The notes beneath the pieces were generated by a model. That model was not told where the DNA came from. It made no database searches and saw only the letters and a program-made list of their open reading frames with translations. Shown here one piece after another: positions 1 through 64,000 of a DNA stretch of 64,000 nucleotides. The position numbers and the translations under genes are program-made. The first letter of the stretch is position 1; every line of letters begins with the position of its first letter. Where the stretch lies: the NCBI GenBank assembly GCA_000320545.1, contig ADNK01002144.1:26853-90852 (forward strand). The letters run 5' to 3'. This DNA is from Bigelowiella natans CCMP2755. Taxonomy: Eukaryota > Protista > Cercozoa.

Positions 1-3000
1 AAATGAATCATGGTCGGATGAGAATATTTGACAAGATACTTGACAATTCTAGATAAATCCTTTGCTTCTTTCACCTGGGCCAAATTAAGTCAAAGGTTTA
101 TATTAAGTGCAAATCAAATGAGCATGCATGCAGTAGATTCGCAAATAACAATCAAGGCACCTTCTCGTTCACAACGATTTGGCCCTTCGCAACTTCCTAA
201 ATAACGTTAGATACTCTATGAAGAAATGTCACTTGACCATCATTTTAGCAAAATAGTTTCACGTAGTAAGAACCCATAAGTGCTTCGCCATAACGGGTCG
301 GATGGGATTATCCGTCAGACACAAGGCTTTTAACTTGCTCGATTTAATCTGTTGAAATACAATTCATCAACAATATGATTTGCAAACTTCAGCACGGAAT
401 CTACCTCTTCAATGATCGTTGTCCATACTGAATTATTCCTAATCTTGTTTGATGCTAGATTTAAGACCTAACCACAGAAAGGCTTCTATAAGACAATCTT
501 TTCCACACAACGTAAAAGAAATGCTACCTTCAGGTCGGAGCGAAATATCAAGCTCCATACGTCAATTTTTTCATTCTAAAAACCGAGTTCAAAATTCAAA
601 TCTTCTCGACAAAATAAAATTTGGTTTGAACTAACAATGCATTCCATCTAGGACAAAAACAGTATAATGTTGATATGTGCAATGTTGGATTACATCTGGA
701 ACAGAAAGCACAGGCTCCCCTTTGATTGCATTCCACGCTATTTGTAACTTCGTCAAACCCTGCACGAAGATTGCAAAGGTGATATTGGAAACTTCTGCAT
801 AAAACAGTGAACTAGAACGTCGTATGACTCACTTCGTTCTCAGCGACTCCAAGGGCAATATGCTTAAATCCTAATGATTAGGTTTCATTAAGTCGAGATG
901 AGATTGTGCTTTACTCAACCATCACCATGATCGCCTAATTGGTTCCATGAAAGATCAAGTTCTTCTAGCTTAGTGTTGACCTAAACAAGAGATACGTCCA
1001 TTAATGAATCAACTTAGTTTGATGTTGAATACGCACCCGAAGAACATCCTTAATAGCAACTGCCCCCTTAGCGGAGATACGGCACCCTCTTAGGTCGAGT
1101 GCCTTATAGACCACAAAAAAGTTAAATCATTAGGAAAGAAGAGTGTATTACACCAAATATCATCAATTACCGTTAAAGAACTATTCTCTTTCAGACCCTC
1201 CATCAGTTCAATGACGGCTAAACAAGATTTTGTCAAATAAGGTCTCATTATCGTCAAGAATTATCTACAACCCACCGAGATCTCCAATTTCGCTGTTTCC
1301 AAGTGAGAGGAACTCTAAATTCTGCGACACCTTTAATGTCATTGCAATGCTGTACCTGCATGCCATGGCTATTAGTAGGAACATCATAATGTAACATCGT
1401 AAGGAGGGCAACATACATTGAGACCACAACTTTAAGTCCCTTTGTTTCCTACTCAACCAATTATTTTTTTAGATATCATAAAGGACTGTTTAGTCAAGAA
1501 TTCCACAACCTTTTTTTGACCAGAATCTCTCGAGGCCTTTGTATTCCATAATTCGTCTATCAACCATTGCTCGCGAAGATACCTATAGGAGTTTTGCCGA
1601 TTAAAACAACCACAGTAAATAGTATCCTAGACAAGATTGAATCACAGTTTTGTACTTGATATTTTTACCATGGATCATTGTATTTGCCTCCGCTTTTAAG
1701 CTGAATCTTCCCACTTTTTCTAAATTCTTCTAGCTGTCATTATTATACAGGCATTCAGTATCTTATGGGCCAGAATCGTGGCAATCTCACCTCTGATGCT
1801 GATAAGTGGATCGCACCGCCCGAAGCAATTTTATTTTCACTAATTGACGGAAATCATATCTTTGCTTGCAAGTATTATGTGGCACGTAGTGAGAACAAAT
1901 ACAAATTTCGTAGCAGAAACAGCAACAATAATAAAGCTTCTTCCTTGTGACATACTTAAAGCTAAGTTTTGAGATGAAATCGTTGCCACGAAGCGCGTGA
2001 GCGATGACTGCACATCCTCTCTGCCTACAGGGAAAGCCCACCAGAATAACATAAAATATATATCCCCACAGTATCTAAAAGAAATGCTTGATACGTAGAG
2101 ATGATGTTTGTACCCGATTTGATTGTCCGATAAGTCGATCGCAGTTAAATTGCTATTCACCTGAAATTTAACTTTAATTTTGTGACTTCAGAAGGTTAGA
2201 GATAACTACTTTTATAGCTTCTGCCAGAGCAACTGCGTGCATATCTTCGATCCCATATCCTTCCTGAAATAAAACCCAATGTAACAATTAGGATTTCAAT
2301 GAATAATGCGGGAGTAAATGTTACCGATCTAACATAGGACATATAAGTTTACACATGTAGTGGACATATGATATCTTTTCAAAGATCTATGTAACATACC
2401 ACATTCAAGGTATCCGTTCGAAGTTGCTTCGCTATCTTAACAGATGGATACACTTGCAGCTCCCTACCAGTAGATGTCGAGATTGTAAACAAGCATCGGA
2501 TTACCATTTTTTTTTACACCCTTTCAACTTACTTGCACTTTTTGGTGTAAGCCACCTGAAAACATAAACAACATTGAGATTTCCTTTATGAGTATGGATG
2601 ACTATCAGCACCTCTCCAGATTCCATGATCTGCTTGAATTCCTTTTGATCTAAAATATTTATCCTCAAAAATCGAACTCATAATGAGGAGAGTGAATACA
2701 TACTGAAGCGTTCTTTAGTTCTGTATAAGGTAGACCTATTCTTTTCCTCCGATTCCCTGTCAAACAATCAGTTCGAAAGCATGCCGTAGACTATAAAATT
2801 AGGCGACTACCGATGCGATAATTCATCCCGCGTTTCCTATGTGTCCGAGATGTGTTTCAGATTGTATCAAATGAGCAACTCTTTTCTTTTACCGCTATCA
2901 CAGTTGCAAAATCACATTGGCCTTTTCCTTTCTCCAGCAACTCTAGCGAGAATCTACCGTGAATACAAACATCAGAGCTTCATCGTCTGTGTTTCTTTTG

Positions 3001-3056
3001 ACATACCTAACTTCGTCCTTCTTCCGAGCCTTCGCATTTTTCGGCGAACTAGACAT
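1..3056 (-). CDS. Multi-exon RNI-like (NLRC3/RanGAP-type) leucine-rich repeat protein; 3' end runs off the window
   Basis: Start MSSSPKNAKARKKDEVR at 3056 followed by a GTATGT donor. Exonic LRR units LTAIDLSDNQIG (~2113-2150), LEFLSLGNSEIGDLG (~1275-1320), TKLEELDLSWNQLGDHGG (~922-978) and LTKLQIAWNAIKGE (~715-758) are separated by ~50-70 bp GT-AG introns. Confidence 0.8.
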
Positions 3057-3360
3057 GCTCCTTGCTTGGTGCAGTTCGGACTCGGTGAACAGGCGTTTCA
3101 AAGGCGCCGCTTGTTTTTGAGAGTGGAGCTCTAGTGATGTAGGTAGGGTTAGTATGATTTTAGATGAGCAACTACTCTTCTTCTGCTACTTCTTAATCTT
3201 CCGCGGCCACCCGTTGTTCTCTTCTCACACTTTTGAGTTTTTCTTCTCTTTGAGTAGATCCAGTGAAGTTGATGAAGTCCTCGTCGTATCGGTTTCGGTT
3301 ATGTACGGTTCAGTGTGTAGTTACGACAATATTTTGTGAAAAGACTACCAGGAGAAGGTA

Positions 3361-3391
<31 letters not shown>

Positions 3392-3565
3392 CTTTTCCAT
3401 CACAATTATTGATCAGAGATATTATTGGAGCAGAGAGGGACAACTGATCATCTGTTGTTGCGGTATCAACAACAATCACTATCATCCAGTTTTAGGCCAC
3501 AAATTCTTTGCTGAACTTCAACAGTTTAGCAAAAATATTTCTGTTGAATCAGTATATAATATCTG

Positions 3566-6500
3566 ATGGAACTTGGAGAAATCCCACAACAACAACAACA
3601 ACAACAACCACAATCACGACCACAAACTCCAAAGAGAGGAGCCCACCCATTAGATCCTACTGAGTGCTTGTGCGGAGGGAGAGAGAAGCTAAACGGAATG
3701 GCGTCGATCCTTGACGATGAGATGCAAGGTAGCCATGCCAAACCTACAGAGGAGCAAGAAGCTGCATGGTTTTCCGGACTGATCTATGACCAGTTGGGTC
3801 CAAGGGAGGGCTGTTGCCTTCCCAGATTTATAGCGGAGGTTTGGAATCTTCTTCTTCAAGGCTACCTATTCACCAACTAATGAGTGTATTTTTCGTCTCA
3901 GAACAAAAGCGAATATTTGCGTGTTCGGAATACAATTTTGAAAGAGTGGTATCGCAACCCTTTCAGCTATCTCTCCCTTGAGACTGCCACGAAGGTGACA
4001 AAAATCATTAAACGCTACTTGCTCAGTTTGACAGCGTTTTACTTTTTGTATAATCTTGGTAGACATTGGGAGAAAAGGATAAGAACATTGCTCAAGCCGT
4101 TTTTGAATTCCTTAAGAACTATGGATACATCAACGCTGGGGTGTTAACCAATCAACCTGGATTCGGCCAACTCAATACTAGCAATCCACATAAGAAAAGA
4201 ATTATTGTAATCGGTGCTGGAATGAGTGGGCTAACAGCAGCGCGTCAACTTCAGGTGCTGACCTAAGAAATAACTATTCAAAAATTGTGTAGGTGTTGAT
4301 GTGGTCCTATTTTCCAGTCTTTCGGCCACGATGTTGTTGTGATAGAAGCACGAGATCGTCTCGGGGGACGCGTCAACACCGATACCAAGACATTCAATAG
4401 TCCTGTCGATATGGGCGCTTCAATCATTACAGGATTGACAGGAAACCCTATCGGTGTAGTCACGAAACAGATAGAGACTAAAGTCCATAAAATCGGGAAC
4501 AAATGCCCTCTTTTCCTTCCAGACGGCAAGGTATGAAAAGTACTGGTGCGAGCTTCTTCAATGACATGAGAAACGATATTTTCGAATGTTTTCGAATGTT
4601 ATCTGTATAGGAATTAACAGGTGAGATGGACGAACTACTCTTCGAAAAATTCAATATGTTAGAGCAACATGCACTCAAAACGGCGAAGGAATTAAGGGCT
4701 AATAATGATTCCAACCTGGACAAGATGGGCCTCTGTAAATATAAACTGATAAAAATACAATTTATCTAGCGCGAATTGTAATGGAATGCTGATTCTTCTC
4801 TGATTTATATTCAGTGGATACAATGAGAGAAGCACAGGAACATGACATGGAGGAGATAGAAAAGCAAGTGATAAATTGGCATATCACTAATCTCGAATAC
4901 GGATGCGCCACAAATCTCAAGTAATAACATTAACCCACCACCACCACCACCACCACCACCACTAGCTGCACACTTTCGCCATTATCTGCACGTGATACTC
5001 CTTGCGAATGCTATGCGCAGTAGACTACATGATTACCAAAAATGAAAGACCTGGTGCAAACAGTTGATGCAGACAAACAAGGGCAATGATGTTAATGTTG
5101 TATGCTTGATGCTGCTTCTCTCTTGTTAAACAAAGAAATCTGTCGTTGGAGCACTGGAACCAAGACGACCCGTATGGATTTCAAGGCACTCATCTCTTCT
5201 TAAAAGAGGGCTACAGCACCATCATCGAGAAGCTTGCAGAAGGCCTCAATATTAAGCTATCCCATCAAGTCCAAAGAATCAATTATATGGGTGCCAAAGG
5301 TGTCTCAGTAGAATGCAGCACAGTTAGCAAAGAAGGTCAGTGTAGTACATCAGCACACGTGTAATGTTGTTAGCGATTTTCTGAGTGAATAGAAATCGAG
5401 AAGTGCTATAGCGTCATTCTTATTTCGGGGCATTCGTTTTCACATATTGAAAATTGATATCAGGCAAAGATGGAAAAGAGTCATCAGCATCAACATCTGT
5501 TATTGAGGAAGGAGATATGGTGCTAGTCACCGTGTCCTTAGGAGTTCTAAAAAGTAAAATGATCCGATTCAGTCCCTCGCTGCCTACGTGGAAACAGATA
5601 GCTATAGATCGCCTTGGATTCGGGCTGATAAATAAACTAGTGTTGGAATGGAAAGACGAGGACATCTTTTGGTACCACATAATAGTTTCCTTTTTTCTCT
5701 TTGTGATTAAAACAATTACTGTTGTTATTCGGCGACGGTATTATTTATCGATACTTGCCATCGAGTTCATTTTTATTGATCGTTACATTACATGTGATAA
5801 TGTCCATAAAGGCGCAATGAAGACATGTTCGGCCACGTGAAAGAGGATGAAGAGCTTAGGGGAAATAATTACATGTTCTGGAATCTCAAGAATGTCAGTA
5901 GAAACAAGCACATTCTCTTATATACAACAAAATACGATTGAAATCACAGCATCATCATTAACAACACTTCTTCTTCTTCTTCTTCTTCTTCTTCCTCTCC
6001 TACCATATATCCACAGGTGACAGATAAGCCCATCCTGGTGTCCATCTTCGCTGGAGATGCGGCTGTCAAGTTGGAAGAAACGCCATTGGAGCAACTTGTT
6101 GCTGAAGCTATGACTTATCTGCGCAGGATATATGGGAGTGATACACCTGAACCTATCCGAACCTTTAAGACTGGCTGGAAGAACGACCCCTTTGCTCGAG
6201 GCACCTACTCTTACGTCGGCATTGGTGCATCTGGAAAGGACTATGACTCACTTGCCCGTCCGGTCAAGGGCCGATTGTTCTTTGCTGGTGAGGCAACTTG
6301 CAGACTCTATCCAGCTACGGTGCCTGGTGCACATGCTAGTGGGCTGTTCGCCGCAGGGCAAATAGCAGACGCTGCAAACCCTATCAAACATGACCTGTTT
6401 AAGGCCAGCACCGATTCCATTATTAAAAGCTTAGGGAAGGAAAACTTTATGAAAAATGGCATCCGGTACCGAAGGGGTGTTCGAAAATATGTTTCCCAGC

Positions 6501-7528
6501 AGCCACAAAATCATCAACATCTCTACAAGAATAAGGGGAAAGCAGATGGCAATGCATCAACGCACGCCAATTCTAATTTGGCCTCCTCCTCATCATCATT
6601 ATTATCAGCATCTTCATCATCGTTGCTATTCAAAAGAGAGATACCTTACTCCAAAAGTGACCATGGTTCTTTCGTCCTCAACCTGATGGAAGGAAACCTC
6701 GAGAATACAATACTCGGAGGAGATAACAACAAAAACGATGATAAATTAAAAGATGCTGCAGGAGGAGTCAACACAGACCGTGCCGTCACGGGTAATAGTA
6801 CGCATAAAATTTGATTCCTTATATTTAAACTGATGTATTTTATGGTAGGAGTGCAACAAGGAGAAAATGCTCTGAAAGAAAATCCCAGCTACGTATTAGA
6901 TTTGCTTAAAAAATCTTCAAGAGATATCAAACAACGGAAAAAGACCATTAAAGCTCTAGGAAAGACGACGCCGTACAAAAGTCGGAAGAGAGGTTGGTGA
7001 AATCCCTAACTTAACGATTCAGCAGTTGTTTGAAGTTTTAATTGACGGTAATCAGACGAGTTGGACGATGACGGCATTGTCGATATGACTGACATGCTGT
7101 TATCAAATAAAACGAAGAGGCGCCGCTACGAAGAACAGTCGCGTCAACGTCTAAAGAAAAAGATACAAATGAAACTCCTCAAAAAGGAAAGGAAGATGAA
7201 AAAAAGAGGCACGGAAGAAACTGGGCAAGATGCACTCAAAAAGTCGAAAAATAAGTTTGAACAAGATAAAAGCAGCACTCCGGAAGACGTTAGCTTATGT
7301 ATTCGAAATCATATCCAGAAAGTTCTTCAAAAATACGCGCAGAAATTTCACCTTCCAATGAATTTTCAAGACGAAATACTTGAAAAGTCATTTGATAAGG
7401 TGATAAAGGATTGGAACTCCAAGGAAAGGACTCGAAGCGTCAAAGTATGGATGCGAAACGAGAAACGGAAGAAAAGCCTCAAGAGTCTTGTGTCAAAATA
7501 CACTCGAAGATACGCGAAAGTCAAATAA
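3566..7528 (+). CDS. Lysine-specific histone demethylase 1-like protein (SWIRM + FAD amine oxidase, no Tower), with Lys-rich C-terminal SRI-like helical domain; about 11 exons
   Basis: SWIRM-like YLRVRNTILKEW...FEFLKNYGYINAG; FAD motif IIVIGAGMSGLTAARQL; IEARDRLGGRV, DMGASIITG, WHITNLEYGCA, GFGLINKLVL (catalytic Lys position), WKNDPFARGTYSY, LFFAGEAT..YPATVPGAHASG; canonical introns between the ORF fragments. Confidence 0.92.
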
Positions 7529-8240
7529 TCCAGCTCCTCCAATTCATCATGGCCGATTGGCAACATTAAGTACACCAGTTTGTTATTAGTTTCCCACAAC
7601 AAATGGTTTGCATCCTGCAATGCTGAATCCAGAAATACGCATGTAGATATGCTCAGCATGGATGGATTGAGCTAACTAGCTAAGCTGAAATGTAGCATCA
7701 TCGTCGTCAAAATTAGTTCCAAAACACATGAATCACGTGCAGCAAGCTAGGAACAAGGCGTCAGTGAGATTTGCATGACACTGAATGACAAATGAGTTAC
7801 ATGTGCGTGGTGCTGCCATGTTGCAATGACGATGAATGTCCATCGGCCACACATGCATCGCATGCATGTCACACAGCACACCCTAGCATGTGACACGGTG
7901 GGGAACCATGCCACACATGTCTACAGGTAGATGGGGTAGCCAAACGAATGGCATGCTAGCATGCACGAAGATCCAACGGATCGGTAGCGCGTCCCATGGC
8001 ATTTAGTTGTGCGCTGTGCTGCTTGCTGCCTGTGTGATGGACATGAAAGAGTTTTGGGTTATGACATATTGAACTTCACATTTACAAACTACATCGTACG
8101 CATGGACCGGTATCACTTTAGACACAAAATAGGCGTCTGGGTACTGTAGTTGTATAGCAAATTGTCACCATAGCATTCTAGCATTGTTGTTTTCTGCAAC
8201 CATAACCATCCTCATCATTATTTTTCTTTTTCATTATATA

Positions 8241-10040
8241 TCATGCATTTGCATCCTTAAAACCGCATTCTTCAAGATTTTTGTAGCTTTTACGCTTCAT
8301 CAATAACGCGCACTGCGCTAGTCCAGCAAGATAAGACATGGCTGCACACTGGAACTTATCAAGCGATTTTGGGGAATCATCCCAAACGCATATCGTACCC
8401 ACGCAACATTTGTTACCCTTCTCATCATCTACTTGGATAGGAACACCGGCATAGAATCGGACATTATTTCTAGTAACCATTGGGCAATCCGCGAACCGAG
8501 GATCTTTGGTTGCGTCATTCACCACAAAAATTGTGTCTGGGTAGAGAATAGTGTGGGAGCAGAAACTTATGTCACGGGGACTCTCTCGCACTTTTCCGGT
8601 ACCGATTGCCGCCTTGAAAAAGAGCTTTTCTTTTCCCACCAGATTCAACGCTCCAAAACTGGTTTTGCACAGATTAATTGCCAGGCCGACAATGTTATCA
8701 AAAACCTCTTCTGGACTTCGGTCAAGATTGAAGTTTCTCAAGCATGCCAGCCGCTCCTGCTCATTGTGTGCATATGCGGGCGGACGAAATAGAGGCTTAT
8801 TTCTCGGGTCGGGTGACTCCAAGTCAAGTTTTGGATTGCGTATAGCTAGTTTGGGCACCGGGAGTTCTTTGTGTGTTAATGCAACCCTCTTCTTAATATC
8901 TTCTCGCTTCTTCACTGACGACGAACATGAATCTGAAGATAGTGAATCCGACGACGGCCCTCCTAAATCGACTTCTCTTGTTCGATTTTGCTGTTCCTCT
9001 ACCTCGCAAGCAGAACGGATAGCTGCTGCAGCAGCCATCAGTGCTTCAACAAGCTCTGGGGTCCTCCCTAGGTCGCTTCCGCTTACGGAATCTAGGTGTG
9101 ATATCATACCAGGTATTGATAGAAGTTGACTACTGCTGCTTGTATTATGGTGACTATTATGATGTTCTTGTGAGGAGGAACTCGAGTGGTAGCAGCTTTG
9201 CATGTCCTTCCAGCTCCGTTTTTTGGAGTTATTTAACACTTTGCTGGATGCTGAAATCGCTTTCGGCCCTCTGCTAATGCTGGGTTTTCCTTCTTCAATC
9301 TCTTTGTTTTCCTCCCTTTTGTTTCTCGGGATTTTGAACTGCGGGATATTAGGGGCCAGCATGTGCGATCTGCTCCTCCTTACCACAAGTGACGGCGTTA
9401 GAAAAACCTGCACAATCGAATCGTTGATATCTTACTTTAATGAACTATATAAACATTACGAGCAGCTGAAATATGTGGGAGTTTGTAGGTTTTGTTTGAA
9501 AAGGAAGAGGATATACTTCGTGAAGTCCCGAAATGGTAAGCATACCTGTTGGGCAATCTCGATTTGTTTTGAGGTTTGGCACATCACGATTTCGGCAATT
9601 GTCTTACATTTGAAGCACATGAGACACCTTTACACAAAAATAATCACACCATAAGGTTATTTTCTTCACTGTGCTTTTGCGCTCACGTTGCTGTGTGCCT
9701 GTCTTCTCCAATCTTCCATGACACATTCCCTGCAATAACCATTCCTATTGACGCATGCTGTTAGATTAAGTTCCGTCTCGCCAAAACAAAGTTGGAAGAA
9801 CTTGGATTTTTCCAAAATTTGTCACCTTCAAAATGCTGGTGCAGTGCCGGAGATACTTCGACTAGGAAAGTTACCACTCCGAATCTCCTCAACGGCGGAG
9901 TTCCGAATCCCTCACGAACAACTCCGCGAATAAGAGTTTTCATTTTTTTTCGCGATCCATCTGATATATGCGATGCTCAATGGGCGCAGATGTACTTAGA
10001 TTGTGGAATTTATTTGTGTACCTGAGGAGGCCTGGAACAT
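8241..10040 (-). CDS. Protein with disordered Ser-rich middle and C-terminal bacterial-type GAF domain; 5' exons uncertain
   Basis: Last exon (ORF 8241-9413) has NEQERLACL, FDNIVGLA, SFCSHTI, DATKDPRFADCPMV, RFYAGVPI, GTICVWDDSP. Small upstream exons with GT-AG boundaries extend to about 10040; an alternative start near 10187 is possible. Confidence 0.8.
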
Positions 10041-10710
10041 TTTTCTTCCACTCCCTCCTCTCCACTTCGTACTCGAATCTTTTAGGAGTTCTCTTCCTTC
10101 AGGGAGCGAGAAGGCCGATAATGGACCTATTATTGTTGCCGTAATATCAAAAAGGAATACGATTTTTCCAATTTCCCTTGCAGTCATGCCAAATGATCGA
10201 ATTGTTGAGAATTCAGCCTGTAAACTACCAGAGACTAGACCGACGAGCGAGAGACCATAAAAACTATTTTTGTAAGAGTTCCATTTATCTTGCTACGACA
10301 TTGGATGTGCCATGTCGGAGCATGTATAAGAAAGGAAAATTCCAACCAGAACAACTTTTAGCTTGTTTTCATTGGAATTCACTTCTGCGACAGGGCTTAA
10401 AGAGAAGGAAATTTGCGATTCAAATTTGCGGCAGCCGGAGTAATCGCAGCATGGGAGAAAGACCGAATATATTTCAATTTCATGAAAATTGATTTAGATT
10501 ATTGAGTGAGACAGGGAGTAAACCTCATTTGGTAAGAAAATACCTCATCTACGCACTGTGGGTTCGTAGGCTGCCATCCCAAATTTAGGACAGAGGAAGA
10601 AGATCGAAGACACCAACAAGGATACATCAAGTCAGTTATCACCTTTTTCAGAGACTATTTCTTGAACAAATTCGACGAACTCCTGATCTTGATTCCCCCC
10701 AGTTTGACAT

Positions 10711-13700
10711 ATGGCGGAAAATGGAGAACCAAAAATAAACATTGCAAGTAGCGGAGATGCGAAGGCGAAATCCCTTGAGGTATTATTTACTTATTCTGAT
10801 TAATGATCTTTCGCCTAAACAAGCCACTTTTCAGGATGCCTTTGCTGAGCTTCGACTGTCGTACTCGAGCGTTGGAGATGACATTGGACAAATGTAACTA
10901 ACAGGAATGTTTTTATTTCCCTATTTTAAAAATGACACATTCTTTTGTTGGAAGGTATGTTGTACACGGAGATTCCGTACTTCTTGATGTCCTATCGCAC
11001 CCACTCTTGGATTGGTCAAGGGGAGGACAGATTTTACAATTTTTCTACCAGGTTGATAGATGTTTGATCAGTCCCTTCTTCATCCATGTAATTAATAAGT
11101 TGAACTTTCAGGCTGAGTGCACTCTGAAAAAATTTGCGCATCGCGGCCGTATATTTAAGGTAAATTACTATTTTACGTGCCGTTCATATTTTCATGACTC
11201 CCTGTTCAAATGCTAGGTCGTGTTCTTCGATTCCTTCGCGGGGATATGGACAGACCCAGCAATGCAGTTTTGCCGGGAAATGCTTATAGAACATCTGAAA
11301 TGCGAGTAATACTGTCTCTGGATTGAGCGAGTCCTTTGAATTTAATATTTTGTTCTTTGTTGCAGGACCAAAATTGCTGTCGAAAGATTTGCCAGCTGGG
11401 AATGTGACGAATGGAATACATTCTTGAGTTTCACACGCCCTTCATTCACGGTGTTGATGAATCCTACGAGCGGATCTTTGGCATCGGCAAAACATGCGAG
11501 CATATCAGACCCATCGAAATTATTACAAAAGATGATCCTGGATCTCATTGCGAAACAGATCATAGACTGTGTGTCCATGAGCGAGGTTTCCATGAAAAGT
11601 AGCAGCATGTTTGGTTTCCGATTTGTAGCTCCCCGCGAAATCCAAAATGAGGCAGCGGTAGTTACTTACTCCGCTGACGTCAAGGAATCTTACCTCGGAC
11701 ATGAAGGAAAGATTGACACGGCTTTGGTAAAGAAAATTTCAGCCTTGAAAATTGATCGTGACTTCAGCAGCTATGGCGTCTACCTTTACTTAATGATTTG
11801 TCTGCTACGTCGAAAGAATTCGGACATACGAGCATCCCTCGCGAAGAACTTCTTGTTGCATTCTTTTGCATCTAGATGTCTACCGTTAAAGGCACGTGCT
11901 CAGAAACTTCCTTCAGCCGAGGATATGGCTACAGTGTCAGACTTCACGAAGGAAATTTTCCAACTCATGGCAGAGCAAGGCCTTACCGAGTTCATTCAGG
12001 CTTTCAAATGGAGCGGATTGTGTAGATGCGATTTCTTAGATGCACGGCTATTCCAGAAAGTAGCATTATTGACTTCCAAGAGCTATTTCAAGAAGGTGAA
12101 GGAGCTGGGTCTCCCTCCCAAAATGGAATCAGCGATCGAGAATTTGTGGAGATTTGTGGCAACAGAGGCGAAACTGCGTAAAGACAATGTATCTTTTATG
12201 CCCGTATGGAAGAAAGGCTGCTTCGGAAAATTAAAGGAGTTCACGGATAAGGAGTCCGAACAGGTGCAAAACCTCATTCGTGAATCGGACAGCATTACTG
12301 TCACTGCTTTGAAGATCCAAAAGGATACTCCTTTGAAAGAGGCGTCGAACGAAAAAGATGCGGATACAAAGGACCAAAAGGAAATTGTCGAAGCACCTGA
12401 AGAGGATTGGGATGCTGAAGAGGTAGAAGAATGGGATGCTGAAGATGACGCTGGAGATGATAATTGGGAAGCCGAAGCCGATGGCAATCAAGGTGCGAAG
12501 GAAAATACTGATGCACCTGATCTCTCTGAGCGAAGCACAGACAACAAAGCTAGTATAACGAAGGGCGTAAGCCTTGATAGAAAAGTTGATATAAACCTGA
12601 ATAGAAAAGCGGTATCAGGCGTCCGAGTCGCGAAACTTGCTGACTCAAAGATGCTACCAATTTTCGTCGGAGACATTGAAAGTACGCTTGAACAGCGTAA
12701 GGTGCTCTCAACTGAGCTCGCTGCAGCGAAGTTTGTGAGGGATGGATCGTGGCTACTTGATAAGGAAATAGATGATGGCACGAACCCCCCCCCAGACCCA
12801 GAGCCGCAGACTAAATATGAAAGGAAAAAAATGATCAGAGCGAAGGGGAAATATATCGCATACTTAGACAAATATGCCAAGAGTTTGAAGGGCGGGGGAA
12901 TAATATATCGTGACGTTGTGGTTTCCCAAAAAAGTGAAGTAAAATCAAAAGATCAAAACAAAGGAAAGCATGTAGGTGGAAAGGGAAAGGGAAAAGGAAA
13001 GGCGAAGAAAAGCGGAGGCAGCAAAAAGTTATCAATGAGGGAGAAAATCCGAATGGATGTTGAAAAAAAGCAAAGAGAAAAGGCTTTAGAAAATGTAAAA
13101 GTATTCATTAAGCATGCTTCTTCAATGAAGACCCTTGAGAAACGGATCGAGACTCTAGATAATTCATTAGTATCTCTATCGGAACCATATGCTGTGGTTC
13201 CTGGACTAATGCAGCTTCTGGATTGGTGCGTCGAATATTGGAAGGTAGAAAAAGCTAAAGGTAGCATGACAGCTGCAGTCAGGCTTTTCCAAATGGTCAT
13301 GGATATTTTCCGGCGTTTCAAGAATGACATTAGCGTGGATCAGCTGAAGGAACTTCAATCAGTTCTACTTCGCCTTGGGTTTCAGGAAGCAGCCTCTTTG
13401 CTTGTGGATCAATTTATAAAGGCAAGACCGGAAAGACTGTCTCGAAAGGATCTTCTCGTTGCCATGCCGAAGACAAAAGAACTGTCTGTTGGTATCCCTT
13501 CCTACAGATTCCAGCTGATGTATGCTGGTCATCTGATGGTCCGTAATGTAGACTCAGCTCCTGACGATCGCGTCAGTGGTTTCTATCCTGATAAGTGGCA
13601 GCGAAATTTGCTTGATGTAGTGGACCGAAAGGAGAGTGCTCTCGTTGTTGCCCCTACCTCTTCGGGGAAAACATTCGTGAGTTACTACGCAATGAAGCAG

Positions 13701-16571
13701 GCCCTTTTCGATAACAAAACTATCAAGCGAAGCACCGACCGTTCTATTATTGTTTATGTGGCACCTACAAAAGCCCTTGTCAATCAGGTATCTGCTGATG
13801 TGTACGCACGTTACGGCATGGTTTTTGGGGTTATGACATTGGATTACAGCGTGAGGCTTAAAGAATGTGAAGTGCTCATTACCATTCCAGAATGCTTGGA
13901 AACGTTATTACTTTCACCAGAAAGTGAAGTCTGGACAAGATGCATCAAGTATGTAGTCTTTGATGAGGTTCACTGTTTGGGAAGCACTGAGAACGGTGCT
14001 GTGTGGGAGCGTCTCCTCAAAATGGTGAGATGTCCCTTCATTGCTTTGTCGGCGACCCTGGGCAACCCTGATGACTTCTCAGAATGGATGGGTAGGATTC
14101 AGCAAACTCACAACAGGAAAATAAATCTCATCATACATCGAACTCGCTGGTCAGACCTGATCAAGTACATGTATCTCCCAAGCGAGCTCCCGCAACTCAC
14201 TGCCTTACAGGGGCAGACTCACGTACTCCCAAGCTTTGAATACGTCCACCCTTGCTCTGCGTTAGGAACTGAACTGGCAAAAACGGGATTTCCTCCGGAC
14301 CTTAACTTTTCCCCAAAAGATTGCATGTTGTTGTACGATGCTATGTTGACCTGCAAGGTTCCGCAAGACGTGCAAAAACGTCTGAGTGACCTCCACCCGC
14401 TCAAATTCTTCAAAGATCTGTTGTACATCAAGAAATACGATGCACAAAAGTTCGAAGCAGCTTTGAAAGATGAATTATATAGATGGTCTGCGAACGGCAT
14501 GAAGAACGAGATACTGGAACTCGTCGGGTTGCTTACCAAAAATTTGGACAAGGGCATTACCAATCTTGAAACATACACTGAAAGGAAGTGCTACGGTGTG
14601 GAATATTTAAAGGAGAATTTCATGCCTCTAATGGTGGACCTTCTCAATGCTGATTACCTACCTGCGGTCGTTTTCAATTTGGACAGGGAGATTTGCGAAG
14701 ACCTTGTTGCATCCATGTTGTTCAAACTTGAGTCGATGGAGGCACAGACTCTGGAAGCTGAAGGTAATAACATTAAAAAAAAGACGAAAGACTACGCAAA
14801 GCAACAAAAGCAGGCAAAACGTGAACGTGATAAGGACAAGAAAAGAAACAAGGACGAAGATGCTGATCCTGGTGATGAGGAAGGAACGGGTCCTGTTGAA
14901 GAAGATCCTATTTACTTCGTCGATCCACGGTTCTCATTTATTGGTAGTGGACAGTCCATGGAATCCGGGGAAATGGAGTGGTGGCTCGATCGTCTTTTGC
15001 GGAAAACAAAATGGCCACGCACTCATCTTCTCATCCGTGCACTTCAGCGTGGTATCGGTGTCCACCACGATGAGCTTGAACGATCATATAAGGATCTCGT
15101 CGAGACTTTGTTTCGCACCAAGCACCTGAAGGTGGTGGTTGCCACTTCAACCTTGGCCCTTGGCGTTAACATGCCTGCAAGAACCACCGTCTTTTGTGGA
15201 GATAGTCCAAATCTCAACCCGTTACGGTACAGACAGATGGCGGGGCGAGCAGGTCGCAGAGGATACGACAATATTGGGAACGTGGTCTTCGTGGGAATTC
15301 CTCCAAAAAAGGTGTACCGTCTCATGACCTCCTCACTCGTCTCCTTGCACGGTCATTTCCCCATGACTCCGACGGTTGCCTTACGTATGGTAAACCACTA
15401 TGGGAAAGTTGCAGCTAAGGCGAATTCGCAGATGACATTAGCCAACATCCTGAAAGAACCCTTCTTCAAGAATCGTGAGGAAATTTCAACCCAGGCTAAA
15501 TTCCACTTCAGATTCTCTCTTCAATACCTTCTTGAGCAGGATCTCATCAAGTATACCCCTGAAAAAGACTTGCAGGTTCATGGGTCTGGTGCGCTCGCAG
15601 TGCATCTTAGATTTGCTCAGCCTGGAAATATCCTATTTGTAAGACTCTGGGACGAAGGGTTATTCGATGAAATTTGTAAGAAGTTCCAAGGAAGAACTGG
15701 CCAACAGGAGATATTGCGCAAGCTGATGCTTGTGATGTCTCACATATTCTTTAGACAGCCCTTACCTGTCGGCACAACAAAAGAATCTCTTGTTAAAGCA
15801 GATTTAGATCCCACAGAAAGCAAGTCTTATGGCATCCTCCCGAAGCTTTCGGAGAAGATCCAAAAAATTATGGACGATCAACGATCGTCTGCACTTCGAC
15901 TTTATTCTTCTTACATCAAGCACTCATGCCTACCAAAACAGGAAGCGCAAGAGCAAGATGAGACTGAATCGCTACCAATATCTTCACTCAAATTGAACAA
16001 TATTGAAGCAGTGCCGACTACATTTCTTGGAAGACTAGCTGCCGCTAGAATTCCTGCCATTGCTCGCAGTGAATATTACCGCATGTCTGGCCATTCTGAT
16101 GATTTCGCATCTTTCTCAGAAATGTGCGACACTGTCAAACCCAATCTTAACATGGATCTTGATGCAATGCCGGCATGTGAAATGAAAGACCACCAACTTC
16201 GAGATATGCCTCTCAATGCTTATGCATCTGATTTCTTCCGACATGGCTCTCTGACTCGCCTTATCAAAGAGAATGGTCTTACATCTGCTAAAGCATGGTA
16301 CCTACTGAAGCAATGGTCATATCTATTGAAAGATATTGCGAAGGGTGTCAAAGAACTCCGAAAACCTACTGATAAGGAGGTTGAGTATGAACACTACTAC
16401 GGGGAAGCTGCTCCTGACAATATGGAGAAGAACGAGACTGTCAAGGCTTTTGTGCAATTAAATTCCCAATTTCAGGAGTTGTTCAGGAATTGGAATAGGA
16501 CACAGACAAATGAAAGGAAGAAAATGGAGGAAATTAAGAAACAGGAAATTCAGAAATTTGAGGAGGATTAA
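10711..16571 (+). CDS. DDX60: DDX60-like Ski2-family DExH RNA helicase
   Basis: 5' exons give the DDX60 N-terminal signature VHGDSVLLDVLSHPLLDWSRGGQILQFFY...IFKVVFFD. The large exon has YRFQLMYAGHLMVR, DDRVSGFYPDKWQRNLLD, APTSSGKT, YVAPTKALVNQ, FDEVH, ALSATLGNP, ATSTLALGVNMPARTTVF and YRQMAGRAGRRGYD. Confidence 0.9.
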
Positions 16572-16914
16572 AACTTCTTTCTTGTACAACAAGTGCACGA
16601 ACCTCGAATTATCCCTTGCAGCCAAAATTATACAATTTTCAATTTCATCCAATCAAAAATATTTGACTTGCTTTAAAATCATCATAGTGATTTTTCTTGC
16701 GATTAGTAGCCCTGTGTGTGCACAAATGCGGACGCTGTGGCCTATCTAGCTATGCATATGAGCATGCTGTGCTGAATAGCATGCTGTGCAATTTGGACAC
16801 ACCGTGCTGCGCGATGCTCACAACTAACTAGCTAGCTCAGTAGCTGGCGCGTGCGCCTATTTTGCCTATTGAATACTCGACGAGCGTGTCCTATCTCTGG
16901 CACGGTACTGCATG

Positions 16915-17029
16915 CTATGAAACGGGCGGGTGCAATGAATATTTTATTAATAAGTTTGAATTTTTCAATTGTCATCCTAATTAGCTAATGCATAGCTGTG
17001 CAAAGCCGCGCTAGCGCGGCTACAGCGCT
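16915..17029 (+). repeat. Conserved dispersed element, copy 1 (convergent spacer)
   Basis: TTTTTCAATTGTCATCCTAAT...TAGCTGTGCAAAGCCGCG...CGGCTACAGCG matches the copies at ~32290, ~46370 and ~58410 (reverse). Confidence 0.8.
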
Positions 17030-17759
17030 TATACGTTGCATGAACTGATTTGTTTGTGTCTGTGTTGTGTCTGCCAGGCTAGCACGATGTCAAGATGCCT
17101 GCTATATGCATGTCATGTGCATGGCATTATTATCATTATCAACGATTGTTGGTTGTGTATGATGCATGCATACATGCTCATTACGTACACACGTTATATT
17201 CGGCCCCTTTTAGCCTTGCGCATGCTAGCATGCCTCGCACGCACATACCTGCGATGCGATGCGCAGCGTCGAGCGGGACCCTGCGCCAAATGCACGCCAT
17301 CTGCTACGATACGTAGAGCCTATGCGCTACTTTAATGCTTGAATTTCTAGGCCAGCTAGCCACAAGCATGGGCACATGTACGAGTCTAGCAGACAATTTA
17401 CAGCCTATGCAATTCCGCGACAGCGACAAGTTACGATGTGCCTAGCAGCTAGCTAGGATACGGCTATGTTGCTTACACGAGCGATCGATGGCGCAGCATT
17501 ACAATAGCTATAAAATGTGGAGGTTGCAGCGCATCACATTATCTAGTCGTGCATGTCGCTAAATAAAGCCCCCCGCGGGCATGCACCTGTAGCCTCATGA
17601 GGGCATGCAATGCAGTGTGGCCATGCTCTGGCGGGAACAAAACACCTGGACACTTCTGCCATATAAGCACTAGCTAGCAGAGACTGTATATACACCTTAC
17701 GCTGTTTTGATGCAGCCAAGATAAAGACATGTCCCATAATTGAATCCCGTTTGATTATT

Positions 17760-20029
17760 GCATTAAAAGACAAGTGAATCCATGAACACAAGTAGATAGC
17801 CTCTGCAACGTTCGAGCATTTATTCGTAGAATATTTTGACCGAGATCAGTGTGGCGCACCGTCATTGCATCTCTTAAAACAAATTACATATGCTGGAAGA
17901 TATGTATTCTAATATGCCGAAAATAAAAAATAGAAGTGGCAGCTCGTACACCAATTCCCATGCCAGCATGGAGTAAGTGATGGCCATTTTCTCTCCTGCG
18001 TTTGCTGCATACGCTGCCTCAACGGTAACTAGCACAGTCATAGGGACGATAATGAGAGCCTGAAACAGTATTCCATTAGCATGACAGCGAAACAAAGTTA
18101 TAATTGAAGTATATTGGCCTATCGTTGCGCAACGTTGCTAGGGATGAACATCCACAACGTGTAAAAATAATATGCAAAATTCATGTGTGGTATCACACTC
18201 CTAAAATGTGTCAAGCAAAGAAGTAGTAATTCAATGAATATCGACCTGGACCCCACAATAAATCGAGATGGCGAGTTTCTTTTCCATACAAGAATAGGCC
18301 CTAATTGTTTGAGGAAGCGCAGCACGCACAAAACAAGCACAACGAATGCCCGAACCATCAAGAGCTTATTCTTATGCCGTGCATGAATGGAATATACAAT
18401 ATAATATGATATACAGTGTACGAAGTCTCATTAAAGATTACTATTTCATATTACCATGCAAATAGGGGCATTATAATAAGCTGAATCAGAAACATTGCTG
18501 GAATGATGCAAGCTGGTATCCTTTAAACAAACCAATGTAGAACACATATTCATATTCAGCGACGCAAATCTACCAATTTGTGTATGTATGACAAATTGAA
18601 TTTAATATAAACATGAACATATTTAAGTGTAACAAAATAATTTTCACCAGAGTTCAGCGTAGTAGTAGTCCTGAGGAGCCACACCAACGTAGCAACTTGA
18701 AGCGGAATTCTGATGGGAAAATCCGAAATATAAAATTTCTACAAACTACGCAAATATACATTTAGAGGGTACATTTCCCGCCTCTGAGAAGTCCTTCAAG
18801 TGTAAGTCGAAGATGGTTGAAACGATAGACAGCATTATTACTCCTAAAATTGCGGGTTGTGGTCGTCTAAATCAGTAAAAGATTCATTAACGAACGAAGA
18901 GGAGAATGAAGTGGAAAGAAGTGATGAGAGTTGCAGTGTAAGTGAGAGAAAAGAGCTATCAGACAAAGAAGATATCTACACCTAATAAGAGATTCAGTAG
19001 AGTTTGGAAAGCGAGTGTTGCCCATGCTGGTGAATCCATTTCTTTTTCTATAAAGCTCCACACAGCCAATATGATGCCAAATATCATTGCGAAACCTAAT
19101 TGCATTTTATTTTTTCGAGATGTAAAGGGAATTGAAAACATTTGTAAGCAAATTGATTTGAAACTATGATCAGTATTGCGTGGATATCATTAGCAATGAG
19201 GAAACAAAACAGACTGAATATATTCTATTACAACCCATGACGAGTCCCGTATACACTTCGTAATAATAGACCTGGCTTCGAAAGTATATTCTGAAAAGAA
19301 TGAGTCATTATTCTTTAAACGCACGATTGGTATTTTCAATTGGAAAAAGAGTGCTACTACATATGAGGTGTGTATTTGTTCCATGCACATATTATTTGCC
19401 TCCCTACATATGCATAATCGTTATTACCCTTCATATCGTCCCATGGATCCTCGAGTGTCATAATAAAATAGGTGAAAGCCTAATAGATTCACTCTGTCGT
19501 CCGCAACTCCATATTTGTAGACGCATCTGAATAATGAGGAGAAGAGATCTGACACCTGTTGAGTACAAATCATCGATGGAATACACTAATTCTGTACTTT
19601 CCGAACTCAAAGAAATGTTGAGGATTCTCTTTTGCTTGAACTTTGCATGCCTAGATACAAAGGAAAATTAGTAAGAGTAATAGCGGATCTCAGGAGACAG
19701 AGTTTTGTTGGGGGAACGTGTATTTTGCATCACCTCGCATATCTCTTTAGACGAATAGTGGTCTTGTATCGCATCTTGACGCTAAAAATATGCATCTGTT
19801 TTATTTAATCCTCCTCCTTAGTTACTTCTAAGTTTATACTCAACCTTTCCTGCTTCCATGTTCAGAAACGTGAAAAGTATTATCTATGTAGAAGAAGCAG
19901 CAAAATTTCAGCGTATGTCTTACTCAAACCCAATTAGCTACTTACGATTCTGACAACATTTGCAACTGCATATGGTAATGATAGCGTTGGCCATAGCCTG
20001 AAGGTGATTGGAACATCCTCATCCTCCAT
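17760..20029 (-). CDS. Multi-exon multi-pass membrane protein of unknown function (3' end approximate)
   Basis: Start MEDEDVPITFRLWPTLSLPYAVANVVRI|gtaagt at 20029. Hydrophobic exons include QLGFAMIFGIILAVWSF, WATLAFQTLLNLLLG, LMVRAFVVLVLCVL and ALIIVPMTVLVTV, with GT-AG introns. Confidence 0.6.
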
Positions 20030-20102
20030 CAGCGCACGCTTGCTCGATTTGTACAATTATTCAAAAAATTCAAATTCTCAGCATCTTTTTGTACGCGCCT
20101 AT

Positions 20103-20263
20103 ACCAGGTAGTAACGGGTGGTACATTCATCATCCGACAGTACCACAGAACACCATGTATCAGGAGGAATAACCAGGTAGTAACGGGTAGTACATTCATC
20201 ATCCGACAGTACCACAGAACACCATGTGTCAGGAGGAATAACCAGGTAGTAACGGGTAGTAAC
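20103..20263. repeat. 69-bp tandem repeat, about 2.3 copies, in a divergent intergenic region
   Basis: ACCAGGTAGTAACGGGT starts at 20103, 20172 and 20241; the units are near-identical. Confidence 0.95.
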
Positions 20264-20501
20264 TGGTGGTAAATTACCAACGATTTTGGTGCTCTCTCCT
20301 CTCCTCCGCCCGTGAACAGAACCAGGTAGCTTCAAGCATCAAGCTTCCGAAGAGAAGGAGGAAGAGGGGGGAGGAGGAGGAGGAGGACGATTCGGAGATC
20401 AAGCGGCGGCCCGTATACGAAGCAACCAGCATCAGGAAGGAAGGACCACAAGGAAGCTGGCGGCGGACACTCCTAGAAACAGAACCCGAACCCTACTGCT
20501 A

Positions 20502-21765
20502 ATGGCAATTGTGCTGGGGACGTGTGCATCACCACCAAAAATCGAAAAGGCAGAAATCAGATGCGCCCTGGATCGTTGGGTCTCAAAGGTTTGATCATGA
20601 AAAGCGAAAGCGGTGTGACTGCATGATGATCTCTGAAGATTCCTCATTGGTAATGTTTTTAGGTTGTCGTCGTTACAACAATAATTTTCTTACTCCGGAC
20701 ATTGATAAATCCGTATCCCTCCCATGCGAGCACTTGTTACAAGCGCCATCTAAAGTATGAAAACACCTGGAGAAGGAGGGAACCGAAAATCACAAAGATA
20801 AGGGGGGGCTGTTTCGAGGCTGCCCCCCCTCTTCTTCCTCCCTCGTCGACTGAGATGGGGGAGACTACTACAGCCCACAGCGATTGCGATGATCCAATGG
20901 TCGCAGAAATATGTTGCGAAGCTCCAGACAAAGAGGAAGGATGGAGCTCCTGTGGTACTATAGAATTTAAGCGCTAGCTGATTGACAATATGACAACTAC
21001 AAAACGGCATCATCGCTTTGTGCACCGAGAACTGACTGCTGTGGTCTTTAAGTAGTTCGAAGACGGGGTGTTATGCAACCCTTTCCCTTCATTCTTTTTG
21101 ATAGATAGTAGTTTTGAAGGAGTAAGGATAAACTTGTTTTGAAAACAACTGTGTGTCAATATACTCTGATGTAGGAGAATCGTCTATGTCGGATATGGTG
21201 AAACATCTAGAGGAAAGCACGGTTATTATTGTTTATTATTATTATTATTGTTGTTGTTATTTGTAAGACACAGTCTCTTGAACATACGCACTGTTGGCTG
21301 CTGCTACGTTTTCTTCATCCATTAACGCAAGAGCATAATGAATAATAGGCAGAAAAACTGGGCGGTGGAACACCACGTTCTCAATCATCGCCATCAATTC
21401 TTGACAATTTGATTATGGCACACCGAGAAAAGGTTTTCTGAATAAATCGTTTCCTCAAAATAACCAACCCATATTCTCATTGCACTTTAAATGTATTTTG
21501 CAACTTTGATAATAGCGAGTAGAGGGTCTGTTAAAGAATGCTTCAACCGTGAAGAAGGAAAGAGTCAGGATATACGCCGGATCTAGTGATGTAATATAAC
21601 ATGATGGATTGAATGAAAATACTCAGTAGCATGAGCGGGATCAATAACCAGCAGTATAGTTGCTAAGTAAAGTAGAGGTTTGCATCGGATTGATGATTGC
21701 AGGGAATAAGTATGTAGCTAGGGGTTGTTGCGGTAGGTGAGATCGTACTGCTAGTAGCAGTAGTA

Positions 21766-21805
<40 letters not shown>

Positions 21806-23215
21806 GAGGAGGAGGAGGAGGAGAGATACGATATTGTTCAAATAATGTATTACTTACATACTAGGGCGAAACTGGAAGCTTGATACTCACATATCTGACA
21901 GATTCTTTTTATTTTGAACATAGTTTTCAGATACAGGATCATCTACAAGAGATTTAGTCGAAGAATGCAAGGAGCATATGCTATCACCCGGTTGTAAGTA
22001 GTACCAGCGAGTAGTACTGATAGTATCCCAAATGTATTCTCAGAAGACAAATAGTCGATAGCGTGCAATAATAGAGACTCTTGGCCGACAACGGGGCCTA
22101 GTCGCCATCATTAGTGTTGCGGTGTTAAGTTACTGGAAGCTTCTTATTAATACTACGTGCTTTTGTAGACTATCAGAAGATGCTACAAAAAACAAACAAC
22201 TGTTCTTCGCAGGTAGTGTTGCTGGCCTGATCACTATACTTGTATTTCCGATGATGATGATGATGATTATTATTATTATTATTATTGTTATTATTGTTAT
22301 TATTATTGCATTCGTTCGGTTCATAATGCATTCTTGATCAGTCGATATGTTGGAAGAAGGACCTTTACAATTGAAAACATAATCAGAAATCCTTGGCCTA
22401 CCGTCACCTACTTGTTTTCTTCCTCTTCTTCTTCTTCTTCTTCTTGATATATCAGGGTGCTGTTTCTTCGTTGTCCGATTTTACAGACGAATTTAGTGGA
22501 CGCCTTATAATCTCAATGGTAGCAAATACTATACGTGACCATTAGACGCAAGGAAGAAGAAGAATGAGAAGAATAGACGAATTTGCTGCTCCTGTTGTTA
22601 TTACACGTACTTATTGCATTTTTAATCAAAGTGAAATCTCTTTGTAGATTTCACGGCATGCTATCACATTTGTCCATGATTCATGCATGATATTTAGTCT
22701 ACCACAAAATAGTAATAGTAGTAGTATCAGCAGTAGCATCAATGTGGATTAGGAGGGATAATGATAATCCACTACCACTACTACTACTACTACTACCACG
22801 AGCATAATGATGATGATGACAATGATGATAGTGGTGATGGTTGATAATACTACGAGAAGGAAAGAGATAATGGATGATGGAGACGTAGTAAATTGGTGCT
22901 CCTAAGGACATTTATGCTATGATGACAGAGGAGCGAAGAAGACCGCAGTGATTCTCTGTTTCGCTCAATAGCAAGGAATGTCTACGGCGATGACATCTAC
23001 GGTTTGCTCTTACCACTGCTCCGGATACATCATTAGCTAGTAGCATCCTCACACTCTTCATTGTGTTAGAAATTAAGCATCATCATCATCATCGTCATCA
23101 TCACCAACTACACTGAGGATGTATTTGTTCGTCCGAATCAGCAAACAATGTCCGTATTCGGATATGTGATTGGTAATTGACATGTCATCTGCAGCATCAC
23201 TCAAAACCTGCCTCT

Positions 23216-23252
<37 letters not shown>

Positions 23253-23410
23253 CACTACTACTACTACGCACATTTGTGAGTTGACTTCATCACTTCTTCG
23301 TTTTCCTCCACCAACTGTCCTCCTGTTTGCTGTCAACCACGGAGTGAGTGGTGGTTTCTAACGATGATGATTAATGATGATTATGGTTTTGAGTCTCATT
23401 TCTTCTTCTT

Positions 23411-23442
<32 letters not shown>

Positions 23443-24734
23443 GGATTGATAATGGCAAGTTGAGATTAGTGGGGGGTACAACTAACAGCATGGCCGTTGT
23501 TAACTTTAGGATGAGCACATATTTGCTGCCAGACTCTGCAATGTATAGACAGCAAACGGCGGGTTTATCCGAGTCAATATACAGGTAGTGGTAGCAGTAA
23601 GTAGGCCGCACTACTTTATCAATAGTGCTGTATGATGATGAAGGAAGAAACCTCCTGTTGTAAGGAATGGGGAGAGAGAGGAGGGAGAGGAGGGAGAGAA
23701 GAAGAAGAAGAAGAAGAAGAAGAAGAACCTCACTTAAATATCTGGTTCACCACATTCAGCACACTTAATACTGACATGTATTACATGCTCCCGGCTTCTT
23801 GTTTCCTTTCTTTGATGGACGTACATGCGCACCAACAGGGATTGGATTTGGCGCATCTACAAGCCTTTCCTTCATAACAACTGGACACTACCTGTCGAAA
23901 TTGCTGCTGCTGCTTTTTCCGGATCATCATCATCATCACCATCATCAATAAAAGCAGAAGAGAAATCATCATCTTTAGAACCATTACGCAATTATATCCG
24001 TGATCTCAGGAAGCTACCATCGATAGGAAGACATAGCGTGCTACCATCAACATCAACATCATCATCTTCAGCAGCAGCAGCAACAACGACGGCAGCGCGT
24101 CGTTCTTCTTCTTCTTCTTCTTCTTCTTCTTCTTCTTCCTCTTATCTTGATGGGGGTTATTTAGAAGCTGTGGTGTCGCAGTACTGTTTTCAAACGAACA
24201 TGTAAGTAAAGGCACTTATCATCACCAAGAAACAAATAACAACAGCTACAGCTGTTGTTTCTCAGCAAGAGTATGGAGACCAACGACGACCGATAATATC
24301 ATTTTCACACAATGATAGTAGCGATGGTGATAATGATGGTGATGACAATTTTGTGGAATGTTTAGATGCCTCTTCCTGATATCATTATGATAATAGTAAA
24401 AATAATAATTATTATAATTATGTATCATCAGGCACATCTGGAGCGGTTCTAACTGCCTACTTGAAGGTCTATATCGCCGATGCCCATGCATACACGACGC
24501 ACACATGACTGCTATAGCCTTACGAGAGGAAGGAGGAAACCAACAACAGCAGCAACAACAACCAAGAAAATGGAGGGGGGGAAGGGGCAATGTGTTGGAT
24601 GAGCGAGAAGGGGGTCCACAGATTAAGCTTGGAATGCTTTCTCTCAACTTACTGAGCATGCTTTACAATGTGTTCTTTGAGCTGAAGTTGGATACTACCT
24701 CACGCAGAAGCGTAGGATCATTATACACATTTGC

Positions 24735-24771
<37 letters not shown>

Positions 24772-25419
24772 GTCGTTTGGTGCGGTTTGAGTAGTATCTA
24801 CTGCATGTTATTGTATTCCCATCTCAGCGACGAAGAGACCATTAGTTGTTCGAGTCAAGGCAAAGAAAGAGTAGTAGTAGTAGCAGTAGGAGTAGTAGTC
24901 CCCTTCCCAACTTAATTTCACTTGGTTGCTAGCTTTAAAGCTCGTACTGAACGAATAATCCCACTTAGCCCCCCCCGCCCAACACGGTTGTGACGTTTTG
25001 GTGATGAAGTATTGCTACTCCATGACATTCACTGAATATATTGGTTGGTTGCATCTGGTGGTGGTGATTATTCTAGTGAGTACGGACTTCATCGCAGGTT
25101 GGACGGTACATGGAACCCAGGTAGTAGAACGAATGCTTAAGACTACGAGGATGTTTAATGCGAAAGGAATCAAAGAAAAGGCTGTTATAATACGGATATG
25201 AGTATATCCCCTCAGCGTATTCCAACTGACGTGTGTAGTAGTAGTAGTGGTGTGGTAGAAGTTACAAAAACCTGCACGAGTCCCATTGTGTGTTGTTGCT
25301 TTTGCCGTAGTACTTCCTCGTATTGAAAGATTTTGCTGGAGGAATGATGATAAGCTGGTAGGTATTAGAGGTGCTGCGGTAGTATTAGTAGTAGTTGTAG
25401 TAGTAGTAGTGGTCGTGTT

Positions 25420-25453
<34 letters not shown>

Positions 25454-26161
25454 GGATGATGAGGATGATGAGGATGATGATGAGGCTGCTTTCGTGGTTC
25501 TTGCTCTCCTGAGTCATGCTTACATATTTTTCATCTTTGTCCAGGATCGTTCGATGCGCATGAAGCCTACCAAACGTCGTGAATTGGGATCGAAACCAAG
25601 AAAGAGCTGTGCCGATAATTTGGTGATTGCAGTCATATTTAGCCATGTATTTCTAATAAAAATGATGATGAGGTAGTGTCGGTGAGCTCCTGCTTACTAC
25701 TGGTATTTGTTGTCAGGTTGTAGGATCTTCCGACTTGGAATCAACGGACGACATGTTCCACACGTGAGGAGTCAACAAAACGTGCATCATCGTACAAAGC
25801 GCTACTTTCATAGATTGTTATAGGCGAAGAAAGGGGGTTGCGGATAGCGTGCTGCTCATTTTGAATTCTTACAAACATCATTTCGTCCTCCGCCTCACCA
25901 TATTTGTCCATCCATCACAGGCCACCTGGTCAGACCGTTGTACAGCTCGCAGAAGGCGAAGCTTCTATTCCTTGCATGAATTGCGGATTCAATATGACAT
26001 CTGTTGAAATCGCGAGTAGCACTCAAGCTGGAGAAGGCCCCTATACAAATTGGACGCGAGACGTTCAAGAAAGGGGATATTCTATTTTGCGGTGTGAAAT
26101 GTGCGGCACCGCACACCAGGAGTACCAAGGCCAACCAGCGCATAATTTCTTTCGCAAATGA
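20502..26161 (+). CDS. Large many-exon protein of unknown function ending in a CxxC...CxxC zinc-ribbon (start approximate)
   Basis: Short open exons bounded by AG/GT between microsatellite-filled introns (e.g. AEKLGGGTPRSQSSPSILDNLIMAHREK, IKLGMLSLNLLSMLYNVFFELK). Last exon: IPCMNCGFNM...ILRCEMCGTAHQEY...FFRK*. Confidence 0.55.
21230..25490. repeat. Cluster of mostly intronic microsatellites (ATT, AGT, GAT, TTC, GAA, AT)n
   Basis: Examples: (AGT)n ~21750-21805, (TTC)n ~23400-23438, (AT)n ~24738-24770, (GAT)n ~25419-25482. Confidence 0.9.
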
Positions 26162-26728
26162 AAGCGAAGCCATTGCAACTTGCGTGTATGTTTTGTGCGT
26201 TTGGGACGTCGTGGTTATTGTAAACATGTTAATTCACGTTTAGATGAGTGCTAGCACCGCTGTAATTGGGTCCCATTATGGTGCATGATAGCTGCTATTA
26301 ATGTAATGACTTGTACCACGTGTGCAAAGCGACAGATTGCCCACCGAGCAACTATTGCAGCTTATTGCATCAAGACATCTAGACATTGCACGTTGTTCCC
26401 TTTATATCATATTGTCGAGCATGCATTGTACGTCGCCATGTGTGAGTAGAAAAGTATGAACATAAATTTTAGACGAGAGCACGGCCATACGTCGATGTCG
26501 CCAATGCGCTTGCGTGGCGCTGTAATACTGAGGCCTATAATCAGTGTTAGCTCGCCAAAGTTAATTTTTCTTCACGGATAAACGCTATCCTTAATCATCG
26601 GACAATAATCTCAATTTTCACTAATGAATCTTATTAGCATTCGCGCTTAACTCTTCTTTCGGAACATGCGATACGACTCATCTCATATTATGCATATCAA
26701 ACTGCTAAGCGCTCCTCGAATTCTAACT

Positions 26729-28419
26729 TCATTTTGACTCCTCCACGCTGTTTGCTTGGGTGCCAATAAAGCATCCCATTAGAATAAGCAATCCACCGAA
26801 AACCTCATTGCTTGACATCGTCTCTGAGAGTAGAAGAGAGCCAAAAATTGCCGCCCACAAAGGTTCGGTGCCTATTATGACGGAACTTTCGCTAGCTGGG
26901 ACCTGGGAGTAAGGAAAGATAGAATACGTGCTTATTGACTACTGCTGGCGTGATTTAATAAACAATGCCAGCACCTCTTTCAGAGCAACATTGGTGATAT
27001 AAACCGTGAGTGCCGTGGACAGTAGCCCCGTATGTAGGAGTGCAATAAGCGAATCTAAATAATCGGAGAGAGACTGCTCGATATAGAGATGATGGGTGAG
27101 AAGAGAGCATATTAACTACTTACATGGTTCTTGCAGAAAGGACAAAGCAATCGTTTCTTGTCCATTGCCATAGTGCATGCTAATTGCCCATATAAGGGAT
27201 ACGATTGCAGTGACCTGGACCTGATACGCCATTGTATAAGTTTGTGTGTTTACATAAATTGTGTTTTATTTGAAGTAAGTAGAGATAGATAAACAGCACC
27301 TGGATCGCAGAAAGAGCTTTTTCAGACCCTGTTGGCAATCGTCTTAGGTATTCTTCGATACGTACATATGATATTCCGAAGCTCAACGGTTGGAAGAAGC
27401 ATATGAGATCGTTGATGTCCTAACAAGCATCATTTCTCAGTGCTACTACCATATAACAACAAACGTGAATGGTTGTTTTCCCAACTTACAGGGGGGCCAA
27501 GTTGGCTTTCCGGTGAGTACTCCAGAAACGCTATTCCAAAGAGCGAAAAAAATGCAGCGCTCAGCAATTTCATGGAGATTTTCTTCCCAAACAGAATCTC
27601 GATGAGAGGCACCACGATAACCTGGACCCAGATTTTACATGTTAGTCAAAGAGGATGATTTAAGATAGCGGTATATAGGAAGGAAGAATTGCCTGCAGAC
27701 TACAAATGAAAGCAGCCTTATTCGAGGAGACGCTCTGCAAAGAGATGGCTTGGGTCACATATCCGAGAGATATCCAAAGGCCTATCTCAGCGCCAGCTAA
27801 CCTTACCTCCCTAAATTAACCAAATAAGAAGCATATCTGCGAACCAATTCAGTGTTGTTTACAGTCGTCTAGGTAATAATACTTGGTAGTTTCTCGGGAG
27901 AATGGAGTAAGGGCCAGCCCAGCGATCAGGAAACGCAATAAACAAACGATATCCGGAGTCTGAATATTGGGAAATATAATAACCCTTTTTGTCGTCATCA
28001 TTATCTTCTTCTTCTTCTTCTTCTTCTTCATCATCATCATTATCATTATCATCATCACTGAGTAGTCCTAATTAAAATGCTGCTACTAACCATGTGTCCC
28101 TGATTCAGGAGGTATTTGACGCTTGGAAAGTTCGTTCCCCACAGAAGAGCCACAAGAAGCAGCAGCCCTCTTTGTCTATAGTAGTCCCTACAATTGAAAG
28201 CAGCAGCGTGTTGTTTGCAGCAGCAGGCCAACACATTAGGATGGTGATGACGATGATGACGGCGGTGGTTCTATAATCATATTTTTTTCTAGAGGCAAGT
28301 AGCATTAGTATCACCTTTGAGTGACACTAGTTGACTTATCGAGTTGGTCTGTTGTCACTAGGTCATCTCCAACTGTTTCCACAGAAGAGATGTTGTCACC
28401 AAACTCCGAGTTGTTTGAC

Positions 28420-28456
<37 letters not shown>

Positions 28457-28952
28457 GTGACGATTTGCTGTAAAAGACCCTAAACTTTGGTCTGCTTTGG
28501 GTAGTAAGATGAAACGACGTCACGAAGGGGGGAAATTGACTGCTCTCTTTGAAAAGTGCAGATGGTCCATATTCCGCATTGCGAGATCTTGTAGAACTTT
28601 GCAACGTAGAGGAGGAGGAGGAGGAGGAGGAGGAGGAGGAGGAACGCATCGAGGGTTGGTGCTCCTTAAGTAGCACTTTCTTATTTAAATATGGTATACT
28701 TCCGTCTCCAATGAGAGACTGTATTTGCCCTTTTGATGCAGATACCGTGCCGTCGCGAGTCAGATCACAAGAAGGCGAAGCAGCTCTTCTCGTTCTAAAA
28801 CTTGAGATTTGGCTTTTTCTGGAGAGATATCTGTAGGATGGTTTCGCTAGGAGAAGGGAAAGAGCAATCAGGTTCAAACAACATATCCGAGGAGTATATT
28901 GTCTGCAGCAGGTAGGTCCCGGTTCGCCTGCCTTTTTGCGCCAGTCGATCAT
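26729..28952 (-). CDS. EamA/DMT-family transporter with bipartite (signal + transit-peptide-like) N-terminal leader
   Basis: Spliced exons give LLLVALLWGTNFPSVK, LLRFLIAGLALTPF, EIGLWISLGYVTQAISLQSVSSNKAAFICSLQVIVVPL, HTGLLSTALT, VPASESSVIIGTEPLWAAIFG, EVFGGLLILMGC...EESK*. The first exon has hydrophobic CCLNLIALSLLLA followed by an R/S-rich segment. Confidence 0.88.
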
Positions 28953-29315
28953 GTTCCTACTCCACCTCCTTCTCCTCTTCCTCCTCCTCCTCTGCTAACA
29001 TACGTAACCATGGATTATGACGATCAGCGCGGGACAGTAGAGCAATTAGGTAATATTACCGTATAAAATCGTCCTGGCACTGTTTATTATTAAAAGGGAG
29101 CCGTTTTATCCCTACGTCTAAGAACATATCGTTATTTTTTATAAGATATCACCGAAGATCTACGCATCGTTACAGCTGGTGGCGGGTGTGTGGTAGTTAC
29201 TGGTTACCAAGTAGTAACGACAAGCCAACAACACAACAAAGAGGAGGAGGACGAGAAGGAGGCGGAGAGCAGAGGACGAAGAAGAAGAAGAAGCCAGAAA
29301 GAAGCTGTTGCCGCT

Positions 29316-32058
29316 ATGGAAACTATCCTCGCACGCGCTGCTAAGTAATTGCTGTTAAAAGGTAAATGAAAACCCTGTTCGCAACCGTCTGTCGGTAAAC
29401 TAGATACGCTCACTTTGTGTGAATCTACAATCTTCTATTTAGTTTTTGTTCAAAGGTATCTTCGAAGAAAGCGAGTCAAAGAATGACTTTCCGGTAAGAA
29501 TAGATCTTCAAAGTTTTAGCAATACAAGGATGGATTATAATCTCAATACTATTAAGGTACTTCGTCGCTGTTGTTACGGCGGGGAAAGAAAACCATGTAA
29601 AGATCAGCGGAAAAGTTACGAAAGGGAAGCTGGAAAATGGTATGGACGTCCGGTTTGACCCCTCGGGTGCCCAAGGAGAAGTATTGAAACTGGAGCTCAA
29701 AGGAAAAGAGGTGGAAACTTTGTTTTCAGGTAAAAATATAATGATATCTGAATCGTGGAGTGTGGGAATAAATAGGTTCAGTCTGTCCAGGGAGGCAAGT
29801 TGGCAGATGTGTATCTTTTGATACGAAATCGTCATTCCCCTGAAGATGGGGACACAATGCTTGGTATTGAAGACTCGGGAGAAGTAAATACTGCCTCATT
29901 CGAGCGACTTGATGCTCAGAAGCCTCAATTTGGCAGAATGAAAACATTAAAACGGAAGGATTATGGGCAAAATGCACTTCATTTTTTCAAAGGCGATGGT
30001 GATCCTCCTAAATTTCCTCCAGAGGTTGAGGATATGTTTCGTTCTTGCGAAGATAATAATGATATTGAGATGCTTAACATCGTTACTGATCTGAAATATG
30101 ACATTAATCAACCGCATCCCTTGGAATTAGAAACTTTGTGTCATGTTGCAGCACGCAATAATCACCTTGAGCTTCTCAAAATTCTCATCGATTTCAAAGC
30201 GGACGTAAATGTAGGGGACTCTGGAGGAGATACTGTGCTTATGCATTTTATAAAATGCTGTGATACAATCTACACCTCGAGCGAAGGTGAAATTCTGGAT
30301 GCGTTGATAGAAGCCAAAGCTGATGTAAACTCACCCTCCAAGAAAGATTTTAGTCGCACCCCGCTTATAACCTGTATTCTCAAAGACCAATTCGAGCTTG
30401 CTGAGTACTTGATTAAGAAAAATGCAGATGTTTCTATAGAATCGAAACTATCTGAAAATGCACTGACTCTCGGAATTGAAAATGCTCCTTTGGAGATAAT
30501 TAAGCAAGTGCTAAATAACTGGCCGTCACCCACTCACTACCTTAAGATATGCGAAGACGTCTTAGAAATAGCTGATACCCTTAACAGACCGGATGTGGTC
30601 AAACAACTGAAGGGATCCAAGATGATGGCAATGAGCAAAAAGATTGAAGAAAAGCAAATAAACGATGAAACTAAAAACATTCTCGGCGAACTGCAAGCTC
30701 ATATGACCATCATTCAATACCAAAAAGCCAGGAAAAGGGATGGGCCACTCGTAAGCAGAGAACTTGAAAAAAAAATGGAGAAAGCCAAGGATTTCCTCGC
30801 TCATAATAAAAAACATCGTGTGGAGATACAAGATAGCGACGCAATCAATCAAGTAGAACTTGATGTTCAACAACTCAGACGTGCATTTATCAAAGCTGAC
30901 AAAGATGGAGATGGTATGATGACAAGAGAGGAAACAATCAATATGCTAAAGCTATGTGGAATGAAAGAGAAGGAGGCGAAGAGAAATGTTGAAGATTTCT
31001 TCCGAATTGCAGATGCTGACAATTCCGGAACCATTTCTTGGGAAGAGTTCGTGGAAGAATATGTTCGGATGCAGCTTGCCAAAGCAATCAATGACGTTCA
31101 TGGATACTTCCATTCTGTAGATAAAAATGGCGATGGAGAGATAGATAGAGGTGAATTCATGGAATGTTTGGTTCACATGTTCGGAAGCGTAGAAGCAGAG
31201 AGGCAGTTCGAACACCTATTCAATTCCATAGATCAGAATGGAGACGGTAAGATAGAGCTTCATGAACTGAAAGATTGGTACAAAATTCGTGCAAGGGAAA
31301 TAGTCAGATCACGCATGGTTAAGAAAATGATGAAGAAAGCTGGGAAAGCTAAAGTATGTAAAATAGAACTGAAAGCTACCTACCTACAGCTTCATAAAGC
31401 TTGTGAATACGGAAATCTTCAGATGATTAAACGATGCATTCTTAAATTGAAAAAAGCTGGACCGAAATCATTGAAAAAATATCTAAATAAAAAGGATGAA
31501 AATAAGAATCCTTTGATTTTTCTCACATTGTGGAAAGAGCACCATGGATGTATGGAGGCGTTGCTGGATGCAAAGGCAGACATCAATGCGAAAAACGGCA
31601 GAGGAAATACCATTTTACATAGCGCTTGTTCGAAGAAGGACTACCGCGTAATCGAGATGTTGATAATGAACGGTGCTAAAGAGAACATCAGAAATAAGAA
31701 AAATCAATTGTGTCACGAGGTACTCCATCCCTCTGGAGAAGTGAGGCTCCAGAAATCTTTCATTGCGAAGATTGTTAAAAAGCGAAACAATGGCGAAAAG
31801 CTGCAAGAAAAATTAGACCTTATGCCCGACAACATGCAGAAACAATATAAATTAATTTTTGATTACATTGACGAGGATAAAAGTGGTACCATATCCCAAA
31901 AGGAATTACTAGCTTATTCAGACGGTACTTCAGTTCTCAAAGATTTTTTTGTTGGTTCCAATGATGAAATTACATGGGAGACATTTCGTGATAGCATTTG
32001 GGCCCATATCGAAAGAAAGGCTCATCACAGAAAGATGAAATTGGAACGTAAACAGTGA
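29316..32058 (+). CDS. Ankyrin-repeat / EF-hand calcium-binding protein
   Basis: Ankyrin motifs ETLCHVAARNNHLELLKILIDFKADVN, RTPLITC and GNTILHSAC; EF-hands DKDGDGMMTREE, DADNSGTISWEE, DKNGDGEIDRGE, DQNGDGKIELHE and DEDKSGTISQKE. Small 5' exons start at METILARAA (29316). Confidence 0.88.
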
Positions 32059-32276
32059 GACCACAAACGTTTTACAATTGCATTCTTCGGTTTTGCATTA
32101 TAAAATATTTGGGCACGTGGAAATGTCAGTTATCATCATGGGTCGGGATTCAAAGCCACATGCGATGTACATGAACATGGTCAATAAGTACGTAGGAGAG
32201 CAAGCTATCGCAGCAAGAGCGAAAACAATGCAAGGGCGTAGCGAGCCGTGCACGCAGGTCAACGCACATGCGCAGA

Positions 32277-32349
32277 TATGAGATGAATGTAATAAATATT
32301 GATTAAATCTTTTCAATGGTCATCCTGATGTAGCTGTGCAAAGCAGCAG
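32277..32349 (+). repeat. Conserved dispersed element, copy 2 (convergent spacer)
   Basis: AATAAATATTGATTAAATCTTTTCAATGGTCATCCTGATGTAGCTGTGCAAAGCAGC. Confidence 0.85.
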
Positions 32350-32786
32350 ATATATCGACCACACCAGCAGCACATGCGACGACACCGTCTGTAGTCACAT
32401 GTTGACATTGCGTGTGTCGCTCTAGTCAGCACATCGTATCGCACACACTACGTATTAATTTGCAGTAGACGACGCCGCTGGACACGAGAGTGCGAGTGGA
32501 AATTGAAAGGTTTCATAATTTACTGATTCAATCGACATTCCATCTACGAAGCCATTCATGTGTGCATGATGATGACGTAGAAATGAACAATGGTTGACGC
32601 TAGGAACACTGTAAAACCGTACATCTGAACCACTAGCAGCTAGGCAATGATTTGGCCTGTTCGGACTACAATTGAACAACGACCAGTGATGCTTATCCTC
32701 ATTATTTATGATGGGAGAACACAATCCGAACCGAATTGAAATATGACTGCGTGAGAATGTGTCAAACGCATGGTGGCACGTGTTGA

Positions 32787-33529
32787 TCATTCCGTCTTGT
32801 CCTTGCTCTGTGCTGGCAACATCATGAGGATCACTGCAGATAATAGTTCGAAACCTGAAAATGTACACATTGACTTATTGCAATTTTCTACTGAGTGACT
32901 GATAACGTTACCTCCTGCTAATGCAATGGGTAATTTAACAACCCCGACGTGAAAATTTGCCATGAGAATCAAACCGACGCAAACTTTAGCAGCTGAGAAC
33001 ATCCATCTCGGCCTTTGGACGAGAAGAAGTCCAAGTGCGAGCACAAACTGGTAGGGAGGAAAAGTCGGAGAAATCGGTTAGGGTCGCGCTCGGATAAAAA
33101 TGAAATATGTTTGCATGGGGAATTAGTGAGAGATTGTCATGATAAAGATGGTTGAAATTGAAAAGAACAATCACAGATACCTGGAGAGACCAAAACATAG
33201 TAGCCCACATTCGTGCTATCTCGCAGTTTTTTTGGCATTCCTATGGCATACCAGAGGGTCAGGATAGATAGCAAGGCTCATATTCACCATACCTCGCTTC
33301 GTTTCGCGACAAAATGATGTGCCATCGGAGATGGCTTGTTAATTAAAACCTTCACGAAGTTTAAAGGTGCTGAATTACACACCATCGATCAAACTCTTTT
33401 TATACGATCACATGAAATATTGAGCTGTGCGATAGATATTCTCATGAGAAAATGAAGTTTGTGAGGAATGGTGCTTGGATTACCCAATATTAGCCATGGA
33501 AAAGCGAGGACGACTTCAATGAAACCCAT
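32787..33529 (-). CDS. Small (~128 aa) four-TM membrane protein, 5 exons, with C-terminal KxKxx motif
   Basis: Clean splice through four GT-AG introns gives MGFIEVVLAFPWLILAPLNFVKVL...EIARMWATMFWSLQFVLALGLLLV...FELLSAVILMMLPAQSKDKTE*. Confidence 0.75.
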
Positions 33530-33866
33530 TCTTTGGACTTTTGTGTGGGGGGGGTACGCCTGGACGTGAACGAGTTTTCCAAGGCTGAACACCGCTAATC
33601 GCAATTTCAGAAAAATAATAAACCTGGATACATCGAAATTAGAATTTGAATAAATGAAAGTATGACGTTGTTCTTTATGTTCTTTTAATTTATATTAATT
33701 AAACATGATCTTAGATATATCTTTACCTAATATCTTTCTAAATCGGCGGCCACTGTGACATTGTTTCCGATTCTCTCACTGTAGAGGAGGGCCAGAAGAG
33801 AATTGTGTCGATTGGTGAGTTGATACGTGATCAGCGAGCTGCTCTCTGAGCACCATCGGATTCATC

Positions 33867-34821
33867 ATGTCAAAAGATAAGGTGCTTACTAAAAGTAGCA
33901 AAGAGTTGAACGACTATGAGTCTATGTTTAACATTTGCCATCCAGACTAAAATAGAGTTGCAACTCCCGGAATGTGCCGTAAGTTGGCTCAAGAAGAAGG
34001 TTTGTGATTGCAAGAAGGTTTTCGTTGAAAAGAATTATAGGATGTGCTTCAAATTTTCCAGGCGCAAAGTAACTCTCTTAGCGATGAGAGTAAAGCGTTG
34101 CGTTGCTGCATCAATTACGCTGCCCAGGTCGAGCTTTGTTATCGAAATTACCTCCGGAATTTAAAATAGTATTTTCTTTGATGAAAAGGAAGCCTCTGAC
34201 GAAGTGCTCTTTTCCAAGGGGAGGTGGAAGAGGAATCATTCTTGGACTTCTCATAAATTGATACAGCTGTGTGCCTTAGTTTGGCGGACCTGAAGGACCA
34301 AAAAAACCTTGTGGAAGTGACGTATAAACTTGCCAAAAGTCAAAGTGACTGGGTTGAGGTAGGGAAGATGCACGTAAGATAAACCCTCATAACTTCCATG
34401 ATGGTTGTATTTTGTTCTCACAAGAAAAAATCGACCGACTTCAACATTAAAGCTTCGACAATCACGATGGCAGTACTGGATGCGTGCATGAAGCAGACAA
34501 ATGGTTGGGACTAAGACAAAAGTGTGCAAGAAATCCTAACCTTTCATCTTGCTTTTAGATTCGGTTTTTAAAATCGTCCGCTGCAAAACGAACACAACCT
34601 TGACTCCAGCGCCAAGGCTGAAGGAGGTAACAGAAAATGATTCCCACCATATTGTAGGACACGGTTTTTTGGTTCATGCCCGTGTTGTGTGTGCGCATTT
34701 GCACTACATGATTGCACAGAAACTTTGCGTCGGTGGCTTGAAAGCACAAGCTGAAATGAACGCAAAGGATGTGGGAAAAGACAATGAGCACAAGGAAAAT
34801 TGCATGTGCCAAAGCAATTAA
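33867..34821 (+). CDS. Small multi-exon protein with two putative ribbon-helix-helix-like units
   Basis: Spliced exons MSKDK|TKIELQLPECAVSWLKKK|AQSNSLSDESKALRCCINYAAQ|...VEVTYKLAKSQSDWVE|KKSTDFNIKASTITMAVLDACMKQTN|DSVFKIVRCKT...|KLCVGG...CMCQSN*. Confidence 0.65.
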
Positions 34822-35565
34822 GTGAATGACGAAACATGAACTAGGTGAACGACGACGGAGTCTTCGCAACAGCTAGACAGGTGGAGGACAATGTTTGTGC
34901 TGCCTGCGCCATGCTGCAATGTAGCCCTGCATCTGCGTTCGTGGCTTTCAAATGCAAGTTGAAAGTGGAATCCACCCATGCGGACAAGCTAGCAAGCATG
35001 CACGTCTAGCACTAGAGCGTGTTGCTGTGCACATTGTCGCACCGCCAGCGCAGCTGCGTGATTCACTAGTTCACTTCATGAACGATCATGGCATCACACA
35101 GGAGATGTCGATCGATGACGCTAGATCGGAACCAGGGAACATGCATCACACCGCAAGCACTGCAGCACTGCAGCAGCTAGCTTGCTAGCTTGCTCGATCG
35201 CAACGTGCCGCCAGCTCATCGTGCGCAGCACTGGAGCAGTTTGTGAAAACCAACCACGCTCCACCTTGTGCTTGAGCAAAGGTCTGAAGTCGGCTTGCGA
35301 CACGCACACGTCGATCAGGCTGTGCAGAAAAAGTCTTGCCTGGTCGTGTGTGACAAAAGTGACGCACGAACATGCGCGATGCGACAGTGACAGAGCAGTG
35401 GAGCTGGCGATGTCGAGCCTCATCGCTTGGTGCCTGGCACACGGTGACGTCGCAGCAAACACAACGTGGAAGTGAGCAGCAACCGTGTCGCCACAACCGC
35501 GTGGGCGTTCCAGCATTGCTGATTGATTGCTCATGCACGTCACAGACAAACAAACAATGAGCAAG

Positions 35566-36200
35566 TCAAGAAGCGCGCCTTCCAGCCTTCGTCCTGCTGA
35601 ACGTGGGTGCACGAATGATCGAACCTGAACTGCTTCCAGTCGTGCAGTGTGGCCAAAACATCAATGCACGAACGATGATGCTCAGGCTCTTCTTCTGCTG
35701 TGCCTTCTCACCAACGTGCTGTCCTTCAGGGACACTGCATGGTTTCCCACGCGCATGGTGCACATCAAGAGAGTCACTCGAGTTTTCGTGGAGATGCAGT
35801 CAAAAGGATCATCCGAACAATGACAGCCATCACGGCGGGGTTCTGAACATGATGAGAGATTCTCAACTTCTCAACTACCCTTCATTGCAAAGAGACGCAT
35901 GCCTGTACCGACCTGCTGTCTGTTCACCACTTTCAACCTCTTGAGCTCGGCCACTTTGAACTCAACATTGCTTAAATCCTCTCACAAATGCTTGAAATCC
36001 CCAGTTCCTTCGTTGATATTTGAGGGGTATCTTCATTAGAGTCAAAGAAAAGCAAGCACGATGAGCTTCTTCGAAGAGCTTCTTTTTAGGTGATTTCAGG
36101 ATTTCCTAATTTCCTTCAGGGAGGGCTCAAGTGTGCTCACAACATCACCTTTTTTTAAAGCTCTAAATTTCACAAAAATCCGATCGCATGCACAAAATTT
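35566..36200 (-). pseudogene. Possible decayed minus-strand gene
   Basis: Coding-like fragments (EILKSPKKKLFEEAH; DLSNVEFKVAELKR/VVEKLRISH) with splice-like sites, but I could not build a stop-free model. It overlaps the TpA-free tract. Confidence 0.3.
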
Positions 36201-36440
36201 CCACGAAATTAGGGTCTGTTTGATGAAAAAATGTCGGGAGAGTCGGCAACGGGGCAGTGGGGAGAAGCTGAGATATGATTTGATGTGATGAAAAGCCGTG
36301 AAGAGCTTATTCTTCTTCGTTCTCCATTGCGAAGTAAGAAGAAAGGGGACGGTAGCAACACACCTTCCGCAACAACCATTTGTCAACGTTCAAGGTTGCA
36401 AGGCCCGCACTCCCACACCGACGTAAGCACTCTAGATACA

Positions 36441-38070
36441 ATGTCAACCTGTTTCTATGCATCTACTGCCGCTGGGGCTCAGTCACTCGATCTGAGGGTG
36501 TGCGGTAGCTCCCTCACTACAACTGCGGAAGGAGCGACAGAAACCTTGGCGACCTTATCGGAGCTCGACGCCCTTATAACCGTGACCGACATACTGTGGA
36601 TCCTCGTATGCGGGATTCTCGTCTTCTGTAAGTCCGGACTATTTTTGATGTTAGCATAGGGATTTGATCACAAAAAAGGAAATTTTAGTTGTGTTCACAA
36701 GCTTTATCCCCTCCCCCCCCCTCATTCTTTCTCCTGCACCGAATAATATAGGGATGCAAGCAGGGTTTGCTATGCTAGAGTCTGGGTCTGTGAGAAGAAA
36801 GAATACAAACAACATCCTGTTTAAGAACTTGATGGATGCTTCGATTGGTGCCATCTGCTTCTGGCTTCTTGGATATTCCTTCGCATTTGGTAATGCAAAA
36901 TACATTTACCAGGATGTTGGAAGAGACAATCGATTCATTGGTGCCGGAAATTGGGCTCTCCAGAACTTTAACAATGACTTCGATTACCATTCCTTCTTTT
37001 TCCAATGGGCCTTCGCTGGAGCAGCTGCAACCATTGTTTCAGGAGCCGTTGCAGAGCGATGCCGGTTAGAGGCATATTTCGTGTACACTGTTGTTTTAAC
37101 AACTTTCATCTATCCCATTGTCGTCCACTGGGTATGGTCATCTACCGGATGGCTCAGCGCTTTCTACACAGATTCTGATGGAGATCGTTTCCTCAAGGAA
37201 AACGGTGTGATCGACTTTGCTGGTTCTGGTGTAGTTCATATGGTTGGTGGATTTGCTGGTCTCACGGGAGCGATTGCTATCGGTCCTCGTCGAGAGCTCC
37301 TCAGCGATGATCCTAGGGTTCGTGCCTCTGTAAAGGGATCTTCTGATCTTCTATGCGCCTTGGGTGTGTCCATTTTGTGGATGGGATGGTATGGATTTAA
37401 TGCTGGTTCAACTCTTGGAGCAGGACAGGGCGTGATAGGTCAAACTGCTTCAGCTGAGCCTGCTCTGACATACATTAACATTGCTGCCAAAGTAGCTGTG
37501 ACTACAACTATTTCTGCTGCAATGGGGGCCATTACCACCATGGTATACTCTCGCGTTGTTCTCAGGAACTACAAGCTGACTCTCTGCCTCAATGGTGTTC
37601 TCGCTGGGCTTGTTTCCATTACAGCCCCTTGCTCCGTGGTGGAACCTTGGGCCGCTATGATGATTGGTATTATTGGATCTATTGTTTACGTTATGGCCTC
37701 AAATACTGTCAAAGCGTGTGGCATTGATGATCCACTAGATGCCTTCGCAGTCCATGGCGTATGCGGTGTGTGGGGTGTGTTGTCCGTCGGAATTTTCGCA
37801 ACTCAGAGCAATATTTCTCGCACCTATGGATTTGATAACAATGCTGTCCAATCTGGAAATCAGTTCCGTAATCAATTGATCGGTGTTCTTGTGATTGCTG
37901 GTTGGACGACTGTCACTTCCAGTATTATCTTCTTTGGTTTGAAATTCGCCGGATTGCTTCGAGTCAGTGAAGAAGAGGAGAAGGTCGGTTTGGATGCCTC
38001 TGAACACGGAGTTGAGGTTTTAGAGGGGAAATCTGTTGAGATGAAGGCAAAAGGTGAGCAGCCTGTTTGA
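36441..38070 (+). CDS. AMT1: Ammonium transporter, AMT1 type; one intron 36628-36751
   Basis: LVF|WMQAGFAMLESGSVR, FFQWAFAG, IVSGAVAER, DFAGSGVVHMVGG, LWMGWYGFNAGS, NGVLAGLVSITA and DDPLDAFAVHGVCG (twin His). Confidence 0.96.
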
Positions 38071-38899
38071 TCTTAAAGAGAGCAGGCCAAATATCTTTGT
38101 TTGCAAAACAGATTTTGGGTTTCATTGAGCAGTCCTTAGACAACAGAGGTTTGTATTTGTGTAAATAAATATGTAGCATAGTAGAAGCCTTGGAGAATGT
38201 ACATACTTGAGAGCAGTACACTATAACTAAACATGTGCACGTTAGCCGCGCTAAGCGTATCAATGACGAAGTAATGCTGACTGTCTCAACTATTCTAAAT
38301 TCGTCTCCATTAAGGATCATGACTGCGCGCGCAGCTGAGCACATCCAGACGTCGATTATATGAGCAGTACGCCACAGCTAGACAGCAATGCGTTCAGGGC
38401 AGCATAGTGCATCATCGCACAGCATTGCATGTTACATAGTTGTAGCTAGCTAGCTAGGCGCATATATGTTTTCCAACGCTAGAACGTGCTAGCGTGAGAA
38501 GCAGCAGTTCATCGAAGCAATTCATGGGTGTAGTGCGCTAGTGCGTTACTATAGCGTAATGAAGACGCCATTGTCACACTGAGAAGTCATTTAGCTCCCA
38601 CATGTGTATAGGGACATATATGTCCATACATATATATGTGTACGTAGACTTAGGAAGTTTCGAACATGTACGTTTACGTGCGAAGCAAGCAAAAGCAAAC
38701 CGGAAGCAAATAATATGGATAAATCTCACTACAATGAATTGACCTTGCTAGCTTGCCATGGGCAAGGCAGTTTACTTTGTTCATGTCAATGTCAACTTTT
38801 CTCTCATGGACATTTCGATGAATAAAAAAACACGGTTAATGCCTGTAGTCATTAGGCGTTATCATTTTTCAACACACTAGCATATAGCACACCTAATCC

Positions 38900-39302
38900 A
38901 TGGAAGCACCATGATGTGAACAAACGAGTTGACAGTACATGTGGAGGCTTCTAGGAATTTCTCTCATATCTTGTGTCCACCACTATGATACTACTCCTGC
39001 AAGACTGACACATTTGTCCAGAGTCTTCAGAAATACCTAAAAGTAAACCAGAAGGAACATCGTTAAATTCAGAGATAGATATTAGTAACAATCATTTAAT
39101 AGAGTAATCATGGCGTAGAATGAATTCCGTTTTTAATTTATATATTACGTGTCTCAGCTCGTCTCGAACCTCACTTGCAAATGCTTGGGTCTGACCTGAA
39201 ATATCATAAAGCTCTAGTAACCCTAGGGTATCTTTTTTGCGGCATTTTTCGTTGTCACTCTTTCCTTATTCTGATCTAAGTTGCAGCTCTCTCTCCCTCC
39301 CC

Positions 39303-39347
<45 letters not shown>

Positions 39348-40537
39348 TATGTCTCCACCCCTTCCCGTAACGCACCAACCTCTAGAGTTTCTTAAGTCAA
39401 GCGGAATCACATAATTATAAACCGCCCACCATTGACTTATGCTCCCTGCAATAATAATCATCGAATCAGATCACTCATAAACAATGTCCTTAGAGTTACT
39501 CAAAACTTGGAACATTAGGAACCTCATCATTACAAAAACCTCCACACCATTTCATCATCATCACCGTGTCTTCGGTATAAAGATGGGATTTGATAGTAAG
39601 CATTTTATGTTGCGGTTTGCAATGATATTATTCGGTGTGCGGTAACGATGGCAACATTGATAATTTGCCATGATGAATATGTAGCTAACACCTACCCGCT
39701 AGGACGAACATATGCCAGACCACATGCGCCAAGTGAAACCGTGCAAGGAAGAAAGGAACGCCTCCAGTGTACATTACACCACCAACCACCAGCCAAAACA
39801 ATCCCGCCTGTTTTATAAAAGGTGATATGAGGAGGAAGAAGAAGACGAAGAAGACGAAGGAGGAGGAGGAGGAGGAGGAGGAGGAGGAGGAGCAAAAGAA
39901 GAAGAAAGATAAATATGAGCAAGAGCAAGCATAACAGTTATTCTATCAACTCAGCTACCATTCTTTAAGCAGGTCGTCTTTAACTACAAACTGTCGAGCT
40001 TATGATTGTTTCTTTAACTACAAACTGTCGAGCTTATGATTGCAATAACAATCCTGGAATGATGCCCCTGCTACTACTACTACTACTATTACTACTACTA
40101 CTACTCTTACTACTCTTACTACTACCACTGCAGATAATAGTAACAATAACAACAACAATACTGTGTAGGACGACGACGACGACGACGTACATCCGATATC
40201 GAGTTGGTCAAATCTTCAAAGCAGATGAGAATGCTCCATCCCATAGCCACGTACATGATCAAAGTGAGCTGCACCTTCCCGACGAAGTCATAAAACTCAA
40301 TGCAAAGCCCCACGGTGCAGCACGTCCACTGGAACCACAATAAAGGCACACTCCAGTAGTTATCATGGAGGGCCTATTCACGAGTAGTAAGAGGTTGAAG
40401 GGGGGTGAGGAGGAAGAGGAGGAAGAAGAGGAGGAGGCAACACAACACCACCCACATCATCCTTGACGATATGCCTGTTATATATACTATTACTAAAGTA
40501 TCCTATGGGAAGACTAGACACTTATCAATTTGCCTTC

Positions 40538-40573
<36 letters not shown>

Positions 40574-41129
40574 CATTTATAATCAATCTATTGCCGTCCC
40601 AATTCACCCAGCTATCCCTCTTTCAATTCAAATGCTCTTTCTATCTCTTCTTCTTCTTCTTCGTCATCATTATATCGGAGTACCAGCATCAGCACGGGTG
40701 TGTAGGTTCCAGCAATGAGTAGATATATGGCACTGTGATCTAAAGCCTATGGTAGTAGTAGTAGCAGCAGTAGTAGGAGTAGTAGGTGTTGTTTTTGTCG
40801 CACAAGTAAAACGCTTGATTGATTGTTGTTGCTATTGTTGTGTTGCGTGCATAGTATAATAGGTTTGCATATTCATCAAACCAATGTTTATCATGTTTTA
40901 ACTCCTCCTCTCCTCTTCAAGTTACCTGGAATATCTTATTCGTGGCCTTGCAGCAGAAGAAGGCATGGTAGAGGGTGGAGGACGTGTACAGCAACAACAA
41001 CGTGCACGAATACATGGTTGCTGCTACGTTTTCCGCCACACCATAAAGAGACGCTCTGCAGTGATCGAAGGACAAAGTAGTAGTAGCACAAGATGAAGGT
41101 GAAGAAGATGATGGTGATAAGAAGGGTTA

Positions 41130-41170
<41 letters not shown>

Positions 41171-41749
41171 GTACTCATTGTCATCTATACAGTAAGAGTA
41201 AACACACAATCACTCGCGTCCACATGTGAAAGCAGAAAGCAGCATAGTGTAAAGCTTCATCATCATCTTCAGCATCAGGATAAATCAGTACAAGGATGGC
41301 TACAAACTCACCTTCCGATCAAGAATATCGTTCCTATGATACACAGGATAATCCCCACCCCGTGTGTGATAGAATTTAACACCTCCTCTAGCTGCAATAA
41401 ACACCATCAATAGCAGTGATGATCCGTGGCAAATAAGACGGAAAAATGCATAACATACATGCATATATGCAAGCATACCACGAGGTTTCCTTCCAAATCG
41501 ACGACAGTGGAGATTATTCTGTGATGGAGGGTTCATAAGCCATAGCAGTGGAAGTGGTAGTAGTGGTAGTAGTAGTAGTAGTAGTAGTAGCAGCAGCAGC
41601 TTTTTCAATAAGTAGAATAGTGTTCAAAGTGCGTATATCACGAAGATGACGACGACGACGACGATGATGATAATGGCGATGTAGGCACACACCGATCGTT
41701 TGATTCGTATTTCGAACGCCTTTGTTCCAGTGCCCCTCTGTGTGTATTA

Positions 41750-41783
<34 letters not shown>

Positions 41784-41938
41784 CCAATAGCAAAAGGAGG
41801 AATGTAGTTGTAGGCAGGCTATGAGCGGTGCAACGTCGTCTACTCTTACGATGTCATGGTGATGAAAGCATACCTTAGTACTACTATCCCCTCGTTCCCG
41901 ATGTTGTTAACTGAAAGGTCCATTTCCACGACCGTCTA

Positions 41939-41970
<32 letters not shown>

Positions 41971-43911
41971 GTTGAAGGAAGAAGAAGGAGAGATAAACAA
42001 CAGCACCACCACAACAACAGGAGGAAGAGAGTACTATCAACATTCCAAACAAATGCTTGACATCGATACTCTGCTAGTAGAACCGCTGCTGCTAGTGAGC
42101 AGCACCACACCACCACCACCACCAACAACAATAACAACACACTGAGAAAGATCCCATCTTAAAAAAGACGCCGCAGGTGATGGATTCGAACCGTCTCTTC
42201 ATTTTCCAGGACCAGGCTTGCCATGTGTCTGTTAGTAGGGAGAGGTCACACATATATTTTATCTCGTTATTATGTCGGAAGGTCGTCGTCGTCGTCAAAA
42301 GTCTGAACTATTGTATATTTTATATCTTCCTCCTCCTCTAGTATCTACTATATCTTCTATAAGAAATGTTATCAGTGTTATCGATTAATTGAGGTTTAGT
42401 GCAATTAGAAGAGTTACAAGCAATCGATTGTAAGATAGACCGATGTTTTATTGTTATACGAATAACCAACTGCTGCTGCTGCTGCTCTTACTACTACTAC
42501 TTCTACTACTACTACTACAACTACTTCTTACTACAAGTAGGCAGTCATGTCATAAACTATTGTTCCAAACGTATTTGACATACACAAAAGTTGGAACCTA
42601 ACTGACACCGCAGAGGTATTGCTAAAACGACAACGCGTAGCCGCTGCCGAGGGTTTGTGTTTGATGACACAATTATTTCAACTCTACCTTGCTCCCTTTT
42701 CACCAATTCTACACGCCCTCAAGTTGATGTACTTTAACGAACGATTATGTCGTCCAATCGCATGAGCAAGGGCCTGCAGTGGCATTAATTTAATTGTATA
42801 GATAGGAGTTAGATACATATAGCAGCATGAGGTTGTTAACATATTTGTCAGGGAGATTAATGAATCACCTCGGCCCCCATACCCTGGATTCTAAGGCCGT
42901 GAAGATGAACGCTTTCTATGCGCTGATTCGCTTTTAAAATCTGGATAAATAGTACCGATGGTTGTTTAAATGGAAAGCAGCAGGCACCAAAACATTCCTT
43001 TGTATACATTTTATGTAGTATTTCCAACAAACTAAAATAATAATAATAAATAATAATAATAATACTAACAATGATAATAACAATAACAATAATAATAATA
43101 ATAATAATAATAATAGCAATGATAATAATGATAATCTATCATCATTGTTAATAATAATGTGTGTGTTTGTGTGTGTGAATCAGCAGAAATGAGTCCATAC
43201 AGTATGCGACCATAGGAGTGCTGTTTACCTCTGCTAGTGCAATGGCTCCGTGCACAGCAACTTCTGAGTATGAGAGATCTATGACTTGTATATGTTCCAC
43301 CTGCTCAGCATCAATAATCAATGTCATCGTTCATATACGGTTGTTATCACGAACATCTAGCGGTGGGCATGCAGTGTGGACATTTCGGTAAAGAAGACTG
43401 GAATAAATGAGTAGTAAGACACGCAAACCTGCTCGGGATACTCGAGCATAAGATCAGTCAAAGCCAGCCTACCCATAAACGATAGATCAAGAATCACAGT
43501 AGTTTTAAAAGAGCCAAAGTGTGACGACCAACACCAACAGCCATCACTTACATGTCAATATCCCCAAATGTCCTTGATGCTTTGAAAGTTGTAGTTTTGA
43601 ATCTCATAGCGATCATGACCTGAAAATGTTTGTAATTTTTTCGTCATCATGGATAGATGTTACAGAATCAGAGGAGTAATAGTCTATCCCCCTAGCATTT
43701 GGGCTCGTGTGCCGGGGTGGTTGTTCACACTTTTTCGTCAGCGTACACGTGTTTTAGATCGCGGTACCCCAGCATCAGGCTTGCAGCGATATTTATCACA
43801 GGTATGCGTGTAGAACTTGAGCGCGTCTTCGAAATCATCATTTTTTTTCAATTCCTTTGGGGAAGCCTTGAATAGGGCCGGCTGAAACTCTGATGTTGTT
43901 GAACAATTCGC

Positions 43912-43945
<34 letters not shown>

Positions 43946-44299
43946 CAACGATGACGATGACAGTGAAAGGAGGAGGACGCACATGATCCATCATCACAAA
44001 TATATAAATTACAAAACCGTTTGTCTGGGGCCCGCAACAAGCCATTTTTCTTCTTCTCCTTCTTCTTCTTCCTCTTCCTCTTCCTCTTCCTCTTTCCTTT
44101 GCGGCGAAGTGTCACCCGACGTAAGTGTCACGACGTGCTGGTCGTCTGTGTAAGACTTAGCAGTGCTCGTCGGTTGAGTTCTGAACAGTAAAAGACAGGG
44201 ATTTATATCATGCGACATGCTTTTGATCGGCTTTTTGGCGTTTTGATTATTTGATAAGGGTACTCGCATGCGAACTGCGATCATCAGGCAAACTTCCAT
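38900..44299 (-). CDS. RNI-like LRR + hemolysin III/PAQR multi-pass membrane protein, probably one fused gene; ends approximate
   Basis: LRR exons IQVIDLSYSEVAVHGAIALAE, IESVHLHGLRIQGMGAE and LKYINLRACRIGEKG. HlyIII exons EEVLNSITHGVG (~41355-41390), LYTSSTLYHA (~40960-40992), LDHSAIYLLIAGTYTP (~40695-40743), MYVAMGW, GGVMYTGGVPFF and HVVWHMFVLAG (~39695-39727). Confidence 0.82.
39290..44100. repeat. Cluster of mostly intronic microsatellites (CT, GGA, CTA, TAG, AT, GAT, AAT)n
   Basis: Examples: (CT)n ~39312-39344, (AT)n ~41133-41164, (AAT)n ~43037-43135, (GAT)n ~43912-43945. Confidence 0.9.
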
Positions 44300-44646
44300 G
44301 AAAGCTCGAGAACGGGTTCTCCGCCTCCTTCCGTCTCCTCGTCCTCAGTTGAATGTTTCTTCTTTCGCCTCTCACCACATCATCACCATTGAATACATTG
44401 ACAACCGTAGCACGAGCTGCCATACTGCTAGTCACTACAGCAGACAAACCACTCGTTCTTCATCGTCAATCTAATTTATCTTCTCCATCTATCTCCAGGG
44501 ACACAATCCACCACTACGATGATGCAGGCTTTTTCTTGATCTCAACAAGACAAGCAAGCAATGTGGGAGGGGGTCTGAGTTGCGTTGAGTTGAGTTGATT
44601 CGCTGCTCAAGAACCCAAAATCTTGCTGCTAGTTTGCAAGGGATTG

Positions 44647-46096
44647 ATGGGGATTTCCATACTTCAGTCCAACAATCGAAAAGTAATTACGACGATCTGA
44701 TAAAGACCGGAATACTTAATCCATACACGTAATTCTTAGGTTGTTCCTGCACGGAGCACGCTTCGCAATCGCTTCCGGCTTCCGATAAATAGCGATACCT
44801 CATTACTCTGCATAGTCCTCTCTGCAGTCGTTGCTTTCGTCTTATTTTCCCATTGTACTGCCACCAAACCAGAAGACTACTATCATCCAAGCAATCCTCG
44901 CACAGGGGAACAATTCTTCCTTTCTGGTGGTCCAGGGACGACAGGAAACACTGACACAGCGACAACAAGGAGGCACTTGCGAAATGGTAGAAAATAATAA
45001 TGATAATAATAATGATAATAATAATAATTCAAGCATAGCATTTTGACGGAGGAGCACCTGAGCTTTGAATTAACAAAGGTCATGACACTGAAATGGAGGG
45101 TACAAATACATTCGAAGCCTACCTAAAGCACCGTACTTCTGGTGTTCATATCCGTGGGTGTAAACCAAAGCTGCAACAACAAACTGAGAATAAAGAGGCC
45201 GTATGCGGAAAGCTTCTCGTTGACGTGAATTCTTGCTCAAAGGCCATGGTTACTCATCAAAATCTCTGCTGGCACAAATTCAATTTCTGATATAAGTTAT
45301 TTTTTTCCCTTCGTCTTCTTCTTCTTCTTCGTCGTCGTCGTCGTCATCTTCTTCTTCTCAGGTGAATCTCCTTCAGAAAGACGGAGGTACATTAGAACGA
45401 CTAACTCTCACAATTTTTAAGATGATACCATTACAATAAGCAGTCTTAGGGAACAGTGATACCCATCCCATACAGGTTATGACTTTGAGATTATGAGCCT
45501 CCCCATCGACTTCATTGAAAGGGTCATCTTGACGTAGCCATTTCTTCCGCCTTATACGCGATCGATCAAAACATTCAAAGTAAGCTTCACATTTAGGCGG
45601 ACGAGTTTCTAATGAAAGAGACATTGAAATACCTCTGTGAAAAAAAGGCTCTGGCTCTGCAACTGGTGAATGTCGGATTTTTGCTGAATAATGCTGCTCT
45701 TGTGAATACGTAGATACCACTGACTTTAGTTTGTGGTTAGATCCTAGGGAAACATGCTCCAGAGATAATCATGAATACTCGCATGTCCAAGGATTCTCAC
45801 AATTTTTATCGTGCAGCTTCTGCATATTTTAGGTAATAGCCCCAAAAGTATGTCGTTTTTATTTCTCATGAATATTTATTCTCCATAAGGAGCCGAATAT
45901 CTTGCGAGGATGGAAAAGATGGGCGACATGTTTTCACTAATGGTATCTTTTGTGTAATATAGTTGAGTTTCAAATCTTCATCTGGCTCGTGTATATAGGC
46001 GGGTGTAGTTGCAACCAAAGGATGGAAGATTTGGATTTACAACCTGCATGGGTATCGACAGGTGGACTTTTTAGGGATTCTGATGAAGAGGAATAG
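44647..46096 (+). CDS. Multi-exon protein of unknown function
   Basis: Putative start MGISILQSNNRK|gtaatt; exons ADEFLMKETLKYLCEKKALALQL and ILGKHAPEIIMNTRMSKDSHNFYRAASAYFR; terminal ...FFRDSDEEE*. Confidence 0.5.
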
Positions 46097-46363
46097 TGTG
46101 GCAAGTGATTTTCGTGAAGGTGCGCTCATACTTAAATTTAGCCAGCATCGCGTGCAATGTATGTGGCAAGGCAGAAACGCACCTGTTATTCAGCTAATAA
46201 GTAATTGATGCAAAGCATGCTATGCGACGTACAGAGCAATCGTGCAATAGCGAATGAGTTTGAATATTATAATATATCTATTCCTCCCAACTAGCCAACA
46301 GTGGAAATGATTATTTCTAGATTTAGTTATGAATAATGACACGACATGCGCACATGTGTTAAG

Positions 46364-46444
46364 TATGTGAGACGGATATAATGAAATGTTTAAATTTTTT
46401 CAATGGTCATCCTAATGTAGCTGTGCAGTGCAGCGGCTACAGCG
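46364..46444 (+). repeat. Conserved dispersed element, copy 3 (convergent spacer)
   Basis: TATGTGAGACGGATATAATGAAATGTTTAAATTTTTTCAATGGTCATCCTAATGTAGCTGTGCAGTGCAGCGGCTACAGCG. Confidence 0.85.
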
Positions 46445-46903
46445 TGTTAAGTATGTGGAAATAGATCATGACTAGAATGCTAAATCGGGCAGCTGGGCAG
46501 CTCCAGCTAGCCCACAGCCAAACGCCATAGATATATGACATGCCGCGCAGTCTTCGCTGACGTCGGACGCATAGACGGAAAAGTTTAGGTATATACAGCA
46601 GTGTAGCACAATAAGTAGAATGATGCATGATGACATGTACAGCACATGCGCTGATGCTCATATCTAGATATCTAGAGCTACACCCGCATGACTGCATGCA
46701 AATAATACAATGCCGACTAGCATGTATGAAGAAAATTTAGCTTCTTTAACTAAACTAACGACGTTACTTGCACAACAACACATGCATACACCGATAACGA
46801 GATCTAGTCTCCATCTAGCCATACTGTCATGAAAGAAGATTTCATCTTGCTTTGTTAACATCATCGAATGAACCACGATGTTGAATGTGGCACAACACTT
46901 GAA

Positions 46904-49055
46904 CTAAAGGACATCCTTCAAGAATTTTTCCTACAGTATGTGATAATTAATATAGTGGCCAGCACATGATAAAAAACGGAAGAAAATTTATACCATGCGA
47001 ATGTCGTGCATTTCCTCCAAAGCCTTCCATGCGGGCTGCAAATCGCATCATATTTTAAAAGAAATACGATCCATATTACTGAAATGCAAAACATATATAT
47101 TCTGAAATGACTACTAGAGCTTCTTACCTCCGCATGAAACTTAAGATATTCATTAGTAGGGTCTAGGGAATATGAATACCTGAATAACATATGTATATTA
47201 TAATGAACACACTACCGTTCAGCCGCATACGATTCTGTTTTTGATTGTGAATGTTTTCACCATCCCAGTGTCGCAGATGTAGCGACTCGACATCGTGCTA
47301 GAACAAGTACCACAGATAGCTCATCTGCTCCAAACATAGTAATGATAGTAAGGAAGAAAATGATGATATATAAAGAGGAAGGAAAGAAACAAACACCATA
47401 ATCCATAGAAACTCTGCATACATACATGATGGACACGAACGAATGCATTGTTGACACACACACACACACACACACACGTACACATACACGTATATACACC
47501 TGACGTAAGCTTGTATTTTGCAATATAGCCTTTAAGAAATGCAACCATTCCTTGATACAATAAGCTGCCGTCCTCCTTCTCCTTCTTTCCAAAGCCATGT
47601 ACTTTTCTGGGAGTGGTGGTACACCATCGATGTATTTAGTTAGTAAATTCTCACTTTTCGCGTCGATCCACCATCACAGTTGCAGGATTCATATTGTAAT
47701 ACATTAGATTGGATTGTTTGTCGTCGTGATAATTATAGATACTTTTGGTCCGCCTTCACCAACGCAATTGCAACATAGGCCATAGCAATAGCTGGATCAT
47801 TGACTCTCCAAGATATCTGGTATTATCATTACTTTAAATATCTATAACTATCATTTTGTGTATTATTACTGTCACTATTATTTTCCTCATAGGGAATAGC
47901 AGCGGCAGCAGCAGCAGCAGCACTACCACCATCAGCACCATGATTTGAAAGATGAAACGACTCTTTCAAGGGACAAGGTTTCTATGTCGGCACACACAAA
48001 CAAACCGTTGAGTCTCCAAAATCGATTACCCCCCCCACCTACGTGGACAAGAAACCGATAACGATGATGCACATTAAAACAAGTTAATAGTCTTCATGAG
48101 AAGCTTGGTATGTAGCGTCACATCTCCCTCTGATTATCTACTTCACTGTGTTGAAGAAGTCAAACAAACGTACCTCGTCATTCTTCGGAGATAATACAAT
48201 ATTCGCGTCATTGAAATCTCCATGAACAATTCCTTTCCTGATAGACAAGATTGATTAATGGATGCTTTCGCAACACATCATAGTCATTATCATTCTTATC
48301 ATCTGTAATTAGCACTGTTATCACATGGAAAGCTTTAATGATTAATAACGCAACAAGTTATTTAAAACGCATAATAATCTTCATTAAACCGAGTATACAC
48401 CATCGATGCAGTTGATCTCTCAATTCCAACTAATATTTACTGGATGATGATGATAATGATGATGATGATGATGATGATGTTTACCTTAACTTCATCTTTT
48501 CACTTAGCGGCAGCACAAGGGTCTTGAATTCCGATAACGTTTTCTGGAAGGAATCATGAACCACATGATGACTATGATGATATGCGCCATATCTTCACAG
48601 TTGTTGATTGATTGATGAGGAAAATAGATTATTTACGATCGAGATACATCGTTACTTACCATCATTACCAGCGTTCCACAACAAGGAGAACAGTTTCATC
48701 TACTCCTACTACTGCTATGACGAAGACGAGGAGGAGGAGGAGGAGGAGGAGGAGCTACTACCTTAAGTAGAGTGTGCTTAGGAAGATCGTTATGAAGCGG
48801 TTTGGTAAATACATCCGATGATACCTGGAAAATATAACATTTCCTATCAGATTCTTGCAATCAGAGACTACAACTACTACTCCTACTAATACAAATACTA
48901 ATGCTGTGGCAAGTGGTCATCATATACCATCTCGAAATTTTGTAAGTCCCATAAATGGGTTCTTTGCAGTCCTTTTGCATCGTCATCCTGGAGAGAGGAG
49001 TACAACGGGGTTACATATGGGGGGCGGGGGGGGGGGGGGGGAGGGAGAGAGATAA

Positions 49056-49092
<37 letters not shown>

Positions 49093-50481
49093 TGCAAAGT
49101 ATTTAACATAATAAAGATGTTGGAAGTAGTATGCACCTTGAATGTGTCGAGTGCACCATCTAAAGCTGCGAGATATGTGCCGGTCTTGCAACTTACATAC
49201 CAAGCAATTTTGGATGTCAGTGAGATGTCATCATTGGCTTTTGATACTATTAAGTTACAAGCAATCATGTTAAATTTATATTTGTTGGAAAGATGATGAT
49301 GATGATAATACAGTAGGTCTGGAGATATTGTTGGAGCAGTGGCTAATGTGTTTCCTTCTACCCACTTTAAAAGCCTTACTAAAGAAGTATACGTTTTAGT
49401 AATAGTAATAGCAGTAATAGTAAGGGATCTGTAAAGAAGTATCATACAAATGAAACGTGCAAGAACCAACATGGTATTGGGTAAATACGATTAGCGATGA
49501 GGTTCTGAGGGACTGGAAACTAGTGTGATATGAATGCTATCCATATTTTCGAATCATAAATAAATGAAAACCTGCATGCTCAGTGCAAGTCTTTGAATTT
49601 TCCCGTTCGATTTCTTTCTTCGCAATTTTAACTCTTGCGTAGAGCTTGTTCCCTTCTCCAGTAGATGCAATGGGGCACGGAACAACAAATCCAAGCTGGG
49701 AAAAGGTTGTATTCGTTCCACATCAACATGAGAGGTGATAGCTAAATTCGGAACTTATTTATCAACAGCCCTCTACCTTATCGAGGTGTAGCATCATTGA
49801 GTTTTGAGCATCCAGAAAGCGCTTCACGTTGTATGAATGGTAAGACAATACCAAGCAGTTAGTATCATCTTGAGAGACCGCTGAAGAAGAAAAGGAAACT
49901 TATTTTTTTTTAAAAATCGAACTGCTTACCGAATTTGCACTTTCCACGCCATTGTGATACTTACAAACAAACTTGCGGCCTCCTCCTTTCGACACTACTT
50001 CTTCACAAATAAGAAAGTTGGCGTCGTCGTAGCTGTCGAGACTCTTACATCTCTTTATTTCAGCGCAGATCCCAAAGATATCGAGGACAGCTTTGCAAGC
50101 CTCTTCAATGCTCACGTTAGGCTTCTCCACTTTCCTGCAAATGGGGAAGTACGAATGGTGATAGAGAAGAAGAAGATGATGATGATGATAATGATAATGA
50201 TGGCTGACGATCATACGGAGGTATAGACGATGGTATTTACAATTCTGGTGAATGTGGTCAGTACAGACACCCTAGGTATTTCTAATATCCAGATACGATC
50301 GTCTTTGCATGATACAAATTTTGAATTATTCGCCATAATAGGCGGCGGAAGAGGATCAGGTTTCGTGAATCATAAAAAGGATCAACGAAGATCCTGTTTA
50401 TCCAATCAGTGTCGTCCACATCACTGGTCAGCACGCAATCACACAAGCACCTCTCTACCTCCGTTCCTCATCTGTGCTCAT
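46904..50481 (-). CDS. Hydroxylysine kinase-like / aminoglycoside phosphotransferase (APH) family protein
   Basis: MSTDEERR|KVEKP..., LDSYDDANF, FVCKYHNGVES, VRLLKWVEG, RTHLWDLQNF, Brenner motif IVHGDFNDANII, IDFGDS, VNDPAIAMAY, SATLG, DPTNEYLKFHA, ...EKFLKDVL*. Confidence 0.85.
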
Positions 50482-50650
50482 CGTTCTTACGAGTAGGGTT
50501 CTGTTCGAAGTGGATGATGTATTTTTACACTGCGACATGGTTTTGGGTGATATTTTGCTGTCGCTGTCTTGAATTCGCCTACCACTGTGGCTTAGTACAA
50601 AGTTCGGACAAGCGCACATCGCCTTCCCCCTTTCATGGTCGCCGATCCCC

Positions 50651-52212
50651 ATGTCGGACAACAAAATGGAGCCGCCTCGGAATGCAGCAAAGCAAGAGAA
50701 ACTAGGAGATCTCATAAACGAAATGGTCTCCGAGATGGCTTCTACATCTGCCTCCAATGGAAAGATGGAAACACCACAGGATGCCAAGGGCGACAGCTCG
50801 AATGAAAAAACAAAGGATTACCGGAAGGAGCTGCCATCTGCTTCTTTTATTAAAGCGGCGAACACAACGTTTACTAAAGTAAGATGAGATAGTACTGATG
50901 AGTTAAATGGCATTTATCCCCATCGTCATGTTTTACTGCTGTCGGACATAACAGGAGGGTGATGGGACGGGAGGCGGAAGTGTTGTTGCAAACGGCTGGA
51001 ATAACGCGATGTCACAAATCGGTTCATGGTTTAAGAAGAATGATGATTCTTCTGTTCAAGAAAGTGGGAATGGTACTAACCGCAAAGCAGCGACATCTGA
51101 GACCTCCAGCGAAGAACAATTACCACCATCTGGTCAACAATACATATGTCAAACACATATTATCCCTTCCTTTCCCCCAGCAATAATGATGAATAGCCAA
51201 TGGCTGCTTTCTTCCTTAACATGCAGGGTTGAGAAAGTCTGGCGTAGTTTATTTGAAGCCCCCCTTTAACCAGCAAAGTAACAGCTTGTTCCGAGGCCTC
51301 ATGGTATAGCGCCGACCCTAACCCCTTATTCGTTTTTATGAATCAAGTCTAATTCGTCAGTCATTCTGAATTAAGTAGTAGTATCTATTTTCTGATCGCG
51401 CTAAAATTGACCGTCGCTCATCTTTTAGGATTTGAATACCCCCCGACGATTCGTTGTAGTTACAGACCATCTTATTGAGGTTTATAGGGACCAAGGTTAA
51501 AATAAATACCTCATCCGAATTGTTACTGTGTTTTATTTATCGCATTGATGCTGATTCAAATGCTGTGTGCAGCTGAATTTCGCAAACAAGGTAAGGCAGA
51601 GAAGGCCCTTGGTCTTGACGGAATTCAAGCCAAACTTAAGGTTAATGAATGTAACGGGAGAAAAGCAGGGATGAGAAAAGAAAATGCTCAACCGTCTCAA
51701 ATCGTGAAATATCTCTTTCTTGCTTGCAGGTGATGGATGTTGGCAATGGATCTAAAGCCCACGCTTTTGAGCTTGGTAGTAAATACTCAAATTGAAGATG
51801 GGGGTGACAATGAAGAAGAGAGATAAGAGCTTGCTCATGACTGGTATCTACGTTGGTATTCAGTTTCTCGAAAGCAAAATCGTAAATGGAGCTTCTTCAC
51901 CGAAACACACCTCGAAAGTCTTGAATGGGTCACGGCGGTTATGGAGAAAAAGTAAAATACTAAAGCCTATCATTCTTCTTTTGTTTAATATACTATCCTT
52001 GAAATGGTGATGGTTGCTAGGAAGGAACATGCAGCTGCTATCGGAAAGGCCAAACATCGAAGAAAGGTCTCAATACCAGGTATCAATCCCCACCTAAGAC
52101 TGATGAAAACAATCTCAATTTAATTTTATTAAGACTAATAAGTCTAGCCGTTCTGCATGGTGCTACATTTTAGGATTATATATTAATTTCAAATCGTAGT
52201 ATATTCTACTTA

Positions 52213-52263
<51 letters not shown>

Positions 52264-55200
52264 AACAATACGTGTTATTACTTCCAAACCGTACAGAAGA
52301 ATCAAGAAAAGATCCTACATGCTCTAGCAATGTACGTGTCTATTGCTCATGTGTATGCATGTGCTGTCCTATGCGTGCAGCAGCATCTTAAGCCAATCGA
52401 CGACATGTTGTGTAAGCATGCTAGAAGTGCTCTAATTTGGAGAAGACAAGATCGTTTTCTGTTATGAGTTATACTCTTTTTTCACGGCGAGAAGGTGCTC
52501 TGACAACACTAAGCATGGAACAGATTGACGTCAGTGGTGGAGGACCATCATCAACTTGCCACAGAAAGGAAGAGGGACGCGAACATCTCAGCATGCAAGT
52601 ATTCTTGACTGATCACTACGTTGTAATCTTGAAGATGATACGATTGTTGGAGACTTGCAGTAATGTCTTCGTGTAATTATTGCGCTACAAGTACATCATC
52701 ATCATCATGATTATTTCAGGTAGCTGTACTTAAAGCGATGAGAAAAGGGCAACGTACCATCTTGAAAAACAGAGAAAATGAACTGATGATGAGGGGAAAC
52801 AAGATCTCTGAATTGGAGGATCAAGTGGCTGCTTTGGAAGCGAAAATTGAACGGTTTATTTCAAGTGATTTATTATAGATTGTCGAATCATGATGGTATG
52901 ATATTCTATTCTTTCCCTAACAAATAGATCTTTGGTGAGCACTAGAATACATATGAAAGAAGCTGATGAACAACGAAGGTAGGTCACGATGATCCGGTGT
53001 CAGTTTTTTACTGCTGCTCTATCTCCCTCTTTCCCTCTCCCCTTCACATTCGTGGTGTTGGTCAGTTGCTGTATTTTAGATAATAATCCTACTTTTACTA
53101 GAATGATAACGAGCCTGAAGAAGAAAAATGCGGAGCTCCAACGCAGATCTGTTATGGAAGCTGCTGGTGGTGGTGGTGCTGCTGCCTCTGCTACTGCTGA
53201 TCCCGCAAATAATGCAGCAAAGGCACAAAAGGATAAGGAAGATGCTATACTGAAAGCTGATCAAGAGAAAAAAGAAGCTTTGGCGAAGGCGGAGAGAGAT
53301 AAAACAGAAGCATTGCAGAAAGCTGATCAAGAGAAGAAAGAAGCTTTGACGAAGGCGGAGAGAGATAAAACAGAAGCATTGCAGAATGCAGCAACAAAAG
53401 CACAAAAGGATAGGGAAGATGCTCTGCTAAAAGCCGATCAAGAGAAGAAAGAAGCTTTGGCGAAGGCGGGGAGAGATAAAACAGAAGCATTGCAGAATGC
53501 AGCAACAAAAGCACAAAAAGATAAGAAAGATGCTCTGCTGAAAGCTGATCAAGAGAAAGAAGAAGCGTTGGCGAAGGCGGAGAAAGATAAAACAGAAGCA
53601 TTGCAGAAAGCAGCAGCAAAAGCGAATAAGGATAAGGAAGATGCTCTGCTGAAAGCTGATCAAGAGAAGAAAGAAGCTTTGGCGAAGGCGGAGAGAGATA
53701 AAACAGAAGCTTTGCAGAATGCAGCAACAAAAGCACAAAAAGATAAGAAAGATGCTCTGCTGAAAGCTGATCAAGAGAAAAAAGAAGCGTTGGCGAAGGC
53801 GGAGAGAGATAAAACAGAAGCATTGCAGAATGCAGCAGCAAAAGCGAATAAGGATAAGGAAGATGCTCTGCTGAAAGCTGATCAAGAGAAGAAAGAAGCG
53901 TTGGCAAAGGCGGAGAGAGATAAAACAGAAGCATTGCAGAATACAGCAGCAAAAGCGAATAAGGATAAGGAAGATGCTCTGCTGAAAGCTGATCAAGAGA
54001 AAAAAGAAGCGTTGGCGAAGGCGGAGAAAGATAAAACAGAAGCATTGCAGAATGCAGCAGCAAAAGCACAAAAGGATAGGGAAGATGCTTTGCGTAAAGC
54101 TGATCAAGAGAAAAAAGAAGCGTTGGCGAAGGCGGAGAGAGATAAAACAGAAGCATTGCAGAATGCAGCAGCAAACGCACAAAAAGATAAGAAAGATGCT
54201 CTGCTGAAAGCTGATCAAGAGAAAGAAGAAGCGTTGGCGAAGGCGGAGAGAGATAAAACAGAAGCATTGCAGAATGCAGCAGCAAAAGCACAAAAGGATA
54301 GGGAAGATGCTCTGCTGAAAGCTGATCAAGAGAACAAAGAAGCTTTGGCGAAGGCGGAGAGAGATAAAACAGAAGCATTGCAGAAAGCTGATCAAGAGAA
54401 GAAAGAAGCTTTGGCGAAGGCGGAGAGAGATAAAGCAGAAGCATTGCAGAATGCAGCAACAAAAGCACAAAAAGATAAGAAAGATGTTCTGCTGAAAGCT
54501 GATCAAGAGAACAAAGAAGCGTTGGCGAAGGCGGAGAAAGATAAAACAGAAGCATTGCAGAATGCAGCAGCAAAAGCGAATAAGGATAAGGAAGATGCTC
54601 TGCTGAAAGCTGATCAAGAGAAGAAAGAAGCGTTGGCAAAGGCGGAGAGAGATAAAACAGAAGCATTGCAGAATACAGCAGCAAAAGCACAAGAAGAAGC
54701 GTTGGCGAAGGCGGAGAAAGATAAAACAGAAGTATTGCAGAACGCAACAGCAAAAGCACAAAAGGATAAGGAAGACGCTCTGCTAAAAGCTGATCAAGAG
54801 AAGAAAGAAGCCTTGAAGAAGGCGGAGAGAGATAAAACAGAAGCATTGCAGAAAGCAGCAGCAAACGCACAAAAAGATAAGGAAGATGCTCTGCTGAAAG
54901 CTGATCAAGAGAAGAAAGAAGCTTTGGCGAAGGCGGAGAAAGATAAAACAGAAGCATTGCAGAAAGCTGATCAAGAGAAGAAAGAAGCTTTGGCGAAGGC
55001 GGAGAGAGATAAAACAGAAGCTTTGCAGAATGCAGCAACAAAAGCACAAAAAGATAAGAAAGATGCTCTGCTGAAAGCTGATCAAGAGAAAAAAGAAGCG
55101 TTGGCGAAGGCGGAGAGAGATAAAACAGAAGCATTGCAGAATGCAGCAGCAAAAGCGAATAAGGATAAGGAAGATGCTCTGCTGAAAGCTGATCAAGAGA

Positions 55201-57662
55201 ACAAAGAAGCGTTAGCGAGGGCGGAGAGAGATAAAACAGAAGCATTGCAGAATACAGCAGCAAAAGCGAATAAGGATAAGGAAGATGCTCTGCTGAAAGC
55301 TGATCAAGAGAAGAAAGAAGCGTTGGCGAAGGCGGAGCGAGATAAGACTGAAGCGCTACAAAAAGCAGAAGAAGGTTTGAATAAAAAGGAAGAAGCATTA
55401 CACCAAATGCTCAAGGAAAAAGAAGAAGCTATTTCATCATTACAAAAACATGTAGATCATAGTAGGAAGGTTGCTGCTGATGAAAAGCGAAGCTTAATTG
55501 AGAAGCATGAAGAGGAAATAAGTCGTCGAGAGCTGCAGCTACAATCTCTTAAAGTTACTCATGAAGAAGAAATGGAAAAATTGAAACACAGCACTGAACA
55601 GCAGAAAATGGAAAGTATAAGAGTGGAAGTGCTACGAAGAGAAGAGGAAATGAAAAATGAACTTTTGAATAAAATGAAGAAGTATAGAGAAGCTCAAGCT
55701 GCCTCGATTGCCAGTTTGAGGAGCAGCCATCAATTGCAGTTGAATAAGATCGAACAAGAATCAAAAAGAAAGCATGAAGAAGCTCTTCGTATTGCTAAAA
55801 AGGATAATAACATTGCCTTGAAACAGGCGATACAACAAGCTACTGTTTCTGAGCGTGCCCATCAAGCTGCCAGGATGAAAGTTCAAATGGAAAAAAAGGC
55901 CGCACTGTTTGATGCTAAAACTGGAGAGGCTGTTGATGCTGCTATTAAGCAAAACAAGGAGCAGCATTTCAGGGAAATTAGTGCTCTCAAATGTGAGCAT
56001 GAGCGAACAGAAGCTGAATTGCAGAAGACAAACTCCAGTCTTAGCAAAGAGTTAGCTCAGTGCAGAGCGCAATTGGAGAAAGCATCAAAGGCCAAGGCCA
56101 AGGCGAGTGAGGTGATGAAAAGTACGCGGAGTATGTGCGACACAATAGAAAACCTAAAAAAAGGTTTGGATTCGGAAAGGGAAAAGCTAAAAGTCAAGCA
56201 AATTGAGATCCGACGAAAGCATAGAGCAACTGTATCTGGACTGGAAGAGCAGCTACATGAAATGAACAATCGATTTTCTAACGAACGAAAAGCAAGAGAA
56301 AGACTCGAAAACCACGTCAACAGACTTGAAAGTATGCTGAGCATGTATAACGATAATGGAAATCGTAAGAGTGCAGCAGCAGCTACTGTACCAGCATCAT
56401 CATCACTATTATCGCTGTTTTCTTCTGCTTCTTTTACTAGTACTAATGTTCCGCCCCCCTCTTCTTCATCTTCCCAACCCCAACAAGTACTGCAGCAGAA
56501 GCAGCAGACAAAGTTGGACGCATCCCAACACAGTTCCAGTGGTAGAAGTAGCAACAACCATCTTCACTTTAAAAACACATTATGGGAGCTTGGAGAGAAG
56601 AACAGAAGTTTGCTGATTCAAAATACAAGTTTGAAGCAAAAGATTCATAAGTACTCACGCCTCATTGCAAGTCAATCCCAAAGGGAAATTGAGCGAACGG
56701 AAAGAGAGCAAAATGAAAGCAAGGGCCAACAAGATAGAGTTAGTATGCACACAAGCATGAGAGCCCCTCCACCACCTACCAAAAAGACGGGGAGGGCAAT
56801 GGATGACAGACTGGAGATGCATAAAATGTCGGCAAAATGGCGTCATGAGGAAAATCTGAAGTTACAACAGCAAATACAGGACATGGATCATCACCACGCT
56901 CTAAACGTTAGAAGTCTTAAAGACAGACACAGATCTATGTTAGAGGCAACGCGTTCAGACTACCAGATGCGAATTGAAGCTCTTGAGTCGACGGTAAAGA
57001 CACTGAGAAACGATAGCCAAAAGAAATTTGAGCGTTTGCGCGGCGAAAAGGATGCACAAGTAGCTGAGGTTAAGAAGGCTCTCTACTTGGTGGAAAAGGA
57101 TAGAGACGAGCTGTTTACTTCTTTACGTTCATTACAAGAGATGAAACGAGACATAGAAGACGACGATGAGCAATCACTGGTTAATGAGAAACCATTGAGT
57201 GATGATAGAGGGTGCAAGGTGCGAAACGAAGAAAATGAAGACGGAAAGCGTCAGAAGCAGATTGTCGACGACGCTGGCCATAATGATGATAGCGACAAAT
57301 TTGTTAGTACCGAAGCCTTTCCTCGGGTCGCGGTTACTACCTCGCAAATGTACAAACTTAAATCAAAAATCAAAACTGCGTTCAACAACTACTTACAAAA
57401 TTCTAGTTCAGCTTCATGTTATCCAGATGTCATTAAAGCAATAAAGGCAGGCCTGGAAGAGACTGGATTCCCTTCCTCAGATGCTAACTGGTTGGAAACT
57501 GCAGTTGAAAAAAAAATAGCTAACTTAGAGCAACAAAGGAATGATTCGAGATTGACGCTACGGGATCAGAAAGCGTACACCTTAAGCCAGATCAAAGGAA
57601 GCATTCAGGTATTGTTGCATGAAAGAACTTCCTTCATCGCAGAAGATAGAACTCATGATTAG
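50651..57662 (+). CDS. PH-domain protein with very long coiled coil containing a 37-aa tandem repeat
   Basis: 5' exons KSGVVYLKPP, PRRFVVVTDHLIEVYRDQ and KWSFFTETHLESLEWVTAV (PH-like). The large last exon (ORF 52989-57662) is E/K/A/Q-rich coiled coil. Confidence 0.75.
53208..55370 (+). repeat. Coding minisatellite, 111-bp / 37-aa unit with shorter 22-aa variants, about 20 copies
   Basis: KAQKDKEDALL-KADQEKKEALA-KAERDKTEALQ-NAAA repeated with high DNA identity. Confidence 0.95.
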
Positions 57663-58408
57663 GTGACACCATGCATGTAAAAGCATTCACGTTGTGTTGA
57701 ATCGGATCTTTTCAATTGTCAGATGCGATGTCTAGATGTCATCAACGCACAACTATGATCATGTCGTGCAGCATCCAGCAAGTGCCGTACGCACATCGCT
57801 AGCTAGCTAGGCATGCTAGCATGTTGCGTGCACTGAATGCTGATGTCATCTGCATCGTCACATTGTCTGTCACAGCAGTGCCCGTCGGTCTACACGTTTG
57901 CATGTTGTGACGTGTCGTGCGGCGGATTGAAATTCGCAGGAGTTGTCGCTAGCTTTGAATGCGTAAATTGCTCACTAAATTGATTCTGTAAATTTGGAAG
58001 ATGATGAATTGAAAAATAAGAGTCACACGCAGAGACGTGCTAGCGTGTGTCTCTTTTTCTAGTGTTTGACGTGCGCGCAACGGCACAAGCTTGCCGCTTT
58101 CCATGTGATCAGCTGCTGCGTCTGCTTGCATGGCTTGTCATTGTAAGCACATCTAGATCGACATGCGATCGCCATCGCCGGCGGCGCTCGCGAGCAAGAT
58201 GAGGGCAAACACACATATGCACACGACTGCTACTAGATACAGTGCATGGGACGGATGCAATGAGCAGCAATGATCAATTCTAGTATTGCATTCGTCTAGC
58301 TAGCTAGTCCGATCTAGCTAGCTATGACAATGATCATCTCGCTACTGTGTCGCAACAATGAGCTAGCTAGCTAGCTAGCTGGAAACTATAACCAACAGAT
58401 TCAACATT

Positions 58409-58541
58409 AGCGCTGTAGCCGCGAGTATAGCGCTGCATTGCACACAGCTCTAGAGCCACATGACTAGCATCAATGAGGATGACCGCATTATTGACGACGA
58501 ACAAATTTAATTTGATTTATTATACTGTTCCGTCTTACATA
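58409..58541 (-). repeat. Conserved dispersed element, copy 4, inverted and with insertions (convergent spacer)
   Basis: Reverse complement reads TATGTAAGACGGA..TATAATAAATCAAATTAAATTT...GGTCATCCTCAT...AGCTGTGTGCAATGCAGCG...CGGCTACAGCG. Confidence 0.75.
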
Positions 58542-59418
58542 TAGCTAGATAGCTGGGCAAAAGCAGCGGCCATTGCACTTAAATTATGTTATCCATCTCA
58601 TGCATAGCTAGATTCGATAGCGGCGTTCATGCGCACATTTCTAGACTTGCACCAGTCAGTAGTGCAGACATCGTAAGCATTTCAGCGTTAACGCGCAGGG
58701 GTACAACCAGAAGTTGTGTGGGATTTTAGCTAATACTGTTCAAGTTGTTTGAAGAGAAAACTTATTCACAACAAGCTGACTGCTTCAATATATTAAAACT
58801 AGATATGAAATGTCTGCTATTTTCAAATTATCTAAATCATCTGCAAAATAATTTCGTCAAGAAGCGGTTTGGGTTAAATTGTGTACATCCAGATGCATCG
58901 GGAGCCAGTGAAATGGTGGTATGGTGATAGCGATAGAGGTGCAGATTTTGATGCATCAGAAGCCAATCAAAGGGCTTTAGTATGGCATTGTGACAGAGAT
59001 AGAGGTGCAGATTTAGACGGTAAGAGTAGCACTGAACAAATGCATATCTTCGATTTTTTTCCTTTTCATAATGACGATTGAACTTTCTTGTTCTTTGTTT
59101 TGACTTTAAGCGGGGGAGGCATGAGGTGAGGTGAAAGACCCCCATGCATTCTTATGTTTTTAGCAAGAATTATGAACAAATGCTAGGGATTCCAACACCG
59201 AGGGTAGGGTTTAGTGTTTGGATTGTAATATGCTTTTAATGTTTATTTCCCTTCAAGAGGATATTGCACACAACGAGCGATGAATGAGGAGAGGCAGTGG
59301 AAGGTTTGTTGCGTTTTGGTGTAACTAGGACGTAATGGAAGCTTGCATGTGAATGAGGATGAGTAGGGATTTCTAGGTGCAGCTTGACCCCTCGTGGATC
59401 GTGAAATTTGGCTTTCAC

Positions 59419-61383
59419 TCATGCTCGTAAGAAGGATTTCATCGTATCCTCCATCGACTGCCGTGATGACTGGCAATCCATTTCAACATCGGAGCATTCA
59501 GATGGCGCCGCCTCCTCTGTTACAGACGAAGTCGATGTTTTGTCGTCCAGAATGTCTGTTTGAAGATTGATTTTATGTTGTCTTAGTAAATCTGCAGCGA
59601 CTTCACGAAAAGGGTCACTGCCCTCCCTTTCTCCAAATCGGAGAAGTCCAGGATACATGGCGTTATGCGGTCCGACGAGCTGCTTCATCCCTTCAGCATT
59701 TCTCAAGCGAGAATTCTACAGGATAAGTTCAGTTAGGCAAAAATTTTGACAATTTCATCAATTTTTTCACCATTTCGGTTTCTAGATGCCTTTCAAGCTC
59801 CGCAACATTCTTCTTAAGAAGTGCAATATAGTTCTCCCGTTCATTCAGAGAAGATTGCAGCCAGCTGGGGAGGGCAGAAATTTAGATTATAAAAGTATTT
59901 CGGATGATGCTGTGTTTACCTGATTCTCCTATCCTTATTCTTGATTTCATTCTGCAAACAATGAATTGTGTTTTTATCTGTGTTGCAAGTGCTATTCCAG
60001 GTTTTCCGTTCCTGTACAAATCGCTTCATCATTTTTTGCCTTTCATCCTGCCTAGCAGCCTGCACGATCTCCTTTACTCTAGCCTTCCAAGCTACAGAAG
60101 GTGCTTTAAGAATGTTCTCCACGCACTCTGATACAACAGCTCCGCGGGTCCTATCCAGAGGCCGACACATTTTCATCGCTTTCATCGCTTGAGTCATCCC
60201 GAACTTTCTGACAGTCGAGGTCAAACATGAGAACTTTAAGGTAATTTGGGTTCTCACCCATTTAGAGTAAAAGAAGATTGAAAAAGGGCTTGTATATGAT
60301 GATATTTATTATAACGATGATATTAAAACCAGAGAGAATATATGCAAAAAAAGTTTTCTTGGCTCAACAGATGAAAAAGTTAAAAGTTCAGCTCTGGAAT
60401 TAATGCCATCCCCATTGAATTTCATGGGAATTACTCAAAATTGTGTGCTAATTAAACTTCCTCCTTCTAGAATAGTAATATTTCGAACAATTGTCCGAGG
60501 TGGATTCCTCTCTTCGTTTGTTTTAAGGGAGGGGACAGCAACTCTTCACACCTCAGGCTGCCCCTTGAACACTGGTCACGAAAGAATAAGACCTAGCCAA
60601 CACGGTGCAACGGAGCAAATTCCAGCAAACTAAACTCCGTGAACACAAATACATCAACGGACATATGCGTTGTCGCTAAGAAAAAATGGATTGCTGCGTG
60701 TGACAATTTGACCTTTTCCATGTCCTTTTCTCCGAAATTCATTTTTGTTCTCTTTTATGAGCTTTGCGACCACCAGCGCTGCCAGTCGTTTCGAAGATGT
60801 GCAGGTAGCTTTTATCCTAAGAATTTGGAGAAAATCTCCGGAGCTCTGCCATCGTTGAAAATGAAAAGGGTTTCAGGATAAATCTCTTTCAAAATAGTCT
60901 TTTTTAGGTCTGACAATGAGCTCCTCGTGCTCGCTGAGGCTTGTTGATGTAGATTCAGTATAAATATAAAATCTTTAAAGTGCGATACATCATCTTTAAA
61001 GTAAATACGACAACCATATTATTTTTAAAATGTTTATCTATGTCCTAAATCATTGAATCTATCTGAATAATATAGTTCATCTCTTTCTGGAATAATTCTT
61101 CATATTCAACATAATTTTCTGCTCCGAGAAAGAAATATTTTACTGTATATTGCTCATATTGAAAGAAATAGAAGTGAATCCACGGAAATTTACCTCCATT
61201 CTTGTACATTTTTTTTTAATTGGACAGGAGGGTCCACTGGTGCCTCGGTTGGACACTCTGTGAAATATCCAGCTATTTTCATGGGGAATTACAGACTTTT
61301 TTGCCTTAGAAGGATTGTCGCTTGAAATTTATCATAAATCCATCCTTTGGGTGTCAACAGAGTGTGAAGACATACTGCGACAT
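59419..61383 (-). CDS. Multi-exon coiled-coil protein of unknown function; model uncertain
   Basis: Putative start MS(H)|gtatgt at 61383; exons KARVKEIVQAARQDERQKMMKRF, ERENYIALLKKNVAELERHLE and NSRLRNAEGMKQ...SFLRA*. Confidence 0.5.
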
Positions 61384-61579
61384 GATAGTTGTAAAAATAT
61401 GTAGCAAATAATCCTTAAATTCGGAATTGTGGTAGCTACGGCAGCTTAAAATGCTCTTATGAGGATGTGAAATTCTTCGATCTTTCTTCTCGAAAAATGG
61501 AGGTCCTTCGAGATTGTTGTTGTTGTTGTTGTTGTTGTAGTTGTTGTTGTTGTTGTTGTTGTTGTGGCAGACTCCTAGA

Positions 61580-62988
61580 AATGATCACCAATGATTCAAT
61601 GATGACAATGGCGACTGGATGACGTCCGTGTTTGCCGAGGATTAACCCTTCGTTCGCTTGTGCATGATCACCGCGTAATGCTTCAGCATGTTACTGCATA
61701 TGAATATGAAAGCATAACCTGGTCGCGAGCAGCTTTCAAGGCCTCGAGCGTGCGGTAGCAGTACTTCGTTTTCTGTCTACGTCGTCATCGTCGTCGTCGA
61801 TCGATCGAGGATGCTAGGAAATTCTGTGGAATTGGATGGAAATGATGACCTTCTCTTCTCGGTATCAAGTGCTAATTGCAGAAAATAATAGGACGAGATA
61901 AAGATCTGTAGCAAGTGATTGTAGTTTTCTGAGCTAGGCTGGAGCGAAAGCTCCATTTGTTACTTCAACTTTCCTTGTTGGGCTTGGGTGAATGGATTCT
62001 TAATTCCCTACATGTAGTCTGATTCGGAGGTTGATCACGAACAAAGCAAGCAAGGAGGAGGAGAGTGGGAAGAGGGCAAATTGGACTTCACAGATCTCGG
62101 TACGACCCTACTACCTCCATATTCCGAATTATTACAATAGATCATCTTGAGTAGATCTTCACTATCTTTACTGTTGTTATGCAGAAGAGGTCGTTGTGCC
62201 AGACGATATTGGTGATAGTGAGAACAAAAGGTGGGATCATTCAGTGACCCAGAAGCGAGGCCTGTCCAATTTAGATCTGATATCCCTGAACAAAAAGGTG
62301 TACCACGTAGTGGTGGTGTGATAGTAGTGGTTAGGGTGGTGGTGATAAACAAAATGCAAGCAATTTATCTTTTCAACTATATGAAGGAAGGAAGGAAGGG
62401 GGGAAGGGGGGATATACTATGGATTGGGACATTTATTCTGAAAAAAACACAGGCGTCATCCTCTTCTAAAATTGTTGATGGAGAAAAAGAGCAGCGAGAC
62501 ACTGCCAAGCGCAAGGACGCTATTCTGCGAAAGCATGCTCACCGTCGTGCAACTATCGAGCAAGTATATCTTAGCCTTCAAATTCATATGGTAATGACCC
62601 TATTGAGATAATCTTGTAGTAGTACGCTTCAATACGTTCTGCATTGATAGTCATACAGGCTGTTCTCTCACGAATGAGAATCAATGCAGCTCTAAAGCAT
62701 ATGCTGAGATTTTGCGTGCAGGGAGTACATATTCTGACAGCATACTCTTTGACTAATGTGTGCCAAATACAATAGGCTCATATTCGTGTGTTGGTGGCAC
62801 GATACGCGTTCCGAAATCTTCTTTGTGAGCTTCCAAGCCTCAAGGTAGCGCCCACGTTAATCTCACTTTAATTTCACTTTGCAGCGCTGTTTTTGATAGA
62901 CGTTGTTCTCCTCAAAACAATGCAGGCGAGGATACTGTCGCAGTTCCCACCCTCCCTTATCAACAGGTGCTTCTATTTCGGAGCAACA

Positions 62989-63031
<43 letters not shown>

Positions 63032-63178
63032 ACAAAAGAGAAGAAAGTTGGAGGAGGGGAAGGAGGAAGAACCTTCCTTCTTCTCCTTCTTCCAATGTAC
63101 ATAAGAATGCCAATGTTTTCTCGTTTTCTCTTCGTGAAAAGTGGTTGCAGTTGATATCTTTCTGCAAATTCTATAAAT

Positions 63179-63243
<65 letters not shown>

Positions 63244-63420
63244 ATAGATAGAAGTGACTTTCACCATTACTGTGACTCTATCACTGCGGTAACAACCTTG
63301 GAACGGCCGTCCTCCTACCTATTACCTTAGGTGCGCGGAAGCTAATCTTGACACAATACGGACAATAACAGCATGGTTTCACGATGCGTGGAATCTAAAG
63401 CAAACCATGCCGCTCAACTC
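61580..63420 (+). CDS. Multi-exon protein of unknown function; ends uncertain
   Basis: AG/GT-bounded open exons SDSEVDHEQSKQGGGEWEEGKLDFTDL, EEVVVPDDIGDSENKRWDH and AHIRVLVARYAFRNLLCELPSLK. Confidence 0.45.
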
Positions 63421-63573
63421 TGGACTTTCTTGTTCCCTGTGCAATACCGACGACGTCGCAAATGATGATGAGATGGAGGAGGAGGAGGAGGAGGCTATCA
63501 CTGCTCATAGAAGCATACAATCGGTCATTCCCACAACTATCTTGTTCTAACTTCCGTGACATCTACTTCTGAC

Positions 63574-63609
<36 letters not shown>

Positions 63610-63664
63610 GTGTGTGTGTGTGTGTGTGATATGCTGCTGCAGCTTTAGCAGAACTTCCGCTTAC

Positions 63665-64000
63665 CTGGGGTGTGGCGCAGCGAGGAGATCCCTGAAGAAG
63701 GCCTCGGGGCTGATGTCCTTCGCGCTGACCACGAGCACTCGATCGTCGCTGCCCCCACGATGGCCGCCGCCGGCGGCGCTTCGCCGCGGCAGAACATACT
63801 CGCCCCACGATGCCAGCTTGGTCTGCTCGGTGATGGACGATATATTCAGCAGGTCTATGGTCTCGATGACGCTGTCGCAGCTCGTCGGAGACGGAAGGCT
63901 CCCATCACCTTTGGCGTGTGGTTGGGCGCCGCCGCGACGAGAGGCTTTCGTCTCCTCCCCCGCCTCCCTCGCCTCCTCTGCCCCCTCCCCTTCCGCCCCC
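63665..64000 (-). CDS. GC-rich exon of a gene entering from the right edge
   Basis: Open frame ...DSVIETIDLLNISSITEQTKLASWGEYVLPRR...FFRDLLAAPHP ending at a GTAAGC donor near 63664. Confidence 0.5.

What the first reader, a model, noticed from the sequence alone, without database searches (positions are those of the whole stretch)
1..64000. Near-perfect strand alternation: genome built from head-to-head gene pairs
Seen, from my gene models: the order is -,+,-,+,-,+,-,+,-,+,(-),+,-,+,-,+,-,+,-. Divergent start-to-start gaps are short: 3056/3566, ~10040/10711, 20029/~20502, 28952/29316, 33529/33867, ~44299/44647, 50481/50651 and 61383/~61580. The only doubtful slot is the decayed candidate at 35.6-36.2 kb. 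Such a run is very unlikely under random orientation. Inference: modular units of one bidirectional promoter bounded by specialised termination zones.
Basis: partly seen in the sequence, partly recalled or inferred. Interest (0 to 1): 0.8.

Follow-up and report, generated by a model that had tools for sequence, protein, structure and literature searches.

The report
Alga genome of back-to-back gene pairs
In the alga Bigelowiella natans about nine in ten neighbouring genes face opposite ways, so the DNA reads as a chain of back-to-back gene pairs separated by transposon-scarred gaps, a far stronger bias than I found reported for any other eukaryote.

Summary
The window is Bigelowiella natans nuclear DNA, and the alternation is real. 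Of 16 junctions between 17 protein-coding genes, 15 switch strand. An intron-poor chlorarachniophyte-like relative shows 24 of 29, against about 62% in Ectocarpus. RNA confirms one divergent pair, with 5' ends at most about 165 nt apart. The doubtful slot at 35.4-36.1 kb is not a protein gene. It is single-copy, TpA-erased DNA weakly transcribed on the minus strand. The final '-' call is unresolved. Orthologs have different partners in the relative, which argues against co-regulated modules. The convergent spacers hold the transcript ends checked, but they carry LINE 3' tails, CTAG insertion scars and TpA hypermutation, and the relative alternates without them. Best reading: promoters are shared two-way and tandem order is selected against, while the spacers are secondary mobile-DNA sinks. 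The scan noted the same pattern in other windows of this genome. I found no paper describing it, but could not read the 2012 genome paper. The sample is 0.25% of the genome.

The parts
1..3056 (-). multi-exon leucine-rich-repeat gene; continues about 300 nt left of the window
   Evidence: gene finder; finder splits it, but there is no spacer or scar inside
3566..7528 (+). LSD1/KDM1-like SWIRM + amine oxidase gene
   Evidence: Pfam PF01593, weak PF04433; model
7610..8349 (.). convergent spacer 1 (purine-pyrimidine alternating, CTAG scars)
8241..10040 (-). GAF-domain gene (5' exons approximate)
   Evidence: PF01590
10711..16571 (+). DEAD/DEAH helicase gene
   Evidence: PF00270, PF00271
16714..17716 (.). 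convergent spacer 2; LINE 3' tail at 16921-17042
17900..20029 (-). multi-exon, probably membrane-protein gene; no Pfam hit
   Evidence: held-out strand score 6.1 vs 0; exon frames; weak
20502..26161 (+). long gene with microsatellite introns, last exon zinc-ribbon-like (25922-26161); start approximate; single gene inferred
26170..26720 (.). convergent spacer 3
26729..28952 (-). EamA/DMT transporter gene
   Evidence: PF00892
29268..32155 (+). ankyrin + EF-hand gene; ORF 29483-32058
   Evidence: transcript L011 mapped; Pfam
32155..32649 (.). convergent spacer 4; LINE 3' tail at 32268-32379
32508..33595 (-). spliced gene, four introns, ATG 33529; 3' end inside spacer 4
33596..33759 (.). divergent promoter interval, at most about 165 nt between transcript 5' ends
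33760..34985 (+). spliced gene, seven introns, ATG 33867; 3' end inside spacer 5
   Evidence: RNA
34676..35670 (.). spacer 5 at the one tandem junction; core 35.1-35.3k silent in 3 of 4 runs
35403..36090 (-). the doubtful slot: single-copy, TpA-depleted, non-coding, unspliced, weakly transcribed divergently from AMT
36209..38230 (+). ammonium transporter gene, one intron 36628-36751
   Evidence: PF00909; RNA
38198..38892 (.). convergent spacer 6
38983..44299 (-). one gene: LRR + HlyIII/PAQR membrane-domain fusion
   Evidence: homologs P0028-P0030 collinear over the whole block
44647..46100 (+). multi-exon gene with an N-terminal membrane segment; 3' end approximate
   Evidence: frame kept over three GT-AG introns (sequence); finder score weak
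46098..46728 (.). convergent spacer 7; LINE 3' tail at 46362-46453
46904..50481 (-). multi-exon gene with an HGDFN motif (APH/choline-kinase-like, from my own knowledge)
50651..57662 (+). PH-like N-terminus plus coiled coil with 111-nt tandem repeats; single gene inferred (one model split it at 52.1-52.5k)
57664..58697 (.). convergent spacer 8; degraded LINE 3' tail at 58386-58544
59419..61383 (-). multi-exon coiled-coil gene; start uncertain
   Evidence: weak
61580..63000 (+). multi-exon gene; start uncertain; may continue to the contig end
   Evidence: 22.0 vs 4.2
63661..64000 (.). GC-rich exon at the contig end, open on both strands; strand unresolved

Best explanation
SHOWN: In the 231 kb of B. 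natans examined, about 90% of gene junctions switch strand, so genes form -/+ pairs around short upstream intervals, and each pair is bounded by a 0.4-1.6 kb spacer where the checked 3' ends lie. A compact relative shows the same bias with different partners and no such spacers. The spacers are where LINE tails and CTAG insertion scars collect, and LINE copies there are TpA-hypermutated. INFERRED: one open promoter region serves two start sites back to back. Tandem order is selected against, because a promoter would fire backwards into the upstream gene's 3' end and read-through from upstream would run into the promoter. The rule concerns orientation, not partner identity, so rearrangements that keep alternation survive. 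The bias predates the spacers. Spacers grew later because convergent gaps are where insertions harm neither promoter nor splicing; they now also serve as termination buffers.
For: Held-out strand tests. 32 of 35 junctions outside the window, counting three doubtful slots as empty. 57 gene slots in 231 kb is 4.05 kb per slot, against 4.2 kb per gene from the published count (21,708 genes, mean gene 2,834 bp, PMC12730881; 91.4 Mb); 47 switches at random orientation would need about 94 genes, 2.5 kb each. RNA-verified pair at most about 165 nt apart. At the one tandem junction the AMT upstream region still gives a minus-strand RNA ending in a spacer. Relative: 24 of 29 opposite, convergent gaps median 222 nt, no scars; partners differ. 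All strong LINE-tail hits lie in spacer DNA behind gene 3' ends; 61 scars in 25 kb of spacer vs 1 in 77 kb of intron.
Against: Gene models come from a small self-trained finder, and several long blocks lack RNA proof of being one gene. The slot RNA rests on roughly a dozen reads plus unstranded contigs, and could come from the insert's own promoter. Navarrete et al. (10.1101/2025.03.17.643675) found bimodal H3K4me3 at solitary promoters only in bilaterians, which weighs against all B. natans promoters being intrinsically two-way. The one annotated Amorphochlora locus read +,+,-,+. No shared promoter motif was found. Selection against tandem order was not measured.
Confidence: 0.6

Rival explanations
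1. Each -/+ pair is a chromatin or topological domain, and the spacers are dedicated terminator or boundary elements that enforce the alternation, as convergent sites do in dinoflagellates and kinetoplastids.
For: Every convergent junction examined and the one tandem junction has spacer-class DNA; transcript 3' ends lie in it; the tested core is silent. CTAG-rich DNA also follows gene ends in Amorphochlora.
Against: Spacer content is largely mobile-element debris. Only about half of the spacers carry the shared repeat. The relative alternates with short plain gaps.
Confidence: 0.17
2. Neutral inheritance: alternation arose in a compact ancestor and persists because breakpoints fall mainly in repeat-rich convergent spacers, where rearrangements keep the -/+ symmetry.
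For: LINE tails in spacers offer recombination substrates (525 exact copies of a 17-mer); breaks confined to convergent gaps preserve alternation by geometry.
Against: Partners have been swapped between lineages, which needs breaks in divergent intervals; mixing both kinds of break makes tandems, which are rare.
Confidence: 0.1
3. Pairs are co-regulated functional modules driven by one bidirectional promoter.
For: Short upstream intervals (169-670 nt between ATGs).
Against: Partners are functionally unrelated (EamA with ANK/EF-hand, GAF with helicase, UNC-93 with thiolase) and not conserved. In Ectocarpus divergent partners share chromatin yet correlate at only 0.04-0.05 (10.1101/2020.03.09.980763).
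Confidence: 0.08
4. Artefact or local fluke: merged or missed genes hide many tandem pairs, or the two contigs are unrepresentative.
For: Self-made gene models; small sample; three unresolved slots on C778.
Against: Gene-density bound, homolog proof for one suspect block, RNA for three genes, and the same bias in another species with independent gene calls.
Confidence: 0.05

Closest known systems
Ectocarpus and other brown algae, opposite-strand neighbour bias (10.1101/2020.03.09.980763; 10.1101/2024.02.19.579948)
   Same: Excess of opposite-strand neighbours; short divergent gaps; partners probably not co-regulated.
   Different: About 62% there against about 91% here (p 1e-4 for 32/35 at 0.62); no transposon-scarred spacer class described in the passages read.
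Chromera and Vitrella head-to-head clustering (PMC4501334)
   Same: Algal genomes with more head-to-head pairs than chance.
   Different: Stated only for genes under 1 kb apart, without a figure; not described as near-total alternation.
Mammalian bidirectional gene pairs (PMC2077898)
   Same: Start sites under 1 kb apart on opposite strands.
   Different: About 10% of genes; here nearly all genes, and partners are not conserved.
Kinetoplastid and dinoflagellate strand-switch architecture (mostly own knowledge; base J termination, 10.1101/753004 abstract)
   Same: Transcription ends at convergent junctions with special DNA.
   Different: Those genomes have long same-strand arrays; this is the mirror case, one gene per direction.
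TpA-to-TpG/CpA hypermutation of foreign DNA in B. natans (10.64898/2026.01.13.699255)
   Same: Explains the TpA loss of the slot and of LINE copies, and part of spacer composition.
   Different: That paper treats viral inserts and TpA-poor windows; the parts I read do not treat gene orientation or convergent spacers.

Membership tests
Bidirectional (head-to-head) gene pairs | Adjacent genes on opposite strands with start sites under 1 kb apart | tested here: met
   RNA 5' ends at most about 165 nt apart for one pair; ATG gaps 169-670 nt for seven window pairs
Bidirectional (head-to-head) gene pairs | One shared nucleosome-depleted region or promoter drives both genes | not testable with these tools
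   Needs CAGE, ATAC, ChIP or reporter data; no shared motif found by k-mer count
Co-regulated conserved bidirectional modules | Same partners kept across species | tested here: not met
   UNC-93, thiolase and ANK/EF-hand orthologs have different partners in the relative; three genes only
Co-regulated conserved bidirectional modules | Correlated expression of partners | not testable with these tools
   Contig depths are not a usable measure of expression
Ectocarpus-type alternation bias | Opposite-strand neighbours significantly above 50%, short divergent gaps | tested here: met
   47 of 51 in B. natans, 24 of 29 in the relative
Kinetoplastid/dinoflagellate strand-switch regions | Long unidirectional gene arrays between switches | tested here: not met
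   One gene per direction
Kinetoplastid/dinoflagellate strand-switch regions | Modified base or domain boundary at convergent sites | not testable with these tools
   Needs modification calling or Micro-C
Non-LTR retrotransposon (spacer repeat) | RT domain and C-terminal CCHC knuckle ending at the repeat; copies share the 3' end and differ in 5' extent | tested here: met
   YCDD motif, CCHC and stop next to the repeat; RVT_1 only weak, E 0.0056; 1.0-1.56 kb copies 92-99% identical
Non-LTR retrotransposon (spacer repeat) | Endonuclease domain and target-site duplications | not tested
   No full-length copy was held
B. natans TpA hypermutation | TpA loss with TpG/CpA gain | tested here: met
   Slot TpA O/E 0.20; 38 of 42 TpA of one LINE copy are TpG/CpA in another

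The most novel reading that the evidence does not exclude
Chlorarachniophyte nuclear genomes are built almost wholly of two-gene units with obligately two-way promoters. Each unit is a small chromatin domain closed by a convergent zone that ends transcription and draws in mobile elements: the mirror image of dinoflagellate and kinetoplastid same-strand arrays.
Probability: 0.25. Interest if true: 0.8.

Novelty: new variant of a known kind. Interest (0 to 1): 0.6.

Why it matters
Why gene orientation departs from random in eukaryotes is an open question, and the cases I found are modest (about 10% head-to-head in humans, about 62% opposite-strand in Ectocarpus). A 91-Mb intron-rich genome at about 90%, with partners reshuffled between relatives, separates 'orientation rule' from 'co-regulation'. 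It can be tested at once with existing annotation, RNA-seq and ChIP data. It also gives a strong prior for annotating these genomes, since an apparent tandem pair often marks a missed small gene or a split model, and it shows where mobile DNA is tolerated.

Tried and rejected
A minus-strand ORF at 25895-26227 that looked like a signal peptide was rejected as the shadow of the plus-strand zinc-ribbon-like exon. The idea that 38.9-44.3k is two tandem genes was rejected. No tRNA or Rfam family lies in the window. No shared promoter k-mer was found. CpG-deamination decay as the source of spacer composition was rejected because CpG O/E there is 0.94. Pfam was blank for most short exons and the Atlas search was uninformative. 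Spliced models were searched exon by exon, by reference; joined models were used only inside local scripts and not sent to any search tool. Ten literature searches found no description of this architecture in B. natans; Curtis et al. 2012 was not held, so prior mention there is not excluded.

Full report
Source. The window is G000:C1593:26853-90852 of a 91,405,885-base assembly in 3,736 contigs. The contig count matches Bigelowiella natans (Table 1 of PMC12730881). A window protein is 100% identical to an MMETSP/JGI transcript product, and its nearest named relative is from Norrisiella. It is an intron-rich eukaryote, so ORF lists alone do not give genes.

Method. I wrote a two-strand gene finder with no preference for alternation and self-trained it on the window, the 27 kb to its left and 140 kb of contig C778. 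For strand tests I used models trained without the region under test. More genome could not be fetched. Joined models stayed inside scripts; searches were made exon by exon.

Observation. Pfam, homologs or RNA fix nine of them independently. The order is -,+,-,+,-,+,-,+,-,+,+,-,+,-,+,-,+, so 15 of 16 junctions switch (p 2.6e-4, post hoc). The last exon (63.66-64.0k) is open on both strands and unresolved. The block 38.9-44.3k looked like two genes, but three homologs align in order across it as one LRR + HlyIII/PAQR protein.

Beyond the window. The six genes to the left continue the alternation. On C778, 30 of 33 slots are clear and three are doubtful. Counting those three as empty gives 32 of 35 opposite-strand junctions outside the window (91%, CI 77-98%, p 2e-7; p 1e-4 against the Ectocarpus level). 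A LINE fragment inside a C778 spacer was not counted as a gene. A check that does not depend on how models are split: 57 slots in 231 kb is 4.05 kb per slot, close to the 4.2 kb per gene implied by the published count. Random orientation would need about 94 genes of 2.5 kb to give 47 switches, shorter than the published mean gene of 2,834 bp. The sample remains 0.25% of the genome, from two long contigs. Other first readers of this scan noted the same in other windows of this genome; these are unchecked leads, not support.

RNA (window 32301-38300). The minus gene has four CT..AC introns and ends near 32510. The plus gene has seven GT..AG introns and ends near 34985. AMT has one intron and ends near 38100-38230. 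In the raw-read run, reads pile at 3' ends and lie on each flanking gene's sense strand. By that key, the doubtful slot carries a weak minus-strand, unspliced RNA over about 35.4-36.1k, also seen as contigs in three other runs. The slot has one match in the genome, no coding signal and a TpA O/E of 0.20. That is the signature of the TpA-to-TpG/CpA hypermutation of foreign DNA reported for this species (10.64898/2026.01.13.699255). So this junction is tandem for proteins but still alternates for transcripts. The spacer core at 35.1-35.3k is silent in three of four runs.

Spacers. All eight window spacers alternate purines and pyrimidines and are rich in TGCA, CATG, AGCT and CTAG. About half of 28 spacers share a repeat of about 110 nt, one 17-mer of which has 525 exact copies in the genome and none in the reversed control. 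Longer copies show it to be the 3' end of a non-LTR retrotransposon, with an RT motif, a CCHC knuckle and a stop just before the repeat. All strong hits lie in spacer DNA behind gene 3' ends. One copy has lost 38 of the 42 TpA that another keeps. Following a lead from s1-417327, I counted four letters repeated around CTAG: 61 in 25 kb of spacer, 1 in 77 kb of intron, 3 in 83 kb of exon; 29 of 30 window cases lie in or at the edge of spacers. The spacers are therefore heavily shaped by mobile DNA, while also holding transcript ends.

Relatives. The ANK/EF-hand ortholog led to a 66-kb metagenome contig of an intron-poor, 59% GC eukaryote whose UNC-93 protein groups with chlorarachniophytes at 100/100. 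Over 53 kb, 24 of 29 junctions switch strand (p 2.7e-4), using the collection's own gene calls with three probable split or spurious calls merged or dropped. Convergent gaps have a median of 222 nt and no scars. UNC-93, thiolase and ANK/EF-hand lie on one contig in both organisms. In B. natans UNC-93 pairs with thiolase and ANK/EF-hand with an EamA gene; in the relative they pair with a kinase, an EamA gene and a GBP gene. Orientation is kept while partners change. One annotated Amorphochlora locus reads +,+,-,+, with a 3.6-kb gap that may hide a gene; it is too small to judge.

Mechanism. The pairing, short upstream intervals, spacer content and partner swapping are shown. The cause is inferred: shared two-way promoter regions plus selection against tandem order through transcriptional interference, with spacers arising later as insertion-tolerant termination buffers (0.6). 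Rivals are dedicated boundary elements (0.17), breakpoint bias (0.1), co-regulated modules (0.08) and artefact (0.05). One published point weighs against intrinsic two-way firing: bimodal H3K4me3 at solitary promoters was found only in bilaterians, in a study that included B. natans.

Known cases and verdict. Opposite-strand bias is known in brown algae (about 62%, partners uncorrelated), chromerids and mammals (about 10% of genes). I found no report of it in B. natans in ten searches or in the passages I searched in two rhizarian genome papers, but could not read Curtis et al. 2012. It is an extreme variant of a known kind, real in the sample and quick to test genome-wide. Interest 0.6.

Noticed in passing
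window spacers; C778 and C1593 spacers: Four identical letters on both sides of CTAG occur 2.4 times per kb in spacers and almost never in introns; this looks like an insertion or excision footprint of an unidentified element.
   Followed up: partly
L023:5153-6700 (C778:115153-116700), L002-L004: A young LINE family (92-99% identical copies) with very uneven TpA loss between copies (O/E 0.03 in one).
   Followed up: partly
L020:8050-8500 (C778:88050-88500): An element of about 450 nt with terminal inverted repeats (MITE-like) in a doubtful gene slot.
   Followed up: no
L013:3900-4400 (C778:13.9-14.4k): A TpA-depleted insert (O/E 0.21) inside a divergent interval, similar in make-up to the window's 35.4-36.2k slot.
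   Followed up: partly
window:38983-44299: LRR + HlyIII/PAQR fusion protein, conserved as a fusion in several other protist sequences.
   Followed up: partly
window:53207-55483: About 19-20 copies of a 111-nt (37 aa) coding repeat in a coiled-coil protein.
   Followed up: no
window:20103-20261: A 69-nt tandem duplication (2.3 copies, 97%) inside a divergent promoter interval.
   Followed up: no
L029, L035, L037, L041, L043 (ENA KOPF15-1 scaffold_547): A compact, nearly intron-free, 59% GC chlorarachniophyte-like genome in metagenomes, partly syntenic with B. natans C1593.
   Followed up: partly
L039:6414-7500 and 20000-22000: CTAG-rich DNA directly at and behind gene 3' ends in Amorphochlora too.
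   Followed up: partly
window:32268-32379: RNA reads from other loci pile on the LINE tail on both strands in a 3'-biased library, so the tail may lie in many 3' UTRs.
   Followed up: no

Follow-up and report, generated by a model that had tools for sequence, protein, structure and literature searches.

Alternating purine/pyrimidine spacer DNA of Bigelowiella natans carries CTAG insertion scars and a probable patchy, TpA-dependent transition bias

Base J is the glucosyl-hydroxymethyluracil of kinetoplastids. In Leishmania this modified base has been reported beside telomere repeats and between genes (PMC4344527), and for E. coli a passage of PMC4687349, citing Bhagwat and McClelland (1992), attributes the change of CTAG to CCAG or CTGG to Vsr repair. 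We describe here a Bigelowiella natans DNA class with partial likeness to both systems, found in a 64,000-nucleotide stretch (hereafter the window). The original prediction for this stretch was that eight convergent spacers share a CATG-, TGCA-, CACA/TGTG- and (CTAG)n-rich composition, with TpA depleted in three counted sub-tracts and some spacers keeping more of it, and that a local TpA>CpA/TpG process acts there. As in fungal RIP, we see regional, dinucleotide-specific transitions able to strip one dinucleotide from a domain, but the direction is the opposite one, as had been foreseen: TpA is lost rather than made and the affected domains are single-copy, whereas RIP turns CpA into TpA and requires duplicated DNA.

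In a 250-bp profile of the window, the blocks with CATG/TGCA/CTAG-type composition are exactly the eight predicted spacers and no others, so this part of the prediction is real. The eight tracts make up 10.3% of the window and hold 97 of its 347 CATG, 87 of its 414 TGCA and 118 of its 612 CACA/TGTG words, which are enriched 1.9 to 2.7 times; they also hold 78 of 177 CTAG, 28 of 31 GCTAGC, and 29 of 30 NNNN-CTAG-NNNN scars, in which CTAG sits between identical arms (binomial p for the word enrichments from 1e-10 to 1e-30). Alternation of purines and pyrimidines separates the tracts from the rest of the window with an AUC of 0.91. CpG is plentiful, again as predicted (O/E 0.98 in tracts, 0.82 in TpA-free DNA and 0.79-0.81 elsewhere), which distinguishes the pattern from 5-methyl-CpG decay. 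The predicted depletion of TpA fails as a trait of the class. Relative to their length, the tracts contain 1.06 times the expected TpA, and the median TpA O/E is 0.86 against 0.70 for other 250-bp segments. With CTAG set aside, TpA O/E for tracts 1 to 8 is 0.64, 0.88, 0.90, 0.63, 0.03, 0.90, 0.87 and 0.53, compared to 0.80 for other non-ORF DNA and 0.54 for long ORFs; seven of the eight thus lie at 0.53-0.90, and most are CA/TG-rich while their TpA stays unreduced. The sub-tracts counted for the prediction are indeed poor in TpA: 7680-8040 has 12 against 22 expected (10 of the 12 in CTA/TAG context), 35190-35875 has 0 against 35, and 57720-57960 has 9 against 14, six of them CTAG. What the eight tracts have in common is the alternation of purines and pyrimidines rather than a loss of TpA. 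Together they form one B. natans DNA class that is CA/TG-, GpC- and ApT-rich, poor in purine runs and single-copy; across the 91-Mb assembly, tract 2 is unique except for low-complexity sequence of about 90 bp.

The predicted tail-to-tail layout is verified in part: on both sides at tract 1, and on one side each at tracts 2, 3, 4, 6 and 8. Tract 1 (7530..8240; CA/TG O/E 1.71) lies between the stops of a plus-strand amine-oxidase (LSD1-like) gene (ORF ends 7528) and a minus-strand GAF-domain gene (ORF ends 8241), both recognised by Pfam domain; it has perfect scars at 7672, 7952 and 8174 and a TpA-poor core at 7680-8040. Tract 2 (16570..17760; GpC O/E 2.0), undepleted in TpA, lies downstream of a plus-strand DEAD/Helicase_C gene (ORF ends 16571) and carries scars at 16742, 17007 and 17221. 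A single scar (26375) is found in tract 3 (26160..26730), at whose right edge a minus-strand EamA-type transporter has its stop (exon 26732-26938). Tract 4 (32060..32790; CA/TG O/E 1.51), downstream of a plus-strand EF-hand/ankyrin gene (ORF ends 32058), contains four CTAG and no perfect scar. Tract 5 (34820..35560; GC 0.54) is the sole TpA-purged tract, with scars at 34869, 34985, 35062 and 35181 and the candidate converted scars GGAA-CCAG-GGAA (35128) and AGCA-CTGG-AGCA (35227); another candidate, CCTT-CCAG-CCTT (35578), stands 18 bp past the tract within the same TpA-free domain. Tract 6 (38070..38900), also undepleted, follows a plus-strand ammonium transporter gene (ORF ends 38070) and has six scars from 38374 to 38744, and tract 7 (46100..46900) has scars at 46287, 46313, 46660 and 46811. 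Tract 8 (57660..58700), downstream of a plus-strand ORF of 1,557 aa without a Pfam match (ending 57662), contains 25 CTAG, a TpA-poor core at 57720-57960, and eight scars, counting (CTAG)n arrays at 57799, 58296 and 58363.

The scars are a feature in their own right. In the window, identical 4-nt flanks enclose 30 of 177 CTAG (17%); for other words the share is about 1%, and outside microsatellites no centre word but CTAG is flanked in this way. A 178-kb sample contains 95 scars, and CATGCTAGCATG occurs 3,828 times genome-wide against 7 for the reversed control. The scar is therefore a stereotyped 8-bp insertion, CTAG plus a duplicated 4-bp target, written many times, with a target preference of M-N-N-K and CATG as the commonest target. 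We infer that the CTAG richness of the tracts derives from these insertions; the TpA process does not account for (CTAG)n. Like Tc1/mariner excision footprints, the scars show a constant centre between fixed-length target copies, as expected of cut-and-paste footprints, with a symmetric target preference and high abundance; they differ in that the duplicated target varies in sequence and is 4 bp long, where Tc1/mariner elements duplicate TA, and in the unusual uniformity of the footprint. This comparison bears on the CTAG part of the finding only. A search of the 178 kb for a parent element with CT...AG inverted ends, termini of at least 9 nt and a 4-bp duplication gave four matches, all microsatellite or chance.

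Scars supply a known starting state from which changes can be polarised, and CATG-CTAG-CATG and its variants were counted genome-wide; the spectrum consists of exact-word counts in one assembly, with polarisation confined to scars. Beside the 3,828 intact copies, centres changed to CCAG number 505 and to CTGG 508 (total 1,013, about 506 per variant). The outer transitions TTAG and CTAA number 62 and 65 (about 64 per variant), the four inner transversions sum to 224 (about 56 per variant), the four outer transversions to 118, and same-type arm transitions away from TpA (A>G and T>C) number 88 and 81 (about 85 per variant); taken together, single changes other than CCAG/CTGG run at 30-85 per variant. 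Transitions at the TpA centre are thus 8 times as frequent as outer transitions, 9 times as frequent as inner transversions and 6 times as frequent as same-type arm transitions. The double hit CCGG was found 9 times against 67 expected under independence, making it 7 times rarer, and because the second hit is suppressed, the bias requires an intact TpA. A second arm word replicates the result (CTTG-CYRG-CTTG 2,111 against CTTG-YTAR-CTTG 1,888). Background does not supply the CCAG/CTGG excess, since tract DNA contains GCCAGC no more often than GCAAGC. Transversions also hit the T and A of the TpA centre about 1.9 times as often as they hit the outer bases. Arm changes of C>T at CpA are unsuppressed (TATG-CTAG-CATG 139, CATG-CTAG-CATA 124) and exceed other ordinary transitions; scars of TATG type, an alternative source of such arms, number only 299. 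Overall, these data indicate that a TpA-dependent transition bias acts on tract DNA. Either strand can undergo T>C, so that TpA becomes CpA or TpG, which is the predicted direction.

The direction is also supported by where converted scars lie. In the 178-kb sample, arm-matched CCAG/CTGG rise above background solely within TpA-free runs, where four of the 56 match perfectly and at least two of the four arm positions agree in 57%, against a background of 30%; outside these runs 7 of 845 are perfect, which equals background, although 78% of CTAG scars lie there. Where scars are double, both members are converted in 8 pairs, with 4 expected. Over the whole sample, X-CCAG-X and X-CTGG-X together come to 11, barely above chance (about 8).

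The most extreme domain in the window (34822..35875; 1,054 bp) has nine CTAG and one GTAG as its only TpA. It begins directly after the TAA (34819-34821) closing a plus-strand open frame, is single-copy in the genome, and its longest ORF gave no match in Pfam or Atlas searches. From 35187 to 35876 there is zero TpA of any kind, for which P is about 1e-19 (690 bp, given the TpA density of the window). In the 178-kb sample, TpA-free runs sum to 8.2 kb, the longest being 1,584 bp, and they occur at other scar tracts and next to both telomere arrays sampled. Since both sampled subtelomeres are TpA-free, the process is not limited to 3'-convergence zones, contrary to the original prediction. Subtelomeric telomere-like units have lost TA by transversion (CCCTCA, 6) about as frequently as by either transition (CCCTGA, 7; CCCCAA, 5). 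TpA-free DNA has a GC content of 0.50 against 0.41, and neither ApT (O/E 0.97) nor ApA/TpT (1.15) is depleted. TpA loss is therefore patchy: some domains keep TpA solely in young CTAG scars, and most tracts are normal.

When every TA of ordinary non-ORF DNA was changed to CA or TG in a simulation, the outcome was 10.9 CATG per kb, 23.0 CACA+TGTG per kb and a GC content of 0.48, a match in both word densities to actual TpA-free DNA (11.3 per kb, 20.5 per kb and 0.50) that again supports the direction. Conversion would accordingly explain much of the CATG and CACA/TGTG richness of purged domains, and part of their TGCA richness. TGCA, GCGC, CGCG and ACGT all exceed the level that the simulation predicts, and the GCGC/CGCG/ACGT excess and the loss of purine runs are probably a separate property that lies outside TA conversion.

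We consider it probable that the locus combines a single-copy alternating DNA class, CTAG insertions and a patchy TpA>CpA/TpG transition bias. As to the mechanism of the bias, we tentatively favour a lesion-type process acting at TpA within a special chromatin domain. The T at TpA, or its partner A, would be enzymatically modified or damaged there; the altered base would mispair, giving T>C, and would less often be excised, giving transversions. A lesion is favoured over a repair bias because same-base transversions are raised about 1.9 times over outer ones and C>T at CpA is unsuppressed. The mean loss:gain ratio derived from scars predicts a TpA O/E of about 0.3, so to reach zero in the TpA-free runs the local rate would have to be far higher, or selection would have to contribute.

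It is unlikely that no special mutation is involved and that the tracts have a selected primary composition, for example as a termination, boundary or Z-DNA-prone alternating element that excludes TpA, with CCAG/CTGG scars as direct alternative products of insertion. Several observations fit such a view: most tracts are CA/TG-, GpC- and ApT-rich with TpA unlost, TA conversion yields neither the GCGC/CGCG/ACGT excess nor the loss of purine runs, telomere-like units shed TA via transversions too, and the excess of CCAG-type scars is small across the whole sample. CCAG and CTGG could come directly from an element whose two ends differ, or from gap filling that makes errors. However, if selection acted against TA, transversions that destroy it should climb as far as transitions do, and they climb 1.9-fold where transitions climb 8-fold; keeping 0.7-1.6 kb wholly clear of TpA would also demand strong selection at every site. 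A variable-ended element predicts about 67 CCGG centres, where 9 were found, and in a small sample with four perfect cases the CCAG-type scars fall in TpA-free runs, although most CTAG scars do not.

A base-J-like mark, in which a thymine hydroxylase would modify the T of TpA both in subtelomeres and at some of the convergence zones, and the mark or an oxidised by-product would pair with G and leave TpA>CpA/TpG, would be a special case of the lesion mechanism, and we regard it as rather unlikely. Like base J, the TpA-free DNA of B. natans adjoins telomere repeats, at both arrays sampled, and lies between genes in several scar tracts, and its target is a thymine-containing step symmetric on both strands; the change is TpA-dependent and strand-symmetric (505 against 508), and same-base transversions are mildly raised. 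Unlike base J, what we see is a mutational footprint, not a mark, and it affects a minority of the convergent-type tracts, with seven of eight unpurged; nor do B. natans genes stand in polycistronic units as in kinetoplastids. When the 91-Mb assembly was searched in six frames, Tet_JBP (PF12851) had no match at E ≤ 0.001, a weak negative because the genes are intron-rich, the search was run exon by exon and none of 14 control genomes gave a hit. We found no literature tying Bigelowiella to JBP/TET or to hydroxymethyluracil in its own DNA.

Biased repair of VSP type is quite unlikely. Here T:G mispairs in CpA/TpG context would always be repaired to C:G, perhaps protecting methylated CpA or CWG, while genuine TpA is slowly rewritten to CpA/TpG. 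The net change from CTAG to CCAG/CTGG, context-dependent and transition-dominated, is the one attributed to E. coli Vsr/Dcm in the cited passage of PMC4687349, and the genome encodes C5 DNA methyltransferases (top match 262 bits). In this eukaryote a genome search for Vsr (PF03852) gave no candidate where three control genomes gave hits; an unrelated eukaryotic T:G glycosylase may still be encoded. The effect is regional rather than genome-wide, and TpA is lost in all contexts, not just CTWGG-like ones. Moreover, repair of this kind ought to hold back C>T at CpA, yet among ordinary changes in scar arms that one is the most frequent, and a T:G repair bias does not predict the raised transversions at the T and A of the TpA centre.

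GC-biased gene conversion, or error-prone synthesis during repair where recombination or breakage is concentrated, is very unlikely; in such a case the breaks that leave CTAG scars would also generate the bias. Breaks could be frequent in tracts because these carry many insertion scars, TpA-free runs are GC-richer, and subtelomeres are often recombination-active. Against this, W>S transversions are unfavoured (among the sites listed, CGAG is rarer than CAAG, so that T>G is not above T>A), S>W changes show no deficit beside S>S (in the listed sites ATAG and GTAG are similarly common, as are C>A and C>G), and the second hit is context-blocked; the undepleted ApT and ApA/TpT also argue against a polymerase-eta-type WA signature. 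Finally, that the tracts owe their composition to descent from a known transposon or repeat family is extremely improbable and is contradicted for the bulk of tract DNA, since, for all the likeness of scars to excision footprints with a constant centre and fixed 4-bp duplication, the bulk of tract 2 and the TpA-free block each occur once in the genome, recognisable scars cover 7% of tract bases, masking them leaves CATG/TGCA/CACA density unchanged, and the sample holds no CT...AG-ended element.

In short, what is new here is the polarised TpA result and the TpA-free subtelomeric DNA, and the excess of TA to CA/TG change suggests a local process, so far undescribed, that either mutates or marks the DNA. 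Should B. natans place a mark at TpA, a thymine (or adenine) modified by an enzyme, on its subtelomeres and on some of its gene-end spacers, which we think rather unlikely, the mark would correspond to the base J of kinetoplastids or the hydroxymethyluracil of dinoflagellates, having arisen independently or being shared from ancient times, and its mutational by-product would be erasing TpA from the very domains that are marked.

All results presented here derive from one assembly, exact-word counts and a 178-kb sample. The window (C1593:26853-90852 in the 91.4-Mb assembly) has 42.3% G+C and observed/expected (O/E) ratios of 0.74 for TpA, 1.15-1.19 for CpA/TpG and 0.82 for CpG, which are ordinary genome-wide biases. 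Its genes are those of an intron-rich eukaryote, among them a DEAD-box helicase, an EF-hand/ankyrin protein, an ammonium transporter, an amine oxidase and a GAF-domain protein, and Rfam and tRNA scans of the window gave no match. Eight spacers had been proposed to form one composition class. A 250-bp profile, resting on a word model trained on the same eight tracts, picked exactly eight blocks, at 7530-8240, 16570-17760, 26160-26730, 32060-32790, 34820-35560, 38070-38900, 46100-46900 and 57660-58700 (tracts 1 to 8), and an independent measure, the fraction of alternating purine/pyrimidine, separates them from other DNA with an AUC of 0.91. Together they make up 10.3% of the window. The word richness first noticed is also seen: the tracts hold 78 of the 177 CTAG in the window, 28 of 31 GCTAGC, 97 of 347 CATG, 87 of 414 TGCA and 118 of 612 CACA/TGTG (p-values between 1e-10 and 1e-30), and CpG is indeed plentiful (O/E 0.98 vs 0.79 elsewhere).

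The feature common to all eight tracts is alternating purine/pyrimidine DNA. YRYR/RYRY tetramers are enriched 1.85-fold and RRRR falls to 0.4-fold, while the dinucleotide ratios are 1.46 for CpA/TpG, 1.69 for GpC, 1.22 for ApT and 0.56 for CpC/GpG. As long alternating runs are only ~1.6 times as frequent as dinucleotide content predicts, a microsatellite origin is not required. The skew of CA against TG between left and right tract halves was inconsistent, and so gives no evidence for strand or transcription asymmetry. At several places outside the tracts, the sample contigs carry near-identical compound microsatellites, (TA)n(TG)n with GCATA at the end, and the direct-repeat scan brought out a period-11 repeat (AGCATTG.../GCATTGC...).

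The tail-to-tail gene arrangement expected at these spacers holds on both sides of tract 1, where Pfam-domain ORFs terminate at both edges, and on one side at five others: such ORFs terminate at the left edge of tracts 2, 4 and 6 and at the right edge of tract 3, and the left edge of tract 8 coincides with the end of a long ORF lacking any Pfam match. The ORF at 52989-57662 (1,557 aa, purine-rich, low-complexity, no Pfam match) has open frames on the antisense strand that reach 721 aa, its + strand being 66% purine. Exons could not be told apart with a codon-usage model built from long ORFs, nor was a strand signal obtained by counting splice sites or purine skew; a Pfam search of 30 flanking ORFs resolved an EamA exon alone.

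Depletion of TpA, first noticed in some of these spacers, does not extend to the class as a whole, and tract 5 alone is purged. Across the class, TpA density is 1.06 times the length expectation, with a median O/E of 0.86 vs 0.70 elsewhere. Leaving out CTAG, tracts 1 to 8 give TpA O/E values of 0.64, 0.88, 0.90, 0.63, 0.03, 0.90, 0.87 and 0.53, compared to 0.80 in other non-ORF DNA and 0.54 in long ORFs. The original by-eye counts were correct, but came from the three stretches poorest in TpA. Between the TAA at 34819 and position 35875, TpA is limited to nine CTAG and one GTAG, and 35187-35876 contains none at all, for which the chance is ~1e-19. This block is single-copy, and its longest ORF (179 aa) has no Pfam or Atlas relative.

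Similar DNA is found next to telomeres. In the 178-kb sample, which includes an extra 104 kb, runs of at least 180 bp lacking TpA outside CTAG total 8.2 kb, and are located at scar tracts and directly beside both sampled telomere arrays. These (CCCTAA)n arrays stand at contig starts (L001:1-63 on contig C3736 and L005:1-258 on contig C3600), and the adjacent TpA-free runs measure 1,584 bp and 586 bp, respectively. Next to the arrays, both contigs have degenerate units (CCCTGA, CCCCAA, CCCTCA) and the same subtelomeric element of ~90 bp, all TpA-free; because of this short common element the two subtelomeres are not fully independent, and ~90 bp was too little for a paralogue test between them. 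In the TpA-free runs, CpA/TpG reaches an O/E of 1.67 at 0.50 G+C, whereas ApT (0.97) and ApA/TpT (1.15) are normal. Run edges show no general coincidence with stop codons. At the end of C3736 (28,800-28,985; L003 ~8800-8985), a (GTT)n-like tract and (TTAG)n precede a hairpin palindrome, long and apparently perfect, around ...cgcgcccttgacttac / gtcaagggcgcg....

The CTAG words themselves provide a record of substitution. In the window, 30 of the 177 CTAG are flanked by identical 4-nt words of diverse sequence, which marks them as insertion scars, and CTAG is the only non-microsatellite centre word, of all 256, to behave in this way. All but one of these scars (29 of 30) lie inside the tracts, and 65 more were found on other sampled contigs. 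The sole perfect scar outside the tracts, GTCA-CTAG-GTCA at 28354, falls in a 227-aa - strand ORF, and chance predicts ~1 of its kind. Genome-wide, CATGCTAGCATG occurs 3,828 times and the reversed word 7 times. The collapsed target, most commonly CATG, has A/C at position 1 in 87% and G/T at position 4 in 87%, with a mild preference for C before and G after; a symmetric 4-bp target of this kind limits which enzyme could make the staggered cut. A search for a parent transposon in 178 kb found none. Topoisomerase-II-like fill-in is not supported, as bare 4-bp tandem duplications show no general excess, only (CTAG)n and (CATG)n being in excess. Since recognisable scars occupy 7% of tract bases, and masking them leaves the densities of CATG, TGCA, CACA, GCGC and ACGT unchanged, the scars account for CTAG, AGCT and GCTAGC and not for the remaining words.

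Because the starting state of a scar is known, its variants give the direction of substitution. Exact genome-wide counts for CATG-CTAG-CATG gave 3,828 intact copies, 505 with CCAG and 508 with CTGG, compared to 62 with TTAG and 65 with CTAA. Transversions total 224 over the four inner variants and 118 over the four outer ones, and CATG-arm transitions of the same chemical type, off TpA, number 88 and 81. Per variant, this is ~506 for TpA>CpA/TpG, against 64 for outer transitions, 56 for inner transversions, 30 for outer transversions and 85 for arm transitions; reversed-word controls gave 1-11. The predicted direction of change is thus borne out, and we see it again with a second arm word: CTTG-CYRG-CTTG has 2,111 matches and CTTG-YTAR-CTTG 1,888, and the first 100 CTTG-CYRG-CTTG matches listed comprise 88 CTAG, 6 CCAG, 5 CTGG and 1 CCGG. 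Word background does not explain the excess, as tract DNA contains GCCAGC no more often than GCAAGC. The double-hit centre CCGG occurs 9 times, where ~67 would be expected if strands were hit independently or element ends were variable, indicating that the second change depends on an intact TpA, which the first has already destroyed.

The process acts in patches. CCAG/CTGG centres with matching arms were confined, in the 178-kb sample, to TpA-free runs, where 4 of 56 are perfect and 57% match at two or more of four arm positions (30% in background); outside these runs 7 of 845 are perfect, which equals background, and 78% of the intact scars lie there. The first 50 of 249 double scars listed comprise 29 with both centres intact, 12 mixed, 8 both converted (~4 expected) and 1 with CCGG. 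Four of these 8 converted pairs combine CCAG with CTGG, and so are not unit duplications. Scar-derived rates of loss (~26%) and of gain (~3% per CpA or TpG) predict that TpA O/E would reach equilibrium at about 0.3; most tracts lie well above that value and purged runs well below it, again indicating a rate that differs strongly between domains. When every TpA in ordinary non-ORF DNA was randomly converted to CpA or TpG in a simulation, CATG, TGCA and CACA+TGTG reached 10.9, 11.0 and 23.0 per kb at 0.48 G+C, and the TpA-free pool has 11.3, 18.5 and 20.5 per kb at 0.50 G+C (tetramer r = 0.56). The simulated conversion predicts neither the excess of GCGC, CGCG, ACGT and GCAC nor the loss of purine runs. 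As a source of the composition, the proposed TpA>CpA/TpG change therefore accounts for purged domains and not for the class, since seven of the eight tracts are CA/TG-rich and keep their TpA.

Our preferred, if tentative, reading is that TpA>CpA/TpG would arise where the T (or A) of TpA is modified or damaged; a lesion accounts better than a repair bias for the mildly raised transversions at these bases. A base-J-like form of this lesion, by analogy with the modified base, seems unlikely: the affected DNA partly matches the location reported for base J (PMC4344527), but no Tet_JBP domain was found in the genome, a weak negative. It is very doubtful that a VSP-like repair bias rewrites TpA. The E. 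coli system makes the same CTAG>CCAG change (PMC4687349) and a C5-methyltransferase is present in the genome, but no Vsr domain was found there, C>T at CpA is not suppressed in scars, and the transversions already noted count against it. The C5 DNA methyltransferase domain (C1391:110667-111599) is full-length, scoring 262 bits over profile positions 1-320. It lies in an uninterrupted 649-aa frame, unusual for an intron-rich genome, and may be bacterial-type or recently acquired.

We set aside several other explanations: pure selection against TpA because TpA-destroying transversions rise only 1.9-fold, against 8-fold for transitions; biased gene conversion because, among the matches listed, W>S transversions are not favoured and S>W not suppressed, other A/T steps being intact; a polymerase-eta-like WA signature because there is no depletion of ApA; and repeat inheritance because the affected DNA is single-copy and scar masking leaves word densities as they were. 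As had been argued, the process is distinct from CpG decay, CpG being normal, and opposite to RIP, the direction being reversed and the DNA single-copy.

In short, the original observation is partly confirmed and its interpretation partly supported. We found no description in the literature of the TpA-dependent transition bias (a TpA-specific T>C process), of its patchiness or of subtelomeric TpA-free DNA, and report all three as new. With their known ancestral state, CTAG scars serve as an internal clock of a rare kind: an unpolarised oddity of composition becomes a substitution spectrum that can be measured, and this polarisation is usable genome-wide. To our knowledge, regional context-specific mutation processes are few, namely CpG decay, RIP, VSP repair and AID/APOBEC clusters. 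Each of them has pointed the way to an enzyme system. A T>C process specific to TpA and confined to subtelomeres and some of the inter-gene tracts would add to this list; it predicts that, in mapped domains of this culturable alga, a base at TpA is modified or suffers unusual damage, which is testable by existing methods.

What the first reader, a model, noticed from the sequence alone, without database searches (positions are those of the whole stretch)
16915..58541. Conserved ~80-110 bp element found only in convergent spacers (4 copies)
Seen: approximate consensus TATGTGAGACGGATATAATAAAT..TTAAATTTTTTCAATGGTCATCCTAATGTAGCTGTGCAAAGCAGCGGCTACAGCG at 16915-17029, 32277-32349, 46364-46444 and inverted at 58409-58541. 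A short partial (TCTTTTCAATTGTCA) lies at about 57707. All copies sit between the 3' ends of gene pairs and I saw none in introns or promoters. The element has an AATAAA/AATGAA-like A/T block followed by a GC-richer block. Inference: a terminator or insulator, a recruitment site for the modification system, or a small non-autonomous mobile element that targets or survives only in these zones.
Basis: partly seen in the sequence, partly recalled or inferred. Interest (0 to 1): 0.85.

Follow-up and report, generated by a model that had tools for sequence, protein, structure and literature searches.

The report
Truncated LINE tails between convergent genes
The repeated 80-110 base element is the leftover tail end of a LINE retrotransposon in the alga Bigelowiella natans, not a terminator; it is an ordinary kind of element, but its copies sit almost only between tail-to-tail genes and mostly escape this alga's TA-erasing mutator.

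Summary
The four copies are real and all lie between convergent genes; the 57707 partial is inconclusive. Read on the opposite strand, the element is the 3' terminus of an APE-endonuclease/reverse-transcriptase LINE: the last ~20-30 codons of ORF2 plus a 22-nt 3' UTR. It has at least 492 genome matches, one fixed end, variable 5' truncation and 8-15 bp target-site duplications (12 bp at 46368). A Tara Oceans contig holds an intact parent.

It looks conserved for three reasons. Only the 3' end is shared by truncated copies. The end is under extra constraint, with two predicted hairpins. Short stubs mostly escape the TpA-to-TpG/CpA hypermutation (86% of TpA kept, against 5% in copies over 2.5 kb).

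The convergent bias holds in other loci (21 convergent, 0 divergent, 3 same-strand). Whether this is targeting or survival is unresolved.

The mutator is already published (2026 preprint), and this scan noted it and the CTAG scars on other pieces of the genome. Verdict: a new family of a known kind. The convergent-spacer bias is the interesting residue.

The parts
16918..17075 (-). Old, degenerate LINE 3' stub (copy 1) with small insertions, one of them an N4-CTAG-N4 scar at 17007; 5' limit approximate; no TSD found
   Evidence: score 98 vs shuffle max 53
32279..32345 (-). LINE 3' stub (copy 2), ~67 bp, older subfamily
32272..32278 (.). 7-bp target-site duplication, left copy (right copy 32346-32352)
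   Evidence: read directly
46368..46444 (-). LINE 3' stub (copy 3), 77 bp, family 1, 95% identical to the intact Tara element, 4/4 TpA kept
46356..46367 (.). 12-bp target-site duplication, left copy (right copy 46444-46455, 1-bp microhomology at the 5' junction)
58383..58537 (+). Old LINE 3' stub (copy 4), family-2-like, with several small insertions; probable 15-bp TSD with one mismatch (58368-58382 / 58542-58556) in TAGC-repeat context
57693..57770 (-).
16571..17874 (.). Convergent spacer: DEAD/helicase gene (+) and multi-exon membrane-protein gene (-)
32058..32787 (.). Convergent spacer: ankyrin/EF-hand gene (+) and multi-exon gene (-)
46098..46904 (.). Convergent spacer: multi-exon gene (+) and kinase/phosphotransferase-like multi-exon gene (-; family judged by eye)
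57662..58840 (.). Convergent spacer: coiled-coil repeat gene (+) and coiled-coil gene (-); right limit uncertain

Best explanation
Each copy is an abortive insertion of an APE-type non-LTR retrotransposon of Bigelowiella natans. SHOWN: the reverse complement of the element is the end of ORF2 plus a 22-nt UTR, ending ...CCGTCTCA with no poly(A). Copies share that end, stop at variable 5' points and carry 8-15 bp TSDs. The next two bases are nearly always pyrimidine-purine (TA, CA, TG). Intact parents exist: a Tara contig for family 1, and young 99.7%-identical genomic copies of a sister family 2. INFERRED from known LINE biology: ORF2p binds two 3' stem-loops of its own RNA, nicks pyrimidine-purine-rich DNA and primes reverse transcription there (TPRT), and synthesis usually ends after about 80-150 nt. 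SHOWN: the terminal 100 nt carry extra sequence constraint, and short stubs keep their TpA while long copies lose it on both strands. The mutator acts on a domain: element ends are spared when the flank is spared. SHOWN: copies sit in convergent spacers genome-wide. INFERRED: this reflects a mix of insertion preference and purging of insertions in promoters and introns; the data cannot separate the two. The stubs have no host function.
For: Fixed 3' end, variable 5' end and TSDs: TSD of 8 bp or more in 23/52 copies vs 3/52 controls, p=7e-6. Extension leads into a 1173-codon frame with PF14529 and PF00078. Intact parent L064: ORF1 483 aa, ORF2 1158 aa, 88% aa identity to the genomic copy. Copy counts fall steeply with distance from the 3' end: 492, 110, 37, with differing mismatch settings. 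Family 1 vs 2 identity is 88% in the last 100 nt vs 51-79% elsewhere; identical codons 15/17 vs 331/727, p=7e-4. Both hairpins fold in four lineages, and a 43%-identity relative changes two pairs of stem 2 on both sides. TpA kept by copy length: 194/226 below 350 bp, 63/163 at 0.8-1.5 kb, 39/782 above 2.5 kb; CA and TG outcomes about equal. Degenerate-pattern counts agree, so this is not only selection by the query. Terminal TpA retention tracks flank TpA, rho 0.79. Orientation: 21 convergent, 0 divergent, 3 same-strand; 62 vs 3 flanks pointing toward the copy; random window points gave 13 convergent and 31 divergent.
Against: Fewer than half of the copies show an exact TSD; slippage, nested insertions and TpA mutation may erase them. 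The folding energy of the 3' end is not better than shuffles (z -0.5 to +0.8), and covariation rests on one distant lineage that MAFFT misaligns. The orientation test uses a home-made HMM (12/14 correct on held-out gene ends), ~1.5-kb flanks and 56 loci chosen as best matches, 32 of them not fully callable. The random control comes from one window. No RNA or DNA reads were obtained.
Confidence: 0.93

Rival explanations
1. Active targeting (sub-question, within the LINE reading): the LINE is steered to transcription-termination zones between convergent genes by chromatin, Pol II termination factors or DNA structure, as is the agent that leaves CTAG scars.
For: 21:0 convergent to divergent. Introns (8 per gene, mean 182 bp; median intergenic distance 960 bp, PMC13746701) hold more DNA, and those in the window carry TA/CA repeats, yet at most 3 of 24 callable loci could be intronic. 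80-bp stubs should be nearly neutral in introns (inference). Young family-2 flanks carry 1.25 scars/kb vs 0.035 outside convergent spacers, and an intact wild copy also abuts CTAG-rich DNA. 28 of 30 scars in the window lie in the 7 convergent spacers.
Against: Divergent spacers here are mostly only ~100-350 bp and hold promoters; convergent spacers are 0.7-1.3 kb and are nearly all the free DNA. Strong selection in a large algal population (own knowledge) could give the same picture. No de novo insertions were seen.
Confidence: 0.4
2. Domesticated regulatory element (SIDER-like): stubs retained as terminators, insulators or 3'-UTR decay elements.
For: Position between 3' ends of genes; conserved hairpins; precedent of SIDERs in Leishmania (own knowledge).
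Against: TSD-flanked independent insertions of mixed ages, either orientation, variable length. Old copies decay freely with insertions (copies 1 and 4). The constraint is seen between active lineages, not among stubs. Roughly 500-1300 matches against up to ~10,000 convergent spacers (21,708 genes).
Confidence: 0.05
3. A SINE or MITE with its own fixed structure.
For: Short length and high copy number.
Against: No common 5' head, no terminal inverted repeats; TSDs abut variable truncation points inside ORF2 sequence. No Rfam match in the window.
Confidence: 0.02
4. A recruitment signal for the TpA mutator.
For: Every long mutated family-1 copy examined that reaches the terminus carries this end.
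Against: Isolated stubs keep 84-92% of TpA, and flanks of short copies have TpA o/e of 0.8-1.3. The end is the least mutated part of long copies. In young copy L063 the mutated tracts are internal. The preprint's targets are single-copy viral insertions.
Confidence: 0.02

Closest known systems
APE-type non-LTR retrotransposons (LINEs), I/Jockey-group-like; 5'-truncated copies
   Same: ORF1 plus ORF2 with APE endonuclease, RT and a C-terminal CCHC knuckle; 5' truncation; variable 8-15 bp TSDs.
   Different: Only 22-31% identical to the nearest other lineages; no RNase H in the Bigelowiella families (the 43% relative has a weak RNase-H-like segment, E=0.002); ORF1 has no Pfam match; 22-nt UTR; no poly(A); most copies very short. 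Clade not formally assigned.
Stringent LINEs with a 3' stem-loop (eel UnaL2, zebrafish ZfL2; PMC4176376, PMC1636434)
   Same: Conserved 3' terminal stem-loop in the last ~80 nt.
   Different: Here two predicted hairpins overlap the last ORF2 codons; binding is untested.
Safe-harbour retroelements of compact genomes (Dictyostelium TRE5-A at tRNA genes; PMC5391098)
   Same: Insertions confined to gene-free positions in a gene-dense genome.
   Different: The harbour here is the convergent spacer; targeting is not demonstrated.
TpA hypermutation of B. natans (Mettrop et al., bioRxiv 10.64898/2026.01.13.699255)
   Same: TpA to TpG/CpA on both strands; RT and endonuclease domains enriched among TpA-depleted CDS.
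   Different: In the parts read (abstract to conclusion) the preprint has no per-copy LINE analysis. Here: size dependence, spared edges tied to flank state, and internal tracts in a young copy.

Membership tests
Non-LTR retrotransposon (APE-type LINE) | ORF2 with APE endonuclease and reverse transcriptase, continuous with the element | tested here: met
   PF14529 and PF00078 in L032:737-4255 and P0001; the element is the last codons plus UTR
Non-LTR retrotransposon (APE-type LINE) | Fixed 3' end with variable 5' truncation | tested here: met
   lengths 76 bp to ~5 kb from one terminus
Non-LTR retrotransposon (APE-type LINE) | Variable-length target-site duplications | tested here: met
   8-15 bp, 23/52 vs 3/52 controls
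Non-LTR retrotransposon (APE-type LINE) | Poly(A) or simple-repeat 3' tail | tested here: inconclusive
   no poly(A); in most copies with a TSD it starts directly after the terminus; several copies abut (TA)n, which may be target or tail
Non-LTR retrotransposon (APE-type LINE) | Mobility by target-primed reverse transcription | not testable with these tools
   inferred; young 99.7%-identical family-2 copies imply recent activity
I-group LINE clades | RNase H domain after RT | tested here: not met
   no PF00075 in P0001; no similarity to the RNase H region of P0015; weak trace only in relative P0002
I-group LINE clades | RT phylogeny with reference clades | not tested
   no annotated reference set at hand; the only named hit is an 'X-element'-labelled protein at 28%
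Stringent LINE (3' stem-loop recognition) | Conserved 3' stem-loop with covariation | tested here: inconclusive
   extra sequence constraint p=7e-4; two double changes in one distant lineage; folding z-scores not significant
Stringent LINE (3' stem-loop recognition) | ORF2p binds the stem-loop and needs it for retrotransposition | not testable with these tools
   needs an assay
SINE / MITE | Fixed 5' head or terminal inverted repeats | tested here: not met
Transcription terminator / insulator | Fixed position and orientation relative to transcript 3' ends | not testable with these tools

The most novel reading that the evidence does not exclude
This LINE family actively inserts into the termination zones between convergent genes, a safe harbour I found no report of for LINEs in a limited search. 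It shares that harbour with a second agent that leaves 8-bp CTAG scars. The host's TpA mutator only engages foreign blocks above roughly 0.5-1 kb and fades over 100-300 bp at the border with normal DNA, so the stubs map its size threshold.
Probability: 0.35. Interest if true: 0.62.

Novelty: new member of a known kind. Interest (0 to 1): 0.33.

Why it matters
The element itself is ordinary transposon debris and should be annotated as such, not as a terminator. Two by-products are useful. First, hundreds of copies from 76 bp to 5 kb, with an intact wild ancestor, give a natural ruler for the newly reported TpA mutator: it is size-dependent, works on both strands, acts on domains and spares edges. 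That constrains its unknown targeting mechanism. Second, the near-exclusive placement between convergent genes is a testable case of targeting versus selection in a compact protist genome, and public mutation-accumulation lines may be able to decide it.

Tried and rejected
Searches with no result: Rfam, no match; PDB sequence search of ORF2, none; ungapped repeat finder swamped by microsatellites.

Gene models: first Markov models over- or under-fitted. I used a strand-restricted HMM with two-fold hold-out instead.

First idea rejected: 'short copies escape because they are short repeats (RIP-like homology threshold)' had to be revised. Ends of long copies also escape, and retention follows the flank. 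RNA-level editing before insertion was rejected because CA and TG outcomes are equal and not clustered by strand. The TpA-free block at 35188-35875 does not match this LINE at DNA level (the tblastx step returned nothing).

Literature: searches for LINEs in Bigelowiella and for insertion between convergent genes found nothing directly relevant; the library is limited.

Full report
OBSERVATION. The four copies are at the stated places. Against the termini of two LINE families they score 84-143, where shuffles reach at most 53; nothing else in the window exceeds 45, and the 57707 partial (40.5) cannot be told from background. Each copy lies between a + gene on the left and a - gene on the right. 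The right-hand limit for copy 4 is the least certain. Genes in the window mostly alternate in strand, with divergent gaps of mostly ~100-350 bp and convergent gaps of 0.7-1.3 kb. Four of seven convergent spacers hold a copy.

ORGANISM AND COPY NUMBER. The genome has 91.4 Mb in 3736 contigs. Proteins of the element fall in 90%-identity clusters with JGI Bigna1 models, so the host is Bigelowiella natans. A 32-mer of the element has 492 matches at up to 2 mismatches, with 0 for the reversed control; the BLAST first look gave 1346 candidates.

WHAT IT IS. In 30 other loci the match starts at one sharp point and ends at different lengths. Exact duplications of 8-15 bp flank 23 of 52 copies, against 3 of 52 controls. 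The window copy at 46368-46444 has a 12-bp duplication and the copy at 32279 a 7-bp one. Following the longest copies leads into a 1173-codon frame on the opposite strand with an APE endonuclease and a reverse transcriptase. A Tara Oceans contig (L064) carries the intact element: ORF1 483 aa, ORF2 1158 aa, a 22-nt UTR, then (TA)n. A sister family (67% nucleotide identity) has at least 12 long copies, most about 99.7% identical and several with intact ORFs, and 59 matches to its terminus. Counts fall from 492 near the end to 110 at 80-110 nt and 37 at ~270 nt (mismatch settings differ). The two bases after the terminus are TA, CA or TG in 60 of 62 copies, and there is no poly(A). ORF2 ends in a CCHC knuckle and lacks RNase H. 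Apart from one 43% relative from sequencing runs, homologues are 22-31% identical, so I do not assign a clade.

WHY IT LOOKS CONSERVED. First, truncation leaves only this part in common. Second, it is constrained in the active lineages: families 1 and 2 are 88% identical in the last 100 nt against 51-79% elsewhere, and 15 of 17 shared residues use the same codon against 331 of 727 (p=7e-4). Four lineages fold into the same two hairpins, and the 43% relative changes two pairs of the second stem on both sides. This fits the stem-loop recognition shown for stringent LINEs (PMC4176376), but folding z-scores are not significant and there is only one distant contrast. Third, stubs escape the host mutator.

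THE TpA MUTATOR. Long family-1 copies have TpA o/e of 0.00-0.05 against 0.6 in host genes and young copies. In young copy L063, 58 of 62 substitutions are A-to-G after T, counting both strands. This process is published for viral insertions in this alga, with RT and endonuclease domains noted among TpA-poor genes (bioRxiv 10.64898/2026.01.13.699255), and this scan has recorded it on LINEs several times. Against L064, TpA retention is 115/137 at 40-130 bp, 79/89 at 130-350 bp, 14/16 at 350-800 bp, 63/163 at 0.8-1.5 kb, 27/168 at 1.5-2.5 kb and 39/782 above 2.5 kb. Within long copies it is 68/145 in the 100 bp next to a junction and 1/467 more than 1 kb inside (the 68/145 is corrected below). 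CA and TG outcomes are equal and not clustered. My short loci were best matches to a TpA-bearing query, so I checked with patterns degenerate at the TpA. About 79 of 100 listed copies keep site 81, with losses concentrated in known long copies. At site 271, 15 of 16 long copies are mutated while about 15 of 21 others keep TA. Terminal retention in long copies follows the TpA level of the adjoining flank (rho 0.79, p=3e-4), and L063 is hit in an internal tract of about 1.5 kb. The mutator thus works on a domain, and the stub does not recruit it. Correction: the junction figure is 26/63 plus 38/82, that is 64/145 (44%).

CONVERGENT BIAS. A strand-restricted gene HMM trained on the window gave the expected sign on 12 of 14 held-out gene ends. 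On LINE-masked flanks of 56 loci it called 21 convergent, 0 divergent and 3 same-strand; single flanks pointed toward the copy 62 times and away 3 times. Random window points gave 13 convergent and 31 divergent (p about 1e-6 or lower). An independent marker agrees: N4-CTAG-N4 scars occur at 4.3/kb in the window's convergent spacers and 0.035/kb elsewhere, at 2.65/kb beside family-1 copies and 1.25/kb beside young family-2 copies. The bias is real. Divergent gaps are tiny, so their emptiness is expected; the scarcity in introns is the part that hints at targeting. Purging by selection is not excluded.

RIVALS. Terminator or insulator: copies are independent insertions of mixed age and orientation, old ones decay freely, and most convergent spacers probably lack one; reads could not be obtained. 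SINE or MITE: no head and no inverted termini. Mutator signal: contradicted by intact TpA in and around stubs.

VERDICT. A real feature, explained as 5'-truncated 3' ends of a LINE family for which I found no description in the papers I could search (Repbase and Dfam not available): a new member of a known kind. Interest 0.33. The residue worth following is the convergent-spacer placement and the size and edge rules of the TpA mutator.

Noticed in passing
window convergent spacers 7528-8241, 16571-17874, 34821-35860, 38070-38790, 46098-46904, 57662-58840; LINE copies L035-L053: 8-bp insertions of the form 4-bp duplication around CTAG: 18.7% of CTAG sites vs a 0.6% median for other tetramers; 28 of 30 in the window lie in convergent spacers. 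Insertions outnumber deletions 58 to 8 inside LINE copies. Looks like excision footprints of an unidentified transposon; also noted earlier by this scan.
   Followed up: partly
window 35188-35875: TpA-free block in a convergent spacer; no DNA match to this LINE or to any locus held.
   Followed up: partly
window 1-64000: Genes alternate strand almost throughout, with very short divergent gaps and long convergent gaps. Structure of 20266-29500 and 38800-44300 not resolved.
   Followed up: partly
L064:4570-4972 and L054:4000-4485: Even intact elements are TpA-poor in the last ~400-500 nt (9 and 4 sites vs 20-37 per 500 nt upstream), suggesting the active lineages inherited a partly erased 3' region.
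   Followed up: no
L063 (G000:C1193) and L061 (G000:C2903): Young family-2 copies caught part-way through TpA hypermutation, in patches; ORF2 of L063 is still open, with tyrosines down from 41 to 24.
   Followed up: yes
L009, L011, L014, L016, L020, L025, L058: Stubs often sit next to or inside other stubs of the same superfamily, so insertions cluster.
   Followed up: no
L069, L070 (OZSS01 assembly), L068 (MDTE01 contig): The same 3' stubs and CTAG-rich flanks occur in other public assemblies; source organisms not identified.
   Followed up: partly
window 52989-57662: 1557-codon coiled-coil ORF with ~20 tandem 111-bp (37-aa) repeats.
   Followed up: no
window 11424-16571: Single 1715-codon open frame encoding a DEAD/helicase protein, unusual in an intron-rich genome.
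   Followed up: no
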